In this document: positions 1 to 64,000 of the stretch, piece by piece | How positions within the stretch are numbered: position 1 is the stretch's first letter | Layout of the letters: the number at the start of each line of letters is the position of its first letter | Assembly: GCA_045586925.1 (NCBI GenBank) | Contig: JAZNBG010000035.1 | Coordinates: 6,417-70,416 of the forward strand | DNA length: 64,000 bases | Direction: 5' to 3' | Source of the DNA: Clostridia bacterium | Lineage (GTDB): Bacteria > Bacillota > Clostridia > Monoglobales > Monoglobaceae | The notes under the pieces: generated by a model | Told to the model about the DNA's origin: nothing | What the model saw: only the letters and a program-made list of their open reading frames with translations | The model's database searches: none | Program-made: the position numbers and the translations under genes

Positions 1-34
1 CGATTTTAAATAATGCGGAAACATCTATATCCAT
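1..34 (-). CDS. First 11 codons of an unidentified CDS that runs off the left edge
   Basis: Minus-strand ATG (complement of 32-34) lies 9 nt downstream of AAGGAG (complement of 44-49). It reads MDIDVSALFKI, which is too short to identify. Confidence 0.3.
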   Translation of the reverse strand, partial: MDIDVSALFKI

Positions 35-116
35 ACACTTGTTCTCCTTGTTTTGTAATTTAGGTTTTATTTTAATACCACTCCGAGATGGCATTGCCAA
101 CCAACTTTCCGGAAAT

Positions 117-187
117 CCTCCCACCGTCTGCGACGGTCCCCCCTCCTTTAGGCAAGGAGGGCTTTGCGGAATGGCGAATCGGGGAGG
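117..187 (-). promoter_or_regulatory. GC-rich three-helix intergenic element (candidate structured leader or ncRNA; family not identified)
   Basis: Outer helix CCTCCC (117-122) / GGGAGG (182-187) encloses two perfect hairpins. These are ACCGTC-tgc-GACGGT (123-137) and CCCTCCTT-taggc-AAGGAGGG (141-161). The element sits in an otherwise AT-rich spacer upstream of the left-edge minus-strand gene. Confidence 0.25.
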
Positions 188-238
188 CAGGGTTAATTGC
201 ATATTGCTACAAAACTAGTATATGTAATTCCTTGAAAA

Positions 239-778
239 TTAAAACAGTTTTGGAGTTTTTTTCAAAGCCTTTGTTCTTGCAAGTGCTTTAACCAGAACAA
301 TCGCAATTATGTAGTCTACGATGTGATGTATGATTGTTCCCACACCGGTAACATAAAATGCGATATAAAACATATTTCCGTTTGACTCCGACCAACCAAC
401 GCTTAAGAAGAGCAATGAAACGAGTGCTTCAAAGATTGCGTGGAGTATCATAGTTGTTGCGCCAACAAGCACAATGCTGCAGTTTTTATTAATCATATAA
501 GCACCAACAACCGCAAAAATGATGTGGGATGCTGCGCGTGCAGTAACTGCGGGGTCAAGACCGGCAAAGATAAAACCTAAGGTTGTGCCCAAAGCGGTAA
601 AGATTGCTGAAATCGGCGAGATAAACATAGCAATAAAAACCGGAACATGTGCTGTCAAAGTAGCTGAAAATGGCGGAAGGTATACTCTAAGCCCACTGAA
701 CATTGTAGGAATGATTATTCCAAAAGCAATGAGCAATGCGGTAATGACCATATCTTTTGTGTTAAATGTCTTTTTCAT
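239..778 (-). CDS. Small polytopic membrane protein, ECF-transporter S-component-like (substrate unknown)
   Basis: 179-aa ORF that is almost entirely hydrophobic helices. The N-terminus MKKTFNTKDMVITALLIAFGIIIP is typical of ECF S components. AAAGGAG RBS upstream. Confidence 0.5.
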   Translation of the reverse strand: MKKTFNTKDMVITALLIAFGIIIPTMFSGLRVYLPPFSATLTAHVPVFIAMFISPISAIFTALGTTLGFIFAGLDPAVTARAASHIIFAVVGAYMINKNCSIVLVGATTMILHAIFEALVSLLFLSVGWSESNGNMFYIAFYVTGVGTIIHHIVDYIIAIVLVKALARTKALKKTPKLF

Positions 779-813
779 CTTTAATTCTCCTTTGCATTTT
801 TGTTAACACTACC

Positions 814-842
814 ATTTTAAGACTTTTATCAAAATATGTCAA
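814..842 (-). promoter_or_regulatory. Sigma-A-type promoter for the 239-778 gene
   Basis: On the minus strand: TTGACA (complement of 837-842), 17 nt, TAAAAT (complement of 814-819). Confidence 0.5.
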
Positions 843-894
843 GTTTTTAGCACGAATAAACAGGTTTTTCTTTGAAATATAAAGACTTTTGTGG

Positions 895-923
895 TTGACA
901 GTATGCAAAAAAAAGAGTATAAT
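895..923 (+). promoter_or_regulatory. Sigma-A-type promoter for metK
   Basis: TTGACA (895-900), 17 nt, TATAAT (918-923), about 60 nt upstream of the metK ATG. Confidence 0.6.
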
Positions 924-986
924 GTTATTTAGTAAAATAGGTGGATTGTGTAAGCTATTCGGCTTAAAATATAGGAGGAAGAAAAA

Positions 987-2147
987 ATGAGTTACAAGAA
1001 GTTGTTCACATCCGAGTCGGTTACAGAGGGGCATCCCGATAAAATTTCCGACTTGATTTCAGATGCGGTACTTGATGCGATTTATGCGAAGGACCCTCAG
1101 GCTCGTGTTGCTTGCGAGGTTACTGTGACAACAGGTTTGGTGGTTGTAGTTGGCGAAATCAGCACAAGTGCAAATATTGATGTACAGGAGATTGTAAGAG
1201 AAACTGTCCGCGAGGTAGGTTATGACCGTGCAAAATACGGTTTTGATTGCGACACCTGCGGTGTTATCTGTGCTCTTGACAAGCAGTCAAGCGATATTGC
1301 AATGGGCGTTGATGACAATGGCGAAGGCCACGGCGCAGGCGACCAGGGTATGATGTTTGGTTTTGCTTGTGACGAAACCGAAAGCTATATGCCTATGGCA
1401 ATTGACCTTGCACACAAGATGGCAAGACGCCTTACTGAAGTCAGAAAGAGCGGGCTTCTCCCATATCTCAGACCTGATGGAAAGACTCAGGTTACCGTCG
1501 AATACAACGAGGATGGAACGGTTAAGAGAATTGACGCCGTTGTTGTATCTAGCCAGCATGACGAAAAGGTTGAAATGGCTGACCTTCGTGCAGATATCGA
1601 AAAGTGGGTTATTCGTGCAACGATTCCTGCGGAGTTGATGGATGCAGATACGAAGATTTATATTAACCCCACGGGCAGATTTGTTATAGGCGGCCCTCAG
1701 GGTGATTCGGGACACACCGGCAGAAAGATTATTGTTGACACCTATGGCGGCTATGCGCGTCACGGCGGCGGTGCGTTCTCGGGCAAGGATCCCACAAAGG
1801 TTGACAGATCTGCGGCGTATGCGGCACGTTATGTTGCCAAGAACGTTGTTGCGGCAGGTCTTGCAAAATCCTGCGAGGTTCAGCTTGCTTATTCGATTGG
1901 TGTTGCAAAGCCTGTATCACTTAGAATTGATACCTTTGGAACAGGTAAAATCAGCGAAGAAAAAATTTCCGAACTGGTTAGCAAGGTGTTTGACCTGACA
2001 CCCAGCGGAATTATTAATACTCTTAATCTTAGAAGACCCATCTATAAACAGACAGCGGCTTATGGACATTTTGGACGCACAGACATTGACCTTCCGTGGG
2101 AGGCAACCGACAAGGCGGGCGTTCTTAAAGAAATGGCAGGGTTTTAA
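987..2147 (+). CDS. metK: S-adenosylmethionine synthetase
   Basis: 386 aa with hallmark motifs [29 protein letters not shown] and [26 protein letters not shown]. Confidence 0.97.
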
Positions 2148-2190
2148 AATTCTGCTGCTCTGCGGAGCAGAAAGAAAATGATAAAATATA

Positions 2191-2227
2191 AAAGATCTGT
2201 CATACTTTAGGCAGGTCTTTTGCTTTA
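2191..2227 (+). terminator. Candidate rho-independent terminator after metK
   Basis: AAAGATCTG / CAGGTCTTT stem (one G-U pair) with a 12-nt loop, followed by TTGCTTT. Confidence 0.4.
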
Positions 2228-2268
2228 AAGTGGTAAAGCACCGGATGCTTCCCAGAGAGGATTACAAA

Positions 2269-2868
2269 ATGGATTATTATGTTTCACCCCTTCAAAATCT
2301 TATAGACGAATTTCAAAAGCTTCCCGGAATCGGCAACAAAACCGCGCAACGTCTTGCGTATTATGTGCTTAATATGCCAGAGCAGTCGGCTAATCGTTTT
2401 GCAAATGCGATTGTTGATGCAAAGAAAAAGATTACCTATTGTAAGGTGTGTCAAAACTTTTCTGATCGTGAAGAATGTTCGGTTTGCAGCAATCCCGCCC
2501 GTGATAAGGGTGTTATTTGTGTTGTTGAAAATCCCCGTGATGTAATTCAGATGGAAAAAACGAACGAGTTCAAGGGCACATATCACGTTCTTCATGGCGC
2601 GATTTCGCCAATGGATAACGTAGGTCCCGAGGATATACGAATAAAAGAACTGATGGCAAGGATTACCTCTGGCGAGGTAAGAGAGGTTATTATGGCAACC
2701 AACCCCAATTTAGAGGGCGAAACAACGGCGATGTATATTTCAAAGCTGATAAAGCCTTTTGGAGTAAAGGTGACAAGAATTGCTCACGGCGTGCCTGTGG
2801 GCGGTGAGCTTGAATATGCCGACGAAATAACTTTGGCAAGGGCACTTCAATGGCGGATTGAGTTATGA
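2269..2868 (+). CDS. recR: Recombination protein RecR
   Basis: HhH motif [17 protein letters not shown], a C4 zinc finger ([16 protein letters not shown]) and a Toprim region. Start moved to ATG 2269, which follows AGAGAGGA; the ORF-track start at 2230 lacks an RBS. Confidence 0.95.
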
Positions 2869-3644
2869 TGAAGGAAAAGATTCGTGAATTTGCTAAGACG
2901 CTTGGACTGCAGAAGGTAGGCTTTTCGGATAATGCGGTGGTTGTATTGTTCCCTTATTTCGTTAAGGGCGAGGAAGGCAACATTTCAATGTACGCACGGG
3001 GGCTTGATTATCACCGCATTGCAGAGGCTAAACTGAAACGGCTGGAGAGCTTTTTGCAGACTTTAGGTGCCACAGAAACTCTTATTCACGCAGACAAGGG
3101 TACACTTGACGACCGTCGGGCGGCATATGATGCGGGGCTTGGCTTTTTTGGAGAAAACGGAATGTTGATTTGCCGCGAATATGGCTCGTATTTCTTTATC
3201 GGGCAGGTGGTGCACAATCTGCCGATTAAATGTGATACTCCACAGACTGAAAAATGTCTGGCGTGCGGAGCGTGCAAAAGGTTCTGCCCCGGTGGAGCTT
3301 TAGGCGAGGATGGGTTTAAAATTGATAAATGCCTATCACAGATTTCGCAGAAAAAGGGAGAGCTTTCTGCTTATGAACAGAAGCTTTTAAAGGAGAATGG
3401 TCTTTGCTGGGGCTGTGATGTATGTCAGGCGGTTTGTCCTCACAATAAGGATTTGCAAACCACGGCAATGCCCGAATTTTGTGAAAGACGAATAATCCGA
3501 CTTAAACCTGAAGATTTAGAGGGCTTAAGCAATCGTGAGTTTAAAGATAAATTTGGCGAATATGCGTTTTCGTGGCGTGGCAAAGGCGTGCTCGAAAGGA
3601 ATTTGAAGATATTGTTTTCTCAAATGGAGGGCATAAATGAATAA
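2865..3644 (+). CDS. QueG-like 4Fe-4S protein (putative epoxyqueuosine reductase)
   Basis: Two ferredoxin-type clusters, [12 protein letters not shown] and [14 protein letters not shown], after an N-terminal DUF1730-like region. Start overlaps the recR stop (ATGATG). Confidence 0.6.
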
Positions 3645-4962
3645 AAATGACATTTTTGAAATAGAAATAACAGGAACAACCGATCAGGGCGATGGCGTAG
3701 GCCGGGCCGAAGGTATGGCGGTGTTTGTTCCTTATGCACTTATGGGCGAGGTTGTGCGAGTTATAATTGTCAAGGTAATGAAATCCTTTGCATACGGCAA
3801 GCTGATGGAGGTAATATCCCCGTCACAGCACAGAATCAAAGCCGAGTGCGAGTATTTTTATAAATGTGGCGGATGTCGGTTCTGGAATGTTGAATACTCT
3901 CAGGAACTTGAATACAAACGACAGAATGTTAAAGATTGTCTGGAGCGGATTGGCAAGATTTATATTGATGTTCCCGAAACATTGGGATGCCTGAACTGCA
4001 GGGGTTACCGCAATAAAGGGCAGTTCCCCGTCAGCAAGGATGGTATTGGTATTTATGCCCAAAACAGCCACAGGGTTATTGATGTTGACAGGTGCATTAT
4101 TCAGGGTGACGAAAACCCTCAGGTCTTGTCTGCTGTTCGTGAGTGGATGACCGAGTGCGGTGTGGAGCCATATAATGAGGAAAACCATTCAGGGTGTATT
4201 CGGCATATTTATACCAGATGTGCACAATCGGGTGTTATGGTGTGCATTGTCACAAGAACAGAGGCTATTCCTTGCCGTGAAAGGCTGGTTGAAATTCTTC
4301 GCCAAAAGGTTGAAGGACTTTCGGGTGTCATTCACAATATGAATGAAAAGCAAACAAATGTTGTTCTTGGCAGACGGTTCAGGACGCTCTGGGGAGAGGA
4401 TTATTTAATTGACAGCATCGGGCACTGCAAATTCAAGTTGTCACCGCTTTCTTTCTATCAGGTAAACAATGCCCAGACAAAGGTTTTATATGACAAGGTA
4501 GCAGAGTTTACACAACTGAACGGATGCGAGGTTGTGTGGGATTTATATTGCGGCATCGGTACAATCGGTCAGTATCTTGCAAAAGATGCAAAGAAAATCG
4601 TGGGTTGCGAGGTTGTTCCTCAGGCGATTGAAAATGCTAAAGAAAATGCAAGGCTCAACGGGATTGAAAATACCGAGTATTATTGTGGAACAGCAGAAGA
4701 GATTGCACCAAAGCTAAATGGCGAAAGACCGGATGTTGTTATTCTTGACCCGCCAAGAAAGGGATGTGAGGAAAGCCTGCTTAAAACTGTTGCAAAAACC
4801 GGTGCAAAGCGGATTGTATATGTTTCCTGCAAACCTTCAACTTTGGCAAGAGATTTGAAAATTCTTGAGGAGCTGGGCTATAAAGTCCAAAAGGTTCAAC
4901 CGGTTGATATGTTCCCCAGGACGCATCATGTTGAGTGCGTCGTGCGACTATATCGGGAATAA
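3637..4962 (+). CDS. 23S rRNA (uracil-C5)-methyltransferase, RlmD/RumA family
   Basis: N-terminal TRAM-like domain, a Cys cluster (CEYFYKCGGCRFW), the SAM motif DLYCGIGTIG, and DPPRKG plus a catalytic Cys (YVSCKPST). Confidence 0.85.
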   Translation: MNKNDIFEIEITGTTDQGDGVGRAEGMAVFVPYALMGEVVRVIIVKVMKSFAYGKLMEVISPSQHRIKAECEYFYKCGGCRFWNVEYSQELEYKRQNVKDCLERIGKIYIDVPETLGCLNCRGYRNKGQFPVSKDGIGIYAQNSHRVIDVDRCIIQGDENPQVLSAVREWMTECGVEPYNEENHSGCIRHIYTRCAQSGVMVCIVTRTEAIPCRERLVEILRQKVEGLSGVIHNMNEKQTNVVLGRRFRTLWGEDYLIDSIGHCKFKLSPLSFYQVNNAQTKVLYDKVAEFTQLNGCEVVWDLYCGIGTIGQYLAKDAKKIVGCEVVPQAIENAKENARLNGIENTEYYCGTAEEIAPKLNGERPDVVILDPPRKGCEESLLKTVAKTGAKRIVYVSCKPSTLARDLKILEELGYKVQKVQPVDMFPRTHHVECVVRLYRE

Positions 4963-5001
4963 TTTTAGCTCACTTAAATAATCTATGCTTTGGAGGTAAT
5001 T

Positions 5002-6135
5002 ATGAAAGCAAATACAACACAATCAAATAATAAAAGAACCAGAAATAGTGCTATTGAGTTGTTGCGTATTTTTTCTATGTTCGCAATTGTTTTGTGCCAT
5101 TTTGCAACACATGGAAGCTTTAGGTTTTCATCACAAAGCATTACAATACCACGTCTTTGGTGGAGTTTTATTGAAATGGGCGGAAACTTCGGCGTTGATG
5201 TCTTTGTTCTGATTTCCGGATACTTTTTAATTGATAATAAAAACACATATTTTAGTTTTACAAAGACAATGAGAATTTGGGGGCAAATAGTTTTTTATTC
5301 CATTTTCCTTTTCGTGTTCTCATTTTTTATTGGGTATGGCAGGTTTAATCTGAGGAATATTATACAAACCTTCTTTCCGATTACTTTTTCTACATGGTGG
5401 TTTGCCAGCACATATTTTGTGTTGTTCCTCTTGCATCCATATATTAATAAATTACTGCATAATTTAGAGAAAAAACAGTATCAGAAACTTTTGATAATTC
5501 TTACAATTTGCTGGTGCATCATTCCAACATTAACGAATAAAAAATTTCAATTAAGTCCGTTGCTGGAATTTGTTTATTTATATTCAATAGCAGGGTACAT
5601 TAAAATATATGGAATTAATCATAAATTGAAAAGCAGTCACTGTTTAGGACTTTTTTGCATATTTACATTTATTACATATCTATCTTGTGTGTTCTTTATG
5701 GTTGCGGGAACAAAAATTGCATCTTTTTCGAACCACTCTCTATATTTTTATGAAAGAAATAAATTACCTACCCTTGCGATGGCGCTTTTCATTTTTATCT
5801 TCTTTATAAAAATGAAACCTTTTTGCAACAACGGGATAAATAAAGTTGCATCTGCAACATTTGGTGTGTATCTTTTGCATGATAGTCCTCTTCTTAGAAG
5901 GTTTTTCTGGATAGACATATTTAAAAATGCCTCATTTCAAAACTCCATTTGGATTATCTTTTATTCTATTGGTGTTTGCATTTTGATTTACAGCGTATGT
6001 ACGCTTATGGATTTAGCCAGACAAAAATTTATTGAAGGACCATATATGAATCTTTTAAGCAAGCATCAGTCAAAAATTATAAGACCAATTAGTTTTGTAT
6101 ATGATAAGGCAAGAAAAATTATCTTTGACGATTAA
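5002..6135 (+). CDS. Membrane O-acyltransferase (acyltransferase family 3)
   Basis: The opening NSAIELLRIFSMFAIVLCHF and about 10 TM helices are typical of acyltransferase_3. ATG 5002 follows GGAGG. Confidence 0.75.
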   Translation: MKANTTQSNNKRTRNSAIELLRIFSMFAIVLCHFATHGSFRFSSQSITIPRLWWSFIEMGGNFGVDVFVLISGYFLIDNKNTYFSFTKTMRIWGQIVFYSIFLFVFSFFIGYGRFNLRNIIQTFFPITFSTWWFASTYFVLFLLHPYINKLLHNLEKKQYQKLLIILTICWCIIPTLTNKKFQLSPLLEFVYLYSIAGYIKIYGINHKLKSSHCLGLFCIFTFITYLSCVFFMVAGTKIASFSNHSLYFYERNKLPTLAMALFIFIFFIKMKPFCNNGINKVASATFGVYLLHDSPLLRRFFWIDIFKNASFQNSIWIIFYSIGVCILIYSVCTLMDLARQKFIEGPYMNLLSKHQSKIIRPISFVYDKARKIIFDD

Positions 6136-6234
6136 TGATATTATAGCAGACCTCAACAAGACACGTCGAAACTTTAGTGCAGGTCGTGAGAATTGATCAA
6201 GAACTGAAATATGACAGAAAAAGGAGGCGAAAAT

Positions 6235-6762
6235 ATGAACACAGTTGTAATTTACAAATCAAAATACGGCTCTACCAAGGCCTATGCCGAATGGATTGCC
6301 GAGGAGCTTGGATGCCCGGCAGTTGATGCCGAAGTTATCAACCCGACGGATTTTGATAAATACGATACAATAGTATATGGCGGAGGTCTGTATGCAGAAA
6401 TGATTGCAGGCATCAGCCTGATAACAAAAAATATGGATAAGCTGAAAAATAAAAAAATAGCTGTATTTTCAGCCGGACTGACACCTCTTGATTGTCGTGA
6501 ATATTATGACAAAATGGTAATAGAGAAGAACTTTAAGCAAGGTGTTCCTTCGAATATAAAGATTTTTAATTTTATGGGCAAGATGATAATTGATGAACTC
6601 AGCCTCCCGCATAAGGCGGCAATAAAAATGCTCAAAAAGGTGATGTCAGGCAAGAAAAACCCCACCGATATGGAACGCTTGCTGATTGATTTATGTGATG
6701 CAGATGGAGATTTTACAAACCGTGATGAAATTGTAGCACTTGTGGAATATATAAAGGGATAA
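6235..6762 (+). CDS. Flavodoxin-domain protein
   Basis: VVIYKSKYGSTKAYAEWIAEEL is a flavodoxin-like FMN-loop motif. ATG 6235 follows AAAGGAGG. Confidence 0.7.
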   Translation: MNTVVIYKSKYGSTKAYAEWIAEELGCPAVDAEVINPTDFDKYDTIVYGGGLYAEMIAGISLITKNMDKLKNKKIAVFSAGLTPLDCREYYDKMVIEKNFKQGVPSNIKIFNFMGKMIIDELSLPHKAAIKMLKKVMSGKKNPTDMERLLIDLCDADGDFTNRDEIVALVEYIKG

Positions 6763-6784
6763 ACACGAAGGATGCGGTAAGCGA

Positions 6785-7477
6785 ATGAACAAAAGAAAAT
6801 TCTTTACGGGAAATCAACTGAAAGTTATTGCTGCAATTGCTATGGTTATTGACCATATTGGTGCTTGCTTATTTCCCCAATTGACTGTTTTGCGAATAAT
6901 CGGACGGCTGGCATATCCTATATTTGCATTTATGATTGCAGAGGGCTTTGAACATACCAAAAACCGTAAAAAATATTTAATCAGAATGGTTGTTATGGCT
7001 GTGTTTTTACAGTTGGTTTATGCGGTGGTAGTGCGGTCGGCGTTTCAGTGCATATTTATAACGTTCTCGTTGTCAATAGTTCTTTGTATGCTTGCAGATA
7101 ACGCAATGAAAAGGAATAATACAATTAATTGGGCTTTGTTTGCGTTAGCGGTGATTGTGGTGTGCTTTTACACAACTGTCTTGCCGGATATTCTGGCAGG
7201 TACAGGATTTGCAGTGGATTACGGTTTCTTTGGCGTTATGCTGCCGGTGGCGGTGTTTATGGCTAGGACAAAAAACGCTAAGCTGATTATATTTACTGTT
7301 ATGCTATGCCTGCTATGGACGGTTTGTGGATATATACAGGGATTTGCACTTATGACAGTTCCGCTTATTGCGATGTACAATGGCGAAAGAGGAAGACGGA
7401 GATTAAAAAACTTCTTTTACATCTTTTATCCGGTGCATATGGCGGTCATTTATCTGATACAGCTTTTTATAAATTGA
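6785..7477 (+). CDS. TraX-family membrane protein
   Basis: LKVIAAIAMVIDHIG and a polytopic profile are typical of the TraX family. It is isolated among housekeeping genes. Confidence 0.65.
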   Translation: MNKRKFFTGNQLKVIAAIAMVIDHIGACLFPQLTVLRIIGRLAYPIFAFMIAEGFEHTKNRKKYLIRMVVMAVFLQLVYAVVVRSAFQCIFITFSLSIVLCMLADNAMKRNNTINWALFALAVIVVCFYTTVLPDILAGTGFAVDYGFFGVMLPVAVFMARTKNAKLIIFTVMLCLLWTVCGYIQGFALMTVPLIAMYNGERGRRRLKNFFYIFYPVHMAVIYLIQLFIN

Positions 7478-7507
7478 ATACACATAGAATAATACGGAGG
7501 ATTAAAA

Positions 7508-8302
7508 ATGGAAACAGGAATAAATTTGTTTTGTTACGGAGACAAAAGTGTACTTGATATATCCGAACAGGTTAAACTGATGAAGGAAAATGATTTTACT
7601 CATACCTTTATAATGGCAGACCATCCGCACCTTGACGCTGCTGTGGTAGACAAGGTTAAGCGCGCCGGGATTACATTTGACACACTCCACGCACCATTTT
7701 ACGGAATTAATGATATGTGGAAGGAAGGTATCGACGGCGACGAAATGCTGCAAAGGCTTGTTGAATGTATCCGGAAATGTGCAGACTTTGATATCCCTGT
7801 TGCGATTGTACATTTGTCATCGGGCAAGCCTGCTCCGGTAATTAGCGATATAGGCAACAGCCGGTTTGCTCGGCTGATTGAAAAAGCGCGGGAGAAAAAT
7901 ATAACATTGGCGTTTGAAAATCAGCGTTTTGTTGCAAATCTTGCGTCTGTGATGGAACAACACGCAGATGCCGGTTTTTGCTGGGATGTTGGTCATGAGG
8001 GCTGTTTTACAAAAGGAATACATTTTATGAACCTGTTTGGCAATAGGCTGACGGCGGTTCATCTGCATGACAACCATCACTTGCCCGATGAGGATGAACA
8101 CCTTATACCATTTGACGGAATTTGCGACTATTCCCATATTGCAGAAACTTTGATTCACTATAATTTTAGTGGGACAGTAATGCTTGAGGTGTTCAGGTCA
8201 GAAAGCGATAAATATATAAATTTTACGGCAAAGGAATATTATAAACACGCAGGAGAGGCTGCAAAAAAGCTTGTCAGCCTGATAGAGAGCAAAAAACAAT
8301 GA
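7508..8302 (+). CDS. Sugar-phosphate isomerase/epimerase (xylose-isomerase-like TIM barrel)
   Basis: 264 aa with AFEN, HLHDN and LE motifs, the metal-binding pattern of the AP-endonuclease-2/TIM-barrel family. GGAGG RBS. Confidence 0.65.
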   Translation: METGINLFCYGDKSVLDISEQVKLMKENDFTHTFIMADHPHLDAAVVDKVKRAGITFDTLHAPFYGINDMWKEGIDGDEMLQRLVECIRKCADFDIPVAIVHLSSGKPAPVISDIGNSRFARLIEKAREKNITLAFENQRFVANLASVMEQHADAGFCWDVGHEGCFTKGIHFMNLFGNRLTAVHLHDNHHLPDEDEHLIPFDGICDYSHIAETLIHYNFSGTVMLEVFRSESDKYINFTAKEYYKHAGEAAKKLVSLIESKKQ

Positions 8303-8309
8303 TAAAGGG

Positions 8310-8340
8310 GCTGTCTGTTTAAACAGACAGCTATCTTTAT
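8310..8340 (+). terminator. Candidate terminator
   Basis: Perfect palindrome GCTGTCTGTTT/AAACAGACAGC (8310-8331) followed by a T-rich tail. Confidence 0.5.
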
Positions 8341-8404
8341 GTGCATATATCTGTATTTAAATTCATATAATTAAACATCCTACTTGCGAGAAAGGAAATA
8401 CAGA

Positions 8405-9607
8405 ATGAAACGATACAGAGCCGTAATAATTGACGGAAAAAAGATTATAAGACGAGGGCTGCAAATTGGCATAATGATGGTTGTTGCAAGCCTTGCCCTT
8501 GTTAATATAAAAATTGCAGACATCCAATGGAATGTCCCTGACGGTCGGCAAATCATCAGCGAAAGCATACCGGCAATTCATGGGGGTAACGACGAAGGCG
8601 GGCTGGCGATTTCAGGCGTTCTTAAGAAGATATTCAGTTTTGTTATGACAATTGACCCAAATGACGAAAGAACGGTAATTTTTTCGGAGCTGCCTGTTGT
8701 CCGTGCGGTAAGCGGTGGTTATCTTGCAAGACTGGCAAATGAAGCTGTTGAGGGGGCATATAGCCACAAGAATACTGATAATAGTCAAGGAACGGCTGAA
8801 ACGCCAATTTCCCAAGAAAATCAATATCCGATAAAAGAGATTGATTCAAGTCAGGCAAAGGCGTTGGGTAAAAATTCAGGAAAGATACTTATTCGCAACG
8901 AAACAACATATAGCATAAATGTTGACGAAATGCTAAAAGCTCCTCTCACATTTGATATGAAGGGAAATGCCCCCAAAATTCTGATAGTACATACACATGG
9001 CACCGAATGCTATTCCCCTGAAGGCGCAGAAACCTATCAGGCAGATAAAAGCGACCGCAGCCTTGACAAATCCCAAAATGTGGTCAAGGTGGGTGAGGCG
9101 ATGAAACAAATCTTTGAGGAACAAGGCATTTCTGTCATTCATGACACCACGCTGCACGACCATCCTGACTTCAACGGCTCCTACGAGAATTCCCGCAAGA
9201 CGGTCGAAGGCTATTTATCAAAATACCCGAGCATATGTATGGTGCTTGATATTCACCGTGATGCCTTTGTATACGAGGATGGCAGCAAGGCAAAATTCAT
9301 TTCCGAAATAGATGGCAAAAAGGTTGCCCAGCTTATGTTTGTTGTGGGAAGCGACGCCGGTGGACTTGAGCATCCTAACTGGCGTGAAAATATGAAGCTG
9401 GCACTTAAACTGCAAAATCACATCAACGGCGACTACCCAACGCTGATGCGTGGTGTAAATCTGCGCACCGAAAGGTTTAACGGGCATACTACCTGCGGCA
9501 GTATGATAATTGAGGTGGGCAGCAGCGGTAATACCCTTTCTGAAGCCGTAGACGGAGCAAAATACGGAGCCTCAGCAATTGCCGAATATTTAAACACCCT
9601 AAAATAG
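8405..9607 (+). CDS. spoIIP: Stage II sporulation protein P
   Basis: N-terminal TM segment and a C-terminal amidase-like domain with ILIVHTHGTECY, LDIHRDA and IIEVGS motifs. ATG 8405 follows GAAAGGAAA. Confidence 0.85.
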   Translation: MKRYRAVIIDGKKIIRRGLQIGIMMVVASLALVNIKIADIQWNVPDGRQIISESIPAIHGGNDEGGLAISGVLKKIFSFVMTIDPNDERTVIFSELPVVRAVSGGYLARLANEAVEGAYSHKNTDNSQGTAETPISQENQYPIKEIDSSQAKALGKNSGKILIRNETTYSINVDEMLKAPLTFDMKGNAPKILIVHTHGTECYSPEGAETYQADKSDRSLDKSQNVVKVGEAMKQIFEEQGISVIHDTTLHDHPDFNGSYENSRKTVEGYLSKYPSICMVLDIHRDAFVYEDGSKAKFISEIDGKKVAQLMFVVGSDAGGLEHPNWRENMKLALKLQNHINGDYPTLMRGVNLRTERFNGHTTCGSMIIEVGSSGNTLSEAVDGAKYGASAIAEYLNTLK

Positions 9608-9611
9608 AATA

Positions 9612-9645
9612 AAGGAGCTGTCGCAAAAAGCGGCAGCTCCTTTGG
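9612..9645. terminator. Bidirectional terminator between convergent spoIIP and the fumarate hydratase gene
   Basis: AAGGAGCTGTCGC-aaaaa-GCGGCAGCTCCTT hairpin flanked by A/T runs on both sides. Confidence 0.6.
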
Positions 9646-9748
9646 GATGGACGCAAAATAGTGCAGATTGGAAAAACTTAGGTCTGAGACTGTATGTGGA
9701 TGCTGCGAGAGGCGAAGTTTTTTCAAAACGCAAAGCGTTTGCAATAAG

Positions 9749-10591
9749 TCATATCTCGTATGTCAGATGCCGTGTAACGTGGCAACTGATATTAACAGCC
9801 ACAGGCAGACCGGCAATGTGGGTAGGAAATGTTTCTACATTCACACCCAAAGCGGTGGTAATTCCGCCGTAGCCCTGAGGACCGATATCAAGTGCGTTAA
9901 TACGTTTAAGCAGCGTATCTTCAATATCTGCATAATATTTATCAGGATTGCTCTTTTGTATATCACGCAGCAATGCCTTTTTTGAAAGGATTGCTGCTTT
10001 TTCCATTGTACCGCCGATACCAACGCCTACAACAATGGGTGGGCAAGGATTACCGGATGCGTTCTTCACTGTTTCAACCACAAAGTCAAGAACACCGTCA
10101 AGCCCGTCTGATGGCTTTAACATTTTTATGGCACTCATATTTTCGCTGCCAAACCCCTTTGGAGCAATGGTAATTTTAAATCCGTTGCCGTCAACAATCT
10201 CGGTGTGAATTATTGCCGGTGTATTGTCCTCTGTATTTCCACGACGAATTGGGTCAGCGACCACCGATTTCCTAAGATAGCCGTCGCGATAGCCTTGCCT
10301 TACACCTTCGTTAATGGCATCATAAAGACCGCCACCGACAATATGTACGTCCTGTCCAAGCTCCAGAAAGAAAACAGCCATACCGGTGTCCTGACAAATG
10401 GGAACATCATTACGCCGCGCAATCTCGGCATTTTTGATAATATCACCTAAGATTTCTGCAGCAAGGGGATTATTTTCTGCATTCCTACCTTCTTTAAGAG
10501 CGTTTTCTATATCTTCGTTAAGATAACAGTTTGATTCTATACACATACGGGCAACAAGTGCCGTAATATCATTTGCATTGATTTCTCGCAT
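9749..10591 (-). CDS. Fe-S type hydro-lyase, fumarate/tartrate alpha subunit (class I fumarate hydratase, N-terminal type)
   Basis: PICQDTGMAVFFLELG, GGTMEKAA and ISCH motifs. Start set at the ATG (10591) 7 nt after GGAGGAA; the longer ORF-track start is unsupported. Confidence 0.8.
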   Translation of the reverse strand: MREINANDITALVARMCIESNCYLNEDIENALKEGRNAENNPLAAEILGDIIKNAEIARRNDVPICQDTGMAVFFLELGQDVHIVGGGLYDAINEGVRQGYRDGYLRKSVVADPIRRGNTEDNTPAIIHTEIVDGNGFKITIAPKGFGSENMSAIKMLKPSDGLDGVLDFVVETVKNASGNPCPPIVVGVGIGGTMEKAAILSKKALLRDIQKSNPDKYYADIEDTLLKRINALDIGPQGYGGITTALGVNVETFPTHIAGLPVAVNISCHVTRHLTYEI

Positions 10592-10702
10592 AAAAATTCC
10601 TCCACAAACATCTTGTTCTAAGTATAACACCAACTTTCGCAAAAATCAAGGCAGTAATACTTTTAACATCTCATCATATATTAGTATGTAGAGGTGATAT
10701 AA

Positions 10703-11596
10703 ATGAAAAAATATAGTTTTGAAATGCTAAAAGCTGACATTGAAACACTTGTACAAAGATTTCCTCAGGTCGAGTGGGGCAGCATAGGGAAGTCTGTGTG
10801 GGGTAACGATTTGTATTACATAAAGCTGGGGCACGGAAAAAAGAAAATTTCATACAATGGTGCTCATCACGGTATGGAATGGATAACATCGGCGTTGCTG
10901 ATGGAATTTGCAAAGGTTTTTCTTGATGCACAGCGGGCAGACAAATGCCTTTGCGGATTTTCTGTTGGAGCATTATGCGAAAAAACTTCCTTATATATAA
11001 TACCAATGGTAAATCCTGACGGCGTAGAGCTATCGACAAAAGGCTTGTCTCGATGGCTAGCCAAAAACGAACGTGATTATCTTATAAAATGCAACGGCTC
11101 GGAAGATTTTACAAAATGGCAGGCAAATGCACACGGCGTTGACTTAAATCACAATTACGATGCAATGTGGCAACAATCCAAAGCTATGGAAAGGGAGTAT
11201 GGAATTTTTGGACCGGGGCCAACACGTTTTTCGGGAGATGCGCCCATATGCGAGCCGGAGAGCCGTGCCCTTGCAGAATTTACTGTCAAGCACGATTTTG
11301 AGATGGTGCTTGCTTTTCACAGTCAGGGCAAGGTGATTTATCAAGGCTTTCAGGGCAAAGAACCGCCCGTGTCAATCAAAATTGCAAACGCCTTTGAATT
11401 AATTTCTCCATATAAAGTCGATACCACCGAGGGAATAGCATCTTTTGGCGGATATAAAGATTGGTTTGTTGACAAATTCTGTCGTCCGGGCTTTACAATA
11501 GAGGTTGGCGAAGGCACAAATCCTCTGCCTTACGAAAATCTTCCTATAATATATAAGGAGACCCTTCCTTTATTGTTAGGCGCAATGACTGTATAA
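10703..11596 (+). CDS. M14 zinc carboxypeptidase (gamma-D-glutamyl-diamino-acid peptidase-like)
   Basis: Zinc-ligand context HHGMEWITS, NPDGVE and a late His in FHSQG. Confidence 0.75.
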   Translation: MKKYSFEMLKADIETLVQRFPQVEWGSIGKSVWGNDLYYIKLGHGKKKISYNGAHHGMEWITSALLMEFAKVFLDAQRADKCLCGFSVGALCEKTSLYIIPMVNPDGVELSTKGLSRWLAKNERDYLIKCNGSEDFTKWQANAHGVDLNHNYDAMWQQSKAMEREYGIFGPGPTRFSGDAPICEPESRALAEFTVKHDFEMVLAFHSQGKVIYQGFQGKEPPVSIKIANAFELISPYKVDTTEGIASFGGYKDWFVDKFCRPGFTIEVGEGTNPLPYENLPIIYKETLPLLLGAMTV

Positions 11597-11662
11597 AGTC
11601 TTGCTAAACCGACAGATATGTGATATACTTACCAAAGAAAATAATCCGAAAGGAATGTTGAT

Positions 11663-12982
11663 ATGACACAGGGAAAAAGGATAAAAGTTATCGGCGCAGG
11701 TCTTGCGGGATGCGAGGCTGCGTGGCAGCTTGCAAACAGGGGCGTTTTTGTGGAACTTTATGAAATGAAACCGCAAAAATTTTCTCCGGCACATAAAAGC
11801 CCCGACTTTGCGGAGTTGGTTTGCAGCAACTCCTTTCGTGCAGACGGAATTTACAATGCAGTCGGTTTGCTTAAAGAGGAGATGCGTCGGCTTGGGTCAT
11901 TGATTATGGAATGTGCAGATAGCGTAAAGGTTCCGGCAGGGGGAGCTTTGGCTGTTGACCGTGATGCCTTTTCAAAAATGGTTACTGAAAAGATAAAAGC
12001 CCATCCCAATATAAATGTAATTGAAGAAGAAGTGACAAAAATCGATACTGATGAATATACTGTTATAGCGGCAGGACCTCTGGCTTCAGATGCCATTGCC
12101 GAGCAGATACTACAGCTAACAGGCAACACAGCTCTTCATTTCTATGATGCGGCAGCACCGATTGTTTCGTTTGAAAGTATTGATATGTCAAAAGCCTTCA
12201 AGGCGGCACGTTACGGAAAGGGCGGCGATGACTATATCAATTGCCCTATGAATAAAGAAGAATACATTGCCTTTCGTGAAGAATTGGTCAATGCCGAGGC
12301 GGCACAGCTCCACGATGGAGTGGAAAATCCAAAAGTGTTTGAAGGCTGTATGCCGATCGAGATTATGGCGGCACGTGGCACAGATACAATGCGTTATGGA
12401 CCGTTGAAACCTGTTGGACTTACCAATCCGCATGACAACAGCCGCCCTTATGCGGTGGTGCAGCTTCGTCAGGATAATGGCGCTGCAAGTATGTATAACA
12501 TAGTAGGCTTTCAAACCCATCTTAAATTCGGCGAACAAAAAAGGGTGTTTGGTATGATTCCGGGACTTGAAAATGCTGAATTTGTCAGATATGGTGTTAT
12601 GCATCGCAACACCTATATAAATTCTCCACAACTGCTAAGCAGTAATTATAGTATGAAGGAATTTCCCAAAGTGTACTTTGCGGGACAGATAACCGGTGTT
12701 GAAGGGTATATCGAATCTGCGTCCTCGGGTCTGTGGGCAGGATTGAGCGCGGCTTGTACGATTAGTGGCAAGGATGCGCCTGAAATTTCTGCAAAGACAG
12801 CAATGGGAGCTTTGGCAAAATATATATCCAACACCGCTGTTACGGACTTTCAGCCTATGAATGTGAATTTTGGCATTTTCGAGGATTTGGGTGAGCGGAT
12901 TAAGGACAAGCGTGAAAAAGCAGAACGATATGCTGCAAGGAGTTTTGAAGAGATAGATAGAATTGCCAAAGAGGTTAGTTAG
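11663..12982 (+). CDS. trmFO: Methylenetetrahydrofolate--tRNA-(uracil-5)-methyltransferase TrmFO
   Basis: FAD fingerprint [23 protein letters not shown], and [18 protein letters not shown]. Confidence 0.95.
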
Positions 12983-13205
12983 CATAAAAAACACCTTTAT
13001 TTTCCAAAAGTTGCTTTTAAATTACAAAAAACACTTGACATAATTGACAAAGAGTATTACAATATATGACGTAGAAGTTTGTTTTTTAAAACAATATGTT
13101 GTTGTTTGAAAAAACAATAAAGAAAATATATAATATTTCTGAAATACCGAATTTGACAAAAGAATTTAAAATGTGTTACAATAATGTTACATTTTTAAAT
13201 TGGTG

Positions 13206-13235
13206 TTGACACATCCGGTGTTTTGGTGATATAAT
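13206..13235 (+). promoter_or_regulatory. Strong sigma-A promoter of the S-layer gene
   Basis: TTGACA (13206-13211), 18 nt, TGaTATAAT extended -10 (TATAAT at 13230-13235). This leaves a ~165-nt leader. Confidence 0.6.
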
Positions 13236-13405
13236 CAACCTAAGTTAATGGGAGTAGTACGCAATGATGTGTGTTTCCCGTTAACAAAGCCTCCCTTACC
13301 TAAATGGAGGGGGACCACACAAATCGTGGTGGTGGGTTTATTCTTATTTATTACTTTGTAAAAAAATTAATAAACATATATTTATTTTTAAAGGAGGATT
13401 TGAGA

Positions 13406-16309
13406 ATGTATAATCTCAAAAAAGTGATTGCTTCTATCTGCGTTATCGCTATGATGCTCACAACTGTTGCTTTTGGTGCAACATACAGTGACGTTGCAGA
13501 AGATAGTGCTTACTATGAAGCAGTTGAAACACTCAACAAACTCGAAATCGTTACAGGTTACGAAGACGGTACTTACAAGCCCGAAGAAGGCGTAACAAGA
13601 GCTGAAATGGCTGCTCTTATCGCTAGAATCCAGGGTTATGGCGACACTGCTGCCGGCAGTGCTAACACAGCTTTCGTTGACGTTCCCGCAAGCCACTGGG
13701 CATCTGGCTATGTTGCTAATGCTGCTGGTATGGGCATCATCAACGGCTATGGCGACGGCAACTTCGGTCCCGATGATCCCGTTCTTTACGAACAGGCTGT
13801 TAAGATGATCATGGCAACTCTTGGCTACACACCTTACGCTGAAAACAACGGTGGTTACCCTGGTGGTTACCTCGCTGCAGCACAGAGATATGATGTAGTT
13901 AACGGCGTTTCAAACGCTACAATGGGTACAAAGGCTAACCGTGGTACAATTGCACAGCTTCTTGTTAATGCAATTGACACACCTCTTATGGCTCAGAAGA
14001 CTTGGGCTACAGATGGTTCAGCTGAATACGTTATCTATGATGGCGAAGACAACCCTCTTAAGACTCTTATGAGTGTAAACCTTGGTTACGTTAAGATCCG
14101 TGGTATCGTTACAGAAAACGCATACACTGACCTTGATGCTGTTAAGTCAATTGACACATCAGTAGAAGAGACAGTTGAAATCGTTATTTCTGACGCATTT
14201 GACACAGCTAACAAAGACTTCCAGGATACAGACAGCACAACAGCTGGTATTCAGTATGAAGTAAGAGATTACCTCGTTGGCGCAACAGATGCTGCTGATT
14301 TCCTTGGTAAGTCAGTTCTTGCTTATGTAAAGAAGCTTGACAACAATGATTACGAAATCGTTTCTATTGCAATTGATACTGCAAGAAATGATGTTCTTGA
14401 AATCGACCTTACACAGTTCAACCAGATTAACGGTCAGGGTAAGTTTGAATACTTCAAGACAGAAGATGCTAAGTCTGCAACAGCTGTAGTTGTTGAAGAA
14501 GACGTAGTTGTATTGAATGGCGATGGTAATGAAACTCTTGCAAGCGTATTCGGTGTTGCAGTTGCTAATAATGGTGCAACAGAATTTGGTGGTAAGATTA
14601 CTCTTATCGACAACGATACAATAAATGGTTATGATGTAATCTTTGTTGAGATTGCTGAAACAGCAGTTGTTAAGAAGGCTGAAGAAGGTTATGTTACATT
14701 CAAGGCTAACACAGCTCTTAACACTCTCGGTGAACTTGTAATTGATGAAGAAGATGAAACTGTTATCATCAACATCACAAAGGATGGCGAAGCTATTGCT
14801 GCTGCTGACCTTAATGAATGGGATGTTCTTTCAATTATTACAAATGCAAATGGTTCATACATCAACGCTGAAGTAATTACTAACTCTGTTGTTGGTACAA
14901 TTAAGTCAGTTTCTAAGTCAACTCCTTCTGCAAATGATAATGCATACACAATTGAAGGTACAAAGTATGACGTAGCTCAGGGCGCTTATGGTTTGAGTGA
15001 CCTTGCTATCGGTGCTGGCGGTACATTCTACATTGATAAGTATGGCAAGATTGCCGCATTCAACGAAGACGCAGCTCTCGCTTCAGGTGTTGCTGCTAAC
15101 TATGCTTATGTAACAGCTACAGCTATTGACACAGATGTTCTTACTAATGCAAACACAGCTCTCATTCAGATGGTTACAGCTGATGGTGTTGTAGCTCTTA
15201 ACGTTAAGACTACAAATGCTAAGATCAACGGTGCTGTATTTGATGCAGATGCTGCTGGTGCAGCTGCTACATTGACAGCTCTTGAAAACACTGTTGTTAA
15301 GTACACAAAGAACTCAGCTAACCTTATTACAGCTATCACAGCTGCTGACGTTCCCGGCGAAGATTTCGTAAGTGTTGCTCAGTCTGGTACACAGACATAT
15401 GATGCTGAAAACGGCAAGTTCACAAACTTCTACCTTGATGCAGATGCACTTGTATTCTTTATCGATGGTACTGATGTTGAAGACAGCTTCCTTGGTTCAG
15501 TTGCTGACCTTGAAGACGAAACACCTTACACAGTTAATGCTCTTTATGCAGATGAAAAGGCTGAAGACAACAACATTCTTGTTGTAGCAGGTGGCGTTGG
15601 TACAGTTAGCCCCAAGACAAACATGGGTGTTCTTACAGCTGTTGGCACATCTGAAAACGAAGATGGCGAATCTATCTACGCTGTAGAAGTTATGGTTAAC
15701 GGTGAAACAATCGTTGCTAACACAACTTCAGACGTATACAACGATGTAAATGTTACTAACCTCACAGTTGGTGATATCGTTAAGGTTAAGGTTGGCAGTG
15801 ATGGTCTTATCTCTTCACTCGAAATCGTTTACAACTTCGCTGAAGGTGTAAGAACATTTGATGCTACTACACTTGCAAACAATGCTGTTACAGCTGCAGT
15901 TGGTACTCCTTCAACAGCTAAAGAAGCATACGTTGGTGGTAAGGTAACATTCTATAAGGATAGCTCAACACAGGCTGACGTTGATGTTGATGGTGATGAC
16001 ACTGCTGATGCAACAATCAAGCTTTCACAGGCTCAGAATGTTTACGTTATCGATGCTAACGGCAGAAATGTTAACATTAAGAAGAACGGTGCTTTCAAGG
16101 CATATGAGTCACTTTACAAGACAGGTCTTGTTGACGTAAAGGTTTCTATCGACCGCGGTGCTGATATCACAGCAACTCAGGCTGATGCTCAGAAAGCTGC
16201 TGACTACGTTTACGCAAGAGTTTATGACGGTAAGGTTGTAGACCTCGTAATTGTTAAGGGTATTGCTGACATGATCGTTCGTGACGGCGCTGCTGTTCCT
16301 GCAGTATAA
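13406..16309 (+). CDS. S-layer protein with three N-terminal SLH domains
   Basis: ATG 13406 follows AAAGGAGG. Signal peptide VIASICVIAMMLTTVAFG. SLH repeats are YSDVAEDSAYYEAVETL, FVDVPASHWASGYV and a third copy. The remainder is long, Thr/Ala/Val/Asp-rich and Cys-free. Codon use suggests high expression. Confidence 0.85.
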   Translation: MYNLKKVIASICVIAMMLTTVAFGATYSDVAEDSAYYEAVETLNKLEIVTGYEDGTYKPEEGVTRAEMAALIARIQGYGDTAAGSANTAFVDVPASHWASGYVANAAGMGIINGYGDGNFGPDDPVLYEQAVKMIMATLGYTPYAENNGGYPGGYLAAAQRYDVVNGVSNATMGTKANRGTIAQLLVNAIDTPLMAQKTWATDGSAEYVIYDGEDNPLKTLMSVNLGYVKIRGIVTENAYTDLDAVKSIDTSVEETVEIVISDAFDTANKDFQDTDSTTAGIQYEVRDYLVGATDAADFLGKSVLAYVKKLDNNDYEIVSIAIDTARNDVLEIDLTQFNQINGQGKFEYFKTEDAKSATAVVVEEDVVVLNGDGNETLASVFGVAVANNGATEFGGKITLIDNDTINGYDVIFVEIAETAVVKKAEEGYVTFKANTALNTLGELVIDEEDETVIINITKDGEAIAAADLNEWDVLSIITNANGSYINAEVITNSVVGTIKSVSKSTPSANDNAYTIEGTKYDVAQGAYGLSDLAIGAGGTFYIDKYGKIAAFNEDAALASGVAANYAYVTATAIDTDVLTNANTALIQMVTADGVVALNVKTTNAKINGAVFDADAAGAAATLTALENTVVKYTKNSANLITAITAADVPGEDFVSVAQSGTQTYDAENGKFTNFYLDADALVFFIDGTDVEDSFLGSVADLEDETPYTVNALYADEKAEDNNILVVAGGVGTVSPKTNMGVLTAVGTSENEDGESIYAVEVMVNGETIVANTTSDVYNDVNVTNLTVGDIVKVKVGSDGLISSLEIVYNFAEGVRTFDATTLANNAVTAAVGTPSTAKEAYVGGKVTFYKDSSTQADVDVDGDDTADATIKLSQAQNVYVIDANGRNVNIKKNGAFKAYESLYKTGLVDVKVSIDRGADITATQADAQKAADYVYARVYDGKVVDLVIVKGIADMIVRDGAAVPAV

Positions 16310-16330
16310 TATCACAATTAGCTTAATTTA

Positions 16331-16360
16331 AAGAGACGGCATTATGCCGTCTCTTTTTTT
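16331..16360 (+). terminator. Rho-independent terminator of the S-layer gene
   Basis: AGAGACGGC-attat-GCCGTCTCT followed by T7. Confidence 0.85.
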
Positions 16361-16534
16361 GTCCATTTTGAATGTCCATAGTAACTAAACTAAAAAGCTT
16401 TACCTTTATTTGTCGAGAAAGATGGAGTGAGAAGGCAAAATGGTGGTATTATTTGCCTGTTGCACAAACAGGAATATTATGATAAAATAAAATGTATAAT
16501 ATTAGAAATTACGATGCAGGCGGAGGTTTTTGAT

Positions 16535-17965
16535 TTGAAAAGAAAAAGTGGTGTTCTTATGCACATTTCATCATTGCCGGGGGATTATTCCTGCGGCAGT
16601 TTTGGAAAAGATGCAAAGAAATTTGTTGATTTTTTGGCAGACTGTGGGTTTTCATATTGGCAGGTTCTGCCGTTTTGCCCTGTGGATGAATATAATTCTC
16701 CGTACAAATCATATTCTACGTTTGCCGGTAATCCATATTTTATAGATCTTGAAATACTTTATGGCAAGGGCTTGATTACCCGTGCCGAGCTTGACGAAGC
16801 AAAACAAGGCTCTCCTTATTTGTGCGAGTTTGAACGACTTTCTACAGACCGTCTGTCTTTGTTGTTAAATGCATCAAAGCGTGTTAACAACAAAGAGGAA
16901 ATAAAACAGTTTATTTTGGAAAATTCGTACATAGAAAGTTTTTGTAGGTTTATGGCGTTAAAGACTGCTAACGATAATATTCAATGGCAGAATTGGGAAA
17001 ATGAAAGTTATGATGCCGATGTTCTTTTTATGTGGCAGTTTATTCAATATGAATTTTTTGCTCAATGGAAGGAAATAAAAAACTATGCCAACAAAAAGGG
17101 GATTGAAATTATTGGGGATATTCCCTTTTATGTATCTCCCGACAGTGCAGATGTATGGGCAAAAAAGGAGCTTTTCCAACTTGACGAAATCGGGTTTCCC
17201 ACATCTGTTGCGGGTGTACCTCCCGATTATTTTTCGGAGGATGGCCAGTTATGGGGAAATCCATTATACAACTGGGATAAGATGGAGTCAGATGGTTACA
17301 GGTGGTGGCTTGACCGTATAGAGTTTATGCTGAAGATTTTCGATGGACTAAGAATTGACCATTTTCGTGCCTTTGAGTCATATTGGGCAGTACCTGCAGA
17401 TGAAAAGACTGCAAAAAATGGAGAATGGATAAAGGGTCCGGGTATGGACCTGATTGCAAAAATCAATGAGATTGCCGGAGATAAACTTATTATTGCCGAA
17501 GATTTAGGGCATATCACCAAAGAGGTTGAGCAGCTTGTCGAAGATAGCGGATTTCCGGGCATGAGGGTCTTTCAATTTGGATTTTTTGGTGGCGAGTCAA
17601 CCCATATGCCACACAATTACAAAAACAACTGTATTGCATATGCCGGAACTCACGACAACAATACCCTTCTTGGCTATCTGTGGGAGCTTGATGCTGAAAA
17701 TCGTCGCAATATGCTTGAATACTGTGGATATACAGACAACGACTGGACACAGGGTCTTGCGGCAATGCAACGTACAATATGGGCAAGTTCGGCAGGGGTG
17801 GTTATGTTTATCATTCAGGATCTGTTAAAATTTGGTTCGGACACAAGACTTAACTTTCCCGGCAGGGCAGAAAACAACTGGCGTTTTCGTGTGACACAGG
17901 AACAGATTAATTCTATTAGTAAAGAAGAGTTTAGACGGCTGAATGAAATTTATTACAGAACATAA
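16535..17965 (+). CDS. malQ: 4-alpha-glucanotransferase (amylomaltase, GH77)
   Basis: SGVLMHISSLPG, WGNPLYNW, RIDHFRAF and THDN motifs. Start is probably TTG 16535, 8 nt after GGAGG; ATG 16514 is the in-frame alternative. Confidence 0.9.
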   Translation: MKRKSGVLMHISSLPGDYSCGSFGKDAKKFVDFLADCGFSYWQVLPFCPVDEYNSPYKSYSTFAGNPYFIDLEILYGKGLITRAELDEAKQGSPYLCEFERLSTDRLSLLLNASKRVNNKEEIKQFILENSYIESFCRFMALKTANDNIQWQNWENESYDADVLFMWQFIQYEFFAQWKEIKNYANKKGIEIIGDIPFYVSPDSADVWAKKELFQLDEIGFPTSVAGVPPDYFSEDGQLWGNPLYNWDKMESDGYRWWLDRIEFMLKIFDGLRIDHFRAFESYWAVPADEKTAKNGEWIKGPGMDLIAKINEIAGDKLIIAEDLGHITKEVEQLVEDSGFPGMRVFQFGFFGGESTHMPHNYKNNCIAYAGTHDNNTLLGYLWELDAENRRNMLEYCGYTDNDWTQGLAAMQRTIWASSAGVVMFIIQDLLKFGSDTRLNFPGRAENNWRFRVTQEQINSISKEEFRRLNEIYYRT

Positions 17966-17982
17966 AAACTTAATAACCTTAA

Positions 17983-18009
17983 AATAACGCTGTAAAGCGT
18001 TATTTTTTT
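17983..18009 (+). terminator. Rho-independent terminator after malQ
   Basis: AATAACGC-tgtaaa-GCGTTATT followed by T7. Confidence 0.8.
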
Positions 18010-18038
18010 GCATACAATCTTTTAAACTGCAAATAATA
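18010..18038 (+). promoter_or_regulatory. Possible forespore-type (sigma-G/F-like) promoter of the spoVA operon
   Basis: GCATA (18010-18014), 17 nt, AATAATA (18032-18038). It resembles the GHATR-N17/18-CATnnTA consensus as I recall it. Weak call. Confidence 0.25.
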
Positions 18039-18066
18039 CTAAAAATACTAAATCGGAGGAAAGTAT

Positions 18067-18516
18067 ATGGATTTTACTAAGCAGGACTATTCCAGTTATA
18101 TAGAACAAAAATCGCCAAACAGCAAGCTGTGGAAAAATATTTTATGTGCCTTTGTAATCGGTGGTATTATCTGCACAATAGGGCAGGCTATAGGCAACAT
18201 TTATAAAATCGTCTTTGGTCTTAATGAAGAAAGCGTAAAGACTGCAGTACCAATAACAATGGTGTTTTTGGGTGCTTTGCTTACGGGGTTTAATGTATAT
18301 AACAAAATTGCAAAAGTTGCAGGAGCAGGAACGTTAGTACCCATTACCGGTTTCGCAAATGCTGTAGTGTCACCTGCAATTGAATTTAAGCGCGAGGGGT
18401 ATGTGCTGGGGGTGGCTGCAAAAATGTTTACCATTGCAGGACCTGTGCTTGTATATGGAATAAATACCTCAATTGTATTGGGACTTTTATATTATCTTTT
18501 TGGGCTGGGGGTGTAG
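18067..18516 (+). CDS. spoVAC: Stage V sporulation protein AC
   Basis: 149-aa membrane protein with SPNSKLWKNILCAFVIGGIICTIGQ and ITGFANAVVSPA, typical of SpoVAC. GGAGG RBS. Confidence 0.9.
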   Translation: MDFTKQDYSSYIEQKSPNSKLWKNILCAFVIGGIICTIGQAIGNIYKIVFGLNEESVKTAVPITMVFLGALLTGFNVYNKIAKVAGAGTLVPITGFANAVVSPAIEFKREGYVLGVAAKMFTIAGPVLVYGINTSIVLGLLYYLFGLGV

Positions 18517-18518
18517 TT

Positions 18519-19142
18519 GTGGATAAAAGACTTGGCGTACAAACTGTAAAAATGGAGCATCCTGTCAATATTCTTTCTGTGGCAAGTGTGGCAGGACAAA
18601 AGGAGTCGCAAGGCCCTTTGGCACAGCATTTTGATATCATTATGGAAGATGCCGAATGGGGCGAGCAAACTTGGGAAAAAACCGAGAGTAAGATGCAAAA
18701 ATCAGCGGTTATACGTGCTGTTGAAAAGGCTAGGGTTGACATTAAGGATATAAACTATCTTTTTGCAGGAGACCTTCTTAATCAGTGTATCAGTTCAACC
18801 TTTGGGCTAATGGATTTTGATATTCCCTTTATGGGAGTTTACGGTGCTTGCTCTACAATGGCAGAGACAATCGGACTTTCGGCAATAGCTATTGACGGCG
18901 GTTTTGCTAGGCTTGCGGCAGCAGTGACGTCAAGTCACTTCTGTACGGCTGAACGGCAGTACAGAAACCCGTTGGAATATGGTGGTCAGCGAACGCCTAC
19001 AGCACAATGGACTGTTACAGGCTCTGGGGCGGCAGTGCTTTCCAAAGAGGGGAAAGGCCCATATGTGACACATTTTACCTCGGGAAAGATTGTTGATTAT
19101 GGCATAAAGGATGCCAATAATATGGGTGCAGCGATGGCACCT
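18519..19142 (+). pseudogene. spoVAD: spoVAD 5' segment (codons 1-208 of a split gene)
   Basis: Thiolase-like SpoVAD N-terminal sequence (GACSTMAETIGLSA, TSSHFCTAERQYR). Homology ends at ...GAAMAP. The ORF then runs 8 unrelated codons to a stop at 19166. Confidence 0.9.
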
Positions 19143-19265
19143 GTAAGTGTTAAACTAACACCATAAGGCGATGTGCTAAATCTCTACAAATTATGCGCTT
19201 TTAAGCCTGATTTTGCATTTTGAGAGGTGATGGTTTAACACTTTTTATTATGGGAAGACGGAGGG

Positions 19266-19625
19266 GTGAAAGTGAGAAAAATTTATACTTATGGGAATGT
19301 ACAAAATTTTATAGAAAGAAGTGATGAAAAACTTAAAAACAAATTTCAAAATATTCTTGCCTATATCTCAAATGAGAAAAACGAACTTCGTGAACCTTAT
19401 GTGAGACATATTTCTCAAAACCGATTTAAAGGACTTTATGAAATAAGACTAAAGGTATCGGGAGCTATGTCAAGAGTTGTCTTTTCAAAGCAAGACGAAA
19501 ATATCATCCTTTTATATGCTTTTTATAAGAATGACAAGAAAGACACCAAAAGAGCACTTGAGCATTCGCTCAGGTTGTTAAATGACACAAGAAAAAATAA
19601 TTACAAGGAGGTACTTATAGCATGA
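19266..19625 (+). CDS. RelE/HigB-type toxin of the Gp49-like (DUF891) family
   Basis: FKGLYEIRLKVSGAMSRVVFSKQDENIILLYAFYKNDKKDTKRALEHSLRLL fits the Gp49/HigB pattern. No HTH antitoxin ORF follows. Confidence 0.6.
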   Translation: MKVRKIYTYGNVQNFIERSDEKLKNKFQNILAYISNEKNELREPYVRHISQNRFKGLYEIRLKVSGAMSRVVFSKQDENIILLYAFYKNDKKDTKRALEHSLRLLNDTRKNNYKEVLIA

Positions 19626-20671
19626 GGAAAATATTTGCAGTTAGTATAGTTTTGATAATTCTGTTGCTCGGGAGCGAAGTTTTTGCAGCATATATTGTTT
19701 CAGGTCAGGATATTTATATCAACGGCTCAAAAGCAGAAATGTCAGCAATAAATTTTAATGATAATAATTATGTGAAACTTCGGGATATTACAAAAGCATT
19801 GAATATTGAGATTACATACAATGCAGAAACAAATACTGTTTCAATCAATACCAACAAGCCTTACACAGAGGAAAATCCGAAAGTTGATTACATAAACGGG
19901 AAATCGTATGCAAGAGAAGATTTCACGCAAAAAGCTAATTCCGGTATTTTTAATGATGTGTATACAAGAGATGCTTATAATGCAATCAGGCAATCTATTA
20001 TTGATATTGCAGAAATTACAAATAATACCGATGAGAATGGATATAATGCAAATTATGAGTATGCTCACTTTGTTGATGACACATCTGACGGAATGGGAGA
20101 AACAATAGAAGCAATGAAATCCGTAACAGCAACAATGTTTGGTTATTACAATTTCAGTTTCGGTTATGAGCCAACAATATCAAACTTCTATGAATATCCC
20201 GGATACCGAATTTGCAAACCACAGATACATAAATACTTTGAACCAGCAAACAATGCAACCGACAGCTTTGTTGCAGAGATATCCAATTTTGCTGACCGAG
20301 AAAAAGTCAAACGGATTGCTGATTATATCTGCGAAAGGGTTGCATATAAGAATGAGAATGTTGCAGGAATAAATAAAGTATTTACAGGCACACCTCCTGT
20401 CAATGGAGTATGCGGTACTTATGCAGATGCATTTGTTTATCTTTGCCAACGAGCAGAAATTCCTTGCATATCAGTTGTTGATGATATTCACGCATGGAAC
20501 GAAGTGTATGTTGACGGCAAATGGTACACTACAGATATAAGCTATTATGATGTAGCAAGAACAGATGAATACCTGTTCCCTAAAAACTATCCTCGCACTG
20601 ATATAAACAAACAGAAAACAAATTTTACAAAAGAATTACTTGTTCCTGGAAGTACAAAAAGTACCGATTAA
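19622..20671 (+). CDS. Secreted transglutaminase-like cysteine-protease-fold protein with an N-terminal copper-amine-oxidase-like stalk domain
   Basis: Signal peptide MRKIFAVSIVLIILLLGSEVFA. NNYVKLRDITKALN stalk motif. Cys-His-Asp core in GVCGTYADAFVYLC ... IHAWNEVYVDGKWYTTD. Confidence 0.6.
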   Translation: MRKIFAVSIVLIILLLGSEVFAAYIVSGQDIYINGSKAEMSAINFNDNNYVKLRDITKALNIEITYNAETNTVSINTNKPYTEENPKVDYINGKSYAREDFTQKANSGIFNDVYTRDAYNAIRQSIIDIAEITNNTDENGYNANYEYAHFVDDTSDGMGETIEAMKSVTATMFGYYNFSFGYEPTISNFYEYPGYRICKPQIHKYFEPANNATDSFVAEISNFADREKVKRIADYICERVAYKNENVAGINKVFTGTPPVNGVCGTYADAFVYLCQRAEIPCISVVDDIHAWNEVYVDGKWYTTDISYYDVARTDEYLFPKNYPRTDINKQKTNFTKELLVPGSTKSTD

Positions 20672-20814
20672 AAACAAATTTTTAATCATATAGGGGGTTG
20701 CAAAAAAATTATTTTTTGGCCAAATTTTTAAATGTGTAGATATTGAAAAAATTGCACACCCCCTAAATGTGCTAAAAACGCAGTAATACAGGCGTTTTCA
20801 GGATGTGCAGAATT

Positions 20815-21137
20815 GTGAATTTTCAGGAAGATTTTGCACTAGTAGGGAGGGTTGCAAAATAGTCTTGAAAATAAGCACTAAAAGTTGTATCAAAGAACAG
20901 AAGTCGCCAAAGCATTTTTGCAGGGACTGTAGTTAAACATTATAATGTAGTTTTGAGTAAAAAGCAGATAAAAGAATTAAAGTTATTGCAAGAGCCTTGA
21001 AGGAAATAAGGAGTATGAACTCTAGAAATAAACTTGCAAAAGACGGAGTATTAGAGTTAAAACACACAACGCTTTGAAGAAAAAAAGAAAAGCAATCCGG
21101 CACCTTTGAAAGAACAAATCTTTTAAGGGTGCTTTTC
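20815..21137 (+). repeat. Direct repeat copy A (~320 bp) ending in a terminator hairpin
   Basis: Aligns with 27833-28161, including the identical blocks CACTAGTAGGGAGGGTTG and AAGTCGCCAAAGCATTTTTGCAGGGA. It ends with the GCACC...GGTGC hairpin (21100-21132) plus a T-run. Confidence 0.8.
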
Positions 21138-21198
21138 ATTACTAAGAAGTCGATATAACATTACAGATTATACTCAAACACAAATTAGTAAATCATAC

Positions 21199-21227
21199 TT
21201 GACTAATTTATTTTTATATGCTATAAT
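21199..21227 (+). promoter_or_regulatory. Sigma-A promoter of the defence gene cluster
   Basis: TTGACT (21199-21204), 17 nt, TATAAT (21222-21227). Confidence 0.55.
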
Positions 21228-21256
21228 GTAGATAACCTAAAATGGAGGTCATGTAT

Positions 21257-22648
21257 ATGTTTATAGGCAGAGAAAGAGAGCTTGAAGCTCTGAATAAGCT
21301 TTATAAATCAAATAAATTTGAATTTGCGGTTATCTATGGCAGACGCCGCGTTGGTAAAACTGCGCTCATAAATGAGTTTATAGATAACAAAAAAGCCATA
21401 TATTTTATGGGTGTTGAAAGCAATGCAAAGCAGAATCTTGAAAACTTCTCAAAAAGCATTATGGAGTTTGCAAGTGGTATTGAAACGGAATCCTCTTTCC
21501 TTTCGTTCCAGGCGGCGTTAGAGTATGTATTCAAGCTTGCGGAAAACGAAAGAATCATTCTTGCTATTGATGAATACCCTTATGTGGCTCGTTCATCAAA
21601 AAGCCTTGCATCTACTTTACAACTTCTAATTGATAAATATAAAGATACATCAAAATTGATGCTTATTCTCTGTGGTTCTTCTATGTCCTATATAGAAGAC
21701 CATGTGCTTGCATATAAAGCGCCTCTTTATGGCAGAAGAACAGCACAAATGAAACTTTTGCCATTTGACTTTGAGGAAACATGCAGATATTTCAAAAATC
21801 TATCTGATGAAGATAAAGCACTTATTTATGGCGTTGCAGGTGGCACACCGCAGTACCTTTTGCAGATGGACGATAAATTAAGCGTTGAAGACAATATAAA
21901 AAACACATACTTAAATCCAATTTCATTCTTGTATGAGGAACCAACTAATCTTTTAAAACAAGAAGTGCGTGAACCGGCTATTTACACTGCGATCATTACA
22001 GCTATTGCAACTGGCTCATCAAGAATGTCAGAGATTTCAAGTAAAGTTGGCGAAGATACAAATGTATGTGCAACTTATATTAAAAACTTGATTAATCTTG
22101 GCATTGTTCAGAAAGAAACACCGTATGGTGAAAAGGCATCTCGTAAGTCAGTTTACTCCATTGAGGACAATATGTTCCGCTTCTGGTATCGCTTTGTTCT
22201 TGAAAACAACTCAATCATTGCACGTGGTGCTGCTGATTTGGTTTACAAAAGAATTGAACCACATTTTTCTAACTATATGGGTAAGGTTTTTGAAGAAATT
22301 TGTAAACAGTATCTTTGGAAACAACTTCTTTCCGGTAACTGCCCTGTAGAGTTTACCTCTCTCGGCCGCTGGTGGGGTAATGATCCGAAAGAAAAGAGCC
22401 AAACTGAAATTGATATTATGGGAGAACAGGATAAAAACACAGCTCTCTTTGCAGAATGTAAGTGGACTAACGAAAAGGTTGACCTCGGTGTTTTAGAAAC
22501 ACTTATAAAACGAGGTAATTTGTTCTCATATAAAACAAAGCATTATTACCTGTTCTCAAAATCAGGATTTACAAAAGGTTGTATTGATAAGGCTAACGAG
22601 ATGAGTAATGTAAGTTTGATAGAGTTTGCGGATATGATGGAGGTATAG
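21257..22648 (+). CDS. AAA+ ATPase (Arch_ATPase type) with a C-terminal DUF234 nuclease-like domain
   Basis: The opening MFIGRERELEAL and Walker A GRRRVGKTAL, plus Walker B LAIDEYPY. The C-terminus EIDIMGEQDKNTALFAECKW resembles a PD-(D/E)xK motif. Confidence 0.65.
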   Translation: MFIGRERELEALNKLYKSNKFEFAVIYGRRRVGKTALINEFIDNKKAIYFMGVESNAKQNLENFSKSIMEFASGIETESSFLSFQAALEYVFKLAENERIILAIDEYPYVARSSKSLASTLQLLIDKYKDTSKLMLILCGSSMSYIEDHVLAYKAPLYGRRTAQMKLLPFDFEETCRYFKNLSDEDKALIYGVAGGTPQYLLQMDDKLSVEDNIKNTYLNPISFLYEEPTNLLKQEVREPAIYTAIITAIATGSSRMSEISSKVGEDTNVCATYIKNLINLGIVQKETPYGEKASRKSVYSIEDNMFRFWYRFVLENNSIIARGAADLVYKRIEPHFSNYMGKVFEEICKQYLWKQLLSGNCPVEFTSLGRWWGNDPKEKSQTEIDIMGEQDKNTALFAECKWTNEKVDLGVLETLIKRGNLFSYKTKHYYLFSKSGFTKGCIDKANEMSNVSLIEFADMMEV

Positions 22649-22649
22649 T

Positions 22650-24737
22650 ATGGCTAAGAAAAAGAATAAACATGAAGCATTGTCTGTTGGAAGATTAATT
22701 AACGAAGTTTTAGTCGATCAGCTAGGAATCCCATTTCGAAACATAGTTAATGATACAACTTTTTCAGATTTTACAGGTTCTAAAAGACCAGATATTTTAA
22801 TAGGAAATTTTGAATATACTGGATCAAACAATGAACAATATATAAAAAATCTTGTTGCATATGCAGAAGCAAAAGACATTACATGCAAAGTGGATGATAC
22901 TGAGTGGAAAGATGCGGTAAATCAAGGTAAAGAAAAGGCTGCAAAATTAGGATTACCATTTTTCGGTGTAACAAATTGTAAAACAACATATTTTTACAAT
23001 TTAAAAACCGGAAATAGAATTTCTTTAAACGGTAATGTCATCTATGAATTTCAGACATTGGATGTTTTTAGAATAATAAAAAAGCAATTAACCGAAAAAC
23101 CAAATGTTGATGATATAAAAATAGGTATAGATTCACTATCCTCTGTTTCAGAAGCTGTTTTCAACAAAAAACTTTGGGAGCTAAAAGAAGAATATCGTGC
23201 GATAGATTTCGAAAATAATACACAAAAAATAGATTTTACTGTAGGAATGATTGCGTTAGAATATTATGAAGAAAAAGCTGAGATAGATGGAACTAAAGAT
23301 AATTCTATGCAGTATTGGTCTACATGTAAGGCGATGATTCCCAATCCATATACATATGAAAACTCAAACACAATAACAACGATTTTAGTAACATATATAG
23401 ATAGACTTACTGGCGAAGAGTCGGAGTTTAAAGAATTTTCTCCGCTTTTAAAGAAGGTAAAGGAATTAATAAGCGGTCAGAAACCTATGATTAATTCTAA
23501 ACGTTTGCAATCTATATATTTTATTATTGATTCTATGCGACCTCTGCATGGTACGGGCTTTGACTTGTTCGGTGCAGTGTATGAAAATTTTGCAAACACA
23601 AAAGAGAAGAAGGATTTTGGTGAGTATTTTACAAGGCGACATTATGCACATGTTTTTGCGGAGTTATTGTTGCAGAAAGAAGATATTTTTAATTCCGAAT
23701 ATAAATTTTCTATTTTAGACCCAGCTTGTGGAACTGGCGGAATGCTTACAGAAAGTTTTAAGGTTTTGAAAAACAACTATGAATCTTCGGGTACATTTGA
23801 TCAAGAAGCACAAACTTTTTTGTCCGAAGAGTGCTTTTATGGAATAGATGTAAGAGGAGAAAATATTTCAAGAACCCGTTTAAATATGTTTTTGGTTGGT
23901 GATGGGCACACAAACATGCACTCTGATGACTCATTAAACCCAACAACAAAAACTGGGAAGAAATTTTTGAATAAAAAATATAAATATATCATAACAAACC
24001 CTCCTTATGGACCGGGTACAGAATTAGCAAACACAGATAGTATAAACTCTTATAGGTTCGAAATAGCGTTTATCTGTAGAATTATAGATCTCCTAGAAAG
24101 AAATGGTCAAGCGTGTATAATCACCCCTGATGGCATTTTGGAAAACCCTTCTTTGAAAAAGTTTCGAAATGAGATTTTGCAAACATGTGAAATATATGCA
24201 ATAGTTTCTTTACCCAAGTTTGCTTTTGCACCTTATACAAAAGAAAAAACATACGCATTATTCATTAGAAAACTACATGATAGAGCGTCCTCGGAGCAAA
24301 CCAATAAAAAATTGCCTACTGGGAAATTCCAATCAACTCCAATTTGGATGTATATCATTGATAACGATGGCTTTGCTAATTCTGATAAGAGATTCCCTAC
24401 TAGACTTAGAGATTCAAGTCAAAGATGGCAGCATGATGAGGTTTCGGGTTATGCTGATAGCGAAGGTATAGAAAGAAAAAGTATTCTTGAACAGCGATGG
24501 TTAAATTTTGACGATACAGCTACGGGTGGAACATTGTGGATTGATGAAGATGGCATTGAAGTAAAAATGAGAAAAGGTGGCTTTGTACAAATTGACTCTA
24601 TTCGAAATAATGATTTTTTGACTTTACTTCCAGAATATTATCTAAGACCATATGAACCTAAGTTTATAACAGAGGAACAATTTAATGAAAGTATGGATAA
24701 TATTGAACGTGAGATAAAAGAGTTTTTTGGACTGTAG
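22650..24737 (+). CDS. Fused restriction endonuclease / N6-adenine methyltransferase (BcgI-A-like, type IIB/IIG)
   Basis: N-terminal PD...ExK candidate (RPDILI ... AYAEAKD). Methyltransferase motif I LDPACGTGGML and motif IV ITNPPYG. No HsdR gene nearby. Confidence 0.6.
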   Translation: MAKKKNKHEALSVGRLINEVLVDQLGIPFRNIVNDTTFSDFTGSKRPDILIGNFEYTGSNNEQYIKNLVAYAEAKDITCKVDDTEWKDAVNQGKEKAAKLGLPFFGVTNCKTTYFYNLKTGNRISLNGNVIYEFQTLDVFRIIKKQLTEKPNVDDIKIGIDSLSSVSEAVFNKKLWELKEEYRAIDFENNTQKIDFTVGMIALEYYEEKAEIDGTKDNSMQYWSTCKAMIPNPYTYENSNTITTILVTYIDRLTGEESEFKEFSPLLKKVKELISGQKPMINSKRLQSIYFIIDSMRPLHGTGFDLFGAVYENFANTKEKKDFGEYFTRRHYAHVFAELLLQKEDIFNSEYKFSILDPACGTGGMLTESFKVLKNNYESSGTFDQEAQTFLSEECFYGIDVRGENISRTRLNMFLVGDGHTNMHSDDSLNPTTKTGKKFLNKKYKYIITNPPYGPGTELANTDSINSYRFEIAFICRIIDLLERNGQACIITPDGILENPSLKKFRNEILQTCEIYAIVSLPKFAFAPYTKEKTYALFIRKLHDRASSEQTNKKLPTGKFQSTPIWMYIIDNDGFANSDKRFPTRLRDSSQRWQHDEVSGYADSEGIERKSILEQRWLNFDDTATGGTLWIDEDGIEVKMRKGGFVQIDSIRNNDFLTLLPEYYLRPYEPKFITEEQFNESMDNIEREIKEFFGL

Positions 24738-24746
24738 GAGGAATAA

Positions 24747-25901
24747 ATGAAATATCAAGTAAAAGATTATCCTATTTGTGATGCTATCTCTTGCATGAGT
24801 GGAAATTCTGGTTTAACAGAGGAATTTATATATAGTACGACACAGATAAAGGGTAAAAGGTATATAGTTTTATCCAGTGCTTTAGAAGAGGAAACAATGA
24901 TGGGCGAAGTTCCGATGTGTACTTTAAACGATAAACCAATTAAAGTCTTTGAAAATAAGGAAGGGCTACTGGTTGCCAGAAATGGCAGAGCCGGGACAAC
25001 AAGATATTTAACCCCAGGGCGATATACAATTAATGATCATGCATATATCCTTTCGGTTAAAAAAGGTTGTCCATATAAAATTGATCTGAGATGGTTGGCT
25101 ATTCAATATAAAACTGAATTTCTTTCATATTCATCAGCTTCAGATAATGGCACATGGAACAAAACTGGCTTTTTTAAAAATGTTACAATAGACGTTCCTG
25201 ATATTGATGAGCAGATACGAATCGTTAATATGGTAGAAAAGGCACAACAAACTATAGAAAAGATAAAAATAATTAAGAAGGATTTGCTTAAAGCATTTGA
25301 ACGCATAATTTCTGTCGAATATTCTAAATATGTTAAACGTAATATACCAATTAATGATGTTTTAGATTGTATGAGTGGCAATTCGGGATTAACATCCGAA
25401 TTCATATATAGCACTTTACATAAGCCAGGTAAAAGATTCAAAGTTTTGTCTGGAGCAACACAAGAAGAGAATTTATTAGGAGAAATCCCCAAATGTGCAA
25501 TAGACGATAAAATGATTAAAACTTTTGAAGATAAAGAAGGTCTCCTAGTTGTTAGAAAAGGGAAAGCAGGTGCTACAAAGTTTCTGCCAAAGGGTAACTA
25601 TACAATAAATGATGATGCATATATCTTGTCTGTAAAGCCGGACTTTGAAAAGTTGGTTGATATTAGGTGGATAAAGATTCATTGTAAAACAGACTTTATG
25701 AATTATTCATCATCTTCGGACAATGGTACATGGAACAAAACAGGCTTTTTTAAAAATGTTACAATAGACATTCCAGCGTTGGAAGAACAAAAACGTGTTG
25801 CAGCAACATATGAGAAGGCCGAAAAGTATTTTGAAAAAATACAAAAAATCGAAAAGCAACTAACAGAATTGTTGGATAAAAGGCTCTGTTCAGAATTGTA
25901 A
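24747..25901 (+). CDS. HsdS-like specificity subunit with two homologous target-recognition domains
   Basis: The two halves (aa ~10-190 and ~200-384) align throughout, for example CMSGNSGLTEEFIYST / CMSGNSGLTSEFIYST and SDNGTWNKTGFFKNVTID in both. Confidence 0.75.
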   Translation: MKYQVKDYPICDAISCMSGNSGLTEEFIYSTTQIKGKRYIVLSSALEEETMMGEVPMCTLNDKPIKVFENKEGLLVARNGRAGTTRYLTPGRYTINDHAYILSVKKGCPYKIDLRWLAIQYKTEFLSYSSASDNGTWNKTGFFKNVTIDVPDIDEQIRIVNMVEKAQQTIEKIKIIKKDLLKAFERIISVEYSKYVKRNIPINDVLDCMSGNSGLTSEFIYSTLHKPGKRFKVLSGATQEENLLGEIPKCAIDDKMIKTFEDKEGLLVVRKGKAGATKFLPKGNYTINDDAYILSVKPDFEKLVDIRWIKIHCKTDFMNYSSSSDNGTWNKTGFFKNVTIDIPALEEQKRVAATYEKAEKYFEKIQKIEKQLTELLDKRLCSEL

Positions 25902-26018
25902 TGATAGTCAGATGTGTGAAGTTTTTTGATTTGCATATACCAAGAGCTCAAAAAAACATAGACTTTAGATAAGATTGATGTTTAAGTGATTGAACTCTTC
26001 TTACAGGAGGGAATATAA

Positions 26019-26660
26019 ATGTGGAGAAAGTTCCGTTGGGATATGTTTGTTACATCATTTATCCCATTATGGTTTTCTATTATTGTTTTTAATCTATGGA
26101 AAGTAGTAGAAATTTCAATTGATGTTTGGGATAAGAAAAGCAAGTACATTGATAACATAGTAAATTGCATTGAAAAAAGCTATGTTGAACTCGGTGTTAT
26201 GCTTGTTGTTATTTTACTTGTTTGGATTAGTATTAGTGGAATTAGCTCTTTTATAAAGGAACGTAAGTCTACAGAAAATAATCCTAAAGGGAAAATAATA
26301 CGAGCAACTAAAGCTAACAAACTTTCTTCTGAGTTTTTGTTAGCATACATACTTCCTATGATAGCTTTTGACTTTGGAGAAATAAAGGATATAGTTTTGT
26401 TTGTTATATACTTTTCTGTATTGGCCTTTTTGTGCATAAGAAACAATAATATTTATACAAATATTCTTTTGGAATTTAAGGGTTATAAAATGTACAACTG
26501 CGATATTGAGTGTTCGGTGCTTGAAAAGAAAAAGATTTATCACGACAGCTTGATAATAAGTGAAGTAGACTTAACTCAGATGGAAGAAAATGAGATACCA
26601 TATTGGGATTTTGACAAATATATTTATATAGCAATAAACGAGGTGGAAGATAGTGAGTAA
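26019..26660 (+). CDS. Four-TM membrane protein, KwaA-like (candidate Kiwa component)
   Basis: 213 aa with 4 predicted TM helices. It overlaps the next gene by 8 nt. Size and architecture match KwaA as I recall it, but no sequence comparison was possible. Confidence 0.35.
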   Translation: MWRKFRWDMFVTSFIPLWFSIIVFNLWKVVEISIDVWDKKSKYIDNIVNCIEKSYVELGVMLVVILLVWISISGISSFIKERKSTENNPKGKIIRATKANKLSSEFLLAYILPMIAFDFGEIKDIVLFVIYFSVLAFLCIRNNNIYTNILLEFKGYKMYNCDIECSVLEKKKIYHDSLIISEVDLTQMEENEIPYWDFDKYIYIAINEVEDSE

Positions 26661-27585
26661 AACCGTACTAAAGACAATATGTGAATGTGGAAAAAATGGT
26701 CAATATTCATGGAGTTTGTTTTTCTTCAAAACAGACAAAAGAAATAAACAGCCTTATAAAATGTTTAAGGTTCGTTTTAAAAACGCTAATTATCTTACTA
26801 CATATGCAGCAAACTTAATTGAGACTGTTGATAAGTTTCAAATTGAACCTATAAGCGATGTCCAGGATTACGATGGTGAGAATTCAAAAGTATCATGTGA
26901 TAAGATTGAATTGTCTAATCAACTAATTAGCGAACAGTGGACCTTATTCACCGAAGCTGTTGCAAGTGCCGCTGATGGTAAAGCCGACGGAAGAATTAAT
27001 GGTTATATATTGTACGGACAATCTTTAAAAGAAGATGACAAGCCTATTACACTTGTTAAAGTGGCAAATCCGATAACAAAGCTTACAAACAAAAAAAGTG
27101 TAATATTCACGACTACTGCAGATGATGAACTGGAATTAATGTCTGATGATGTATGTAGGCTTTATCTTACTACTGACTTTATTGTTTTTGATGGAACCAT
27201 GTATACATTCAACCATACATTTGAAACAATCTTTAATCTTGAGAAAACAATGGCTAAGGTGAAGAATGATGCTATAGAAGAGATATTAAGTACAAATGCT
27301 TTTTCTAATCCTGAAGAATTTAAAGCATTGGCAGGAAAATACAAATCATCACGCACCTTTATAACTCTTAAAAAAGAACGTGTAAATAGAATTAAAGATA
27401 AACGCAGTAGGAAGAAAGTCGCAGAAATGCTCAAACTTCCACTTGGTAGTGATGGAGAGTTTAATATAACAAAACCAGAAGATGCGTCTCTTTTATTGCG
27501 ATATCTGTGTTTTAAAATATTCCAGGATAATGAGACAATGGATGTGCTTGAGGCTAATACTGTAAACAAATTAAATCTTGCATAA
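26653..27585 (+). CDS. Soluble 310-aa protein, KwaB/DUF4868-like (candidate Kiwa component)
   Basis: Translationally coupled to the membrane protein upstream. Size is typical of KwaB. The assignment rests on architecture only. Confidence 0.35.
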   Translation: MSKTVLKTICECGKNGQYSWSLFFFKTDKRNKQPYKMFKVRFKNANYLTTYAANLIETVDKFQIEPISDVQDYDGENSKVSCDKIELSNQLISEQWTLFTEAVASAADGKADGRINGYILYGQSLKEDDKPITLVKVANPITKLTNKKSVIFTTTADDELELMSDDVCRLYLTTDFIVFDGTMYTFNHTFETIFNLEKTMAKVKNDAIEEILSTNAFSNPEEFKALAGKYKSSRTFITLKKERVNRIKDKRSRKKVAEMLKLPLGSDGEFNITKPEDASLLLRYLCFKIFQDNETMDVLEANTVNKLNLA

Positions 27586-27832
27586 GGTTCAATAAAAAGA
27601 CATGGAGAAATCAAACTCCACAGCTTTGCAGGAATATATGTTTTCTGAAACAAAATGAATATAAAATATACATTCATTTTAGGTGAGAAATATACAAATT
27701 TTACTCCCGAGGGGGTTGGGAAAAACGGAAATTTTAGCGTTTTTTGAAAAGTAGTCAAAAAAGCATAACAACTCCACATATCAAATGCCGCTTATCCCTA
27801 GTAAAATAGCCACATTCAGGACTTGTAAAAAT

Positions 27833-28161
27833 TTAATTTTCAGACCACTTTTCCCACTAGTAGGGAGGGTTGGGGAAAACGCTTTTTGGTGTAATATTAA
27901 AAACGGTAAAAAATACACAAGTCGCCAAAGCATTTTTGCAGGGAATGTAGTTAGACGTAACGAGGTAATTTTGAGTGAAAACCAGTTAAACGTACAAAAG
28001 TAGTTACAAGAGCTTTGGAGGAAATAGCGAGAACAAAACTTGCGGATATAGTTAGCAAAAGACGGAGCAATAAAGTTGAAACACACAACGATTTGAAGGA
28101 ATAAAACATAAATAAATTCAGCACCGTTGAAAGATTTAAAATCTTTTGAGGGTGCTTTTTC
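27833..28161 (+). repeat. Direct repeat copy B (~320 bp) ending in a terminator hairpin
   Basis: Homologous to 20815-21137. It ends with a GCACC...GGTGC hairpin (28121-28155) plus T5, immediately upstream of the resolvase promoter (TGaTATAAT, hexamer 28193-28198). Confidence 0.8.
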
Positions 28162-28233
28162 TATAAACAAAATAATAACACCTGTCCGGTGATATAATAT
28201 CATAAAAAGCCATTATGGTTTGGAGGTGTTGTT

Positions 28234-28908
28234 ATGACATATGGATATGTTAGAGTGTCCTCAAGTGATCAAAATGTAGACAGACAATTAATTGAAATGG
28301 AAGGATTAACAATCCCCGTACAAAATATTTTTATAGATAAACAATCGGGTAAAGACTTTAAGCGCCCACAATATATTAAATTGCTTGAGGTTCTTAAAAA
28401 AGGTGATTTATTATATGTAAAGTCAATAGACCGTTTGGGGCGAAACTATAAAGAAATACTGGAACAATGGCAAATGCTGACTAAAGAAATGGAAGTTGAT
28501 GTTGTTGTAATAGATATGCCACTTTTAGATACACGAACTGCTAAAGATTTGCTCGGTACATTCATAGCGGACTTGGTTTTACAAGTGCTTTCTTTTGTGG
28601 CTCAAAGCGAGCGTGAAAACATAAAGAAACGCCAAGAAGAAGGCATAAAAGCTGCCAGACTTCGTGGCGTTAAATTTGGACGACCTGTTATTCCCGTGCC
28701 GGATAATTTTGAGTTTCTTGTTGAACAATGGGAACATGGGGAAATATCCGCCGATTATGTGGCTCAGAAAAGCGAAATGAGTGAATCAACCTTTTATAGA
28801 AGATTAAAAGAATTAAGGAAAAACACAAAACAAAAATCACTGTCAAATGGTACACTTTTTGACAGTGATTATTTTTTGTTGATATATACTGTTAAAAACA
28901 GATTTTAA
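28234..28908 (+). CDS. Small serine recombinase (resolvase/invertase family)
   Basis: Catalytic N-terminus YGYVRVSSSDQNVDRQ, SIDRLGRN, and a C-terminal HTH (SESTFYRRLKE). The last ~25 codons read through a terminator hairpin. Confidence 0.85.
   Translation: MTYGYVRVSSSDQNVDRQLIEMEGLTIPVQNIFIDKQSGKDFKRPQYIKLLEVLKKGDLLYVKSIDRLGRNYKEILEQWQMLTKEMEVDVVVIDMPLLDTRTAKDLLGTFIADLVLQVLSFVAQSERENIKKRQEEGIKAARLRGVKFGRPVIPVPDNFEFLVEQWEHGEISADYVAQKSEMSESTFYRRLKELRKNTKQKSLSNGTLFDSDYFLLIYTVKNRF
28835..28878 (+). terminator. Rho-independent terminator overlapping the resolvase 3' end
   Basis: 13-bp perfect stem AATCACTGTCAAA / TTTGACAGTGATT followed by ATTTTTTG. Confidence 0.7.
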
Positions 28909-29051
28909 CACAAAAATTATACTATATTCCCCTTGAAAAGTCAATTAAATGATTTTATTTCTTACCAATCTCCAGTTGAACTGCCTTTGTCAAAAAGTGT
29001 ACTTTTTGGTAAAGCTATCAAGTTATTAGCTAATGGAGGTGTTCGACAAGA

Positions 29052-29552
29052 ATGGAAAACAACAGAGAACAGGAACTGAGGAAGCATAGATGCTGTTTTA
29101 CAGGTCATAGACCTGATAAAATGATACAAGGCGAAAAAGAGATTAAACCGCTACTTGAGGCGGCTATAGATAAGGCAATAGCTGAAGGTTATGTAACTTT
29201 TTTAACGGGCATGGCAATGGGGACAGATATATGGGCTGCTGAAATAATTTTAGATAGAAAGAAAAAGAACAAAAATTTACATCTTATTTGCGCACTGCCG
29301 CATCCTGGCTTCGATAGCAAAAGAAGTGTTGCAGAGAAAATACGGTTTGCAAAAATACTAAAGAAAGCAGATATAGTAAGAGAAATAAGCAATCACTTCT
29401 TCAAGTCATGTTACCAAAAACGAAATGAATGGATGGTTGACAGATCAAATTTGGTTATAGCGGTATTCAACGGAGAACCAAGTGGGACTAAAAATACGGT
29501 CATTTACGCTCAAAGGAAGGGCGTAGAAATCAATAATGTTTTAAAAAACTAA
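29052..29552 (+). CDS. SLOG-fold protein of the DUF1273/YpsA family
   Basis: CCFTGHRP, FLTGMAMGTDIWAAE and the ALPHP pattern resemble B. subtilis YpsA-type SLOG proteins. Confidence 0.6.
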   Translation: MENNREQELRKHRCCFTGHRPDKMIQGEKEIKPLLEAAIDKAIAEGYVTFLTGMAMGTDIWAAEIILDRKKKNKNLHLICALPHPGFDSKRSVAEKIRFAKILKKADIVREISNHFFKSCYQKRNEWMVDRSNLVIAVFNGEPSGTKNTVIYAQRKGVEINNVLKN

Positions 29553-29637
29553 ATATACAAATACAACAAATCATTGACAACTTCATTATATTATTTTAAA
29601 GCAGTGGTAGAATATATACATAAAGGAGTTGTCGAAT

Positions 29638-30477
29638 ATGAAAAGAATTACAAACGAATTAATTAAGAAATTCAGAGAATATCTGTTAAGTGAAGAAAAG
29701 GCAGTAGCAACGATAGAAAAGTATATCCACGATGTTCTTGTGTTTATGACTTGGCTTGCAGGAGCAGAGGTTACCAAAATGGCAGTTCTTGAATATAAAC
29801 AGGAACTAACTGAGAAGTATGCTCCCACAAGTGTTAATGCCGCGCTTTCTTCGTTGAATAGTTTCTTTGTTTTCAATGAATGGTACGATTGTAAAGCGAA
29901 AGCTGTGAAAATTCAAAAGCAGATTTTTGCCAATAAAGAGAAGGAATTATCAAAGGCTGAATACGAAAGACTGCTTTTAGCGGCAAAACAAAAGAAAAAT
30001 CAAAGACTTTACTTTCTTATGCAGACGATATGCAGCACCGGGATACGTGTATCTGAGTTGAGATTTATAACAGTTGAAGCTGTTTTAAGAGGACAGGCAC
30101 ATATTAACTGTAAAGGTAAGATGCGGGTTGTTATTCTCACAAATCAACTCTGTAAAATGCTGAAGAACTATATAAAAGATAATAAAATAATAAGTGGCTC
30201 GGTTTTTGTTACTAAAACAGGTAAGCCACTTGATCGTTCTAATATATGGTCGGATTTGAAAAAACTCTGTGAATGTGCGGGAGTAGATAAAGAAAAAGTT
30301 TTTCCACATAATTTTAGGCATTTGTTTGCGCGCACTTATTATACTTTGCAAAAAGATATAGTTCGTCTTGCTGATATCCTCGGTCATTCCAATGTAAACA
30401 CTACAAGGATTTACACAATGGAAAGCGGAGAGATGCATCGCAAGCAATTGCAAAAACTTGGATTACTGATATGTTAA
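29638..30477 (+). CDS. Tyrosine site-specific recombinase (XerC/D-like)
   Basis: SAM-like N-terminal domain. Catalytic residues are in TGIRVSEL (Arg), HNFRHLFA (His-x-x-Arg) and GHSNVNTTRIYT (His, Tyr). ATG 29638 follows AAGGAG. Confidence 0.85.
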   Translation: MKRITNELIKKFREYLLSEEKAVATIEKYIHDVLVFMTWLAGAEVTKMAVLEYKQELTEKYAPTSVNAALSSLNSFFVFNEWYDCKAKAVKIQKQIFANKEKELSKAEYERLLLAAKQKKNQRLYFLMQTICSTGIRVSELRFITVEAVLRGQAHINCKGKMRVVILTNQLCKMLKNYIKDNKIISGSVFVTKTGKPLDRSNIWSDLKKLCECAGVDKEKVFPHNFRHLFARTYYTLQKDIVRLADILGHSNVNTTRIYTMESGEMHRKQLQKLGLLIC

Positions 30478-30486
30478 ATTAAAAAA

Positions 30487-30508
30487 CCACATAATTTCTC
30501 TTATGTGG
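30487..30508 (+). repeat. Left core-type recombination site (8-6-8)
   Basis: CCACATAA-tttctc-TTATGTGG has perfect inverted half-sites around an asymmetric 6-bp spacer. It lies 10 bp after the recombinase stop codon. Confidence 0.6.
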
Positions 30509-30584
30509 TAAAACTGAATGAAGAGTTCCCCAATTTGTGTGTTATGAAATATGCATAACGGCTATTTTAACCCGAAAAAAGAAC

Positions 30585-30644
30585 GCCAATAAGACCAATG
30601 TATTGTGGTATTTTTGCATTGGTCTTATTGGCATTTATTTTTTT
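30585..30644. terminator. Bidirectional rho-independent terminator inside the invertible segment
   Basis: 16-bp perfect stem GCCAATAAGACCAATG / CATTGGTCTTATTGGC, with GAAAAAAGAAC upstream and ATTTATTTTTTT downstream. Confidence 0.8.
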
Positions 30645-30684
30645 GTAGAGTTTCGATGAAATTTTACAAAATTCTCTCAAATCA

Positions 30685-30713
30685 TTGACATTTCGATAAT
30701 AATATGTTACCAT
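30685..30713 (+). promoter_or_regulatory. Promoter inside the invertible segment, currently facing the TetR/T7SS-like operon
   Basis: TTGACA (30685-30690), 17 nt, extended -10 TGtTACCAT (hexamer 30708-30713). Confidence 0.45.
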
Positions 30714-30749
30714 ATTAAAGTATAATTATGTATAGAGCAGTTGTGCGTA

Positions 30750-30771
30750 CCACATAAGAGAAATTATGTTG
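30750..30771 (-). repeat. Right core-type recombination site (8-6-8, inverted)
   Basis: CCACATAA-gagaaa-TTATGTTG. The spacer is the reverse complement of the left site's spacer, so the two sites are in inverted orientation. Confidence 0.6.
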
Positions 30772-30805
30772 TAAGTGGAGTTTATTTTTTTTGAGTAAAA
30801 TTATG

Positions 30806-30819
30806 ACCGACTGGTCGGT
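30806..30819. promoter_or_regulatory. Palindromic operator candidate upstream of the TetR gene
   Basis: ACCGAC-tg-GTCGGT dyad, 29 nt before the TetR start. Confidence 0.35.
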
Positions 30820-30847
30820 ATAGTGTAAACAAAAAGAGGTGTTACTA

Positions 30848-31417
30848 GTGCTTAGCGATGAACAGAGAGAACAGAAAAAGCAAGAATTGCTGGAAAAATG
30901 CTTTGAACTTTTCGTAAAACAAGGATTAGAGAATACCAGTCTGAACGAGTTGGTGGCATACTGCAATGTTCACAAATCAACTATGTATAGCTACTTGGCG
31001 TCAAAAGATGAGATTGTAATCGAATGTGCAAAAATGCATATGCTTGAACTTGATAAGATGTTCAGCAATGTATTTAAAAATCCACCAAATACACTTAAAG
31101 AAGTATTGCAACATGGTTTTGAAAAGATTGTAGAGGAAAAAAGTAAACTAAGGTTTGTATATCAGGTTATATCAAGTCCATTGTACGGAGAACAGGCACA
31201 AAAAGAGTTATCTTCAATTTATATGAAATATGTAGATTATTCTGAACCTATTGCAAAGATGTATAAGGTTGATGAAGCAGAATTTAGGACATGCTTTGTT
31301 TTATTTTTAAGTACAATGCATGACTATTGTATGTGGGGGAATGAATTCCTTGCTAGAGAAAAGTTGGTATACATATATAACAAGGTAACGGAATTAGACA
31401 AAAATAAAGCAAATTAA
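30848..31417 (+). CDS. TetR/AcrR-family transcriptional regulator
   Basis: N-terminal HTH LFVKQGLENTSLNELVAYCNVHKSTMYSYLASKDEI. GTG 30848 lies 8 nt after AGAGG; the ORF-track start at 30839 overlaps the RBS. Confidence 0.8.
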   Translation: MLSDEQREQKKQELLEKCFELFVKQGLENTSLNELVAYCNVHKSTMYSYLASKDEIVIECAKMHMLELDKMFSNVFKNPPNTLKEVLQHGFEKIVEEKSKLRFVYQVISSPLYGEQAQKELSSIYMKYVDYSEPIAKMYKVDEAEFRTCFVLFLSTMHDYCMWGNEFLAREKLVYIYNKVTELDKNKAN

Positions 31418-31432
31418 GGAGTTGTTTTTAAA

Positions 31433-32569
31433 ATGGCTATAATTGATAGAATAAAATATGATGGTCCACAAGATGCTTCGCCATGGTTGATTCACAAATA
31501 TCCAAGTGAAGAATTTGTTTTAGGTTCGCAGTTGATTGTAAATCAGGGACAAGAGGCTTTGTTCTTCAAAGGTGGAGAAGCACTCGATTTATTTGGTGCG
31601 GGAACTCACACTTTACATACGGGAAATCTACCCTTACTGAAAAAAATAGTTAATTTACCGTTTGGTGGAGAAACACCGTTCTCAGCAGAAATTTATTATA
31701 TTAATAAAACTTCAAAATTAGATATGAATTGGGGTACTGCAAACCCATTTCAGCTTGAAGATCCCAAATATGGTCTTATATTATCTATAAGATCACACGG
31801 CAAGTATGGATTGCGTATTACGGATTCAAGAATGTTTGTTAATGAGCTTGTTGGCGCTATTCCTAATGGTGCAACAGTAAACTATCCGTTTGTTGCAAGT
31901 TATTTTAGTGGTTTGTTAACTACATATGTAAAAACTGTTATTTCTAATTTTATGATAAAACAAAAGATTTCTTTTCTTGAGGTAACGGCGTACTTAAGGG
32001 AATTATCGGAAGAATGCCAAAAAGAGATTTCAAACGAGTTCGATAAATATGGTGTTGAAATACAAAATTTCTTTATTGAAGCTATTTCACCTCCAAAAGA
32101 AGAATTTGAAAAGCTTCGCACATATAAAGAAGAGTTGTCTTTGGGAAATGATTTCTATAAACAACGTCGTTCTTTTGATGTATTAGAAAAATTGGCAGAT
32201 AACCCCAATGCAGGTGGAATGGCTAATGCAGGAATCGGATTGGGTATGGGCTTAGGGGTCGCTCCTAATATGGGAAATATTTTTGGTGGAATTGGTGAAA
32301 ATACCATGAATATCAATGGTCAGACAGGCGCGCAAGGAAAAGTATGCCCTAAATGTTCTGCCCAGGTTGCTGAAGGATTAAAGTTCTGTGGTAATTGTGG
32401 GGAGAGGATTAGCAATTCGTTGATATGTCCATCATGCAATCATGAAAATCCTGAAAATACTAAGTTCTGTGGCAACTGTGGTCAAAAACTTGTAAACAAA
32501 TGCAGCGAATGTGGAACAGAGAACGATTTAGGTCAAAAATTCTGCGGTAATTGTGGAAATAAACTGTAA
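31433..32569 (+). CDS. SPFH/Band-7 domain protein with C-terminal triple zinc ribbon (YdjI-like)
   Basis: The N-terminal ~230 aa resemble B. subtilis YdjI (virion-core-like SPFH). A Gly/Met-rich linker is followed by CPKCSAQV..CGNCG, CPSCNHEN..CGNCG and CSECGTEN..CGNCG. Confidence 0.7.
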   Translation: MAIIDRIKYDGPQDASPWLIHKYPSEEFVLGSQLIVNQGQEALFFKGGEALDLFGAGTHTLHTGNLPLLKKIVNLPFGGETPFSAEIYYINKTSKLDMNWGTANPFQLEDPKYGLILSIRSHGKYGLRITDSRMFVNELVGAIPNGATVNYPFVASYFSGLLTTYVKTVISNFMIKQKISFLEVTAYLRELSEECQKEISNEFDKYGVEIQNFFIEAISPPKEEFEKLRTYKEELSLGNDFYKQRRSFDVLEKLADNPNAGGMANAGIGLGMGLGVAPNMGNIFGGIGENTMNINGQTGAQGKVCPKCSAQVAEGLKFCGNCGERISNSLICPSCNHENPENTKFCGNCGQKLVNKCSECGTENDLGQKFCGNCGNKL

Positions 32570-32589
32570 AAGAGGTGAAAAGACAGAAT

Positions 32590-35500
32590 ATGGGCAAATA
32601 TATAGCATATTTTTACATAGACAATCAATTAATGCAATTTGATCTCGACTTGTTGCTAAATAATTGTGTTGATAATTATTTAGGTGAATCAATTCTTCCG
32701 GTAGGAAGTAAGCAACTATTTCCCATTAAAACAGAGAATAAAAAATATTACCTTTATGGGAATTTTAGCAATTGGAAAATTGTTTGTAACGGAAGTGAAG
32801 TCGGAGAAAAAGTTGAAATATCACATGGAAGTTACATCAATTTTTCATCTAAGAAAAGCTCCTATTCTGTTTTGATATCAGAAACAGCTAACTTTAGTAT
32901 ATATAATAATTGTTTGGAAATTCAAAAAAATCAGAATATCTTTATAGGTAGGGCTCCGGAGAGCAACATTGTAATAGATATTAACGATAGTGTATCAAGA
33001 AAACATGCAGCAATAAGATTAGATGCATCAGGCAATGGCTTTGTTGAGGATTTGTCACGTAAAACAGGTGTTTTCCTAAATGGAAAAAGAATTGTTTCAA
33101 GCGAAATAAAATGTGGGGACATTATTCATATAATGGGTGTGTCTATATGTTTTATGGGGACATTTCTTGTTGTTCCTAAAAATATTGTTACAAACGGGAT
33201 GAAAGAGGTCAAGTCTTTTAATGTTGCGCAGCCAACAGATAAAGAGCTTGAAGATACTTATGCAAGGACACCAAGAATATTAAAGTCATTGGATAGAAAC
33301 AAAATAATTATAGATGCACCTACACAGCCTCAAAAATCCAAACAACAACCTTTTATTCTGGTTGCGGGACCTTCTGCGACAATGGCATTAGGTATGATGG
33401 CTAGTTTTGGAGTAACTTTAGCTAATGCACTGAATGGTGGAAACATATCTTCAACTATTACCGGTGGTGTAATGGTTATAAGTATGTTGTTGGGTTCTTT
33501 AATGTGGCCTTCTTTACTTAGAAATTACACTAAAAGACAAGAAATCGCAAATGAAAAGTATAGAGTAGAGAAATATAAATACTATTTGTCGGAAAAAGAA
33601 GCAGAAATAAGAAAATCCTACGAAAGAAATTGCAGAATATGGAATGAAAATCTTTTGCCAGCACCCGATAAATTGTCTCAAATTGTTTTTGAACGAGGTA
33701 TAAATCTTTGGGAAAGAACATTTACAGATGAGGACTTTCTGCAGGTTAGACTTGGAATAGGTGCCAAATTATTTGAAACAGAAATCCAACATCCAAATAA
33801 AGGCTTTACATTGCATGATGACGCATTGATAGATGAAGCAATAAACTTAGCAAACAAATATAAAATGTTAGAAAATGTTCCAATTAGCGTATCATTAATA
33901 AACCAAAGAACAGTTGGAATAGTTGGAGAAAGTGAAAAAATACATAATACACTTAGATGTATGATTCTAAACACGGTTGCACTTCACTCACCTGAGGATG
34001 TAAAGATTTGTGTTATTTGTAATGAACTTCAAATTGAGCAGGTAGAGTGGATAAAAGATTTGCCTCATTGTTGGGATTCTGCTAAAACAACACGATATTT
34101 TGCAACTAATAATATGGAAGCACAAAGACTGCTCAATGATATGGATGAGAAAATTCAAGAAAGAGAAGAATTGATTGACAAAGATGCAATCAGAACCCCT
34201 CATACCATAGTTGTTGTTTTGGATGAAAAAGTAGTTGAAAATATACCTTTTTATAGATACTTAATTGATTCCAAAAACAATGTAGGCATATCCTCTATTT
34301 TTATTGCAGAACACTTTAATAGAATACCTAAAGAGTGTACTGCAATAATTCAAAACGAAAAAGATATATGCGGAATTTATACAAAGAATGAAAACGATAA
34401 TAGATTTGTTTGTTTCAAATCTGATGAGTTTAAACTGACGGATGCTAAAAAAATCAGTCAGAGTATGTCTGAGATTCCGGTTAAGGTTGAGAAAACAAAA
34501 CTTAGTGTTCCTAACCGTGTATCATTTTTGGATATGTATAAGGTGGGAAATATTGAGAATCTTTCAATTGAACAAAAATGGGCAAATAATATGTCAGACA
34601 AAACGCTTGCTGTTCCTATTGGAATAAAAGCAGGCGGAGAATTGTTCTGTTTGGATATACACGAAAAACACCATGGTTGTCACGGATTAGTTGCCGGAAT
34701 GACAGGCTCGGGTAAAAGTGAATTTTTACAGGCATTTATATTATCAGCATTAATTAATTTTAGTCCTAATGAAATTGCATTTGTACTGGTGGACTTTAAA
34801 GGTGGAGATATGGCTCGACCATTTTTGAAGGTTCCGCATCTTTCTGCAACTATATCAAATCTATCCGAAAATATTTTGTATAGAGCATTGATTTCTTTGG
34901 AGGCAGAAGTAAAATCAAGACAAAAAATATTTAATGAAGCCGCATCATTGTTGGGCATTGATAAAATTGATATTAATTCATACCATAAATATTTTAAGGA
35001 AGGTAGATTAACATTACCATTACCACACTTAGTAATTGTAATAGATGAGTTTGCACAATTGAAATCTCAACAACCTGAATTCATGGCTAAACTTGTTGAA
35101 ATAGCTCAGGTCGGAAGAAGTTTAGGAATTCATCTGATATTAGCAACGCAAAAACCGAGCGGTGTTGTTGATCCGCAAATATGGAGCAACTCAAGATTTA
35201 AAGTATGTTTGAAAGTGTTGGATAAGCAGGATAGTACGGAAATGATAAACAGACCGGATGCTGCTTTAATTAAATCTCCTGGACGTGCTTATGTTCAGGT
35301 CGGCTATGATGAAATTTTCGAACAGTTACAGTCAGGTTATAGCGGTGCTGATTATGTTGAACAAAAAGAGTATACAGATGATGAAGATGTAACAATAAAA
35401 CTTATAGATTCTGCTGCTATGCCAATTAGAAGCGCTCGTAGTATATCAGGAAATCTTAAGAGTGGTAAGACACAGTTAGAAGAAACTATAAATAAGATTG

Positions 35501-37239
35501 TTGAAATCGCTGATGAAAAGGGATTAAGTGTAAAGCCTTTGTGGTTGGAGCCACTAAAGGAAACAATATATCTTACAGAATGTGTTGATAAGTTATACAC
35601 AGATTCTTTCGAAATTTGTTGGGATCAAGATTTAGATATCTCAACTACATTGGGAATCATCGATATAATTGAAACACAGAAACAGATACCTTTAAATATT
35701 TCATTGCCGCAGAGCGGACATATTGCTATTTATGGTTCTTCTGGAACTGGAAAGACTACATTGTTACAAACAATTATTTTCTCGCTGGCAACAAAATATT
35801 CACCGGAACTGTTAAACATTTTTGCTTTTGATTTTGGCGGACGCAATTTAGGGAATTTATCGCTTCTTCCGCATTGCGTTAACGTAGCTTTTGGCGATGA
35901 AGAGGACAAAATTTCATATATGTTTGAGCAGATACTTGAATGTATCGAATCAAGAAAAGTTTTGTTTGCAAAAAATAACTGCGCTACATATGAATCGTAT
36001 TTAGCAACAACAAAAAATAAACTTCCTGCAGTTCTTTTGGTGCTGGATAACTATGCTATATTCAGAGAAAAAATGTTCAAGAATGAAGATGATTTAGTTA
36101 GAATTGTTGCTAATGCAAAGGCGTACGGAATATATTTGATCGTTACAGGAAATAGCAAGAATGCAATTTATTACAAAGTTTCTGAACACATATCAAATAA
36201 TATTACTTTGCGTATGAATGATAAAATGAATTACCGTGATATATTAAATGTTTCTATACCTATTGAACCTGATAATATCAAAGGAAGAGGGTTGACAGTC
36301 TTTAATAAAAAAGCGGTAGAAATTCAGGCAGCACTTCCGTTGGAAGCAGAGAACGAGGCTGACAGAGCTGAAAAGCTGAACAAAATATACACTGCTATGT
36401 CACAGGCATATAACGGAACCAATGTGGCTAGTGTTTACTCTTCTTCAACTGAAAATAGTAAATCTAATATTTCAGAAGAAAATAGTACAATTAAAACATC
36501 TGTTATTTCAACAAGGAAAGTTCCGTCAACACTTCCTATTGTTAATGCTGATGATCATACAATTGTTTGTGGTTCTTCTGTTGTAAGCGGTCAGCTTCAA
36601 GGGTTTGAAATGCGTAATACTACAAATGTATTTATAGGTGTTAATGGTTCTGAATATCCAAATCGATTGCTTGAAAGAATTATTAATTTAAACAATGCTG
36701 CATTTTACGATATTTGCTCCTCATCATCGTTAGAAGGTGAATTTATTACATCGGTAAATACGGAATCTGAAATTCATGAAATGCTTCAAAATCTCGTTTA
36801 TGAAGTTAATGATCGAGAGAGTGAACTTCAAATGTTGCAGGCTGCGAATGTCGATGATTCTGAAGTATACGGATATATGCAAAAATATAAGAGGATTTTC
36901 TTGTTGATAAGAAGTTTCTCTAAGTTCTATGATGAGATAAGTGATGATGATTTAAAATTGTTGTTGACAATGTTGAAGAAGCAACGTCATCTAGGTATAT
37001 ATATTCTCACCATAGATGATATTGAAAGTATAGAACCATATTGTGATACAGCTTTATACATTGAATTAATAAAAACCGAAAAAGGCGTTGTTCTTGGTGG
37101 CAATATTAGTGATAAACAGGCGGCTCGATTGTGTAAACAATTCTCTGAAATACCTGTTGCAGAAAGAAACAAGAAACTGTCTGATAACAATGCATTTATG
37201 TATAATGATGCAAAATGGTCAGTAATTGAAATCAATTAA
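32590..37239 (+). CDS. essC: FHA-domain FtsK/SpoIIIE-family ATPase, EssC/EccC-like type VII secretion translocase
   Basis: FHA motif IGRAPESNIVI..SVSRKHAAI..TGVFLNGKRI, then two TM helices. P-loop 1 is GMTGSGKSE with VIDEF. P-loop 2 is GSSGTGKTT with LVLDNY. A third ATPase-like region lacks a P-loop lysine. ATG 32590 was chosen; GTG 32575 is an alternative. Confidence 0.85.
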   Translation: MGKYIAYFYIDNQLMQFDLDLLLNNCVDNYLGESILPVGSKQLFPIKTENKKYYLYGNFSNWKIVCNGSEVGEKVEISHGSYINFSSKKSSYSVLISETANFSIYNNCLEIQKNQNIFIGRAPESNIVIDINDSVSRKHAAIRLDASGNGFVEDLSRKTGVFLNGKRIVSSEIKCGDIIHIMGVSICFMGTFLVVPKNIVTNGMKEVKSFNVAQPTDKELEDTYARTPRILKSLDRNKIIIDAPTQPQKSKQQPFILVAGPSATMALGMMASFGVTLANALNGGNISSTITGGVMVISMLLGSLMWPSLLRNYTKRQEIANEKYRVEKYKYYLSEKEAEIRKSYERNCRIWNENLLPAPDKLSQIVFERGINLWERTFTDEDFLQVRLGIGAKLFETEIQHPNKGFTLHDDALIDEAINLANKYKMLENVPISVSLINQRTVGIVGESEKIHNTLRCMILNTVALHSPEDVKICVICNELQIEQVEWIKDLPHCWDSAKTTRYFATNNMEAQRLLNDMDEKIQEREELIDKDAIRTPHTIVVVLDEKVVENIPFYRYLIDSKNNVGISSIFIAEHFNRIPKECTAIIQNEKDICGIYTKNENDNRFVCFKSDEFKLTDAKKISQSMSEIPVKVEKTKLSVPNRVSFLDMYKVGNIENLSIEQKWANNMSDKTLAVPIGIKAGGELFCLDIHEKHHGCHGLVAGMTGSGKSEFLQAFILSALINFSPNEIAFVLVDFKGGDMARPFLKVPHLSATISNLSENILYRALISLEAEVKSRQKIFNEAASLLGIDKIDINSYHKYFKEGRLTLPLPHLVIVIDEFAQLKSQQPEFMAKLVEIAQVGRSLGIHLILATQKPSGVVDPQIWSNSRFKVCLKVLDKQDSTEMINRPDAALIKSPGRAYVQVGYDEIFEQLQSGYSGADYVEQKEYTDDEDVTIKLIDSAAMPIRSARSISGNLKSGKTQLEETINKIVEIADEKGLSVKPLWLEPLKETIYLTECVDKLYTDSFEICWDQDLDISTTLGIIDIIETQKQIPLNISLPQSGHIAIYGSSGTGKTTLLQTIIFSLATKYSPELLNIFAFDFGGRNLGNLSLLPHCVNVAFGDEEDKISYMFEQILECIESRKVLFAKNNCATYESYLATTKNKLPAVLLVLDNYAIFREKMFKNEDDLVRIVANAKAYGIYLIVTGNSKNAIYYKVSEHISNNITLRMNDKMNYRDILNVSIPIEPDNIKGRGLTVFNKKAVEIQAALPLEAENEADRAEKLNKIYTAMSQAYNGTNVASVYSSSTENSKSNISEENSTIKTSVISTRKVPSTLPIVNADDHTIVCGSSVVSGQLQGFEMRNTTNVFIGVNGSEYPNRLLERIINLNNAAFYDICSSSSLEGEFITSVNTESEIHEMLQNLVYEVNDRESELQMLQAANVDDSEVYGYMQKYKRIFLLIRSFSKFYDEISDDDLKLLLTMLKKQRHLGIYILTIDDIESIEPYCDTALYIELIKTEKGVVLGGNISDKQAARLCKQFSEIPVAERNKKLSDNNAFMYNDAKWSVIEIN

Positions 37240-37255
37240 ATAGGAGGTGTATAAT

Positions 37256-38044
37256 ATGAATTTTTCTGACAAATCTTTACATTTAACATATGATGAGTTT
37301 TATGCATTAATGTGTTTGTTAGGTGCAAAAAGTGTTCAAGGAACTTTTGTTGAAAATCATAATAATATATCTCCAAATGATTTCGAGAATATATGGGCAG
37401 TCTGCGAAAAATCACTGATTTCTAAAGGATATATGACATTAGACGGTGAGGATTTGCAGCTGGATATTAGTTTATATAGCATTATAACAGCATGTGTGAA
37501 TGCCGAAAGAAAATATAGTGTACAATTGTCAAAAGATAAATCCAATATTATTGATACAGTTTTTTATGATGGAAATAAGGCAATGGTATGTATCAATAAT
37601 TGTGATGAAAAGAAAGAGGTTTATTTAAGTTATTGCAATAAAAAGAAATCTTTTGATAATGTGGTTAAGGAAATTCCGGATATTACACAAAATATGCTTA
37701 ACGAAAAATCTGCTGAAATTACCCTTTCACAGCAGGAATATTTCACACTCATGTCTAGTGCTAATTTGGGGGACTATACCAAGGCTCGAAATCTATTCCC
37801 TGATGATATGGAAGAAGAATATTTAATGGATTTGATAAACACATTAAAAAATTCTTATGGGTTACTATCGGTTAATGAATTTGAAGATGAGGAAATTAGC
37901 ACTTACAGCATTTTATTTGGAAAAGAATCTTTATGGGCTATTTATGCACAGGATGAAGAAACAATATCCTTTAAATTGGTATCCAAAACTGATTTAGAAG
38001 ATAGCCTCGCGCAAACTTTTGGTTATGACGGAGGTGGCAAATAA
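37256..38044 (+). CDS. Soluble acidic protein of unknown function (possible EspG-like secretion chaperone)
   Basis: No TM segments. The N-terminal LTYDEFYALMCLLGAK loosely recalls the EspG N-terminus. Its position between the essC-like and yukD-like genes is suggestive. ATG 37256 follows AGGAGG. Confidence 0.25.
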   Translation: MNFSDKSLHLTYDEFYALMCLLGAKSVQGTFVENHNNISPNDFENIWAVCEKSLISKGYMTLDGEDLQLDISLYSIITACVNAERKYSVQLSKDKSNIIDTVFYDGNKAMVCINNCDEKKEVYLSYCNKKKSFDNVVKEIPDITQNMLNEKSAEITLSQQEYFTLMSSANLGDYTKARNLFPDDMEEEYLMDLINTLKNSYGLLSVNEFEDEEISTYSILFGKESLWAIYAQDEETISFKLVSKTDLEDSLAQTFGYDGGGK

Positions 38045-38045
38045 A

Positions 38046-38303
38046 ATGACTGAAAAAATTACGTTATCGGTATGTGTACTAGGAATTAATAAAAATTGTG
38101 ATTTTTCTGTTCCGACAAATATGTCAGTTAGAGAAGCAATTAAGTTAATGAAAAAGGTGATAACCGAAGAATATTGGGGTAACTCACCTATGCCAAAGAG
38201 CAGAATGAATTTGATGAAGTTGTCTGATCTTGAGGTATTAAATGATTCATTGAGTTTTGCCCAACTCGGTATTTCAAGTGGAGAAAGATTGATTTTTGTT
38301 TAA
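38046..38303 (+). CDS. YukD/EsaB-like ubiquitin-fold T7SS protein
   Basis: 85 aa. The pattern CDFSVPTNMSVREAIKLM ... LGISSGERLIFV parallels B. subtilis YukD (which ends CGITNGDRLEIL). ATG 38046 follows GGAGG. Confidence 0.65.
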   Translation: MTEKITLSVCVLGINKNCDFSVPTNMSVREAIKLMKKVITEEYWGNSPMPKSRMNLMKLSDLEVLNDSLSFAQLGISSGERLIFV

Positions 38304-38317
38304 GGAGTGTAAAAAAT

Positions 38318-38614
38318 ATGGCAACGTTTAGAATTAACTATTCAAGAGTTATTTCGCAAGCTAACTCTATGAATAATTTAAGTGGCGATCTTTCTTCTGA
38401 AATACGTAGGTTAGAAAATATGTTAAGCGAAGCTCGAAGTAATTGGAAAGGTCCAGCATCAGAAACATTTCAAAGACAATTAAGTAATTTAATAGGAGAT
38501 ATGAAGAACACAAAAAGTAAAATGTCAAGTGTTTCAAGTACAATTAAGAGTGTCGCAAGAAGGATACAAGCAGAAGATGAGCGAGCTGCTGAAAGAGCAA
38601 AAAAACTGAAATAA
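38318..38614 (+). CDS. WXG100-family protein (paralogue 1)
   Basis: 98-aa helical hairpin with a central W-K-G (SNWKGPASETF). Confidence 0.7.
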   Translation: MATFRINYSRVISQANSMNNLSGDLSSEIRRLENMLSEARSNWKGPASETFQRQLSNLIGDMKNTKSKMSSVSSTIKSVARRIQAEDERAAERAKKLK

Positions 38615-38632
38615 GAATTTGGAGGTGGAAAT

Positions 38633-38743
38633 ATGGAAGCTGCGGCTGCAACACCGATTAATTCAGTAGCAAGTACAGTGGTACCTATAGCGGTTGCTGT
38701 GCTTGTTGGAGTGGCAATTTTCGCTTTTTTAAGGCGAAAGTAA
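38633..38743 (+). CDS. 36-aa single-pass membrane peptide (not in the ORF track)
   Basis: ATG 38633 lies 6 nt after GGAGGTGG. It reads MEAAAATPINSVASTVVPIAVAVLVGVAIFAFLRRK: a hydrophobic helix followed by an RRK anchor. Confidence 0.5.
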   Translation: MEAAAATPINSVASTVVPIAVAVLVGVAIFAFLRRK

Positions 38744-38809
38744 AGATTAACTTAGGGTTATAAAATAATTATTATAACAAAATTATTTTTCGAAAGGAGC
38801 AAATTTATT

Positions 38810-39121
38810 ATGGCAAACGCATGGTCAGTAACCACAGAAAGACTTACATCTTCTGCAAACATTTTGGAGGAAAAAGTCGCAACGTACAATTCAGAATGGG
38901 GCAAACTTTACACAGAGGTTCAGAATTTAAAATCCTCACAGTGGCAGGGTATCGCAAGTGATGCATTCAACGCAAAACTTGAGTCCTACAAAAATGATTT
39001 TGAAGAATTAGCAAAAGTATTGAACAGCTATAAAGATTTCTTGAAATCAGCAGCAGAAAGATATGAGAAAACAGAAGAAGCAGTAAAAGATGCAGCTGGA
39101 AATCTTAATGCCGGAATATAA
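38810..39121 (+). CDS. WXG100-family protein (paralogue 2)
   Basis: 103 aa with central W-Q-G (SSQWQGIASDAF) and a C-terminal YEKTE (YxxxE) motif. Confidence 0.8.
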   Translation: MANAWSVTTERLTSSANILEEKVATYNSEWGKLYTEVQNLKSSQWQGIASDAFNAKLESYKNDFEELAKVLNSYKDFLKSAAERYEKTEEAVKDAAGNLNAGI

Positions 39122-39145
39122 ATAAAATTTTAGGAGGATTTTAAA

Positions 39146-39445
39146 ATGGCTACAATTAAAGTTGATTCAACAGTAATGAGAGACAAAGCAGGCACATTTA
39201 AGAATGTTGCTAACACAATAAAAAATTTAACAGATGAAATGACTCAGGAGATAGAAAGTTTACGTTCAGCATGGGAAGGCGAATCCGCTGAAGCAACTGT
39301 ATCAAAATTTAAAAGTTTAGCTTCAACATTTGAAGAAAAGTTCAATACAATTAACCAGTATGCATCTTTCCTTGAGGAAGCAGCTAATGCTTATGACGAT
39401 GCAGAAAAGGCTGTCGCTCAGGGAGCAGAAGGCACACAGGCTTAA
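39146..39445 (+). CDS. esxA: WXG100-family protein, EsxA-like (paralogue 3)
   Basis: 99 aa with central W-E-G (SAWEGESAEA) and a C-terminal YDDAE (YxxxE) motif. Strong AGGAGG RBS. Confidence 0.8.
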   Translation: MATIKVDSTVMRDKAGTFKNVANTIKNLTDEMTQEIESLRSAWEGESAEATVSKFKSLASTFEEKFNTINQYASFLEEAANAYDDAEKAVAQGAEGTQA

Positions 39446-39461
39446 TTTGAAGTTTGATAAA

Positions 39462-39506
39462 CACAGAGGCATATAAAATGCATATCTGAAATTATATGTC
39501 TCTGTG
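39462..39506 (+). promoter_or_regulatory. Intercistronic 15-bp stem-loop after the esxA-like gene
   Basis: CACAGAGGCATATAA / TTATATGTCTCTGTG (one G-U pair) with a 15-nt loop and no T-run. It is flanked by GAAGTTTGA direct repeats. Confidence 0.5.
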
Positions 39507-39531
39507 AAGTTTGAATTAAGGAGGTGTAAAG

Positions 39532-40791
39532 GTGCCTTACATAAAAGTTGACACAAGGAGATTATCCAACTTTGGAAATGTTGCATCTTCTACAAGAGGT
39601 AGAGTTGGTAATATAAAATCTTCATTTTCCTCTATTGGGAGTTCTCTTGATTGGGATGTAAAGGCTTGTTCTGGTATCAATAGGACAATAAGCCAAATTA
39701 ACAACGAACTTTCAGCAGAGATGTCGAGTTTAAGGAGAATTGAAACTTTTTTTGATTTGGCAGTTAGGAAATATAATGACGCCGAAAAATCCAAAGAAAA
39801 ACTATCAAAAATTCCTCAAACGAGAAGGGTAGCTACTCTTGGTCCAGGAGGTAGAATGAATAATACAACTAAAAATGTTGCATTATTATCTGTTTATAAA
39901 AATAACAAAGCCAGTATAACATCCCAGGTAAAAGTGAAAGAAAATTCCGAATGGACAAAACTTCTCAAGAAAATAGCAAAAAAAGCAGGTTTCGCTGGCT
40001 CCATTTACGGAATTTTAAGTGGAGAATCTGAAACCATTCAACATATAAAAGATGGAGAATATGCAAAAGCGATGCAGAGCTTTGCTGGAGTGGCGAAAGG
40101 TGTAATTAAAACTGTTCCAAAGATATTTGATAAATATGGAAAGATGAAAAAAGCATCCCATTTATTGACCCCTATGCAGAAATTAAAAAATTGGGGGAAA
40201 TCAATAGTTGGATTAGATGATATGATAAAAGCACCTTCAAAAGCTTCAAAAGTAACATCAAGAATCTATAATAATATGCAAAAGTTAGATATAAAAAAAC
40301 TTGGCAAGGTTACGAAGTGTGATGTTATTATAAGTAGCATTGTAAGTATTATTGGTAATGCCTCTGAATATATGGAAGGCAAGATAAGCGCTGCGAGAGC
40401 GGCAGCTGAAACCATTGGAGAAACTGTAATAGAAATTGGAAAAACCGCACTACTGTATAAAGTAGTTGGTGTTGCTGCAACTGCTGTAGCAAGTGCTGCA
40501 GGCATAGCTGCTGTTCCTGCAATTGCAGTAGCCGGTGCTGTAGTTGTGATTAGTTGGGGCATTGATAAGTTGACAGAAAAACTAACAGGAAAAAATTTCA
40601 CTGAATGGTTATCTGATGGAATAATTGATGTTGCTTCATACGTCGGCAAGTCAGTGAAACAGGTTGCAAATACTGTAGTTCCAGCAATTCGTAATACCTG
40701 TACCAATGTTATAAACAAGGCTGGTGAATTCTTCGGAAACGTAAAAAATGGCGTGAATAATTTCTTTGGAAAATTAAGATTTGCATTTTAA
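39532..40791 (+). CDS. Putative T7SS substrate: N-terminal WXG100/LXG-like helical domain fused to a C-terminal Gly/Ala-rich membrane-active region
   Basis: The N-terminal ~85 aa form a helical hairpin with the turn LDWDVKA and YNDAE (YxxxE). The C-terminus has AAETIGETV..LLYKVVGVAATAVASAAGIAAVPAIAVAGAVVVISWGI, a glycine-zipper-like hydrophobic hairpin. GTG start after AAGGAGG. Confidence 0.5.
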   Translation: MPYIKVDTRRLSNFGNVASSTRGRVGNIKSSFSSIGSSLDWDVKACSGINRTISQINNELSAEMSSLRRIETFFDLAVRKYNDAEKSKEKLSKIPQTRRVATLGPGGRMNNTTKNVALLSVYKNNKASITSQVKVKENSEWTKLLKKIAKKAGFAGSIYGILSGESETIQHIKDGEYAKAMQSFAGVAKGVIKTVPKIFDKYGKMKKASHLLTPMQKLKNWGKSIVGLDDMIKAPSKASKVTSRIYNNMQKLDIKKLGKVTKCDVIISSIVSIIGNASEYMEGKISAARAAAETIGETVIEIGKTALLYKVVGVAATAVASAAGIAAVPAIAVAGAVVVISWGIDKLTEKLTGKNFTEWLSDGIIDVASYVGKSVKQVANTVVPAIRNTCTNVINKAGEFFGNVKNGVNNFFGKLRFAF

Positions 40792-40809
40792 AAAAAGGAG
40801 TGAATTTAA

Positions 40810-41079
40810 ATGATTAAAGATTTATTGCCGGTTGGTAGTGTAGTTTTACTTAAAGGTGGCATAAAAAAGTTAGTTATTATGGGGATTAAGCAGGCTAACG
40901 CTGAAGAACCTGATGTTGAATATGACTATGCAGGAGTAATGTATCCAGAAGGATATTTGGGAAATGATACCCTTTACCTTTTTAACCACGCTGATATAAA
41001 TGATATTATTTTTACTGGATATACCAATCCTGAACGTGATGAGTTTTTATTAGAAGTAGAAAAATTATACAATGATTAA
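40810..41079 (+). CDS. DUF4176-like small protein (family commonly encoded in Firmicute T7SS loci)
   Basis: The opening LLPVGSVVLLKGGIKKLVIMG and the size (89 aa) fit DUF4176 as I recall it. Confidence 0.55.
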   Translation: MIKDLLPVGSVVLLKGGIKKLVIMGIKQANAEEPDVEYDYAGVMYPEGYLGNDTLYLFNHADINDIIFTGYTNPERDEFLLEVEKLYND

Positions 41080-41863
41080 TGCAGTTGCTTTTTCAAATGT
41101 TGGGAATATCAGGAGTAACCACGAAGACAATTATTTACTTGGCGTTGGCAACCACATTGACGAAGTGATACAGAGGCAAATGAGAAATAATCTCTACATG
41201 CAGAAATCCACCTATACGGGTGATGCAGGTGTATTTGCAGTTTGTGATGGTATGGGTGGACATGCTTCTGGAGAGGTTGCAAGTTATGCAGCTATTTGCT
41301 GGTTAAACAATAAAGCTAATTTATTGCTGAATTCTCAACCTACAGAAATAATCAGTTGCATAACAGAATTGAATTCACATATATGTAATGAAGCTGATAA
41401 ATCCTCATGTTGTAACAACATGGGAAGTACTTTAAGTGCAATGATAATCAATGGCAGAAGTATTCATACCATTAATGCCGGAGATAGCCGTATATATTCC
41501 TTTAAAAATGATAAATTATCACAGATAACTACAGACCACACTGAGGGACAGCGATTATTGGACCTTGGATTACTTACAATGAATGAGTTGCCAGAATTTT
41601 CGTCACGAAAATCGTTATATAAGTACTTGGGACGAAAGGGAGAATTGATAGCTGATGTAGTAGATATTAGTGGTAGTGATGGGTTGTATATGATCTGCAG
41701 TGACGGCCTTACGGATGCACTTAATGATTGCGAAATTGAGGGAATATTTTTAAAACGTGATTCAATTTCGGATATCGGACAAGAGCTAATGGATTCTGCT
41801 TTAGCGAAAGGAAATTTATGTGCTGATAATGTGACGTTATTATTAGTTGAAATATCTTACTGA
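41072..41863 (+). CDS. PP2C-family Ser/Thr protein phosphatase
   Basis: AVCDGMGGHASGEVAS, GDSRIY and ICSDGLTD metal-binding motifs. Overlaps the upstream gene by 8 nt. Confidence 0.85.
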   Translation: MINAVAFSNVGNIRSNHEDNYLLGVGNHIDEVIQRQMRNNLYMQKSTYTGDAGVFAVCDGMGGHASGEVASYAAICWLNNKANLLLNSQPTEIISCITELNSHICNEADKSSCCNNMGSTLSAMIINGRSIHTINAGDSRIYSFKNDKLSQITTDHTEGQRLLDLGLLTMNELPEFSSRKSLYKYLGRKGELIADVVDISGSDGLYMICSDGLTDALNDCEIEGIFLKRDSISDIGQELMDSALAKGNLCADNVTLLLVEISY

Positions 41864-43653
41864 TGAAAGAAGGGATAAATTTGATAGGAAAAACCATTTT
41901 AGGTTATACCATTGAGGAAGAAATTGGTTCGGGTGGTTTTGGAACAGTTTATAAGGCTTATAAAAGGGACGAATCCGGAACATTTATTAGAGCAATTAAA
42001 CATATATCCCTTCCTACAAAAAAACAATACAACGATGTACTAAATTCAATGGGTGGAGATTATGCTAAGGCAGATAACTATTTCAATGATATATTGAACG
42101 ATCTCGTCAGCGAAATAAAGATATTATATAATCTTACAGAGCAAGGAGTTCTAAACGTTGTAAGATATACTGATCACCACATTGAGAAACAACAGAACCC
42201 TATCAAATATGATATATACCTTTCTATGGAATATCTAACACCATTTGACGAATATATCCAAACAAGCAAACTTGCGGTTAGGGATGTTATAAAATTAGGA
42301 AAGGATATTTCAGCTGCACTTATCGCTTGCCATAAGAATACCATTATGCATCGAGATATTAAAGATGAAAACATCTTTGTATCTAACGATGGCACATATA
42401 AATTAGGAGATTTTGGGGTTTCAAAAAAAATGCAAGACAGCTCAAGGGCTGAAAGTATGAAAGGTACACCTAATTATATCGCACCTGAAGTGTATTTAGG
42501 AAAAGGCAAATATGATTGCACTGTCGATATATACTCATTGGGGATTGTATTATACAAGCTTCTCAACTATAATCGTAATCCGTTTTTGCCTGAATATCCG
42601 TTGGAATACAATAGTGTAGATGAAGATAAAGCTTTTGAAATGCGTATGAAAGGAGATACGCCTCCTGCTCCGCTTAATGCAAACAATAAACTTGGCGAAG
42701 TAATTTTGAAAGCTATAAGCATTAGAGAAAATCGCTATAACGATGCAGCCGAGCTATATGAATGCTTAAATGAAATCGAAAAAAGCTTAACAAACGAGGA
42801 ACTTAATAAGGTTGTTATATCTCCAATAAAGAATATTGTTGATAAAAAGCCTGAACCTACACCACAGATTCAGAGTGACAAAAATTTAAAAGAAACTATT
42901 GGTGAAGATTATAATGTAACCAATCAGGAAGAAAAAGAGACAGGAAATGGCGCTCTTTTTGAAACTCATGGAGATGATTATACTCCTCCGGTAATAAAAA
43001 GAGAAGAGTCCCAAACAGAATCTATAGTAACAAAGGACGAAGAAGCAGAAGATTGCATAGAAGATGTTGAACAGGAAAAGCCATTAGTGAAAACAAAAAC
43101 AAGAAAGAAAACTTTGCTATATGTCGGCATGGTTTTGGCTGTATTTGTAGCATTGCTTGGATTTAAAATAGCAAACAATATAATGTCAAAAGATAATTGG
43201 ACCGGATTTAGTCATGTATATAATGTTACTGCTGAAGGAAAATATGCAGACGGAAAAAGCGAAGATGAAACAGGAGAAAAATTTGAAATAGATTCAGAGA
43301 CAATTAAAATGGCTTTGGAAGATAATATTCCTAAAAAATTGCCATTAGATCAAGAATATAACTTTGAATTTACAATATATTCACCTGATATGCCAGAGAG
43401 CATAATGGTTTTAGCCGGTAAAGGTGGCGGATATGTTAATTTCGAATATATATCTTGTGCAGAGGAAACAAGCAAGGCATATATAAAATTTCCGTGGGAG
43501 TTTCAAAGTAACCTTAATGGAGAAACTCTGTATTCCCCAGGAGAGAAAATTAGATTTAGAATTGTGGTAGAATACAGAACGAAAAACGATGATGGTTCTA
43601 CTCGTTATGAGAAAATCTATCTTGATAAAACAGCTTTAACATTAACAAAATAA
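41863..43653 (+). CDS. Hanks-type Ser/Thr protein kinase 1 (single TM, extracytoplasmic C-terminal domain)
   Basis: GSGGFGTVYKA, AIKHI, HRDIKDENIF, GDFGVS and YIAPEV. TM segment LLYVGMVLAVFVALLGF. TGATG overlap with the phosphatase gene. Confidence 0.9.
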   Translation: MKEGINLIGKTILGYTIEEEIGSGGFGTVYKAYKRDESGTFIRAIKHISLPTKKQYNDVLNSMGGDYAKADNYFNDILNDLVSEIKILYNLTEQGVLNVVRYTDHHIEKQQNPIKYDIYLSMEYLTPFDEYIQTSKLAVRDVIKLGKDISAALIACHKNTIMHRDIKDENIFVSNDGTYKLGDFGVSKKMQDSSRAESMKGTPNYIAPEVYLGKGKYDCTVDIYSLGIVLYKLLNYNRNPFLPEYPLEYNSVDEDKAFEMRMKGDTPPAPLNANNKLGEVILKAISIRENRYNDAAELYECLNEIEKSLTNEELNKVVISPIKNIVDKKPEPTPQIQSDKNLKETIGEDYNVTNQEEKETGNGALFETHGDDYTPPVIKREESQTESIVTKDEEAEDCIEDVEQEKPLVKTKTRKKTLLYVGMVLAVFVALLGFKIANNIMSKDNWTGFSHVYNVTAEGKYADGKSEDETGEKFEIDSETIKMALEDNIPKKLPLDQEYNFEFTIYSPDMPESIMVLAGKGGGYVNFEYISCAEETSKAYIKFPWEFQSNLNGETLYSPGEKIRFRIVVEYRTKNDDGSTRYEKIYLDKTALTLTK

Positions 43654-43698
43654 AAGCAATATGTTGATAATTTTGAAATTAAGAAAGAAGGGATAAAG

Positions 43699-45585
43699 TT
43701 GATAGGACAAACAATTTTGGGATATACAATCGAAGAAGAAATAGGTTCAGGTGGCTTTGGCACAGTATATAAAGCGAGAAAAAGTAACCAATCAGGAACT
43801 TATGTGCGTGCAATTAAACATATATCCCTTCCTACAAAAAAACAATACAATGATGTTTTGAACTCAATGGGTGGAGATTATTCGAAGGCGGACGATTATT
43901 TTTCGGATATCCTAAAAGATATTGTTGGAGAAATTCAAATATTAAATAACCTTACTGAACAAGGTGTTCGTAACGTTGTTTGGTATTATGAAAATCAAAT
44001 AGATGAGTGCCAATCTCCACTAAGGTATGACATATATATTTTAATGGAATATCTAACCCCGTTTGATGAATACATACAAGTAAATGAATTTACGGTGAGA
44101 GATGTAATAAAACTAGGTAAAGATATTGCAACAGCACTTGTTGCTTGTCATAAAAATAATGTTATACATCGTGATATTAAAGATGAAAATATATTTGTTG
44201 CAAACGACGGAACATATAAATTAGGTGATTTTGGAGTATCAAAGAAACTTCAAGACCGTTCCCGGGCTGAAAGTATGAAAGGTACACCAAATTACATTGC
44301 ACCAGAGGTATATTTGGGTAGAGGAACCTACGATAATACTGTAGATATATATTCACTTGGGATAGTGTTATATAAATTACTTAATTATAATCGTAATCCA
44401 TTTATGCCTAAATATCCTGAACCATTCAACAGCAATGATGAAGATGTTGCCTTTGAAAACAGAATGAAGGAATTAACACCAGAACTTCCTCAAAATGCTG
44501 AAAACAGTCTTGGTAACATCATTTTGAAGGCTATTGGAAAGCGTGATGAACGTTATGATTCAGCAACAGATTTTTTAGATATTCTTATGGAAACTGAAAA
44601 AAGCTTAACAAACGAGGAATTGAACAAGGTTATAATCACACCTGTAGCAAACGATAAACAGCAAACAGCAGGAACAGTGAATAAAGAAAGTAATATTCCT
44701 CTGAAAGAAACAATTGGTGAGAATTATGAGGTTACGTCAAATGTTGTTAAGGGACAAGGAAATGGGAATCTTTTTGAAACTCAAGGCGAAAAATATGTTC
44801 CACCAGTATTGCCGGATGAGCCAAAAAGGATAATTCATGAAGCAAAAGCGGAGCCTCCTAAAATAGAAACACCCAAAGAAGAAAAATATGAATATGATTA
44901 TGCTCCAAAAGGTCCTCGTACTGCACCACCAGAAGAACCGCATGTTGAACCTATTCAAAAAGGAAGTTTTGATTGGTTATTATATGCTACACCTTTTGTG
45001 ATTTTATTGGTATATATCGTATTGTTTTTCGTGTTACTACCAAAAGCTTATGATAACACAGTATCATTTATAGATTGGGCAATTAAAAATCCGCAGGATT
45101 TGCTTGAAGCGATGAAATCGTCTGATAATGTATTGCCGCCAATATATAAGGTTATTTTCCTTAAATTATTAAATATAGCGTTGTTTTCAGGGTTGGTTAT
45201 ATCGTTATATTTCATCGGAAGAAAACTTCATTTTTCTAAACCAAATTATGCATCCAATGCAACATTGATAGACAAAGAAGCTTACTATTTGTCCTTGGAA
45301 ATATACGAAGAATTAAAGGCTGAATCTATACCCAATACGTCAGATATTATATCTTCTGTAAAAGTAGTACATGACAGATTGAAAAATGATAGCTCTTTTG
45401 GTATAGGAAATCAAAGTGTGATTCGTTGCGAACAGGAAATTGAGTCACTATTAAGAGTTGTTCAGTCAAATATTGCAGGTTTGAAAAATGATAGTACATT
45501 TTCTGGCTCAAAACAGACTATACTAACTTCCTGCAACAGAATAATGGCAAAAATCAAAATGAGAACAGAGTTAAAAAAGAGATAA
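43699..45585 (+). CDS. Hanks-type Ser/Thr protein kinase 2 (paralogue; different multi-TM C-terminal half)
   Basis: The kinase domain is nearly colinear with kinase 1 (same G-loop, HRDIKDENIF, DFG, APE). The C-terminus has two or more TM segments and a distinct tail. TTG start within a duplicated GAAAGAAGGGATAAA leader. Confidence 0.9.
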   Translation: MIGQTILGYTIEEEIGSGGFGTVYKARKSNQSGTYVRAIKHISLPTKKQYNDVLNSMGGDYSKADDYFSDILKDIVGEIQILNNLTEQGVRNVVWYYENQIDECQSPLRYDIYILMEYLTPFDEYIQVNEFTVRDVIKLGKDIATALVACHKNNVIHRDIKDENIFVANDGTYKLGDFGVSKKLQDRSRAESMKGTPNYIAPEVYLGRGTYDNTVDIYSLGIVLYKLLNYNRNPFMPKYPEPFNSNDEDVAFENRMKELTPELPQNAENSLGNIILKAIGKRDERYDSATDFLDILMETEKSLTNEELNKVIITPVANDKQQTAGTVNKESNIPLKETIGENYEVTSNVVKGQGNGNLFETQGEKYVPPVLPDEPKRIIHEAKAEPPKIETPKEEKYEYDYAPKGPRTAPPEEPHVEPIQKGSFDWLLYATPFVILLVYIVLFFVLLPKAYDNTVSFIDWAIKNPQDLLEAMKSSDNVLPPIYKVIFLKLLNIALFSGLVISLYFIGRKLHFSKPNYASNATLIDKEAYYLSLEIYEELKAESIPNTSDIISSVKVVHDRLKNDSSFGIGNQSVIRCEQEIESLLRVVQSNIAGLKNDSTFSGSKQTILTSCNRIMAKIKMRTELKKR

Positions 45586-45602
45586 AAAGGAGCGAATAAA
45601 TA

Positions 45603-46196
45603 ATGGCACATCAAGTAGTTGAACTGGAATGTCCAGGCTGTGGAAAACCCATAACAACAAGTACAAAACAATGCCCACAATGTTTTAGGGAGATTGTAAT
45701 CACCACCTTTAATAGTGTAGCATCTATGTCACCGTTGGATATAAACAAATATGCAAGTGCATATAGAAAAGCTTTAGCTGGAAATCCGGATAATAAAGAT
45801 TTGAACACATCAATAGCATTTTGTTACTTGAAATTAAAACTGTATGATAAAGCGTTACCTTGCTTTGAAAAAGCTATTGAAGACAATTTTGATAATTCAG
45901 AAACATATTTTTATGCGGCTATATGCCTGCTGAAAGGTAAAAAAGCATTTCTTACTCTTAGAACTGATATTGATAAGATTGAAGAGTACATACAAGCTGC
46001 AATCATGATAGAGCCTAAAGCTATCTATTATTACTTTTGGGCATATATAAGATACGATCATCATTTTAGAAAGGCGTATAATATGAGTCCAAATTATAGG
46101 GAGTTATTATCACAAGCTACACAAATAGGATTATCACAAACTGATGTACAGGAATTGTATAGTACTTTAGGAATTGACCGTCCTGCACAGTTATAA
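45603..46196 (+). CDS. Zinc-ribbon plus TPR-like repeat protein
   Basis: CPGCGKPITTSTKQCPQCF is followed by TPR-like helices (AFCYLKLKLYDKALPCFEKAIE). Confidence 0.5.
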   Translation: MAHQVVELECPGCGKPITTSTKQCPQCFREIVITTFNSVASMSPLDINKYASAYRKALAGNPDNKDLNTSIAFCYLKLKLYDKALPCFEKAIEDNFDNSETYFYAAICLLKGKKAFLTLRTDIDKIEEYIQAAIMIEPKAIYYYFWAYIRYDHHFRKAYNMSPNYRELLSQATQIGLSQTDVQELYSTLGIDRPAQL

Positions 46197-46228
46197 AAAG
46201 TACAATTTAAGAAGGGAGTTGTTTATTT

Positions 46229-47422
46229 TTGATCTGTAAAAAATGTGGAATACGATTAGAAGAAGATGCATTGTTTTGTGGCAATTGCGGAAGCAAAGTA
46301 GAACCTGATTCTGCTAAAACCGCGGTTGAGGATTCAAGTCATGAGTTTGTTTACCCAGAGATACCTATGCCTTCAAAAACAACAACGGTAAAGAGGAAAA
46401 ATAACATGTTGATTCCAATAATATCAATTTCTGTTGTTGCTATTGTTCTAATTGTAGCTTTGATATTATTTTTACTACCAAAATTTTTGAATACTAGTGA
46501 AGATGTGGGCACAGATGTTACAACACAGGATGTTATAACAAAAACAGAAGATTTATCTGATTCCTCTTCAAGTACTGAAAGAACAGAAATAGAAGATAGT
46601 GAAATCAGAAATATTATAAATCAATATTCAAACTACACCGATTTTGGTATATATGTTCATAATTTAAACAATGATTATGAATATGGTTTTAATGATGATT
46701 CTGTGTTTTTAGCTTCTGCTATGTGTCAGGTTGTAATATTAGATACCTTATCAAGAACTGTAGAAGATAACAATATAGATATTAATCAGGAGGAACTATA
46801 TTTTAGCTATATACCTAATGGTAAAGAAGCTCCTACGAGCAAAAATGAATCTGACACATATATAAATTTAAAAAAATGCATAGAAGATGTTGCAGTCTAT
46901 GGAGATAATAACAAATCTAATCATATCGTCGATTATATTGGACAAGTCAATAATGTTAACAATGGATTTGACGTAATAAACAATATGCTTAGACGTAACG
47001 GATATACAGATACACATATTAACAGGAAAACTTTTATTAATCCGGATTATATTGATAATAGCGTACCTGCTAATACGACTACTCCAAGCGAAATAGCAGA
47101 TATATTTGAAAATCTAATCAACAACGGCGGATTTGGAAATAAAAATTATATGATGAACATATTCAAATCTGTTGCACTTGATGGACAACCTATAGGCTTG
47201 AAAAAATGTGTGCCTGCGTATTACGATATTTGCAATGTAAATGCTTTGAACTCGCAATCCACTAACAATGTTGCTATTATTAGCGATGGTAATACGGAAT
47301 TAGCTATTGCAATACTATCAACAACCGATGAATCAAAAACTGATGTAGAAAATAACGAAGATCGTGAAATTGTTATAGCAGAATTAATGAAATACATATT
47401 AGATACACAGTTTGAAAATTAG
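46229..47422 (+). CDS. Zinc-ribbon / TM / degenerate class-A beta-lactamase-like ectodomain protein
   Basis: CKKCGIRL..CGNCG, then TM segment LIPIISISVVAIVLIVALILFLL. The ectodomain is colinear with the next protein, but SxxK is SAMC and no KTG is present. Confidence 0.5.
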   Translation: MICKKCGIRLEEDALFCGNCGSKVEPDSAKTAVEDSSHEFVYPEIPMPSKTTTVKRKNNMLIPIISISVVAIVLIVALILFLLPKFLNTSEDVGTDVTTQDVITKTEDLSDSSSSTERTEIEDSEIRNIINQYSNYTDFGIYVHNLNNDYEYGFNDDSVFLASAMCQVVILDTLSRTVEDNNIDINQEELYFSYIPNGKEAPTSKNESDTYINLKKCIEDVAVYGDNNKSNHIVDYIGQVNNVNNGFDVINNMLRRNGYTDTHINRKTFINPDYIDNSVPANTTTPSEIADIFENLINNGGFGNKNYMMNIFKSVALDGQPIGLKKCVPAYYDICNVNALNSQSTNNVAIISDGNTELAIAILSTTDESKTDVENNEDREIVIAELMKYILDTQFEN

Positions 47423-47431
47423 AGGTGTGGA

Positions 47432-48445
47432 ATGAATAACGAAAGATTAGACCGAAAACAAAGAAAAGTACGAAAAAAGAGATTGTTTATGGTTAAGGTA
47501 ATTGCATTCATTCTTTTTATCGTTATAGTTTTTATTGCAGGATTTTACTTTGGTAAAACATATAGCTCTAAAAGCATTCCAGTAGCAAATTTTGACAATG
47601 AATATTCTGAGGAAAAGAGCAAATTAACTGATAATTCCGATGAATTTGATAAATTAAACATTTTAAAGACGGATTTAGTTAGTATTATGAATAACAAATA
47701 TCCTACTGTAGATTTGTCCTTTGCAATCAAAAATCTTGATACGGGTGCTATGGTAGTACATAATAACAAAAAAATGAATAGTGCAAGCATAATTAAATTA
47801 TTCATTTTAGAAACTGTATATAATGAAATTATTCAAGGTAAGTATGTGCTTTCCGAGGAACGAGAAAAAGAATTGGAAAAAATGATTACGGAAAGTGATA
47901 ATAACGCTGCCAACAACTTTATAGATGACTTTGGTGGACAAAATGAAAAGCGTAAGGTTGATGAAACTAATTTAATTAATAAAACAATAAAAGAAAAAGG
48001 ATATTTGTTTACTGAATTAAATCGAAAAATGCATGATAAAACACCACCAGAAGGTCCGTCGGGATATCAGAATTATACCTGTGTCGAAGATGTATGTAAA
48101 TTCTTAGAAGGAATATACAACAAAACTCTTTTTGAAGAACCATACAATACATATGCTTTAAATTTAATGAAAAATCAAAAAAGAAGAGCCAAAATCCCTG
48201 CTATGATAACAGACGAATATAACGATGTTATAGTTGCAAATAAAACTGGTGAGTTGTCCCAGGTGGAAAATGATGCAGCAATAATAATGAGTGATGATTT
48301 TAACATTATATTTGTGGTATTAACTGATAACATACCATTCAAGGCGGATGGTACAACTGATTATGATTTAAAAGAAGAAGTTCAAAAAACCATTTCTAAA
48401 CTAGGGTTAAAGGTTGTTGAATTTTATAATGCAAATCAGTTTTAA
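47432..48445 (+). CDS. Membrane-anchored serine hydrolase of the class-A beta-lactamase/PBP-like fold
   Basis: N-terminal TM anchor. All three motifs are present: SIIK (SxxK), SDN and KTG. Confidence 0.65.
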   Translation: MNNERLDRKQRKVRKKRLFMVKVIAFILFIVIVFIAGFYFGKTYSSKSIPVANFDNEYSEEKSKLTDNSDEFDKLNILKTDLVSIMNNKYPTVDLSFAIKNLDTGAMVVHNNKKMNSASIIKLFILETVYNEIIQGKYVLSEEREKELEKMITESDNNAANNFIDDFGGQNEKRKVDETNLINKTIKEKGYLFTELNRKMHDKTPPEGPSGYQNYTCVEDVCKFLEGIYNKTLFEEPYNTYALNLMKNQKRRAKIPAMITDEYNDVIVANKTGELSQVENDAAIIMSDDFNIIFVVLTDNIPFKADGTTDYDLKEEVQKTISKLGLKVVEFYNANQF

Positions 48446-48518
48446 GCTTAAAACGCAACTTGACAAAAAATTAGTTCTGACAACAAAACAAAATATATAA
48501 AACAAAGGAGAATAAATT

Positions 48519-49976
48519 ATGCAATGTCCAAAATGTGGAAAAGAGAATGCAGACAAAATGAAATTTTGTAGTCAATGCGGAAGCCCATTGGCTGACAATG
48601 AACAAAGAAAAGATGAAAGTACAGTGGTAGCTGGTGAAACAATATCGTCAAATGCATCATATACAAAACCTAAAAATTCAGTTGATGAAAATGTTAAAAG
48701 ATCAAAAATTTATTCATACTTCTATGGTTCAAACACTGTTTTTCAGCAGTTTATAATCATATTAGGTGTTTTCTGTCTTATGATGATTAATGTTGCTAAT
48801 GTAGCACAATATGCAAAGTACAACTCTATGCAAGAGAAGTATTATGAGTTGCGAGAAGAAGTATCAATGGCTGAAAGCGAGTATGAAGAGCTCTACTATG
48901 AATATAGATATGACTTTGATGTTGACCGATATGAGGCTGTTTCAGTTACAAAAGACGAAAAAGATTATGATGAAAAAGTTGAATATAATAAAGCTTTAGA
49001 AAAATATGAAAAAGCTAATGAAAAATGTGAACAGTATTCAGAAAAAATGAACAATGCACATTCTTCAACACCGTTTATGGAAACTGTTTTCAAATTTCTA
49101 GGATATATAGCAATTTTAGTTGGTGTTATTTGGTTTATTTATAAAAAAATCACTTTTGATAAAAGTGGAGAATATGTATATGATCAAGAATTGAAAGATA
49201 AAATTGAAGAAGCAAAACAAAAAGGAATGGACAAGCTTAACATTATTTCTGAGCAAATTGAGAAGGTAGAACCGGTTGTACTTAACGGTATTGCTCATGT
49301 TGATAATGATTTAGTGTCAGCAATATCCATAGGTAAGCTCGGCGCGTTATTCCAAACTTTGTTCAAGTTTATTTTGTCCTTTGATAAGATAATTATAGGA
49401 TTAATAGGTTCGTCTATTTTAACTACAATAAGTACATTTTTAGTTTCTAAAAATGTGCCGTTTATAATTGTATTTTTGCTGGTATTTGGCGGTATAGGAT
49501 ATTTAGGATGTCTCGTATATAAAAAGTATGAAATTGATTCCTACATAAAGCCTAAAACCATTGAAAGATTAAATAAATTTGCACCGCACTACATTGAAAG
49601 AGTAGGTAGTGATGACAGATTAAGAGTATCCCTTCCTGCTATTACGGTTTATATGTTTGGTGACGACCAGTTGTATATGTACTATCAGTATTTGGATATT
49701 GTAACTGGTAAAATATTCTGCGAAGGTGTTCATGAATACTTCTATGAGGATATCGTGGGTGTTACCTCTGCTCAGGAAACTAAAAAGACATATAAACGCT
49801 ATGGATTTATGAATCTCTTCTTGAGAAGCATTGATTATCTTAAAGAACATATTACAGTGGTTTCAAGCGGATGCATGCATAAGGAATCATATGTTGTTGA
49901 TATCGGACATTCTCTTCTCGACACACAATTTGTTGGTATGAGAAATCTTATTCGTCAGAAGAAAATGGAAAAGTGA
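48519..49976 (+). CDS. Zinc-ribbon multi-pass membrane protein of unknown function
   Basis: CPKCGKEN..CSQCG, an acidic coiled-coil segment and about 4 TM helices. The C-terminal ~130-aa domain is shared with the next protein. Confidence 0.45.
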   Translation: MQCPKCGKENADKMKFCSQCGSPLADNEQRKDESTVVAGETISSNASYTKPKNSVDENVKRSKIYSYFYGSNTVFQQFIIILGVFCLMMINVANVAQYAKYNSMQEKYYELREEVSMAESEYEELYYEYRYDFDVDRYEAVSVTKDEKDYDEKVEYNKALEKYEKANEKCEQYSEKMNNAHSSTPFMETVFKFLGYIAILVGVIWFIYKKITFDKSGEYVYDQELKDKIEEAKQKGMDKLNIISEQIEKVEPVVLNGIAHVDNDLVSAISIGKLGALFQTLFKFILSFDKIIIGLIGSSILTTISTFLVSKNVPFIIVFLLVFGGIGYLGCLVYKKYEIDSYIKPKTIERLNKFAPHYIERVGSDDRLRVSLPAITVYMFGDDQLYMYYQYLDIVTGKIFCEGVHEYFYEDIVGVTSAQETKKTYKRYGFMNLFLRSIDYLKEHITVVSSGCMHKESYVVDIGHSLLDTQFVGMRNLIRQKKMEK

Positions 49977-50060
49977 TAAAGAATTATTTTAATGTTAACT
50001 ACTGTGTAATGCCACTACATAGATGTTATATACAAACAACACAAAAGGAGATGTTTAAAC

Positions 50061-50720
50061 ATGGGACTTATTGATGGCGCAGCAGCTGCAGCTGAATTCG
50101 CACAATGGCAAGCACAAAGAAAGAACCTGATGAAAGCGGCTAATCCCACTCAGAAAAAGGCAATTAAATACTTTATTCCTGAACCAGGATGCAAAGGTCT
50201 TTTTGACAAAGTATCAGACGAAGAATATGATGAAATCGTAAAGGGTATGGTTAAGTCAAGCAATTCTTATCAGAGAGCTCTTGACAAAATCGGTCTTGAT
50301 GAAAGCGAACTTAAAGAGATTCCTCCGGTTACATTATACGGATACGAAGAAGGCAAGAATAGCTTTTCAAAAACAAATATAGATGGAACATACAGAACTA
50401 ACCTTTACTCCATCACACACTTGTTCTTCTCTGCTACACAGGTTTATATGTATCAGCTCGTTTTAAATACAATGAAGAATGACCGCAAGGAAAGAACTGA
50501 AGAATATTTCTATAAGGATATTACAAACTTCTCAACTCTTTCCGATACTGTTGAGTCTATTACTTTCAAGGGCTGTCAGAATACAGTGCAGAAAGTATCT
50601 GTTGAAGTACAGAAATTCTCTCTTATCGTACCTGGCGACAAATTCACTTGTGCTACATACGGTGATATCGATCAGCAGGTAAGAGCAATGAAAAATAAGC
50701 TTAGAGAAAAGAAACAATAA
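50061..50720 (+). CDS. Hypothetical soluble protein sharing a C-terminal domain with the 48519-49976 product
   Basis: QVYMYQL..EEYFYKDI..VRAMKNKLREKK parallels QLYMYYQ..HEYFYEDI..FVGMRNLIRQKK. Strong AAGGAG RBS. Confidence 0.45.
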   Translation: MGLIDGAAAAAEFAQWQAQRKNLMKAANPTQKKAIKYFIPEPGCKGLFDKVSDEEYDEIVKGMVKSSNSYQRALDKIGLDESELKEIPPVTLYGYEEGKNSFSKTNIDGTYRTNLYSITHLFFSATQVYMYQLVLNTMKNDRKERTEEYFYKDITNFSTLSDTVESITFKGCQNTVQKVSVEVQKFSLIVPGDKFTCATYGDIDQQVRAMKNKLREKKQ

Positions 50721-50752
50721 TTAGTTATAGCGTGCACGCTAAAGGTAATTAT

Positions 50753-50786
50753 AGGTGATATAGGTGGCATCTGTATCACCTTTTTT
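50753..50786 (+). terminator. Rho-independent terminator closing the long T7SS-like operon
   Basis: AGGTGATA / TATCACCT stem with a 13-nt loop, followed by T6. It is preceded by the palindrome AGCGTGCACGCT (50729-50740). Confidence 0.6.
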
Positions 50787-50802
50787 CTTAAAGGATGGTC
50801 AC

Positions 50803-51294
50803 ATGTTTAGAAAGAAAAAAGAATTTGTTGAGTATCACAAATATAAAGTTGTGAAAGAAAAAAAGATAGTAAGAAAAGAAGAAATATATCCTGAAACACA
50901 TCAAAAATTGGTAAGACCTAAAATAAACTACCTTAGTGTCTGTTTGAAAATAGCATTTAGTCTAGTTGTAAATCTTTTAATAATGATGTTGATTTTTGAT
51001 TTGATTACAAGGAAAGCGTCAATAACACACGAATGGATTTGGCGTGTTTTGACTTTTGTTTTTCTACAGGTGATAACAATTATAATTAGCTTAAAAAGAA
51101 TTGTGATTTTTATAATTAGATTGTATCAAAGGTATGCTCCGTATGAGGTAAGATCAACTTGTTTGTTTGTACCTAATTGTTCGGAATATATGGTTTTGGC
51201 AATTGAAAAATATGGTTTAATTAAAGGAATTAAAATGGGGCTAGCACGATTTAATCGATGTAAACCTCCATATGGCGGAGTAGATTATCCATAA
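50803..51294 (+). CDS. YidD-like membrane protein insertion efficiency factor domain with an N-terminal two-TM extension
   Basis: The C-terminus YAPYEVRSTCLFVPNCSEYMVLAIEKYGLIKGIKMGLARFNRCKP matches the YidD (haemolytic domain) signature. ATG 50803 was chosen because the ORF-track start lies inside the terminator. Confidence 0.6.
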   Translation: MFRKKKEFVEYHKYKVVKEKKIVRKEEIYPETHQKLVRPKINYLSVCLKIAFSLVVNLLIMMLIFDLITRKASITHEWIWRVLTFVFLQVITIIISLKRIVIFIIRLYQRYAPYEVRSTCLFVPNCSEYMVLAIEKYGLIKGIKMGLARFNRCKPPYGGVDYP

Positions 51295-51316
51295 TAAAAA
51301 AGAGAGGAGAATATGT

Positions 51317-51556
51317 ATGAATCTTATAGTTGCAATCGGAGGAGTAATTTTAAGTCTGATAATAAATTTCTTACCTACTATAATTGCTTTTGTAAAAGGA
51401 AGTTATAAAAAAATTAATGTTTTATTATTAAATGGCATTCCATATGCTTTGTCTGTTGTGTTGATTTTTATTTCGATCCCTGTACTGAACCCAATAATTG
51501 CTTTAATAAATATTGTTTCATGGGTTGCAGCTTTAATAATGGCTTTGAAAAATTAG
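51317..51556 (+). CDS. Small membrane protein, superinfection-immunity (Imm, PF14373-like) family
   Basis: FLPTIIAFVKGSYKKINVLLLN ... VSWVAALIMAL fits the pattern of that family as I recall it. Confidence 0.5.
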   Translation: MNLIVAIGGVILSLIINFLPTIIAFVKGSYKKINVLLLNGIPYALSVVLIFISIPVLNPIIALINIVSWVAALIMALKN

Positions 51557-51662
51557 AGGTTTTTTATACATAAGAACAATAAAAGAATATTATTTTAAAA
51601 AATTAATAAAAAAAACAACTCCACCTATTGTAAAGATAAAAATGATGTGTTAAAATATGCTT

Positions 51663-51850
51663 GTAAAAACTCATGATGAGTTTCAGGTAAGAAGATTACA
51701 CAGGTAAGAAGTTAAGCAGGTTTAAGATGTTACTCAAAGGGACAAGTCTGCCCTTTTGCAGAAAACGCACCTGTGATTGTCATAAGTGGAAACAAAAAGA
51801 AAGCAAACGCAAGTAATGAACCTACGGGGGATTTCGGTGTTTGCTTTTAT
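51663..51850 (+). ncRNA. Candidate small RNA unit 1 (own promoter and terminator)
   Basis: Promoter TTGTAA (51628-51633), 17 nt, TGtTAAAAT (hexamer 51651-51656). The body has GGTAAGAAG twice plus TTAAGCAGGT, then the GGGACAAGTCTGCCC motif with a T-run (51739-51757). The second hairpin is AAGCAAAC/GTTTGCTT with a T-run ending at ~51850. Confidence 0.3.
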
Positions 51851-51972
51851 TTTATCAAGTAGTAGAAAATAAAAATGCTTCGAGTATAGAAAAAACATTG
51901 AAAAAGTGAAACGATATGTTTATTTTCCCTCCAGGTATTGTAAATCAGGAAATAATAATGTAAAATGTACTT

Positions 51973-52056
51973 GTAAAAATGGTAAGCAGTTACACGGGTA
52001 AGCAGTTAAGCAGGTTAGCATAAAAATTGTTGGCGGGATAAGTCTGTCCGTTTTTA
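51973..52056 (+). ncRNA. Candidate small RNA unit 2 (paralogue of unit 1)
   Basis: Promoter TTGTAA (51938-51943), 17 nt, TAAAAT (51961-51966). The body has GGTAAGCAG twice plus TTAAGCAGGT, then GGGATAAGTCTGTCC followed by T5. Confidence 0.3.
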
Positions 52057-52674
52057 GCTATCTGCTTTAATGGAAAGTGTGAAAAGCATTATCCAATTTT
52101 ACGGAGATTAAAATTATATAGGCGGTAACAAAGAATGTAGAAACTATCCTATGGGATAAGACTGCATTCTTTTTGTTTTTAGAAGATAGATTTATCGGTT
52201 AGGAATAAAAGTTTTTATGAAGTCCTATACGGCACTTTTTACACTGTCTTGTAAAAGGATGTACGGACACAAAGATGTTTTGGTTGGAGAAACAAAAATG
52301 CAGAGTTTGCCATCGGATTTGTACGCATAGACTTTAAAAAATCCGTAGAGGTTGGACAGAACCTTGACATAGTAGCGGCTGTGAAAATATTAAATTACAT
52401 ATGTCACCGCTATGACATATTTCAGCATCGGCATAAATATATGCACCTGAGTTTAGCAGGGATGCTACCGCAGGAGAGTTTCTCCAACTACCTTTTGCGG
52501 GAATATTACTAACCGAGCAATATGCTTTAGATAAAATGGAGACAGGAACAAAGAAAACGTCTCAAAATACTGCAAATACTGGGTTTCTCACACAGTCATA
52601 CCGGGAAACACAGAGGTAACGAGGTGAAATTCCAACGGGATAGGTATGCCCTATGCTGAGGAAAGGACATTACA

Positions 52675-53535
52675 ATGTGTAAAAACATATACAAGAACTT
52701 GGAAATACAGTACAAGAAATTATTCCGCCATTTAAAGGTCGGAAGTTTCAAAACAAGAGAACGTTACGGAAAGGCGTTTAAGCGATTCATGGTATTTTTG
52801 GCAAGAGAATATCATTTGCAAAAGTTGGCAAACATTTCAGAAAAGCATATATACGCTTATGTAAGCTATATGCAAAATAAAGGTTTGTCTGCCTCAACAA
52901 TAAAGACCGAGCTTGCGGCAATACGATTTTTCCACGACAGTATGCCGTACACAAGAAGCACCTTGCCGACAAATGATGAACTCGAACTTGAAAAACGTAA
53001 TTTCGGCGGAGTTGACAGAACTTGGTCCGAAATAGAGTTTGCAAAAATGCTTGCAGCATCAGTGATGGGAGAATATCCGGAGTATTCGGGAATGCTTTAC
53101 CTTGGAAGATATGCCGGACTTCGTTTGGAAGAATGTTTCCGCATTGACACCAACGATGCTAAAAATGCTCTTGAAACGGGACAGCTACTGGTTAAAGGCA
53201 AAGGTGGACTCACAAGGTATGTACCGATTTGCTATCAACTTGAGATTGTATTTCGTGATATGTTAAAGATTACACCTATCGGACAAAAGCTATTTGTAAG
53301 ACCGTATGACAAGACACATCTTGCAATGAAGCGTTTGCAAAATTTTATTGCATACCACAGAAAAGAGTTTACTGAAAACAGAATTACCTTTCATGGACTT
53401 CGACATACATATGCTCACGAACAGTATGAGAAGTTCATAAAAGAAGGTTGTTCGGAATTTGATGCCCGAAAAAAGGTATCGGAGCTGCTCGGTCATCATC
53501 GTGATGATGTAACGAGAATATATTTAGCCGAATAA
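52675..53535 (+). CDS. Tyrosine recombinase/integrase
   Basis: SAM-like N-terminal domain (HIYAYVSYMQNKGLSASTIKTELAAIRFF). GLRLEE (Arg), HGLRHTYA (His-x-x-Arg) and LGHHRDDVTRIYL (His, Tyr). Confidence 0.8.
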   Translation: MCKNIYKNLEIQYKKLFRHLKVGSFKTRERYGKAFKRFMVFLAREYHLQKLANISEKHIYAYVSYMQNKGLSASTIKTELAAIRFFHDSMPYTRSTLPTNDELELEKRNFGGVDRTWSEIEFAKMLAASVMGEYPEYSGMLYLGRYAGLRLEECFRIDTNDAKNALETGQLLVKGKGGLTRYVPICYQLEIVFRDMLKITPIGQKLFVRPYDKTHLAMKRLQNFIAYHRKEFTENRITFHGLRHTYAHEQYEKFIKEGCSEFDARKKVSELLGHHRDDVTRIYLAE

Positions 53536-53582
53536 AAATTTGAATATTTGGAAATTATTAGATATAGCGAAAGGAGCTTTGT

Positions 53583-53789
53583 ATGATAAGTACTTCTGAT
53601 ATCGATAATTTCGTAGATTTGAAAAATTTGGCTATTGATAAAACAAAACCAATTGAGGAGCGGCTAAAGCAATTTATCACGGATGTAAAAAATCCGTATA
53701 TGGTAAGAGTTGGCGATACACTGGTACGAATAGAATTTACCGGTGGAAGAAACTTTTCAGATGCTTTAACTGCAGCTTTCGGTGCATAA
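53583..53789 (+). CDS. 68-aa protein of unknown function immediately upstream of the large serine recombinase (possible directionality or accessory factor)
   Basis: AAAGGAG RBS. The suggested role rests on position only. Confidence 0.3.
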   Translation: MISTSDIDNFVDLKNLAIDKTKPIEERLKQFITDVKNPYMVRVGDTLVRIEFTGGRNFSDALTAAFGA

Positions 53790-53813
53790 GTGGAAATTTC
53801 ATAATATTTCCTC

Positions 53814-53842
53814 TTGAAGTTTAGGCGGCGGTATGATATAAT
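53814..53842 (+). promoter_or_regulatory. Sigma-A-like promoter of the large serine recombinase gene
   Basis: TTGAAG (53814-53819), 17 nt, TGaTATAAT (hexamer 53837-53842). Confidence 0.45.
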
Positions 53843-53897
53843 TTTTAATGTAGAGATTAGCATATCGCCGTCAAAATAAAAGACGGAGGTACGCGAT

Positions 53898-55580
53898 ATG
53901 ACAAATACAAAATATGCGATGTACTTAGAGCAGCCTCCAGTATTTAAAATACAGTGGAGAGCTGCTCTTTATATAAGACTTTCAAAAGAAGATGGCGACA
54001 AAGGAGAAAGTAACTCTGTAACATCGCAGAGAGAAATATTAAAAGAATTCTTAAAGCTTCGCCCTGACATTGAACTCTATGACATTTATGTAGATGATGG
54101 TTGGTCGGGTACAAACTTTGACAGACCTGATTTTACACGAATGATGGAAGATATTTATTCCGGCAATGTAAATTGTGTTATAGTAAAGGATTTATCGAGA
54201 TTCGGAAGAAACTATACTGATAGCGGAAATTATCTTGACAATGTGTTTGTGAGGCTCAGAGTTCGTTTTATTGCACTTAATAACGGTGTTGATACCGCAT
54301 CAAACAATATGAACGCTGCAACACAGTGTATTTCTGTAGGTGTTACTAATGTTATCAACGAAAGTGTTGCCGCAACAACTTCGGTGAATGTTCGCGGAAC
54401 ACTGAATGTAAACCGTGCTCAAGGTAAATTTATAGGTTCTTTTCCAACATACGGATATTTAAAAGATCCTAATGACCATCATAAACTTATTGTTGATGAA
54501 GAAGTTGCGCCTGTTATTCGGTCAATATTTGAACGATTTGTTGCAGGTAAAAGTATAATCGGCATTGCAAAGGAACTAAACGAAGAAGGTATTCCTAATC
54601 CTTCAATGTATAAGAAACTTAAAGGTTTTAATTATAGACATCCCGTAGGAAAAAGCAATGACGGATTATGGCCGGACAGTTCTGTGCGAAGAATACTGCG
54701 AAATGAAATGTATATCGGCAATATGGTGCAAGGTAAAAATACAACAATAAGTTATAAGATTAAGCAATGCAGGCCAATTCCTAAAGAGGATTGGATTATT
54801 GTTGAAAACACTCACGAGGCTATTGTAAGTAAAGAGATATTTGAAAAAGCACAGTCTCTTTTCAACAAAAACATACGAGTCGCACCACAGAAAAAAGAAG
54901 TAGATTTATTTTCTGGTTTTGTTCGCTGTGCTGATTGTCATAGAACTATGAATAAGAAAACCAATGTCCATTCTTATGCAACATATCATTATTATCGTTG
55001 TTCTACTGCAAGAAAGATGAAAAAAAGTGCTTGTGGTAATCATACGATAAGAATTGATAAGCTGGAAGAAGCGGTATTAGTTGTTATTCAGAACATGGTT
55101 GATGTGGCAATTGAAATGGATGATATTCTAAAGAGAATCAATTCCAATGGTGAAAGAAAAAAAGAATCCAAACATCTTAAAAAGGCAATCGAAACACAAA
55201 CTGCTGAAAGGGATAAATGCAAACGAATGATGGTTGATTTGTATCCTGACTGGAAGAATGGCATTATTACTCAAGAGGAATATTTAATGTTAAAGCAGGG
55301 TATTTCAGAAAAAATAGAAACTCTTGATAAAATGATAGAAAATCTCACCGAAACAGCAAGAAGTTACGAGGAAGGAGTAAATGATGAAAATGAATTTATA
55401 GCCCATTTCAAGGCTCATGGCAAAATAAAAGCTTTAACCCGAAATCTTCTGCTTGAGTTGGTTGACGAGATTTTAGTTCACGAGGGCGGAGATATTACCG
55501 TGAAATTCAAGTTTAACGATGCCTATAAAGAAGTTATGGAATATATTGAAATGAATAAGGATGTTATTAAGACTGCTTAA
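53898..55580 (+). CDS. Large serine recombinase (SpoIVCA/SprA/phage-integrase type)
   Basis: 560 aa. Resolvase catalytic domain (AALYIRLSKEDGDKGESNSVTSQ, VKDLSRFGRN), a recombinase domain, a zinc-ribbon (CADCHRTM...YYRCST..ACGNH) and a coiled-coil tail. It lies 130 bp from the right junction. Confidence 0.9.
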   Translation: MTNTKYAMYLEQPPVFKIQWRAALYIRLSKEDGDKGESNSVTSQREILKEFLKLRPDIELYDIYVDDGWSGTNFDRPDFTRMMEDIYSGNVNCVIVKDLSRFGRNYTDSGNYLDNVFVRLRVRFIALNNGVDTASNNMNAATQCISVGVTNVINESVAATTSVNVRGTLNVNRAQGKFIGSFPTYGYLKDPNDHHKLIVDEEVAPVIRSIFERFVAGKSIIGIAKELNEEGIPNPSMYKKLKGFNYRHPVGKSNDGLWPDSSVRRILRNEMYIGNMVQGKNTTISYKIKQCRPIPKEDWIIVENTHEAIVSKEIFEKAQSLFNKNIRVAPQKKEVDLFSGFVRCADCHRTMNKKTNVHSYATYHYYRCSTARKMKKSACGNHTIRIDKLEEAVLVVIQNMVDVAIEMDDILKRINSNGERKKESKHLKKAIETQTAERDKCKRMMVDLYPDWKNGIITQEEYLMLKQGISEKIETLDKMIENLTETARSYEEGVNDENEFIAHFKAHGKIKALTRNLLLELVDEILVHEGGDITVKFKFNDAYKEVMEYIEMNKDVIKTA

Positions 55581-55586
55581 ACAAAA

Positions 55587-55618
55587 GGCTCCTGCAGGTA
55601 TAATAAAATGCAGGAGTC
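55587..55618 (+). terminator. Candidate terminator after the recombinase gene
   Basis: GGCTCCTGCA / TGCAGGAGTC stem (one G-U pair) with a 12-nt loop and a weak T tail. Confidence 0.4.
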
Positions 55619-55711
55619 TTACTTTGTGAATTTTCACATAAAAACACACGTAGAATTATAGAAAACAAACAAAAATAAAAAATTTATGGTGTACCCTTGA
55701 CATTTTCCCCT

Positions 55712-56104
55712 GCGGCGGCAGATACCTTGGCAGCGCATTTTAAAGACACGGGCAGACAACCTGACTTTTATGACCTGATTTTATCGGGTGATTTAGGAAT
55801 TGTGGGCAAGGCGGCATTAATTGACCTGATGTACGAAAAAGGATACAGAATATCAAGTAATTATGACGATTGCGGTTGTATGATTTTTGACATAGACAAT
55901 CAGGATATGCATGCTGGCGGTTCGGGTTGCGGGTGTCTGGCGGTAACGTTGTGCGGATATATTATGGATATTATTAAGGCGGGAAAACTGAAAAACGTGC
56001 TTTTTATGGGGACGGGAGCATTACTCAGTCCCACATCAACGCTGCAAGGCGGAACAATTCCATCGGTGGCACACGCGGTGGCAATTACTGCAGAGAGGGG
56101 GTAG
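55712..56104 (+). pseudogene. spoVAD: spoVAD 3' segment (codons 209-338 of the split gene)
   Basis: From AAADTLAAHFKDTGRQPDFYDLILSGDL onward it matches the SpoVAD C-terminal half (GGSGCGCLAV, TGALLSPT). There is no RBS or plausible own start. It is in frame with the 5' segment if 19142 is joined to 55712. Confidence 0.9.
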
Positions 56105-56109
56105 AACAA

Positions 56110-56475
56110 ATGGAAATGTTTATGGAATATTTTAATGCTTTCTGGGTTGGGGGTGTATTTTGTGCAATTGCTCAAATTTTGATTGACAAGACCAAAATGA
56201 CCCCTGCCAGAATTCTGGTGTCATTTGTGGTTGCAGGCGTGATACTTGGCGGTGTGGGCATATATGAAAAAATTGTTGATTTTGCGGGGGCGGGTGCAAC
56301 TGTGCCCATTATCGGATTCGGAAACACCTTGGCAAAGGGCGTTTTAAAGGGGATTCGGCAGAATGGCTTCTTGGGAGTGTTTACAGGTGGGGCGTCGGCA
56401 GCAGCAGGCGGAATTGCGGCATCGATTTTCTTTGGGTTTTTGGCGGCAATTATTTTCAAGCCGAGGCAGAAATAA
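56110..56475 (+). CDS. spoVAE: Stage V sporulation protein AE (SpoVAEb type)
   Basis: 121-aa membrane protein with AFWVGGVFCAIAQILID and VPIIGFGNTLAKG, which is paralogous to SpoVAC. Confidence 0.88.
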   Translation: MEMFMEYFNAFWVGGVFCAIAQILIDKTKMTPARILVSFVVAGVILGGVGIYEKIVDFAGAGATVPIIGFGNTLAKGVLKGIRQNGFLGVFTGGASAAAGGIAASIFFGFLAAIIFKPRQK

Positions 56476-56566
56476 ACAAAAATTTTTAAGCTTTAACTAT
56501 TGCAAAAACTCTCTGAAAATAGTATAATAAAATAGTATATCTATATACTGAGGGGGAGTGTTTTGT

Positions 56567-57976
56567 TTGAAGGAAATCGACAGCATTGAAATGGAAAAAC
56601 AGCGTGATTTTATACAGAAAATCCGCATCGAAAACCAAGCGGCAAACCGACGTCCTCTTGCATTTGTTGAGACCTATGGCTGTGCGCAAAATGAAAACGA
56701 TTCTGAACATCTAAAGGGAATGCTTAGTGATATGGGCTATGGCTTTTGTGATAAAGCAGAGGATGCCGATTTGGTGCTTTACAACACCTGTGCCGTGCGT
56801 GAAAATGCAGAGCTTCGTGTTTTTGGCAACCTTGGTGCTCTTAAGCATCTCAAACGAAAAAAACCGTCGATGATTATCGGCGTTTGCGGATGTATGATTC
56901 AGCAACAACATATTGCCGAACAAATAAAGAAAAAGTACAAGCATGTTGATATGGTATTTGGTACCCACGTTGTATACCGTTTTCCTCAGCTTTTGAATGA
57001 TGTATTGGCTGATGGCAGAGTTATTGACATTGAAGACAGCGATGGCAGAATTTTTGAGGGTGTTACATCGGTGCGTGACAATCCGCCACTTGCGAAAATT
57101 CCCATTATGTACGGGTGCAATAACTTCTGTACATATTGTATAGTGCCTTATGTCCGTGGCAGAGAACGTAGCCGCAGCGTCGTGAATATTTTAAATGAGA
57201 TACGAGATGTTGCAGCCAAAGGTTATAAAGAGGTTATGCTACTTGGACAAAATGTAAATTCGTACGGCAAGGATTTGCCGGATAAGATAACTTTTGCGCA
57301 GCTTCTGGAGATGGTTTGTGAGGTTGAGGGAATCGAGCGTATTCGTTTTATGACCTCACACCCTAAGGATATTTCGGACGAGCTGATTGATGTTATGGCT
57401 CGGCAGAAAAAAATCTGCAAGCAACTGCATTTGCCGGTGCAATGCGGCTCGGACAGAATTTTAAAGAAAATGAACCGCAGCTACACCCGTGAAAAGTATC
57501 TGGATATTGTAAAAAAGGTTCGCGAAAGGATGCCTGAAATTGTTTTGACATCGGATGTTATTGTGGGCTTTCCGGGTGAAACCAATGAGGATTTTGAGGA
57601 TACAATGTCGATACTTTCTGAGGTTGAGTACGATATGATATTTTCCTTTATCTATTCAAAACGCAAGGGTACACCTGCGGCAGAGATGGAGGATTGCCTG
57701 ACAGACGAAGAAAAACACAGAAATTTTGACCGTATGGTTGCCTTCCAGAATGAGATTTCCAAAAAGAAGAACGACAGATATTTGGGGAGAGGCGAGAAGG
57801 TATTGGTTGAGGGATTAAGCAAGACCAATCCGGAATTTCTGAGTGGAAGAACTGATGGCGGAAAGATTGTTAATTTCCGTGGCGAAGAGGATTTGGTTGG
57901 AAAAATTGTTGATGTAAAAATTACAGAAATAAAAACTTGGTCGCTGATTGGCGAGATAATACAGGAGGACAAATAA
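56567..57976 (+). CDS. miaB: tRNA-2-methylthio-N6-dimethylallyladenosine synthase MiaB
   Basis: UPF0004 N-terminal domain (ETYGCAQNENDSE), radical-SAM CNNFCTYCIVP and a TRAM C-terminus. Start is TTG 56567 (8 nt after GGGGGAG) or ATG 56591. Confidence 0.93.
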   Translation: MKEIDSIEMEKQRDFIQKIRIENQAANRRPLAFVETYGCAQNENDSEHLKGMLSDMGYGFCDKAEDADLVLYNTCAVRENAELRVFGNLGALKHLKRKKPSMIIGVCGCMIQQQHIAEQIKKKYKHVDMVFGTHVVYRFPQLLNDVLADGRVIDIEDSDGRIFEGVTSVRDNPPLAKIPIMYGCNNFCTYCIVPYVRGRERSRSVVNILNEIRDVAAKGYKEVMLLGQNVNSYGKDLPDKITFAQLLEMVCEVEGIERIRFMTSHPKDISDELIDVMARQKKICKQLHLPVQCGSDRILKKMNRSYTREKYLDIVKKVRERMPEIVLTSDVIVGFPGETNEDFEDTMSILSEVEYDMIFSFIYSKRKGTPAAEMEDCLTDEEKHRNFDRMVAFQNEISKKKNDRYLGRGEKVLVEGLSKTNPEFLSGRTDGGKIVNFRGEEDLVGKIVDVKITEIKTWSLIGEIIQEDK

Positions 57977-57977
57977 A

Positions 57978-58382
57978 ATGAGAAACACCATTATTGAGAA
58001 AGCACAGGAACTTGGTACACTTATTGCTGAAAGCCCTGAAAAAGAGAGATTGACTGCGGCGGGTGATGCAATGAACAACAACGAGGAGGCAACAACACTT
58101 CTTCGGACATACAACGAAAACCGCAAAACCGCAACAGAAAACTTAAGAGGTAAAGAACCTACAAGAGAAGAACTTGAGGAATATAGAAATTATGTTCAGG
58201 CAGAATTTGAAAAGATTGCTGAAAATAAGCTGATTGCAGAATACATCGAAGCAAGCAAGGAATTTGATTTGATGGTTCAGCAGGTTAATGCTGTTCTTAG
58301 CTACTTTATCACCGGTCAGGAGCAGGATAGTGCAGAGGGCGGTTGCAGTGGAAACTGTTCAAGCTGCAGCAGCTGTCATTAA
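57978..58382 (+). CDS. YlbF/YmcA-family regulator with a Cys-rich C-terminal tail
   Basis: Helical YlbF-like body (FEKIAENKLIAEYIEASKEFDLMVQQVN). Tail is GGCSGNCSSCSSCH. Confidence 0.7.
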   Translation: MRNTIIEKAQELGTLIAESPEKERLTAAGDAMNNNEEATTLLRTYNENRKTATENLRGKEPTREELEEYRNYVQAEFEKIAENKLIAEYIEASKEFDLMVQQVNAVLSYFITGQEQDSAEGGCSGNCSSCSSCH

Positions 58383-58463
58383 GATTTTGACGAAGATTTA
58401 TTGATTAAGAATAAAAGTTTAAAGTGGCAAATGATTATTGAGTTAATTTTGGGGGAATTATAG

Positions 58464-61082
58464 ATGGCAGAATTTACGCCAATGATGCGTCAGTATTTTG
58501 AAATAAAGGAGCAGTATAAGGACAGCATCCTTATGTACCGTCTCGGTGATTTTTACGAGATGTTTTTTGACGATGCTCTGACGGCGTCAAAGGTTCTTGA
58601 AATAACCCTTACCGGCAGAGATTGCGGTCAGGAGGAGCGTGCTCCTATGTGCGGTGTGCCTTTTCACTCGGTGGACAGCTATATTGCCAAGCTGGTTGAA
58701 AATGGTTATACCGTTGCCATTTGCGAACAGACTGAAGACCCAAGCACAGCAAAAGGTATTGTCAAGCGTGATGTTGTTCGTGTTATTACCCCCGGTACGA
58801 TTATGGATTCTGCAGCTTTAGATGAATCTAAGAATAATTATCTGGCAGCCGTGTATATTGAAGGACAGGGTGCAGGTATTTCATTCGTGGATATTACCAC
58901 GGGTGAAATATCGGTAAATGAGTTTGAGGGCGAGGACTTAGAAATTCAAATTCTTAATGAAATCAGCAGATTTTCACCTGCTGAAATTATTCTTAACCTT
59001 GAGGCGTATGAAAAAGAACAACTCCTTGGTATGATTGCCGAAAGATTCGGGTGCCCTATACGAAATTATTACAACTGGGCATTTGAACGAGATGCGGCAA
59101 AAAAGAGTGTTGCAGAAAAATTCGGCGAAGTACAGCAGGAACTGTTTGAAAAGGGTTTTGCTATATGCAGTCTTGGGGCACTTTTAATGTTCCTGGGAGA
59201 GACCCAGAAAACTGAACTTGCCAACCTGCGTGAAGTTCAGGTTATTGAATCTCAGGAATATATGGAGCTTGACCTTTACAGCATTCGTAACCTTGAACTT
59301 TTAGAGACTATGCGTGATAAAAAAGCAAAGGGTAGCCTTCTTGCGGTGCTTAACAAAACCAAGACATCAATGGGTGGAAGACTTTTAAGAAAATGGATTA
59401 CAATGCCCCTTGCCAATTGTGCAAAAATCCAAAACAGACATCGTGCGGTGGCAGAACTGGTTGCAAACCCCATTCTGCGTGAAGAGATTATCGAAGCGCT
59501 GAAGTCAATTCAGGATATTGAACGATTGATAGCTAAGGCGGCATATAAAACTGCCAACTGTCGTGATTTGCTTGCAATAGCAGATTCTCTTGAAAAGCTG
59601 CCGCAAATAAAAAATCTTTTGGGCAAATGCACATCAGGCGTCTTGCAGAGACTTTACGAGCAGATGGATGAGCTTGCAGATGTAAGAGATGTAATCCGTG
59701 ATGCGATTAATCCTGACCCACCGATTTCGTTGAGAGAGGGTAATCTTATCCGTGATGGTTTCAGTCACGAGGTTGACTCCAGACGTGAGCTTATGCAAAA
59801 TGGCGTAAGCTGGATAAAGAATTTTGCCGAGGAAGAAAAGGAAAAGACAGGAATTAAAAATATCAAAGTGGGGTACAACCGTGTCTTCGGCTATTATCTT
59901 GAAGTAAGCAAGCAAAGCACAGGGGATGTTCCTGAATATTTTGTAAGAAAGCAGACTCTTTCAAACTGCGAAAGATACATAACACCACAGATTAAAGAGG
60001 TTGAAGAAAAGATTGTCGAGGCAGAAAGCCAGATTGTCAATATGGAATATGAGATGTTCTGCAAGGTTCGTGACCTTGTGGCAGATCAGGTGGCAAGAAT
60101 TCAGCTTACGGCGCACGCTGTTGCCACAACCGATGTTTTGTGCTCTTTTGCCTTTGTTGCCGAGAAAAATCGGTACGTTATGCCTGATATGAATATTTCG
60201 GATAAAATTATAATTAAAGACGGCAGGCATCCTGTTGTTGAATCTTTGTCGGCTATGTTTATTCCCAACGACACTCAGCTTGATGGTGCAGACAGTCAGA
60301 TTGCAATTATTACAGGTCCTAACATGGCGGGCAAGTCAACCTATATGCGACAGACGGCGCTTATTGTTCTTATGGCGCAGCTGGGATCGTTTGTTCCTGC
60401 AAGCTCTGCGGAGATAGGGGTTGTAGATAAAATCTTCACTCGTGTCGGCGCATCAGATGATTTATCTGCAGGACAAAGTACATTTATGGTTGAAATGAGT
60501 GAGGTGGCATATATTCTTGACAATGCTACAAAGAAAAGTCTTGTAATATTTGATGAAATCGGCCGTGGAACAAGTACTTTTGATGGACTGGCAATTGCAT
60601 GGTCGGTGGTTGAATATATGGCAAACAAAAATAAATGCGGGGCAAAAACTCTGTTTGCAACTCATTATCACGAGCTTACCGAGCTTGAGGACAGGCTGGG
60701 TGGTGTAAAGAATTATTGCATTGCAGTTAAAAAGCATGGTGATGACATCACCTTCCTGAGAAAGATAATCCGTGGCGGTGCTGACGGCAGTTATGGTGTT
60801 GAGGTTGCGGCTTTGGCAGGGGTCAAAAAGGAAGTTACCAAACGCGCCAAGGAAATCCTTAAGGAACTTGAAATTCGTGACGGCAACGGCGCATCAAATG
60901 TTACGGTAAAAAATACTCAGAAGAAAAAAACTGAAGATACCAGCCTTGACCAACTGAGCTTGGGCGGATTTGAGGAAAACGAAATCGTTAGTGAAATCAA
61001 GAGCCTTACGCTTGATAATATGTCGCCTATGGAGGCACTGACAAAGCTTTATGCATTAAAGGCAAAAGCAGAAAATTTATAA
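58464..61082 (+). CDS. mutS: DNA mismatch repair protein MutS
   Basis: TPMMRQYFEIKEQY, Walker A GPNMAGKSTYMRQ, STFMVEM and DEIGRGTST. Confidence 0.98.
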   Translation: MAEFTPMMRQYFEIKEQYKDSILMYRLGDFYEMFFDDALTASKVLEITLTGRDCGQEERAPMCGVPFHSVDSYIAKLVENGYTVAICEQTEDPSTAKGIVKRDVVRVITPGTIMDSAALDESKNNYLAAVYIEGQGAGISFVDITTGEISVNEFEGEDLEIQILNEISRFSPAEIILNLEAYEKEQLLGMIAERFGCPIRNYYNWAFERDAAKKSVAEKFGEVQQELFEKGFAICSLGALLMFLGETQKTELANLREVQVIESQEYMELDLYSIRNLELLETMRDKKAKGSLLAVLNKTKTSMGGRLLRKWITMPLANCAKIQNRHRAVAELVANPILREEIIEALKSIQDIERLIAKAAYKTANCRDLLAIADSLEKLPQIKNLLGKCTSGVLQRLYEQMDELADVRDVIRDAINPDPPISLREGNLIRDGFSHEVDSRRELMQNGVSWIKNFAEEEKEKTGIKNIKVGYNRVFGYYLEVSKQSTGDVPEYFVRKQTLSNCERYITPQIKEVEEKIVEAESQIVNMEYEMFCKVRDLVADQVARIQLTAHAVATTDVLCSFAFVAEKNRYVMPDMNISDKIIIKDGRHPVVESLSAMFIPNDTQLDGADSQIAIITGPNMAGKSTYMRQTALIVLMAQLGSFVPASSAEIGVVDKIFTRVGASDDLSAGQSTFMVEMSEVAYILDNATKKSLVIFDEIGRGTSTFDGLAIAWSVVEYMANKNKCGAKTLFATHYHELTELEDRLGGVKNYCIAVKKHGDDITFLRKIIRGGADGSYGVEVAALAGVKKEVTKRAKEILKELEIRDGNGASNVTVKNTQKKKTEDTSLDQLSLGGFEENEIVSEIKSLTLDNMSPMEALTKLYALKAKAENL

Positions 61083-61126
61083 ACAATATACGGTGTACCG
61101 TGAATTAGTTAAAAGAGGAAAAAGTT

Positions 61127-63058
61127 ATGGCACAAATCAAAGTATTGTCGCAGGCTGTTGCTGACAAAATTGCTGCAGGCGAGGTTGCTGAAAGACCTTC
61201 GGCTGTGGTTAAGGAGCTTGTTGAAAACTCAATAGATGCAGGGGCTGACAGGATTACTGTTGAAATAAAAAAGGGCGGCATCACATACATATCCGTTGAG
61301 GATAATGGAAAGGGAATTCCATATGACGAGGTGGAATTTGCCTTTCTTCGTCACGCAACAAGCAAGCTGAGAGATATAGACGATTTGTTTGAGATACAGA
61401 CAATGGGATTTCGTGGCGAGGCACTGGCAAGTATTTGTGCGGTGTCGGATGTGACGGCAATCACTAAGGAAAAAGGTGCGGTAGAGGGTGCCCACGTGAC
61501 AGTAAACCACGGCAAAGCATCACAAAAGGAGACTGTGGCTTGCAATGAAGGTACAATTATGATAGTTGAAAACCTTTTTGCATCTGTGCCTGCCAGAATG
61601 AAATTTTTAAAGAAGGATTCTACCGAGTCGGGTTATGTGGCAGATGTGCTGAGCCGTATTGCTCTGTCAAAACCTGATATTGCTTTCAGATATATCTGTG
61701 ACGGAAAGGAACAGTTTTCAACTTCCGGTGACGGAAATCTTAAAAATGCAATTCTTAACATTTATGGCATAGACCACGCCAAAGGCGTGCTGGAGGTAGA
61801 ACATACCGAGCAAGGCGTAACGGTTTCGGGTATGGTCGGCAAGGCAGAGCTTGCTCGTGGCAATCGTTCTCGGCAAACCTTGTTTGTAAACGGCAGATAC
61901 ATTAAAAATCATGTTATTTCAAAGATTGTTGAGGAAGCCTATCGTAATGTTCTTATGACAGGGAAGTTCCCGTTTTTTGTGCTGAACATTAAGCTTGCAC
62001 CAAGCTTGGTTGATGTAAATGTTCATCCTGCAAAAACCGAGATTAAGTTTGCAAACGAAAAGGAAATATACGATATAGTTTATCACGGTGTTAAAAATGC
62101 TATATACCGACGCCCCGAAATTCCGGTAAAAGAGCCGGAAGCGGCAACGGAAAAGGTGATATATGAAGCAAAGCCGATTTCATCACCAACAGTAGTAAGC
62201 AAAGAACCGGAAAGGATTGACAGACAAACAGTTAGCGAATTTCTTAAAAACACAGTTCCAAGCAACTTGGGCAGAAGGTTTAATTCTCCAAGGCCTGAAA
62301 ATGTTTTTGAAAGCAAAAGTGAACAGTTGATTCAGGAAACTGCAAAGAGTGATATTGCAACATTCCCTGTTCTCGAAATGGAGGATATTCCGCATAAGAT
62401 AGATGTGGTTGTTCCGCAAAGCAATGAAAATACAGTACAATTGCCATTGTTTGAGGAAGGCAGTATTGATGCGGCCGAGCCTTCGGTGATTGTTGGTCAG
62501 GTTTTTGGGACTTATGTAATAGTGCAAAAGGGCGACAAGATGTTTTTGATAGACCAGCATGCCGCCCACGAGAGAAAGCGATTTGAGACCTTAAAAAAGG
62601 ACTACAGCGAACGTGGCGTTTCTGGTCAAATGCTGCTTGCACCCATTGTTATGGATGTGGACAACCGTGAGGTTCAGGTGGTTAAGGAAAATAAAGAAAC
62701 TCTTGAAAATATGGGATTTGACATTGAAGAATTTGGCCGAAATTCGGTAATTATCCGCCAGACCCCGCTTATTTCGGATGAGGAGGATATAAAAGACCTT
62801 GCAACAGAGGTAATATCCATATTAGGTGATGGCAGACCGTCGGGGCTTCTGAGCTTTGAAGAAAGGCTTCTTGACACCATATCCTGCAAATATGCCATTA
62901 AGGCAAATAAGAAACTCAGCACTCTTGAGATGGAGGTGCTTGTGCGGGACGTTGAGGAACTTGAAAATTCGGGTATTACAACCTGTCCTCATGGCAGACC
63001 TATCAGGATAGAGTTTACAAAGCGTGAAATTGAAAAAATGTTTAAGAGGATTGTTTAG
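61127..63058 (+). CDS. mutL: DNA mismatch repair protein MutL
   Basis: GHKL ATPase motifs IAAGEVAERPSAVVKELVENSIDAG and GFRGEALASI. C-terminal endonuclease motif DQHAAHER and CPHGRP. Confidence 0.98.
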   Translation: MAQIKVLSQAVADKIAAGEVAERPSAVVKELVENSIDAGADRITVEIKKGGITYISVEDNGKGIPYDEVEFAFLRHATSKLRDIDDLFEIQTMGFRGEALASICAVSDVTAITKEKGAVEGAHVTVNHGKASQKETVACNEGTIMIVENLFASVPARMKFLKKDSTESGYVADVLSRIALSKPDIAFRYICDGKEQFSTSGDGNLKNAILNIYGIDHAKGVLEVEHTEQGVTVSGMVGKAELARGNRSRQTLFVNGRYIKNHVISKIVEEAYRNVLMTGKFPFFVLNIKLAPSLVDVNVHPAKTEIKFANEKEIYDIVYHGVKNAIYRRPEIPVKEPEAATEKVIYEAKPISSPTVVSKEPERIDRQTVSEFLKNTVPSNLGRRFNSPRPENVFESKSEQLIQETAKSDIATFPVLEMEDIPHKIDVVVPQSNENTVQLPLFEEGSIDAAEPSVIVGQVFGTYVIVQKGDKMFLIDQHAAHERKRFETLKKDYSERGVSGQMLLAPIVMDVDNREVQVVKENKETLENMGFDIEEFGRNSVIIRQTPLISDEEDIKDLATEVISILGDGRPSGLLSFEERLLDTISCKYAIKANKKLSTLEMEVLVRDVEELENSGITTCPHGRPIRIEFTKREIEKMFKRIV

Positions 63059-63061
63059 CTT

Positions 63062-63988
63062 ATGCTGAAAAAGATTATAGCAGTTGCAGGACCTACAGCC
63101 TCGGGCAAGACGTCTTTAGCGATAGAAATTGCCCGTAAATTTGACGGCGAGGTGGTTTCCTGTGATTCTATGCAGATTTACAGGTTTATGGATATTGGCA
63201 CGGCAAAGCCCGACAAGAGCGAGCAGGAGGCAGTGCGACATCATATGATTGATATATTGAACCCAACAGAGCGATGCAGTGTGGCAGACTTTGTGAGGTT
63301 GGCAAGAGAGTGTATTGATGATATTATCCGGCGAGGTAAATTGCCTATTCTTGCCGGTGGAACAGGTCTTTATATGGACAGCGTGCTTGAAAATATTGTG
63401 TTTGAGGATTTTGGCAGTGACCCGAAGTTCCGTGCCGAAATGCAGCAATTGGCAGATACAGAGGGTGTGGATGTGCTCCACAGCATACTTGCCAAAAGAG
63501 ATCCTGAAGCGGCAGAAAAAATTCATCCCAATAATGTAAGACGTGTTATTCGTGCATTGGAGGTGTGCCATCTTACAGGCAAAACCTTTACACAGGTAAA
63601 TCTTGAGTCAAGGCGGGAGCCTGTGTATGATGCATTGATACTGGGAATTGATGCCGATCGTGAAATTCTTTATGAAAGAATAAATATGCGTGTTGACAAA
63701 ATGATGGATGGTGGCTTGCTTGAAGAGGTTCGTACTCTCTGTGATATGGGGATAGACCGTGATACAACCGCTATGCAGGCAATCGGCTATAAGGAAATTC
63801 TGGAGTTTTTAGAGGGGAATGTCACCATTGATGAGGCGGTAGAAAAAATCAAAATGGAAAGCCGCCGATATGCAAAAAGACAGATGACCTGGTTCAGACG
63901 CAACGACAAAATACAATGGATCAGCGCCGAGTCACCAGAATATGTGGCGATTGTTACAGAGAAATGCAAAGAGTTTTTACAAATCTAG
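63062..63988 (+). CDS. miaA: tRNA dimethylallyltransferase MiaA
   Basis: P-loop GPTASGKTSLAIEIA, DSMQIYRFMDIGTAKP and a C-terminal YAKRQMTWFR. Confidence 0.97.
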   Translation: MLKKIIAVAGPTASGKTSLAIEIARKFDGEVVSCDSMQIYRFMDIGTAKPDKSEQEAVRHHMIDILNPTERCSVADFVRLARECIDDIIRRGKLPILAGGTGLYMDSVLENIVFEDFGSDPKFRAEMQQLADTEGVDVLHSILAKRDPEAAEKIHPNNVRRVIRALEVCHLTGKTFTQVNLESRREPVYDALILGIDADREILYERINMRVDKMMDGGLLEEVRTLCDMGIDRDTTAMQAIGYKEILEFLEGNVTIDEAVEKIKMESRRYAKRQMTWFRRNDKIQWISAESPEYVAIVTEKCKEFLQI

Positions 63989-64000
63989 CGAAATGGAGCT

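Follow-up and report, generated by a model that had tools for sequence, protein, structure and literature searches.

The window, the whole 64,000-nucleotide stretch analysed, carries a spoVAC-spoVAD-spoVAE operon in which a 36,569-bp insertion interrupts spoVAD at codon 208/209 (Table 1). The interruption reported in the earlier note is thus confirmed, as a precise split that is repairable in silico and has empty counterparts in relatives. Joining the two parts in silico gives a full-length 338-aa SpoVAD. Over its whole length this product can be aligned with the solved SpoVAD structures 3LMA and 3LM6 (E 5e-94), and the junction motif AMAP/AAADT (slash, junction) is conserved. Only the 4-bp core CCTG is common to both parts. 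As it stands, the 5′ reading frame continues into the island, where it gains seven foreign residues before stopping at 19166; an own ribosome-binding site was not seen for the 3′ part. Two related contigs (L001 and L002) present empty sites with an intact spoVAD (SpoVAD 94% and 92% identical, respectively), and their junction DNA matches the rejoined window sequence base for base. They share the gene order malQ-spoVAC-spoVAD-spoVAE-miaB-ylbF-mutS-mutL-miaA, and compared with them the split copy occupies its conserved ancestral neighbourhood. The island has a G+C content of about 33%, lower than the roughly 41% of its flanks. Neither spoVAD half contains stops or frameshifts, and the dN/dS values of the two (0.05–0.10), with lineage-specific changes not in excess, indicate no decay. 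As the insertions are recent, however, intact halves are not proof of selection.

Table 1. Features of the split spoVAD operon and of the inserted island
Feature	Position	Strand	Details or basis
Forespore-type (sigma-G/F-like) promoter match 5′ of spoVAC	18010..18038	+	GCATA-N14-GCAAATAATA
spoVAC	18067..18516	+	149 aa, intact; PF03862 in the orthologous L001 and L002 genes
spoVAD 5′ part (residues 1-208)	18519..19143	+	ORF prediction, alignment
attL	19140..19168	.	Core CCTG (19140-19143) + island-side arm TAAGTGTTAAACTAACACCATAAGG; mapped against empty sites
Inserted island	19144..55712	+	36,569 bp; edges mapped against empty sites
Left cargo block	19266..30477	+	Pfam, PADLOC, NCBIfam
Gp49-like toxin, transglutaminase-like protein	within 19266..30477	+	Left cargo block
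PDC-S27-type ATPase	21242-22648	+	Left cargo block
N6-methylase	22650-24737	+	With specificity subunit (24747-25901); left cargo block
Kiwa KwaA / KwaB	26019-26660 / 26653-27585	+	Left cargo block
Small serine recombinase	28234-28908	+	Left cargo block
YpsA/SLOG protein	within 19266..30477	+	Left cargo block
Tyrosine recombinase	29629-30477	+	Left cargo block
Right cargo block	30839..51294	+	Pfam
TetR regulator, SPFH protein	within 30839..51294	+	Right cargo block; Pfam
Type VII secretion EssC	32575-37239	+	TIGR03928, 1020 bits
YukD-like protein	within 30839..51294	+	Right cargo block
Three WXG100 proteins	38318-39445	+	
PP2C phosphatase	within 30839..51294	+	Right cargo block
Two Ser/Thr kinases	41863-45585	+	
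TPR, two beta-lactamase-like, zinc-ribbon and YidD-like proteins	within 30839..51294	+	Right cargo block; Pfam
Second tyrosine recombinase	52675..53535	+	Pfam
Forespore-type promoter match 5′ of DUF6870	53530..53559	+	GAATA-N15-GGAAATTATT
DUF6870 gene, candidate directionality factor	53583..53789	+	68 aa; PF21757, E 3.5e-18
Sigma-A-type LSR promoter, extended -10	53814..53842	+	TTGAAG-17-TGaTATAAT
Large serine recombinase (LSR)	53898..55580	+	560 aa; Resolvase, Recombinase and Zn_ribbon_recom domains
attR	55686..55712	.	Island-side arm ATGGTGTACCCTTGACATTTTCC + core CCTG (55709-55712)
spoVAD 3′ part (residues 209-338)	55713..56104	+	ORF prediction, alignment
spoVAE	56110..56475	+	121 aa, intact; orthologues at related loci

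The earlier note did not establish the kind of element. A Pfam-type domain search of the island did not detect genes for phage, relaxase or type IV secretion functions, and the island is a non-viral, cargo-carrying mobile or integrative element. Prophage identity was rejected since no phage genes occur among the island genes. Its cargo includes defence genes, Kiwa among them, as well as kinases and a cluster for type VII secretion. One large serine, one small serine and two tyrosine recombinases are encoded; the second tyrosine recombinase is variable, with other genes at the same place in relatives, and lies outside the conserved module described below.

The island is moved by the LSR at its right edge. 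The C-terminal part of this protein matches DUF4368 weakly, and the solved chains closest to the LSR are the catalytic domain of TnpX (2mhc, E 2e-26) and the SPbeta recombinase SprA (E 8e-20). At attP, inverted ATGGTG arms flank the core at a distance of about 22 bp on each side, as expected of an LSR site. The ATGGTG motif of the right arm recurs in inverted form in the attL arm, which is identical at locus L190 and has related versions at L133 and L127. Twenty-nine loci have the conserved attR arm, and in 27 of them spoVAD comes next, at the same codon and in about 20 distinct alleles. According to this comparison, the predicted attB of the LSR clade is the conserved spoVAD sequence coding for NMGAAMAP/AAADT. 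Rare off-target insertions hit cas5 (L108) and, at L085, a gene for an ABC permease. LSR genes at least 99.7% identical lie within spoVAD alleles that are 63–76% identical, pointing to recent horizontal spread of active elements. The spoVAD-targeting clade is present in over a thousand assemblies from many species, a frequency of spoVAD insertion that the earlier note overlooked; its sister clade (clade B) inserts into ABC-ATPase genes. Describing the element as an island using spoVAD as its attB, one of the options raised previously, is therefore right, given that the clade uses this position in at least 20 host alleles, but "simply an island" probably says too little. Under published criteria, repeated disruption of a domain at the same site by a tight integrase clade marks a gene whose integrity is regulated (PMC7192596).

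The vegetative-looking recombinase promoter cited previously is present, and a sigma-A promoter architecture precedes the LSR gene in every family member examined. Within the LSR mRNA leader, a conserved hairpin covers the ribosome-binding site, which suggests that LSR synthesis is kept low and is not free-running. Directly upstream of the LSR gene, in about 80 related loci and down to 37% LSR identity, lies a DUF6870 gene. DUF6870 lacks an assigned function and a solved relative, its predicted fold has no match in the PDB, and it resembles known directionality factors neither in sequence nor in predicted fold; its position alone makes it a candidate for this role.

We scored upstream regions with a forespore promoter matrix trained on C. 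difficile sigma-F/G promoters and not on those of this lineage. In the window, the match upstream of DUF6870 ends 23 nt before the start codon and reaches 12.4 bits, which alone is not significant (chance level in a 64-kb AT-rich window), so that the argument is comparative. In the spoVAD-targeting clade (clade A), 22 of the 33 unique sequences score at p ≤ 0.05 against their own shuffles (mean z 2.35), compared to 2/33 each, the background, with sigma-E and sigma-K matrices. Only one of 30 sequences in clade B carries a forespore match. The spacers of the 22 motif variants across clade A are unalignable, and in most variants the -10 element ends 17–30 nt before the DUF6870 start codon. A score of at least 10 bits is reached by 64% of the variants versus 3.4% of 235 control gene upstreams, and homology with relatives starts exactly at the -35 element. 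As judged by the matrix, the forespore-type match is restricted to the spoVAD-targeting clade and not shared by its sister, and it may be a working forespore promoter.

The spoVAC promoter match scores 14.4 bits (training-set mean 12.3), is conserved in L001, L002 and L003, and has similar motifs in 12 of 43 relatives versus 1.7 expected from shuffles. The GCATA...AATAATA motif pointed out earlier near spoVAC does begin at 18010, but these values show that it is not weak. It also provides an internal positive control for the matrix in the same lineage. In C. difficile, too, a sigma-G promoter has been mapped for the spoVAC-AD-AE operon (PMC3789822; PMC3738446). The predicted promoter class upstream of DUF6870 agrees with the compartment of the target gene.

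These observations leave the dilemma stated in the earlier note a real one. All described intervening elements are in mother-cell genes: sigK and spsM, which it named, and spoVFB, spoVR, gerE and yabG (PMC4191935, PMC5595907, PMC10747680). Here, it is a forespore gene that is split, and the island, which stands between the operon promoter and spoVAE, also severs the latter from its promoter. The clade-restricted match upstream of DUF6870, which the note did not mention, gives some support to reversible excision, one of its options. Our best reading, held tentatively at a little short of an even chance, is a forespore-timed excision driven by DUF6870 and followed by re-integration after germination. 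Its conserved module would comprise the forespore-type promoter, the DUF6870 gene, the sigma-A promoter, the LSR gene and attP. In growing cells, the sigma-A promoter would supply LSR, which without a partner would only integrate, and the island would remain in spoVAD, a gene dispensable for growth. In the forespore, sigma-F/G RNA polymerase would transcribe DUF6870, and its product, acting as a recombination directionality factor, would turn the LSR to excision. This would rejoin spoVAD and bring spoVAE back under the operon promoter where SpoVA serves dipicolinate uptake. The excised circle would be retained in the spore because the forespore does not divide. After germination, DUF6870 would be gone and sigma-A-driven LSR would re-insert the island. 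Direction control by DUF6870, excision in the forespore and re-integration of the circle are the inferred parts of this scheme. We thus propose an excision from the inherited genome, which is without precedent in sporulation and would require a re-integration step. The forespore-type match of the module suggests, without proving it, that DNA is removed in the germ-line cell from which the next generation arises and is restored later.

SPbeta in spsM of B. subtilis is alike in that an LSR at the element's edge, SprA, splits a sporulation gene whose frame is restored by excision (PMC4191935, PMC5499854). Next to the constitutively expressed sprA lies sprB, a small gene for directionality that is under a sporulation promoter (PMC4191935), the same layout as for DUF6870 and its LSR. 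However, SprB is unrelated to DUF6870 by sequence, SPbeta is a functional phage, and spsM is a mother-cell (sigma-K) gene with excision in the terminal mother cell. The skin elements (SpoIVCA in B. subtilis, CD1231 and CD1234 in C. difficile) share a common recombinase with varying cargo (10.1101/2022.02.25.481979), and the factor CD1234, comparable to DUF6870, has a sporulation-sigma promoter, among the mapped sigma-E promoters (PMC5025042). Their target and excision are again in the mother cell, and inheritance is safe because this cell dies, whereas restoration in the window would occur in the inherited genome. In Bacillus cereus ATCC 10987, the gin element is, like ours, a non-phage island with several recombinase genes and interrupts a sporulation gene, gerE (PMC5595907), but gerE encodes a mother-cell regulator and gin is known from few strains. 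Active lysogeny (Listeria comK prophage, Streptococcus mutL element) is the only described precedent for excision and re-integration in a reproducing cell, the element being a reversible switch of the split gene as we propose here (PMC7192596, PMC4191935). It is tied neither to sporulation nor to a compartment-specific sigma factor and uses other integrases and control genes; its re-integration step is one that the island would have to share. TnpX and TndX (Tn4451, Tn5397) resemble the LSR by the catalytic match and the weak DUF4368, and are non-phage and hosted by Clostridia. They reportedly work without a partner and at many target sites, unlike the LSR clade of the window, which is specific for a single codon position in a single gene and always comes with DUF6870.

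Plain integration with a tolerated cost, the main rival and a serious but lesser possibility, would involve a site used only for its high conservation across hosts and its dispensability for growth, no removal during sporulation, and spores that are viable, poor in dipicolinate (DPA) and less heat-resistant; excision would be occasional and serve horizontal transfer only. Spores of a C. difficile spoVAC mutant are DPA-less yet stable and germinate normally, and clostridial spoVA mutant spores are heat-sensitive (PMC4959285), so the cost is perhaps small for gut anaerobes and a DPA or spore defect, as the earlier note envisaged, is possible. The spread between species is very recent, with long-term costs perhaps still unpaid, and the off-target sites are ordinary integrase behaviour. 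Consistent with it and counting against forespore-timed excision, an exact search of the metagenome collection with the island-side attL arm, which also fits attP, found no excision product, and all junctions read were attL or attR. Left unexplained are the forespore-type match kept before DUF6870 in the spoVAD-targeting clade only and its agreement with the compartment of the target gene; moreover, a dedicated integrase clade that disrupts its target in the middle of the gene would be unusual for a neutral "safe harbour" (PMC7192596).

Compared to forespore-timed excision, a stochastic excision by the TnpX-like LSR in any cell at low frequency is unlikely. It would let a minority of cells regain spoVAD and shed the island, so that heat-resistant spores free of the island would be mixed with heat-sensitive ones that carry it. 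The closest solved catalytic domain is that of TnpX, which is said to excise and insert without a partner, TnpX and TndX both being reportedly active without a directionality factor. The LSR promoter is of constitutive type and empty sites are common among relatives. Yet this leaves the universal DUF6870 partner and its promoter unexplained, and the leader hairpin suggests low LSR synthesis.

Still less probable is compensation by another intact spoVAC-AD-AE set at a different place of the source genome, which would make the split copy irrelevant. Extra spoVA operons do occur on mobile elements, as spoVA2mob on Tn1546 in Bacillus (PMC5133452), and gut mobile elements with spoVA genes have been reported (PMC6907783). 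However, the split copy lies in the ancestral neighbourhood, and the best 80 SpoVAD loci of related species genomes include one copy per assembly and no true second copy. The one apparent double copy (L047/L062) corresponds to a pair of syntenic contigs that are nearly identical and most likely stem from a mixture of strains.

Oscillibacter valericigenes is described as non-spore-forming, and one source names a widespread 72%-identical LSR (P0192) after it. A non-sporulating host, in which spoVAD would be a relic and by chance a conserved landing site, is nevertheless the least probable explanation, as spoIIP, spoVAC and spoVAE are intact in the window, the spoVAD halves show no stops or frameshifts (dN/dS about 0.1), the 3′ fragments are uninterrupted in every locus read and the spoVAC promoter motif is conserved.

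In the window, the coding sequence of the sporulation gene spoVAD is split between residues 208 and 209 and lies in two fragments (Table). In silico joining of 18519-19142 with 55712-56104 gives a 338-aa protein that is collinear, end to end, with the solved structures 3LMA (E 5e-94) and 3LM6 (E 1e-91), with the junction (slash) inside the conserved MGAAMAP/AAADT. Intact 338-aa relatives are found by the hundreds in the protein database, the nearest being 94% identical, and two of them could be placed on contigs, L001 (JGI metagenome) and L002 (GCA_045646865.1). The gene order malQ-spoVAC-spoVAD-spoVAE-miaB-ylbF-mutS-mutL-miaA is common to these two empty sites and to the surroundings of the insertion, and their DNA agrees with the rejoined window sequence over the junction. 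The rejoined protein and the match to empty-site DNA demonstrate that the insertion is real and precise. The inserted island extends over 19144-55712 (36,569 bp), with a G+C content of about 33% compared to about 41% in the flanks, and CCTG is the sole sequence common to both junctions. Since the flanking DNA of the nearest empty-site genome is only 89% identical to the window, this is not a same-species comparison. The island also cuts spoVAE off from the promoter upstream of spoVAC. Insertion accounts for the "split" or "mobile" spoVAD annotations in metagenome-assembled genomes.

Table. Coordinates of the interrupted spoVA operon and of the recombinase module
Feature	Position	Strand	Remarks
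spoVAC	18067-18516	+	ORF
spoVAD, 5' part	18519-19166	+	ORF of 215 aa, residues 1-208 = SpoVAD
Forespore-type match GAATA-N15-GGAAATTATT	53530-53559	+	ends 23 nt before the DUF6870 start codon
DUF6870 gene	53583-53789	+	68 aa; directly upstream of the LSR gene
Sigma-A-type promoter	53814-53842	+	extended -10; between the DUF6870 and LSR genes
LSR gene	53898-55580	+	560 aa; Resolvase PF00239, Recombinase PF07508, zinc ribbon PF13408
spoVAD, 3' part	55713-56104	+	last 130 residues of an ORF; about 36.5 kb past the 5' part
spoVAE	56110-56475	+	

The right edge of the island encodes a protein whose domain set identifies it as a large serine recombinase (LSR). Among solved structures, it is nearest to the catalytic domain of TnpX and to the SPbeta protein SprA, and TP901-1 and A118 also match. 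The LSR gene ends 132 nt before the 3' spoVAD fragment, an arrangement shared by its relatives. The attachment sites have a shared core of 4 bp and inverted arms with ATGGTG, with no long target duplication. In the rebuilt attP, the site on the excised circle, the inverted arms TTATGGTGT ... ACACCATAA lie about 22 bp from the core on each side; with its short core and inverted arms, this site is as expected for large serine recombinases. The excised form itself was not seen: an exact 23-mer of the island-side left arm had no match in the metagenome collection, and an attP-type junction was absent among the 29 arms read. Exact look-up gave no identical SpoVAC or LSR protein elsewhere.

By gene content, the island is neither a prophage nor an integrative conjugative or mobilisable element. 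Scanning 33 ORFs with Pfam, PADLOC and NCBIfam revealed no capsid, tail, terminase, portal or lysis family, and no relaxase, coupling protein or type IV secretion gene. A megablast comparison of the 25 kb at 19150-44000 with 50,697 phage records gave no match, and IMG/VR viral contigs hold no LSR relative more than 44% identical. An FtsK-like ATPase was ruled out as a conjugation gene, being the type VII secretion protein EssC (TIGR03928, 1020 bits). It is part of a type VII secretion cluster with a YukD-like protein and three WXG100 proteins, in a cargo block that also contains a PP2C phosphatase, two Ser/Thr kinases and several secreted or membrane proteins. The other block is of defence type and comprises a Gp49-like toxin, a PDC-S27-type ATPase, a methylase with its specificity subunit, and Kiwa KwaA/KwaB. 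The methylase and specificity subunit (22650-25901) are type I-like and adjoin the PDC-S27-type ATPase and the Kiwa pair; the island has no restriction subunit. One small serine and two tyrosine recombinases are also encoded. Cargo is wholly unlike between related elements, which carry Cas9, Hachiman, Fic, RecD2 with YqaJ, or ABC transporters; the module formed by the LSR and DUF6870 genes moves varied defence cargo. The Cas9 gene of locus L126 (1598-5668) is complete, and locus L191 (1540-5396) holds a Hachiman HamA-helicase pair.

LSR relatives number in the thousands; identity is 77-93% for about 30 of the listed clusters and 72-73% for a dense group. P0192, a relative 72% identical to the window LSR, is recorded in 1,265 assembly-collection blocks. 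Of the 10 P0192 sites read, 9 have a 3' spoVAD fragment, beginning with the same codon, about 155 nt downstream of the LSR gene, and the remaining one is off target, in an ABC permease gene. Beyond the spoVAD fragment, four distinct neighbourhoods were read; the spoVAD allele was a different one at every site, and a metagenome scan gave additional spoVAD-inserted cases. The conserved island-side arm ATGGTG(C/T)ACCCTTGACA was read in 29 loci, of which 27 have spoVAD next to it, with about 20 alleles represented; the other two loci are pseudo-sites of similar core, one being in cas5. Off-target insertions of spoVAD-type elements were seen in an ABC permease gene (L085, 7829-7870) and in a type I-C cas5 (L108, 6873-6930), at sequences that resemble the spoVAD core (CCCCGGC..., CCCCTGCCGCCGC). 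For more distant LSRs (44-59% identical; L094, L126, L134), a 3' spoVAD fragment that begins with the same residue likewise lies 1.3-1.9 kb away. The module of L127, L133 and L190 is at the opposite end of the element, directly after the 5' fragment. L190 contains a complete 9-kb element, with a right arm identical to that of the window and a nearly identical left arm. LSR genes that are 99.7-100% identical at the DNA level sit in spoVAD fragments only 63-76% identical, which indicates very recent movement between species or genera. In L190 (GCA_045660065.1), spoVAC is separated from the 5' spoVAD fragment by a second block of about 8.5 kb (410-8676), which encodes a tyrosine recombinase and has four Peptidase_M73 genes; the spoVA operon appears to be interrupted twice there.

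In C. difficile, spoVAC-AD-AE has a mapped sigma-G promoter and its expression drops in sigF and sigG mutants (PMC3789822; also PMC3738446). We scored upstream regions with a two-block forespore matrix built from 39 mapped C. difficile sigma-F/G promoters, not the host's own (PMC3789822). On this C. difficile matrix, the sequence GCATA-N14-GCAAATAATA upstream of spoVAC (18010-18038) reaches 14.4 bits, compared to a training mean of 12.3. The motif is kept in the related loci L001-L003, and a related pattern is present in 12 of 43 relatives versus 1.7 in shuffles. In view of the C. difficile promoter and of this high-scoring, conserved motif, it is reasonable to consider that this lineage needs and expresses spoVAD in the forespore. 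Both lines of evidence agree with the earlier note, in which the interrupted gene was described as forespore-expressed in the model organism. The forespore-like motif that it reported upstream of spoVAC is indeed present, but scores too high to be called weak.

With a DUF6870 profile, a copy of the small gene is detected in the same position at about 80 related loci, with LSR identities as low as 37%. The family has no NCBIfam name, a PDB profile search gave no relative, and the alignment-based model (pLDDT 79) had no fold match; a single-sequence model was too poor (pLDDT 56). The vegetative-looking promoter previously proposed for the recombinase gene was recovered as a sigma-A-type match in every family member examined. 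Upstream of the DUF6870 gene, homology among relatives starts exactly at a forespore-consensus sequence. Taken alone, the window's own match is unremarkable, with 15 matches at or above 11.5 bits across the window compared to 17.6 in block shuffles. Among relatives, the motif is clade-specific. Clade A consists of 33 unique DUF6870 upstreams, with LSRs mostly at least 55% identical and spoVAD as the target wherever it is visible. With the sigma-F/G matrix, 22 of these 33 beat 95% of their own shuffles (mean z 2.35), while the matrices for sigma-E and for sigma-K gave 2/33 each. In its sister clade B (30 unique upstreams, LSRs 37-47% identical), where DUF6870 is present too, the sigma-F/G matrix gave 1/30, and in a control set of 235 upstreams taken from other genes of these loci, 3.4% reach 10 bits. 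Among the 22 distinct clade A variants of the sigma-F/G motif, 64% reach 10 bits and 20 reach 7 bits. Their -35 elements read GAATA, GCATA, GTATA, GTATT or GTTTA, and their -10 elements include GGCAATAATT, GCCAAAAATA and GTCAAGAATG; the spacers are unalignable, and most variants have 17-30 nt between the end of the -10 and the start codon. The first -10 position is a G in most variants and only half end in A, so that the motif type would incline to sigma-F according to the distinction made in PMC3789822.

Clade B targets the Walker-A coding part of ABC-ATPase genes. In L137-L157 (for example L153, 11632-11760), which come from many hosts and have LSRs 43-44% identical, the site reads LGPNGAGK on the opposite strand. 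A mild excess of sigma-E-like matches (9/30) was observed in clade B upstreams.

The most economical reading of these sequences, to which we give slightly less than an even chance, is a forespore-timed excision driven by DUF6870 and followed by re-integration after germination. DUF6870 would be a directionality factor made in the forespore, where it would trigger excision. This would restore spoVAD and rejoin spoVAE to the operon promoter, and the excised circle would be kept in the spore, which does not divide. Serine integrase-type enzymes integrate by default, and the circle would re-integrate after germination, with only the sigma-A-driven LSR present. Because the forespore genome is inherited, yet the islands are stably found integrated, the model needs both persistence of the circle and its re-integration. 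It corresponds to an option raised in the earlier note, namely reversible excision with re-integration at germination. In its full form, the proposal is a reversible germ-line rearrangement: a sigma-F/G-driven DUF6870 would represent a new directionality-factor family, excision in the forespore would turn on dipicolinate import, and the circle would ride in the dormant spore and re-integrate on outgrowth. We give this full form a chance somewhat below even as well.

Plain integration with a tolerated phenotype is the main rival, serious though less probable; clostridial spoVA mutants give stable, germinating, heat-sensitive spores (PMC4959285), and the recent age of the insertions also fits. 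It leaves the clade-specific forespore-type motif without explanation. Stochastic excision without a partner, on the model of TnpX, which is not known to need a partner for excision, seems improbable. Still less probable is a second spoVA operon, as related genomes, the source genome not among them, have one copy per assembly in their best 80 SpoVAD loci. The sole apparent exception, a metagenome-assembled genome (CAMMCS01; L047 and L062), has two syntenic, near-identical spoVAD-spoVAE contigs and is probably two strains binned together. A non-sporulating host is the least credible explanation, given that spoIIP, spoVAC and spoVAE are intact and that both spoVAD halves are undamaged with a low dN/dS of 0.05-0.10, a selection test that is not decisive because the insertions themselves are recent.

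Forespore excision with re-integration has to be viewed against known systems. The interrupted sporulation genes described up to 2023 (sigK, spsM, spoVFB, spoVR, gerE and yabG) are all mother-cell genes (PMC4191935, PMC5595907, PMC10747680). In all structural features open to testing, the element fits this gene-intervening, LSR-driven class (skin, SPbeta, vfbin, vrin, gin, yin). Its sole misfit is that it does not have a mother-cell target with excision limited to the terminal cell, the feature that made the class safe for the element. In SPbeta, sprB-sprA combines a small gene with a sporulation-type promoter and a constitutive LSR (PMC4191935); the layout is the same here, with DUF6870 as the candidate. 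CD1234-CD1231 of the C. difficile skin element have a similar layout (PMC5025042), CD1234 being among the mapped sigma-E promoters. In contrast to SPbeta and skin, both the promoter class and the target gene are here of the forespore.

To our knowledge, every described sporulation- and heterocyst-linked DNA rearrangement occurs in a cell that dies, and the described elements are safely inherited because the rearrangement is confined to that cell. A dedicated and very common family with a forespore-gene target and a forespore-type promoter on the accessory gene suggests that this rule is perhaps not general, and hints at a reversible switch in the inherited genome. There is a substantial chance that the mechanism is new. 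If the germ-line reading is true, sporulation-linked gene surgery would not be confined to the terminal mother cell and would be common among Oscillospirales of the human and animal gut. How gut anaerobes are transmitted is influenced by the heat resistance and dipicolinate content of their spores, and one LSR variant is present in more than 1,200 assembly blocks. The family is also a candidate new recombinase/directionality-factor pair with defined attachment sites, and a possible source of tools.

Full-text literature searches, covering the running text of PMC7192596, turned up neither a description of spoVAD as an attachment site nor a paper on DUF6870. Reversible excision and re-integration outside sporulation is described for Listeria comK and Streptococcus mutL (PMC7192596). 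A survey of gut mobile elements mentions islands "carrying" SpoVAD and SpoVAEb, GI175 (Roseburia intestinalis) and GI153 (Faecalibacterium), under "Sporulation" (PMC6907783); it might be that such islands do not carry spoVA but are inserted in it or beside it.

In the LSR leader, a conserved hairpin masks the ribosome-binding site (window 53823-53897, L083 5930-6000, and other loci), with the stems CGCCGTC...GACGGAGG in the window and CCATCA...TGATGG in L083. The leader has no family match in Rfam, and folding of short and long transcripts did not yield a clean on/off switch. A second, longer pairing, between GGCGGCGGTATG (overlapping the sigma-A -10) and CATATCGCCGTC (leader start), shows some covariation, with compensatory changes among family members. 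Such pairing may link translation of the LSR with transcription that reads through from the DUF6870 promoter. In L093 (about 6950-7235) and L189 (about 9490-9680), non-coding parts of the module contain short foreign insertions (about 190-280 bp), which part promoter from gene while both are kept. With its terminal inverted repeats, the L093 insertion resembles a miniature transposable element.

What the first reader, a model, noticed from the sequence alone, without database searches (positions are those of the whole stretch)
18519..56104. spoVAD is split by a 36.6-kb insertion and the halves rejoin precisely in frame
Seen in sequence:
- The ORF starting 2 nt after spoVAC reads as SpoVAD up to ...NMGAAMAP (codon ending 19142). 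It then diverges and stops 8 codons later.
- The ORF before spoVAE only becomes SpoVAD-like from AAADTLAAHFKDTGRQPDFYDLILSGDL (55712 onward). It has no RBS or credible start.
- Joining 19142 to 55712 yields one 338-codon ORF. The junction AMAP|AAAD matches the AMAPAAAD stretch I recall from B. subtilis SpoVAD, and the total length is typical for SpoVAD.
- Both junctions carry the same CCTG (19140-19143 and 55709-55712).
- The interior is visibly more AT-rich than both flanks.

This is the architecture of a gene-interrupting element such as skin in sigK or SPbeta in spsM.
Basis: partly seen in the sequence, partly recalled or inferred. Interest (0 to 1): 0.85.

Follow-up and report, generated by a model that had tools for sequence, protein, structure and literature searches.

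The report
Mobile island splitting spore gene spoVAD
A 36.6-kb mobile DNA island sits exactly inside the spore gene spoVAD, and it belongs to a widespread, undescribed family of gut-Clostridia elements that always use this site, which matters because spoVAD is needed in the future spore itself, not in the disposable mother cell where all known elements of this kind are cut out.

Summary
spoVAD is split after Pro208 by a 36,569-bp AT-rich insertion. Joining the halves gives a 338-aa protein that matches SpoVAD end to end, and relatives carry the uninterrupted syntenic locus.

The element is not a prophage. It carries defence genes, a type VII secretion locus and three further recombinases. At its right end are a TndX-like large serine recombinase (LSR) and a small DUF6870 gene.

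This two-gene module defines a family. In 58 of 80 species-representative genomes and at least 33 of 40 metagenome contigs, relatives interrupt spoVAD at the same CC dinucleotide. No other target was seen. Cargo differs completely between elements (5.5–36.6 kb; many carry a relaxase).

spoVA is a forespore (σG) operon, so mother-cell-only excision as in skin or SPβ cannot restore function. Across the family, a promoter motif of forespore type (σF/σG) lies just upstream of DUF6870, with no σE/σK enrichment. The LSR has a conserved vegetative-type promoter.

My best reading (about 45%) is forespore-triggered excision followed by re-integration. The main rival (about 35%) is a safe-harbour insertion that simply inactivates spoVAD. 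Nothing on spoVAD as a target was found in the literature searched.

The parts
18009..18038 (+). Host spoVA operon promoter candidate of forespore (sigmaF/G) type: TGCATA-14-GCAAATAATA
   Evidence: Conserved in W, L001 and L002. The forespore PWM scores it 12.0, about the 95th percentile of intergenic controls and the 99th of tiled windows. The sigmaE PWM gives 6.6 and the sigmaK PWM 5.9.
18067..18516 (+). spoVAC
   Evidence: TIGR02838, E 6e-55, above the curated cut-off.
18519..19142 (+). spoVAD 5' fragment (codons 1-208). In the integrated state it runs on for 7 element-encoded codons to the stop at 19164-19166.
19115..19166 (+). attL. Host half-site 19115-19139; crossover CC 19140-19141; element half-site 19142-19166, ending in ACACCATAA (19158-19166).
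   Evidence: Alignment of 14 attL sites from different species. The core is inferred from attL/attR differences in L024 and L055.
19148..19156 (+). TGT-TAAACT, an extended -10-like element. In the excised circle it would lie 17 bp from the TTGACA of the other end.
   Evidence: TGT plus TAnAnT in 14 of 14 attL sites; spacer 17. No sigma70-like site at attL alone. Inference only.
19142..55708 (+). The inserted island (36,569 bp counted from core to core), AT-rich, nearly all genes on the + strand.
19266..19625 (+). Gp49/HigB-like small protein, the first gene after attL.
   Evidence: PF05973, E 5e-11.
21242..25901 (+). Defence cargo: ATPase/DUF234 (PADLOC candidate PDC-S27), N6 DNA methyltransferase and type I specificity subunit. 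No restriction subunit was recognised.
26019..27585 (+). Kiwa-like defence pair, KwaA and KwaB.
   Evidence: PADLOC KwaA, E 2e-20; Pfam KwaB, E 2e-15.
28234..30477 (+). Small serine resolvase (28234-28908), YpsA/SLOG protein (29052-29552) and a tyrosine recombinase (29629-30477).
31433..45585 (+). Type VII secretion (T7SSb) cargo block: SPFH/zinc-ribbon protein, EssC (32575-37239), YukD-like protein, three WXG100 proteins, DUF4176, a PP2C phosphatase and two Ser/Thr kinases.
   Evidence: EssC matches TIGR03928 at 1019.8 bits against a cut-off of 778. Pfam hits.
52675..53535 (+). Second tyrosine recombinase, shared with the closest relatives L003 and L005.
53529..53559 (+). Forespore-type promoter candidate upstream of DUF6870: CGAATA-15-GGAAATTATT.
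   Evidence: PWM score 10.4. This is unremarkable within this window alone. It coincides with the conserved block in relatives whose upstream sequence otherwise differs, and it is part of a family-wide enrichment.
53583..53789 (+). DUF6870 gene (68 aa), the conserved partner of the recombinase and a candidate directionality factor.
   Evidence: PF21757, E 3.5e-18. Present directly upstream of the LSR in 70 of 71 loci where that region is held.
53814..53842 (+). Sigma70-type promoter candidate for the recombinase gene: TTGAAG-17-TATAAT with TG.
   Evidence: Equivalent TTGAAA-17-TGnTATAAT in 11 of 48 dereplicated relatives against 0.3 expected.
53898..55580 (+). Large serine recombinase (560 aa) with Resolvase, Recombinase, Zn_ribbon_recom and DUF4368 domains.
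   Evidence: 35.5% identity to TndX over 92% of its length. The Y-x-R-x-S catalytic motif (LYIRLS) is read directly from the sequence.
55684..55735 (+). attR. Element half-site 55684-55708, starting with TTATGGTGT (55684-55692) and containing TTGACA (55697-55702); crossover CC 55709-55710; host half-site 55711-55735.
   Evidence: Alignment of 53 attR sites: TTGACA in 52 of 53 and CC in 53 of 53.
55712..56104 (+). spoVAD 3' fragment (codons 209-338 plus the stop).
56110..56475 (+). spoVAE
   Evidence: TIGR02839, E 8e-45.

Best explanation
**What it is (shown).** The window holds a 36.6-kb non-phage integrative island. It belongs to a large family of elements in gut Oscillospiraceae and Acutalibacteraceae. 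Family members share only a two-gene recombination module, DUF6870 plus a TndX-like large serine recombinase, and a 52-bp attP (25 bp, CC, 25 bp, ending in the inverted repeat TTATGGTGT/ACACCATAA). The recombinase inserts the element at the CC of the Pro208 codon, inside the conserved NNMGAAMAPAA motif of spoVAD. Recombination between attL and attR would restore the gene to the base.

**How it most likely works (inferred).** The recombinase is made constitutively from its own vegetative-type promoter and on its own only integrates. DUF6870 acts as the excision (directionality) factor and is transcribed in the forespore. That transcription comes either from a sigmaF/G-type promoter directly upstream of DUF6870, or, where the module lies next to attL, from read-through of the sigmaG-dependent spoVA operon. 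The element is therefore cut out in the developing spore, where SpoVAD is needed for dipicolinate uptake. The non-replicating circle stays trapped in the dormant spore. After germination DUF6870 is no longer made and the recombinase re-integrates the circle. This would make it a reversible germ-line switch, not a terminal mother-cell deletion.
For: **Structure**
- The joined ORF is a full-length SpoVAD.
- Relatives carry empty syntenic sites with the predicted attB.

**Family and site specificity**
- 476 LSR relatives were found in species-representative genomes.
- In 58 of the best 80 loci a spoVAD fragment ends at residue 208 or starts at residue 209. The other 22 show no element boundary within the sequence held, and no other target was seen.
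- 40 further attR junctions occur in metagenome contigs, at least 33 with the C-terminal fragment starting at its first residue, Ala209 of the joined protein.
- A 44%-identical LSR lineage uses the same site.

**Mobility**
- LSRs 98-100% identical to each other sit in hosts whose SpoVAD C-terminal halves average 64% identity.
- 22 loci carry a MobA/VirD2 relaxase with NikA/MobC, and TnpV is the first gene in four.

**Module**
- DUF6870 and the LSR are the only shared genes.

**Compartment**
- The C. difficile spoVA operon is sigmaG-dependent and made in the forespore (PMC3789822).
- The host spoVAC promoter scores 12.0 with a PWM trained on mapped C. difficile sigmaF/G promoters.

**Regulation**
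- The same PWM is enriched just upstream of DUF6870: mean 9.5 against 6.0 in 309 GC-matched intergenic controls, p = 1.3e-11. After collapsing to 22 LSR clusters, p = 1.4e-5.
- SigmaE and sigmaK PWMs are not enriched (p = 0.54 and 0.94). The LSR-upstream region is not enriched for the forespore PWM either.
- The LSR has a conserved sigmaA-type promoter.

**State of the split gene**
- All 51 C-terminal fragments are open to a normal stop.
- dN/dS of the split gene against intact orthologues is 0.05-0.10, like the intact-against-intact value.

**Precedents**
- SPbeta sprB has its own compartment-specific promoter directly upstream (PMC4191935).
- Reversible excision is described for comK and mutL elements (PMC7192596).
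Against: - No expression, excision or spore data exist. Every regulatory step is inferred from motifs.
- In the window itself the DUF6870-upstream site (score 10.4) is no better than 54 other sites in 128 kb of scanned sequence. The sigmaE PWM scores 9.2 on the same region.
- The PWM comes from C. difficile, not from these hosts.
- TnpX, the best-studied serine-recombinase IME integrase, excises and integrates without any directionality factor (PMC5704250).
- The DUF6870 model (pLDDT 79) matches no solved structure, including no known directionality factor.
- No attP junction was found in metagenome or viral contigs, against 40 attR junctions.
- Most insertions look evolutionarily recent, so intact halves and low dN/dS do not prove the gene is still used.
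- In elements with the module next to attL, the circle-specific promoter suggested by the att arms would drive DUF6870 as well as the LSR. That would work against re-integration.
Confidence: 0.45

Rival explanations
1. Safe-harbour insertion with no developmental coupling. The family consists of ordinary serine-recombinase integrative or mobilizable elements of the Tn4451/Tn5397 kind. Their integrase happens to recognise a very conserved stretch of spoVAD, a gene that is dispensable during growth in the gut. Carriers simply lose SpoVAD and make dipicolinate-poor spores or none. The element persists through horizontal transfer and useful cargo. Excision happens only occasionally, in connection with transfer.
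For: - The LSR is closest to TndX.
- Relaxase, NikA/MobC and TnpV are present in many members.
- A review states that serine-recombinase IMEs typically disrupt dispensable genes and that TnpX needs no directionality factor (PMC5704250).
- Near-identical LSRs occur in very different hosts, which implies recent transfer.
- There are 0 attP against 40 attR junctions in metagenome contigs.
- In the largest subgroup DUF6870 lies downstream of the relaxase genes and could be co-transcribed with them.
- A C. perfringens spoVA mutant still forms spores, though without dipicolinate and with reduced viability (cited in PMC3789822).
Against: - It does not explain the enrichment of a forespore-type motif, but not mother-cell-type motifs, at a fixed position upstream of DUF6870 across 22 LSR clusters.
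- It does not explain why a constitutively expressed integrase keeps a conserved small partner.
- It does not explain why no alternative target was seen among about 90 junctions.
- Species-representative genomes commonly carry the element with all neighbouring spoVA genes intact.
Confidence: 0.35
2. A skin/SPbeta-like element. It is excised only in the terminally differentiated mother cell, which restores spoVAD there while the spore keeps the element.
For: The architecture is the same: an LSR at the edge, a precise in-frame split and a sporulation gene as target. All described precedents work this way.
Against: - SpoVA proteins are made in the forespore under sigmaG (PMC3789822).
- The host promoter is of forespore type, so a mother-cell copy would not supply the spore membrane.
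- SigmaE and sigmaK motifs are not enriched upstream of DUF6870 or the LSR beyond a marginal p = 0.04.
- There are no phage genes.
Confidence: 0.05
3. The two halves work as a split protein. The N-terminal fragment (1-208 plus 7 residues) and a C-terminal fragment started at the in-frame TTG (55697) assemble into an active SpoVAD, so no excision is needed.
For: An in-frame TTG lies 15 nt before the joint in nearly all attR sites, and a stop follows 7 codons after the joint in most attL sites.
Against: - The TTG is part of the invariant TTGACA of the recombinase site.
- The GGTG upstream is not conserved; the largest subgroup has GGTT.
- No promoter was found at attR.
- The split falls inside the most conserved motif of the protein.
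Confidence: 0.03

Closest known systems
SPbeta prophage in spsM of Bacillus subtilis (SprA integrase and SprB directionality factor)
   Same: A large serine recombinase splits a sporulation gene in frame, and excision restores it. A small partner gene with its own compartment-specific promoter directly upstream is proposed to time the excision, while the integrase itself is expressed more generally (PMC4191935; PMC5499854).
   Different: SPbeta is an active phage. [quoted passage not shown] Here the element has no phage genes, the target is a forespore gene, and the partner (DUF6870) carries a forespore-type rather than a mother-cell-type motif. DUF6870 has no detectable similarity to any solved protein.
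skin element in sigK (SpoIVCA recombinase)
   Same: [quoted passage not shown] Cargo is unrelated between species, and only the recombinase is shared (bioRxiv 10.1101/2022.02.25.481979).
   Different: skin is prophage-derived, its target is in the mother cell, and the deletion is terminal. Whether skin recombinases have a DUF6870 partner was not examined here.
gin element in gerE of Bacillus cereus ATCC 10987
   Same: It is a non-phage element with serine recombinases that interrupts a sporulation gene (PMC5595907). Tandem recombinases also occur in a side lineage here (L083).
   Different: gerE is a mother-cell regulator. gin was characterised experimentally in a single B. cereus strain; I did not check its distribution. 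The family here covers hundreds of species.
Tn4451/Tn4453 (TnpX) and Tn5397 (TndX) of Clostridia
   Same: The recombinase is closest to TndX (35.5% identity) and has a C-terminal DUF4368 domain (my recollection that TnpX/TndX share this domain was not tested). The crossover is 2 bp. Relatives carry TnpV and a relaxase. The att arms would form a TTGACA-17-TGnTAnAnT promoter only in the circle, as reported for Tn4451 (Lyras and Rood 2000, pmid 11069682; title seen).
   Different: Tn4451 has low target specificity and needs no partner protein (PMC5704250). This family has a single target and a conserved DUF6870 partner. The TndX gene examined on an Enterococcus plasmid has no DUF6870. The window's own element has no relaxase.
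Reversible 'active lysogeny' elements (Listeria comK prophage, Streptococcus mutL element)
   Same: Excision restores a host gene in reproducing cells and is followed by re-integration (PMC7192596). This is the behaviour proposed here.
   Different: Those are phages or phage-like elements responding to infection or stress, not to sporulation. Re-integration here is only inferred.

Membership tests
Sporulation-gene intervening elements (skin, SPbeta, vfbin, vrin, gin, yin) | Interrupts the coding sequence of a sporulation gene, and precise excision restores one ORF. | tested here: met
   The joined 338-aa ORF is a full-length SpoVAD. Relatives carry the empty site.
Sporulation-gene intervening elements (skin, SPbeta, vfbin, vrin, gin, yin) | A site-specific recombinase is encoded within the element, near one end. 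| tested here: met
   The LSR at 53898-55580 ends 130 bp from the joint.
Sporulation-gene intervening elements (skin, SPbeta, vfbin, vrin, gin, yin) | The target gene is expressed in the mother cell, so excision can be confined to a non-inherited genome. | tested here: not met
   spoVA is sigmaG-dependent and made in the forespore in C. difficile (PMC3789822). The host promoter scores as forespore type: 12.0 against 6.6 (sigmaE) and 5.9 (sigmaK). This rests on homology and motifs, not on expression data from this organism.
Sporulation-gene intervening elements (skin, SPbeta, vfbin, vrin, gin, yin) | Excision occurs during sporulation. | not testable with these tools
   This needs PCR or sequencing of sporulating cells. 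The only indirect result is 0 attP against 40 attR junctions in metagenome contigs.
Large serine recombinases | An N-terminal resolvase catalytic domain with the serine motif, followed by a recombinase domain and a zinc-ribbon domain. | tested here: met
   PF00239, PF07508 and PF13408 all score above their cut-offs. The LYIRLS motif is read from the sequence.
Large serine recombinases | Short att sites with imperfect dyad symmetry around a 2-bp crossover. | tested here: met
   The reconstructed attP is 25 bp, CC, 25 bp, with a 9-bp terminal inverted repeat. CC is invariant in 53 of 53 attR sites.
Serine-recombinase integrative mobilizable elements (Tn4451/Tn5397 kind) | A relaxase or oriT allowing mobilisation. 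| tested here: not met
   There is no relaxase in the window's element by tblastn or Pfam. The feature is met in 22 related loci.
Serine-recombinase integrative mobilizable elements (Tn4451/Tn5397 kind) | The recombinase belongs to the TnpX/TndX clade. | tested here: inconclusive
   The best named hit is TndX, at only 35.5% identity. The DUF4368 match is weak, E 1e-4. No tree was built.
Serine-recombinase integrative mobilizable elements (Tn4451/Tn5397 kind) | An excised circular intermediate. | not testable with these tools
   The attP pattern was absent from the contig collections. Reads were not available.
Prophage or defective prophage | Phage structural, packaging or lysis genes. | tested here: not met
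   Pfam and PHROGs scans of 41 of the island's ORFs gave none. The only hits were two weak tail-like matches (E about 1e-4) to a repetitive 419-aa protein.
Recombination directionality factors (role proposed for DUF6870) | A small protein encoded with the integrase that switches it to excision. | tested here: inconclusive
   Conserved adjacency in 70 of 71 loci, and also next to 36-44% identical LSRs. There is no fold match to anything solved and no paper on DUF6870. Activity is untested.
Type VII secretion system, Firmicutes type (cargo) | An EssC ATPase together with WXG100 substrates. | tested here: met
   TIGR03928 at 1019.8 bits, above the cut-off. There are three WXG100 genes and a YukD-like gene. 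EssA, EssB and EsaA were not recognised.

The most novel reading that the evidence does not exclude
These elements form a reversible germ-line switch. DUF6870, made only in the forespore, turns a constitutively present serine integrase to excision, so spoVAD is rebuilt in the developing spore itself. The circle is carried through dormancy as a non-replicating episome. After germination it is re-inserted, possibly helped by a promoter that exists only at the circle junction. This would be the first programmed DNA rearrangement in the forespore rather than the mother cell. It would also give DUF6870 a function as a new family of recombination directionality factors.
Probability: 0.4. Interest if true: 0.88.

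Novelty: new variant of a known kind. Interest (0 to 1): 0.72.

Why it matters
Every described case of a sporulation gene rebuilt by DNA excision relies on the mother cell being a dead end, so the spore keeps the element. An element family that sits only in a forespore-expressed gene, and is common across gut Clostridia of ruminants, birds and humans, does not fit that logic.

- **If reversible excision in the germ line is the solution,** it is a new way for a mobile element to coexist with sporulation. It would also supply a recombinase and partner pair with built-in directionality control, and would make spore-specific genome editing in gut anaerobes testable.
- **If the gene is simply inactivated,** many gut Clostridia carry a mobile element that removes dipicolinate uptake. 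That should change the heat resistance and transmission of their spores, and it would affect how sporulation capacity is inferred from genomes.

In both cases spoVAD fragments in annotations of these taxa should not be read as pseudogenes. The islands also move defence systems, a type VII secretion system and metabolic genes between families.

Tried and rejected
- **Exact-protein look-ups** of the LSR, SpoVAC and SpoVAE of this window found nothing. The strain itself is not in the collection, so occupied and empty sites within one strain could not be compared.
- **attP search** in metagenome and viral contigs gave 0 hits. The attR control worked. This shows only that circles are not assembled, not that they do not form.
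- **DUF6870 structure.** The model has pLDDT 79, and a Foldseek search of the PDB found nothing with E below 1. PHROGs gave no hit and no paper mentions the family.
- **Literature searches** for spoVAD as an integration target returned nothing relevant. This includes the supplements of the systematic survey PMC7192596 and a permafrost MGE study. The ImmeDB paper mentions spoVA genes only as supposed cargo.
- **Simple regexes** for sporulation sigma factors were too crude. I replaced them with PWMs trained on mapped promoters.
- **Prophage reading rejected**, because no phage genes were found.
- **A replacement spoVAD copy inside the element rejected.** There are no further tblastn hits in the window or in any locus.
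- **Tandem or nested copies of the same element rejected.** There are no further att-like sites in the window.
- **Rfam** found nothing in the window.
- **dN/dS and intactness of the halves** are uninformative about current function, because the insertions are recent.
- **Not attempted:** a multimer prediction of the LSR with DUF6870, since the tool folds single chains and accepts only window or database sequences.

Full report
**1. The observation**

- spoVAC (18067-18516) is followed 2 nt later by an ORF that is SpoVAD up to ...NMGAAMAP (19142). It then runs into VSVKLTP and a stop at 19166.
- The ORF in front of spoVAE (56110-56475) is SpoVAD from AAADTL at 55712.
- The joined sequence is 338 codons. 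It covers the NCBIfam SpoVAD models from end to end (NF006160, E 2e-149; TIGR02845, E 1.7e-134).
- It aligns without a gap across the joint to the solved B. subtilis protein 3LMA.
- Most of the interior has GC 0.30-0.36 (up to 0.38 at 52-54 kb), against 0.41-0.44 outside.
- The nearest intact SpoVADs in public data are 94% identical and also 338 aa long.
- Two of them lie in the same gene order, malQ-spoVAC-AD-AE-miaB-ylbF-mutS-mutL, with nothing inserted.
- The window with the insertion removed aligns to one of these loci at 90% over 5.4 kb straight across the joint. The predicted attB is there.

This is not a chance pattern and not an assembly artefact.

**2. What the insertion contains**

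It is not a prophage. Pfam, NCBIfam, PADLOC and PHROGs scans give the following, from left to right:

- a Gp49/HigB-like protein and a transglutaminase-like secreted protein;
- a defence block: an ATPase/DUF234 candidate system, an N6 methyltransferase with a type I specificity subunit, and a Kiwa KwaA/KwaB pair;
- a small resolvase, a SLOG protein, a tyrosine recombinase and a TetR regulator;
- a type VII secretion block: EssC at 1019.8 bits against a cut-off of 778, a YukD-like protein, three WXG100 proteins, DUF4176, a PP2C phosphatase and two Ser/Thr kinases;
- several zinc-ribbon or beta-lactamase-like membrane proteins;
- a second tyrosine recombinase;
- a 68-aa DUF6870 protein (53583-53789) and a 560-aa large serine recombinase (LSR, 53898-55580), which ends 130 bp before the joint.

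No capsid, tail, terminase or lysis gene was found. No relaxase was found either.

**3. A family with one target**

A scan of one genome per species with the LSR found 476 relatives. The best 80 (60-99% identity) are all metagenome-assembled genomes labelled Oscillospiraceae, Acutalibacteraceae or unclassified Clostridia, from goat, sheep, deer, chicken and human gut.

- In 58 of the 80, a spoVAD fragment lies beside the element. It always ends at residue 208 or starts at residue 209.
- The other 22 simply do not reach an element boundary within the DNA held. No other target was seen.
- An attR-specific pattern found 40 further junctions in metagenome contigs, including human gut. At least 33 have the C-terminal fragment starting at its first residue, Ala209 of the joined protein.
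- A lineage whose LSR is only 44% identical, with two recombinases in tandem, sits in the same place.

The host SpoVAD halves in these loci are only 42-66% identical to the window's. LSRs that are 98-100% identical to each other occur in hosts whose SpoVAD C-terminal halves average 64% identity. The elements therefore move between distant hosts.

Complete elements range from 5.5 to 36.6 kb and share no cargo. One carries sugar and aromatic amino-acid metabolism genes, another an ECF-type transporter. Others carry HipA-like or RecQ/DprA-like genes. Twenty-two loci have a MobA/VirD2 relaxase with a NikA/MobC protein, and four start with TnpV. Much of the family therefore consists of integrative mobilizable elements. 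The only genes common to all members are the LSR and the DUF6870 gene 110-130 bp upstream of it.

**4. The att sites**

I aligned 53 attR and 14 attL sites.

- The element arms are TTTATGGTGTACCCTTGACATTTTCC on one side and TGTAAGTGTTAAACTAACACCATAA on the other.
- In two elements the third base of the Pro208 codon differs between attL and attR, while the first two bases (CC) are always the same. The crossover is therefore most likely the CC at 19140-19141 and 55709-55710.
- That dinucleotide lies exactly in the middle of a 52-bp attP bounded by the 9-bp inverted repeat TTATGGTGT/ACACCATAA. This is the usual design of a large serine recombinase site.

Joined in a circle, the arms read TTGACA, then 17 bp, then TGT-TAAACT.

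- The -35 hexamer is invariant in 52 of 53 attR sites.
- The TGn and the T, A, A and T positions of the -10 are kept in 14 of 14 attL sites, while the two tolerant positions vary.
- Neither attL nor attR alone contains a sigma70-like site.
- A circle-specific promoter of this kind is documented for Tn4451 (Lyras and Rood 2000; title seen).

I treat this as a hypothesis of moderate strength. Part of the pattern (TTGACA against TGTTAA) is simply the dyad of the recombinase site.

**5. Which recombinase**

The best named relative is TndX of Tn5397, at 35.5% identity over 92% of the length. Phage collections hold nothing above 39-44%. TndX on an Enterococcus plasmid has no DUF6870 gene. Two other LSR lineages at 36% identity do have one (L086, L088). 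DUF6870 has no literature, no PHROG and no structural match; the model has pLDDT 79 and Foldseek against the PDB found nothing.

**6. The compartment problem**

All described intervening elements of sporulation genes (in sigK, spsM, spoVFB, spoVR, gerE and yabG) are in mother-cell genes. Where tested, they are excised only in the mother cell, which is how the spore keeps them (PMC4191935, PMC5595907, PMC10747680).

The spoVA operon is different. In C. difficile it is sigmaG-dependent and the transporter is 'synthesized in the forespore' (PMC3789822).

I trained a two-block weight matrix on the 41 mapped sigmaF/G promoters of that paper. It scores the host promoter upstream of spoVAC (TGCATA-14-GCAAATAATA, 18009-18038) at 12.0, about the 95th percentile of intergenic controls. 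Matrices trained on the sigmaE and sigmaK promoters give 6.6 and 5.9. Mother-cell excision would therefore not put SpoVAD where it acts.

**7. A regulatory lead**

- **Forespore motif upstream of DUF6870.** The same forespore matrix finds a site at a fixed place just upstream of the DUF6870 ribosome-binding site in most lineages, even where the surrounding sequence cannot be aligned. Examples are GGAATA-14-GGCAAAAATA (17.0), TGTATA-14-GTCAAAAATA (16.2), AGCATA-15-GGCAATAATT (12.9) and GGTTTA-14-ACCAATAATA in the largest subgroup. The last is close to the C. difficile spoVAC promoter, GGTTTA-13-AACAATAATA.
- **Controls.** Against 309 GC-matched upstream regions of other genes in the same loci, the scores are shifted (mean 9.5 against 6.0, p = 1.3e-11). 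The sigmaE and sigmaK matrices show no shift (p = 0.54 and 0.94). The region upstream of the LSR shows none for the forespore matrix. After collapsing to 22 LSR clusters the shift remains (median 9.0 against 6.1, p = 1.4e-5).
- **Vegetative-type promoter for the LSR.** The LSR has a conserved sigmaA-type promoter: TTGAAG-17-TATAAT in the window at 53814-53842. The strict form occurs in 11 of 48 relatives against 0.3 expected.
- **Read-through architecture.** In five elements the module lies 20-180 bp downstream of attL on the same strand. Read-through from the spoVA operon would then express it in the forespore without a promoter of its own.

One caveat is important. In the window itself the site (53529-53559, score 10.4) is no better than 54 other sites on the two strands of the 64-kb window (128 kb scanned), and the sigmaE matrix gives 9.2 there. 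The evidence lies in the family, not in this one sequence.

**8. Reading**

- **Shown:** a site-specific, horizontally mobile, non-phage element family with a single target inside spoVAD, and a precise restoration product.
- **Inferred, and my preferred mechanism (0.45):** the LSR is always present and integrates. DUF6870 is made in the forespore and switches it to excision. spoVAD is rebuilt where it is needed. The circle is retained in the non-dividing spore and re-integrates after germination. This mirrors SprA/SprB of SPbeta with the compartment reversed, and resembles the reversible comK and mutL elements (PMC7192596).
- **Main rival (0.35):** an ordinary TnpX-like mobilizable element that uses a conserved but dispensable gene as a landing site and simply inactivates it. 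Such elements are known to disrupt dispensable genes, and TnpX needs no partner (PMC5704250). No circle junction was found in assemblies. The insertions look recent, so the intact halves and low dN/dS (0.05-0.10) prove little.
- **Minor rivals:** a skin-like mother-cell mechanism (0.05) and a functional split protein (0.03).
- **Unresolved tension:** in elements with the module next to attL, a circle-specific promoter would also drive DUF6870. That would oppose re-integration if DUF6870 is the excision factor.

**9. Novelty**

Full-text searches found no report of spoVAD as an integration target or of DUF6870. This includes a systematic survey of gene-disrupting integrative elements and its supplements. 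The kind of thing, a recombinase-borne element interrupting a sporulation gene, is known. Four features are new:

- the target;
- the forespore context;
- the recombination module;
- the breadth of the family.

I rate it a new variant of a known kind, with an interest of 0.72. The score rests mainly on the compartment paradox and on the fact that it is directly testable.

Noticed in passing
window 31433-45585: The island's cargo includes a Firmicutes-type type VII secretion block (EssC, a YukD-like protein, three WXG100 genes, DUF4176). It is flanked by a PP2C phosphatase and two Ser/Thr kinases, and EssC has an FHA domain. EssA, EssB and EsaA were not recognised; two ORFs without hits (37247-38044 and 39532-40791) may stand in for them. 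None of the related elements within reach carries this block.
   Followed up: partly
window 21242-27585: A defence cluster of an ATPase/DUF234 protein (PADLOC candidate PDC-S27), an N6 methyltransferase with a type I specificity subunit but no recognisable restriction subunit, and a Kiwa KwaA/KwaB pair. Two unannotated ORFs on the opposite strand (27162-28203) follow.
   Followed up: partly
window 28234-28908, 29629-30477, 52675-53535: There are three further recombinase genes inside the island: one small serine resolvase and two tyrosine recombinases. This suggests accretion of other elements or invertible segments. The last one is shared with the closest relatives L003 and L005.
   Followed up: no
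window 51557-52674: A 1.1-kb stretch has no ORF of 60 aa or more and no Rfam match. From 52120 onwards it is 92% identical to locus L003. It could hold an oriT or a regulatory region.
   Followed up: no
window 19094-19122: A strong match to the forespore promoter matrix (TGATTA-13-GCCAATAATA, score 13.1) lies inside the spoVAD 5' fragment, 20 nt before the crossover, and points into the element. It overlaps the conserved DYGIKDANNMG coding motif, so it may be coincidental. The same site scores in L057.
   Followed up: partly
L083:162-4409 (IMG/VR contig): A side lineage has DUF6870 followed by two large serine recombinases in tandem and is inserted at the same spoVAD position. Its element arm next to the core copies the host sequence (ATGGCACC). 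L086 and L088 have DUF6870 followed by three recombinases in tandem; their target is unknown.
   Followed up: partly
L116:1280-1450: A short metagenome contig shows two spoVAD 3' fragments head to head around a palindromic copy of the attR arm. It is most likely an assembly artefact from a low-coverage contig.
   Followed up: partly
window 55697-55711 and 19143-19166: The element arms encode an in-frame TTG 15 nt before the joint. In most relatives they also encode a stop 7 codons after it, inside the terminal inverted repeat. The truncated N-terminal product therefore has a short, fixed tail.
   Followed up: partly
protein P0006: A 494-aa protein in the database scores as SpoVAD (E 3e-205) but is about 150 residues longer than usual. 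It may be a fusion or a miscalled start.
   Followed up: no

Follow-up and report, generated by a model that had tools for sequence, protein, structure and literature searches.

In the window analyzed here, a 64-kb stretch of DNA (64,000 nucleotides), the sporulation gene spoVAD lies in two pieces separated by a 36,569-bp island. This arrangement raises the questions which enzyme inserted the island, at which base pairs the exchange took place, and whether the insertion can be reversed. The two island ends, once joined, form what, by its sequence, is a textbook attachment site for the large serine recombinase of the island. The genes and fragments involved are listed below.

18067–18516, forward strand: host spoVAC (NCBIfam TIGR02838 spore_V_AC, 184.8 bits, above cut-off)
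18519–19141, forward strand: 5′ fragment of host spoVAD (gapless alignment once joined to the 3′ fragment)
19142–55710, forward strand: integrated element, 36,569 bp, with the left CC counted as host
29629–30477: second tyrosine recombinase (Phage_integrase family)
52675–53535, forward strand: Xer-like tyrosine recombinase, outside the conserved integration module
53583–53789, forward strand: DUF6870 protein, 68 aa (Pfam PF21757, 65.8 bits)
53898–55580, forward strand: large serine recombinase, 560 aa (Resolvase, Recombinase, Zn_ribbon_recom and a weak DUF4368 match)
55709–56104, forward strand: 3′ fragment of host spoVAD
56110–56475, forward strand: host spoVAE (NCBIfam TIGR02839, 151.8 bits)

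The G+C content of the element was approximately 33%, as compared with approximately 42% in its flanks. The 5′ reading frame of spoVAD runs into the element and ends at a TAA codon (19164–19166), so that the product has 215 aa and terminates in VSVKLTP. Joining of the two host fragments reconstituted a SpoVAD open reading frame of 338 aa that was 92–93% identical, without gaps, to P0125 and P0122. In a related genome (L020), an uninterrupted spoVAD reads ATGGCA-CCTG-CGGCGGC across the site. This empty site corresponds to the left flank of the window followed by its right flank, with the same synteny (spoVAC-AD-AE-miaB-ylbF-mutS), and it confirms the element boundaries that a first-pass annotation of the window had pinned down. 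As in conservative recombination, no target sequence was duplicated and the target was exactly restored, both in the window (by comparison with L020) and in L055. The latter locus carries a complete sister element of 9,351 bp, with a recombinase that is 86% identical and an identical 52-bp attP, whose in silico removal likewise restores spoVAD. The segments at the two junctions are as follows.

19121–19139, forward strand: B arm of attB (attL, host side), positions -20 to -2, encoding N-M-G-A-A-M-A
19122–19130: ATGGGTGCA, a weaker, inward copy of the outer motif within the B arm
19140–19141, forward strand: CC crossover dinucleotide of attL (bases 1 and 2 of a proline codon)
19142–19166, forward strand: P′ arm of attP (left end of the element), positions +2 to +26, TGTAAGTGTTAAACTAACACCATAA
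19156–19164: outer (zinc-ribbon-type) motif of the P′ arm, TAACACCAT
19166–19189, forward strand: 24-nt block GGCGATGTGCTAAATCTCTACAA just outside the P′ arm
55684–55708, forward strand: P arm of attP (right end of the element), positions -26 to -2, TTATGGTGTACCCTTGACATTTTCC
55686–55694: outer motif of the P arm, ATGGTGTAC
55709–55710, forward strand: crossover dinucleotide CC in attR
55711–55729, forward strand: B′ arm of attB (attR, host side), positions +2 to +20, encoding (P)-A-A-A-D-T-L
55720–55728: inward-shifted outer motif of the B′ arm, AGATACCTT

The tetranucleotide CCTG is present at both junctions (19140–19143 and 55709–55712), and the shared identity is exactly 4 bp because the neighboring bases differ (A or C before, T or C after). 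In the 52 bp of fused ends, TTATGGTGT (55684–55692) and ACACCATAA (19158–19166) are perfect inverted repeats, and the axis, which falls between the two C's, is 17 nt away from each of these 9-bp arms; the coordinates are exactly as reported in the first-pass annotation. Its further statement that several positions of the inner arms also match held on counting: 17 of 25 positions were complementary on the CC axis, comprising the nine outer positions and 8 of the 16 inner ones. The corresponding scores on the alternative CT and TG axes were 7/25 and 3/25. In 200,000 random fusions of element DNA, with all three axes scored, a symmetry of at least 17/25 occurred with a probability of 1.05e-4 and a perfect run of at least nine with a probability of 3.4e-4; the binomial value was 2.6e-5. 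No second P-like or P′-like site was found elsewhere in the window. The signal at the element ends is their geometry rather than the 9-mer as a word. The fused ends thus show what is known from serine integrases, an attP of about 50 bp consisting of two imperfectly inverted half-sites of about 25 bp. The earlier description of an imperfect palindrome of this size, centered on a non-palindromic dinucleotide, is borne out by the 17/25 symmetry and by conservation of the arms in relatives.

The gene next to this site, identified in the first-pass annotation as that of a 560-aa recombinase, does lie close by: from the last base of its stop codon (55580) it is 103 nt to the P arm and 128 nt to the crossover. 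The protein has the serine-integrase layout of a resolvase catalytic domain followed by Recombinase and zinc-ribbon domains, all scoring above cut-off (PF00239, 69 bits; PF07508, 94 bits; PF13408, 61 bits); its DUF4368 match, at 23 bits, fell under the 25-bit cut-off. An RLS motif is present at the presumed catalytic serine and aligns with TnpX. The closest solved relatives were TnpX (2mhc, E 2.4e-26, catalytic domain) and SPbeta SprA. In every related locus, the DUF6870 gene is located directly upstream of the serine recombinase gene, and its position makes the DUF6870 protein a candidate accessory or directionality factor, which would take part in recombination. An AlphaFold model from the single sequence had a pLDDT of 56, and a literature search found no paper mentioning DUF6870. 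TnpX does not require a directionality factor (PMC5704250). Since the TnpX-like group can excise without one, the product of 53583–53789 may be unneeded.

Predicted gene content identifies the element as a defense and type VII secretion island with a TnpX-like recombinase and a DUF6870 gene. Its cargo includes a HigB/Gp49-like toxin, type I restriction-modification genes and a KwaB-like protein; an EssC-like ATPase with three WXG100 proteins; a small resolvase and two tyrosine recombinases; and TetR, SPFH, PP2C, two Ser/Thr kinases and beta-lactamase-like proteins. Pfam and PHROGs scans of the cargo yielded no convincing capsid, tail, terminase or conjugation genes, and neither a relaxase nor an oriT was identified in the element. 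A prophage identity was considered and rejected, because the P-arm pattern had zero matches in IMG/VR and the best phage homologues of the recombinase were less than 40% identical.

In many host contexts that are unrelated to one another, a 3′ fragment of spoVAD lies beside a recombinase 72–93% identical to that of the window, and the recombinase–DUF6870 module is also found on conjugative elements in many Oscillospirales genomes. The P arm was the same at more than 45 right junctions of these recombinases. Its pattern, ATGGTG.ACCCTTGAC.T.TTCC-CC, was recovered from 26 GTDB species genomes and about 20 metagenome loci, and only about 49% of the remaining intergenic DNA around it could be aligned. 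Carriers available in culture are Oscillibacter valericigenes An860/An890 and Lawsonibacter sp. LCP25S3_F5. The P′ arm is identical in L014, L018 and L055, with variants in L047, L056, L057 and L058; the left arm of L057, on a 579-bp contig, was the TGCACCAT expected of the ICE-type (P0072) elements. In relatives, conservation of the arms extends to about -24 and +25. The 24-nt block GGCGATGTGCTAAATCTCTACAA was conserved in the window/L047 subfamily only, and a promoter and terminator scan of the left junction gave no promoter-like match and nothing that accounts for it. A short-query protein search for further truncated SpoVAD tails returned only 13 small fragments, of which three were useful. 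Among 37 distinct right junctions, 34 fit the spoVAD pattern at the same codon and that of L046 probably does; L009 and L029 are clear secondary sites.

The most serious alternative is that the sites are genuine but belong to an immobile, fixed remnant, which would have left spoVAD permanently inactivated in this host. The element has no conjugation or phage genes of its own, and neither an excised form nor an isogenic empty site was found in the collections searched: the circle-junction pattern ACCCTTGACNTNTTCCCCTGTAANTGTTA was not found in JGI metagenome contigs or IMG/VR, the 81-nt reconstructed attP had no match among INPHARED phages or PLSDB plasmids, and no two conspecific strains were found of which one carries the element and the other lacks it. 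The outer P′ block CACCATAAGGCGATGTGCTAAATCTCT was not found in JGI metagenomes either, and the elements seem to be confined to animal-gut data outside JGI. Against a fixed remnant, the recombinase reading frame has its full length and retains every domain along with the RLS motif, and elements in other hosts have arms identical to both of those in the window. Moreover, the same recombinase protein (P0024, P0072) occurs in several different host contexts, a sign that the family has moved recently. A remnant is therefore regarded as rather unlikely, and the window copy is probably still active.

Within the window alone, the exchange could have occurred at any of three dinucleotides, since four bases are common to attL and attR, and an exchange at CT or TG would place the palindrome axis off by 1–2 bp. 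However, the exact P arm of the window is found in hosts whose next base is G (L025), C (L039) or A (L033), with attR reading ...TTCC-CC-G/C/A. A third base in the crossover would have produced a mismatch in these CCG, CCC and CCA integrations. The base 3′ of CC tracks the host proline codon (T/C/G/A), and the base before CC in the window is C in attP and A in attB. All five known, diverged P′ arms start directly after GCN-CC and bring their own TG, with conservation to +25 only. In combination with the low symmetry on the CT and TG axes, these observations make an exchange at either dinucleotide very improbable. The host-dependent base after CC and the A/C difference before it place the predicted exchange point at the CC of the proline codon. 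The CCTG highlighted in the first-pass annotation is thus retained as to its CC, which is the axis; its TG is a coincidence outside the exchange, in which a host CCT-GCN matches the element's own TG. By sequence comparison, the central non-palindromic dinucleotide is predicted to be, as in serine integrases, the sole obligatory identity between attP and attB.

Integration by one of the tyrosine recombinases (52675–53535 or 29629–30477), with an incidental dyad, was considered since two Phage_integrase-family genes are present, one of them immediately upstream of the DUF6870/serine recombinase pair. Such an origin is equally improbable. Relatives integrated at the same nucleotide have the serine recombinase and DUF6870 gene, and a tyrosine recombinase beside the serine recombinase was absent in all related loci. 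Tyrosine recombinases require an identical overlap of 6–8 bp, whereas attL and attR share just 2–4 bp, and the arm length, asymmetric center and 5-bp motif shift (see below) are all of the serine type. Least credible of all is a chance inverted repeat in A+T-rich element ends with no role in recombination: TTATGGTGT does occur three times in the 64-kb window, but the geometry-aware probability is about 1e-4 and both arms are kept down to 72% recombinase identity while the neighboring DNA has diverged.

The outer motif (CACCAT) is also present in the host half-site, 5 bp nearer the center. At this inward shift, 34 B′ arms gave 5.4–5.6 matches out of 9, against a mean near 2.2/9 (range 1.0–3.7) at other offsets, which amounts to effectively one observation rather than 34 because the B′ arms are homologous spoVAD sequences. 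The copy in the B arm is weak (ATGGGTG, 4/9) and poorer than that in B′. A shift of the outer motif by 5 bp inward in attB relative to attP has been described for the LI/A118 integrase (PMC3783163).

Segments 19140–19166 and 55684–55710 are thus, with high confidence, interpreted as the core sites of attL and attR of an island that was integrated by its own TnpX-like serine recombinase. Boundaries, symmetry and conservation of the arms, crossover position and domain make-up of the enzyme can be read from the sequences compared, and the following steps would build on them. The product of 53898–55580 would have catalyzed entry into spoVAD by conservative site-specific recombination. In a free circular form, the two ends would make up an attP of about 52 bp, with two half-sites of about 25 bp (P, ATGGTGTACCCTTGACATTTTCC; P′, TGTAAGTGTTAAACTAACACCAT, in reverse orientation) around an asymmetric CC and a predicted joint ...GACATTTTCC-CC-TGTAAGTGTT.... 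The predicted attB is the spoVAD segment encoding N-M-G-A-A-M-A-P-A-A-x-D-T, in which CC forms the first two bases of the proline codon; its repaired joint would read ...GCGATGGCA-CC-TGCGGCGGC.... A recombinase dimer would bind each site. By analogy with known integrases, the zinc-ribbon domains would read the outer ATGGTG/CACCAT at positions 19–24 in attP and about 5 bp nearer the center in attB. All four strands would be cut with a 2-nt stagger at CC and rejoined after subunit rotation, in an orientation set by the non-palindromic CC. The reverse reaction, attL with attR, would return an intact 338-aa spoVAD. The claim of the first-pass annotation is correct, and the mechanism is ordinary and well understood.

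The system shares the Resolvase–Recombinase–zinc ribbon order with the A118/LI, phiC31, Bxb1 and SPbeta SprA recombinases. Phage-type serine integrases likewise have an imperfectly palindromic attP of about 50 bp with a non-palindromic 2-bp crossover, an attB sharing the central dinucleotide only, and an outer motif at about 16–24 in attP that lies 5 bp inward in attB (PMC3783163). In contrast to these integrases, the window element is non-phage, its recombinase has a C-terminal DUF4368-like region, a known directionality factor is absent and the motif copy in the B arm is weak. TnpX and TndX (Tn4451/Tn4453, Tn5397) are also encoded at the end of non-phage integrative elements of Clostridia, and share the circular intermediate and 2-bp exchange predicted for the window element. 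For TnpX and TndX, the crossover is GA and the choice of target less strict. In the window family, by contrast, the crossover is CC rather than GA, the target is one spoVAD codon instead of a relaxed choice, and a conserved DUF6870 gene accompanies the recombinase. Integrative mobilizable elements with a single serine recombinase, which enter conserved genes that are dispensable (e.g., rumA in streptococci), are similarly site-specific and intragenic, with very short direct repeats and variable cargo (PMC5704250); the target gene and recombinase lineage differ.

Serine-recombinase elements also split sporulation genes in the case of skin in sigK, SPbeta in spsM and gin in gerE, and vfbin in spoVFB, vrin in spoVR and Yin in yabG interrupt further ones. 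As with these intervening elements, precise excision in silico rebuilt the split gene, here spoVAD. The genes split by known intervening elements are expressed in the mother cell, an arrangement that allows the element to be retained in the genome of the spore (PMC6957869). The spoVA operon of C. difficile, in contrast, is sigmaG-dependent and forespore-expressed (PMC3789822), and the window family, unlike skin/SPbeta-type elements, includes conjugative elements across many genera. The system thus belongs to a known serine-recombinase kind, with a forespore-expressed target gene as its one unusual aspect. No paper joining spoVAD with attB or a serine recombinase was found in the literature.

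That the recombinase–DUF6870 module represents the first intervening-element family in a forespore (germ-line) sporulation gene is a speculative reading, and probably not the right one. Under it, carriers might be conditionally unable to load dipicolinate, the element acting as a reversible sporulation switch; or excision in the forespore might be followed by re-integration or escape, in which case DUF6870 would be a directionality factor of a new type. Equally, a conserved gene that is dispensable in vegetative growth could serve as a safe landing site with a broad host range.

The analysis yields the element ends to the base pair, together with predicted minimal sites for an uncharacterized recombinase lineage (attP, about 52 bp; attB, about 40 bp), with the predicted attB inside a highly conserved spoVAD motif. 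It may also offer a new orthogonal integrase/att pair for engineering Clostridia. In gut Oscillospirales, cargo of this lineage includes the defense/type VII secretion island, a 9-kb SLH/serpin island and conjugative elements, and in annotation of mobile elements in gut metagenomes a split spoVAD could be misread as a pseudogene or as cargo. Since dipicolinate uptake depends on the targeted forespore gene, carriage of these elements may influence how gut anaerobes form spores and, through this, how they are transmitted.

In the window, spoVAD was split by 36,569 bp of DNA (19142-55710) with a G+C content of about 33%, against about 42% in the flanks. Features of the host flanks, the junctions and the element were:

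18067-18516, spoVAC (host flank, spoVA operon)
from 18519, 5' part of spoVAD (host flank, spoVA operon)
19140-19143, CCTG of the left junction (...GCAGCGATGGCA-CCTG-TAAGTGTTAAACTAACACCATAAGG)
element cargo, HigB/Gp49-like toxin; transglutaminase-like protein
21242-30477, element cargo, defence-like block: ATPase/DUF234 protein, type I restriction-modification methylase and specificity subunit, KwaB-like protein, small resolvase, YpsA/SLOG protein, second tyrosine recombinase
element cargo, two tyrosine recombinases in all; TetR; SPFH proteins
32575-39445, element cargo, EssC-like 1554-aa FtsK/FHA ATPase, then three WXG100 genes (type VII secretion)
element cargo, further on, PP2C phosphatase, two Ser/Thr kinases
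element cargo, beta-lactamase-like proteins
element right end, 68-aa DUF6870 protein and 560-aa serine recombinase
55709-55712, CCTG of the right junction (...TTATGGTGTACCCTTGACATTTTCC-CCTG-CGGCGGCAG)
55709-56104, 3' part of spoVAD (host flank, spoVA operon)
56110-56475, spoVAE (host flank, spoVA operon)

The element is not a prophage, and its cargo consists of defence-like, type VII secretion and other genes. The genes at 32575-39445 form a type VII secretion cluster carried on mobile DNA in a host of the Oscillospirales, and the second tyrosine recombinase of the defence-like block might shuffle the specificity genes. Directly upstream of a tyrosine recombinase, about 1.1 kb (51556-52675) contained no plus-strand ORF of at least 50 aa. 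The serine recombinase carried Resolvase, Recombinase and Zn_ribbon_recom domains, with a sub-threshold match to DUF4368; its closest solved relatives were the TnpX catalytic domain (E 2.4e-26) and SPbeta SprA. Tyrosine recombinases need an identical overlap longer than 2-4 bp. They were dismissed as the integrating enzymes, as the shared identity is just 2-4 bp and sister elements lack them.

Joining of 18519-19139 to 55709-56104 gave a 338-aa SpoVAD that aligned without gaps to intact homologues (92-93% identity). A related genome (L020, GCA_045646865.1) showed the same gene order (spoVAC-spoVAD-spoVAE-miaB-ylbF-mutS) with an uninterrupted spoVAD, which across the site read ...GCGGCAATGGCA-CCTG-CGGCGGCTGAT... 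This empty site independently placed the element boundaries inside CCTG and thereby confirmed those proposed in the first-pass annotation. Identity common to both junctions was exactly 4 bp, the bases on either side of CCTG being unlike.

Fusion of the right end (P arm) to the left end (P' arm) yielded a 52-bp attP sequence. As originally claimed, it contained perfect 9-bp inverted repeats, TTATGGTGT (55684-55692) and ACACCATAA (19158-19166), both at a distance of 17 nt from an axis that runs between the two C's of CCTG. About this CC axis 17 of 25 positions were complementary, compared with 7 about the CT axis and 3 about the TG axis. Because the 9-mer alone recurs (three occurrences in the window), significance rests in the geometry. 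Among 200,000 random fusions of element-internal DNA, each scored on all three axes, at least 17/25 complementary positions occurred at a frequency of 1.05e-4 and a perfect run of at least 9 at 3.4e-4. These frequencies, together with conservation of the arms in relatives, ruled out a chance inverted repeat.

Recombinase homologues with 72-93% identity were abundant in gut metagenomes and Oscillospirales genomes; for one of them (P0072, 72% identical), the indexed blocks numbered over 1,200. Almost every related locus had a DUF6870 gene upstream and a spoVAD 3' fragment downstream of the recombinase gene. Cargo varied between these loci, with P0072 residing on conjugative elements with TraC/TraG-like genes, and host genes farther downstream differed by locus, which indicated independent hosts. 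The right arm was conserved as ATGGTG(T/C)ACCCTTGAC(A/T)T(T/C)TTCC-CC, and the rest of the intergenic region was essentially unalignable (49% identity in global alignment). Each related locus that was examined (L001, L003-L013, L049-L055), like the window (53583-53789), had its DUF6870 gene directly upstream of the serine recombinase. These genes encode 68-128 aa; the copies were 31-78% identical, with 14 invariant residues, and a literature search on DUF6870 found no paper mentioning it.

Scanning one genome per GTDB species with the right-arm pattern returned 26 loci, in organisms including Acutalibacteraceae, Oscillospiraceae, Oscillibacter, Lawsonibacter, Ruminococcus and Congzhengia. Pooled with earlier loci, they brought the right junctions to 39, among which 37 host arms were distinct, and seven junctions were added later. 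The spoVAD pattern CCNGCNGC fitted 34 of the 37 arms, and another (L046) looked like a divergent spoVAD. The broad host range is explained by the target DNA, which encodes a near-invariant SpoVAD segment (N-N-M-G-A-A-M-A-P-A-A). Two host arms were clear secondary sites, both belonging to ICE-type elements outside spoVAD in which CC was followed by G: L009 (11683-11900), in a BPD_transp_1 permease gene, and L029 (4855-4990), in other sequence of Oscillibacter valericigenes An860. Both are probably pseudo-attB sites.

At right junctions, the base directly after CC was T, C, G or A, tracking the host proline codon, even next to the exact P arm of the window (L025, ...TTCC-CC-GGCG; L039, CC-CGCC; L033, CC-AGCC). 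In all five known left arms, the element supplied its own TG after CC. Since integration succeeded despite this attP/attB mismatch, the third position lies outside the exchanged dinucleotide; exchange at CT or TG was thereby ruled out. Just before CC, attB of the window has an A and attP a C. Together, these observations place the exchange at CC, positions 1 and 2 of the Pro codon within ...A-M-A-P-A-A..., and the TG of the shared CCTG is a coincidence in which host CCT-GCG codons meet the element's own TG. The axis previously derived from symmetry coincided with that found from junction variation, which sharpens the earlier claim to an exact dinucleotide.

Of the 120 top-ranking SpoVAD matches, 8 were shortened products (215-216 aa, ending PVSVKLTP or PVNVRLSP). 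In their DNA, the window's P' arm recurred in three other hosts (L014, L018, L055), with a variant in L047; three further fragments had more diverged arms (L056, L057, L058). All five P' arm types started straight after GCN-CC and had CTG....TGTT..A.T...AC.ATA in common through +25, beyond which they were unrelated. As P-side conservation begins at about -24, the conserved region comprises two half-sites of about 25 bp around CC, a size matching that of a serine-integrase attP. At +17 to +24, L057 carried TGCACCAT, which exactly complements the P arm found in ICE-type elements (ATGGTGCA); this is a hint that the two arms covary at position 18, the ends compared lying on separate contigs. A 24-nt block (GGCGATGTGCTAAATCTCT(A/G)CAA; window 19166-19189) directly outside the P' arm was perfectly or almost perfectly kept in the window subfamily (also L014, L018, L055 and even L047, with three inner-arm substitutions) and absent from the other subfamilies (L056-L058); a search for promoter-like matches to it returned none.

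A second complete element, L055 (GCA_965334595.1, 10622-19974), had both junctions, 9,351 bp apart, and its removal restored a 336-aa SpoVAD. Its recombinase and DUF6870 protein were 86% and 55% identical to those of the window, and its cargo (SLH-domain protein, serpin, DUF6076) was unrelated. Its 52-bp attP was identical, again with 17/25 symmetry. An identical attP with unrelated cargo marks the att/recombinase/DUF6870 module as a portable integration unit that elements exchange.

The zinc-ribbon domain of Listeria A118/LI integrase recognises a motif that occupies positions 16-24 in each half-site of attP and that attB carries 5 bp nearer the centre (PMC3783163). The outer motif from the two attP arms, (G/T)(T/A)ACACCAT (+16 to +24), was compared at successive offsets with 34 distinct spoVAD B' arms (right host arms). 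Matches peaked sharply when it was moved 5 bp inward, reaching 5.4-5.6 of 9; all other offsets averaged near 2.2 (range 1.0-3.7). The peak stems from codons for D-T-(I/L), typically GA(C/T)-ACC-AT; as the host arms are homologous, it counts as one observation. The copy in the B arm (left host arm) was weaker and one base longer: ATGGGTG at -19 to -13, where the P arm has ATGGTG at -24 to -19. The shift is nevertheless the signature specifically expected for enzymes of this class. With the conserved half-sites and the empty site, it bore out, at sequence level, the proposed imperfect palindrome of about 50 bp as a large-serine-recombinase site. By every testable criterion of this kind, the mechanism appears to be that of a standard large-serine-recombinase attachment system. 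TnpX/TndX transposon recombinases, closest in sequence to the window recombinase, act without a directionality factor (PMC5704250); the window system, unlike theirs, exchanges at CC and has just one target, chosen with high specificity. A literature search for spoVAD as attachment site found no linking paper.

It is rather unlikely that the window copy is fixed and immobile. Its circular attP junction was not found in JGI metagenomes, IMG/VR, INPHARED or PLSDB, and the element lacks its own transfer genes; however, its recombinase ORF is intact, copies in other hosts have exactly the same arms, and several host backgrounds share identical recombinase proteins.

The element is similar to the intervening elements known from sporulation genes (skin, SPbeta, gin), but those described all lie in mother-cell genes (PMC6957869), whereas its own target is in the spoVA operon, which in C. 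difficile is sigmaG-dependent and forespore-made (PMC3789822). The target spoVAD (18519-19166/55709-56104) is a forespore (sigmaG) gene required for dipicolinate uptake. A gut mobile-element catalogue lists SpoVAC/SpoVAD/SpoVAEb as island cargo in Faecalibacterium prausnitzii and Roseburia intestinalis (PMC6907783); an insertion into spoVAD might be what really lies behind some of these entries. Carriers of the element may be sporulation-defective, or dependent on excision in the germ-line compartment. Interest in the system is modest, and would be greater only if carriage controls sporulation or if DUF6870 is a new directionality factor.
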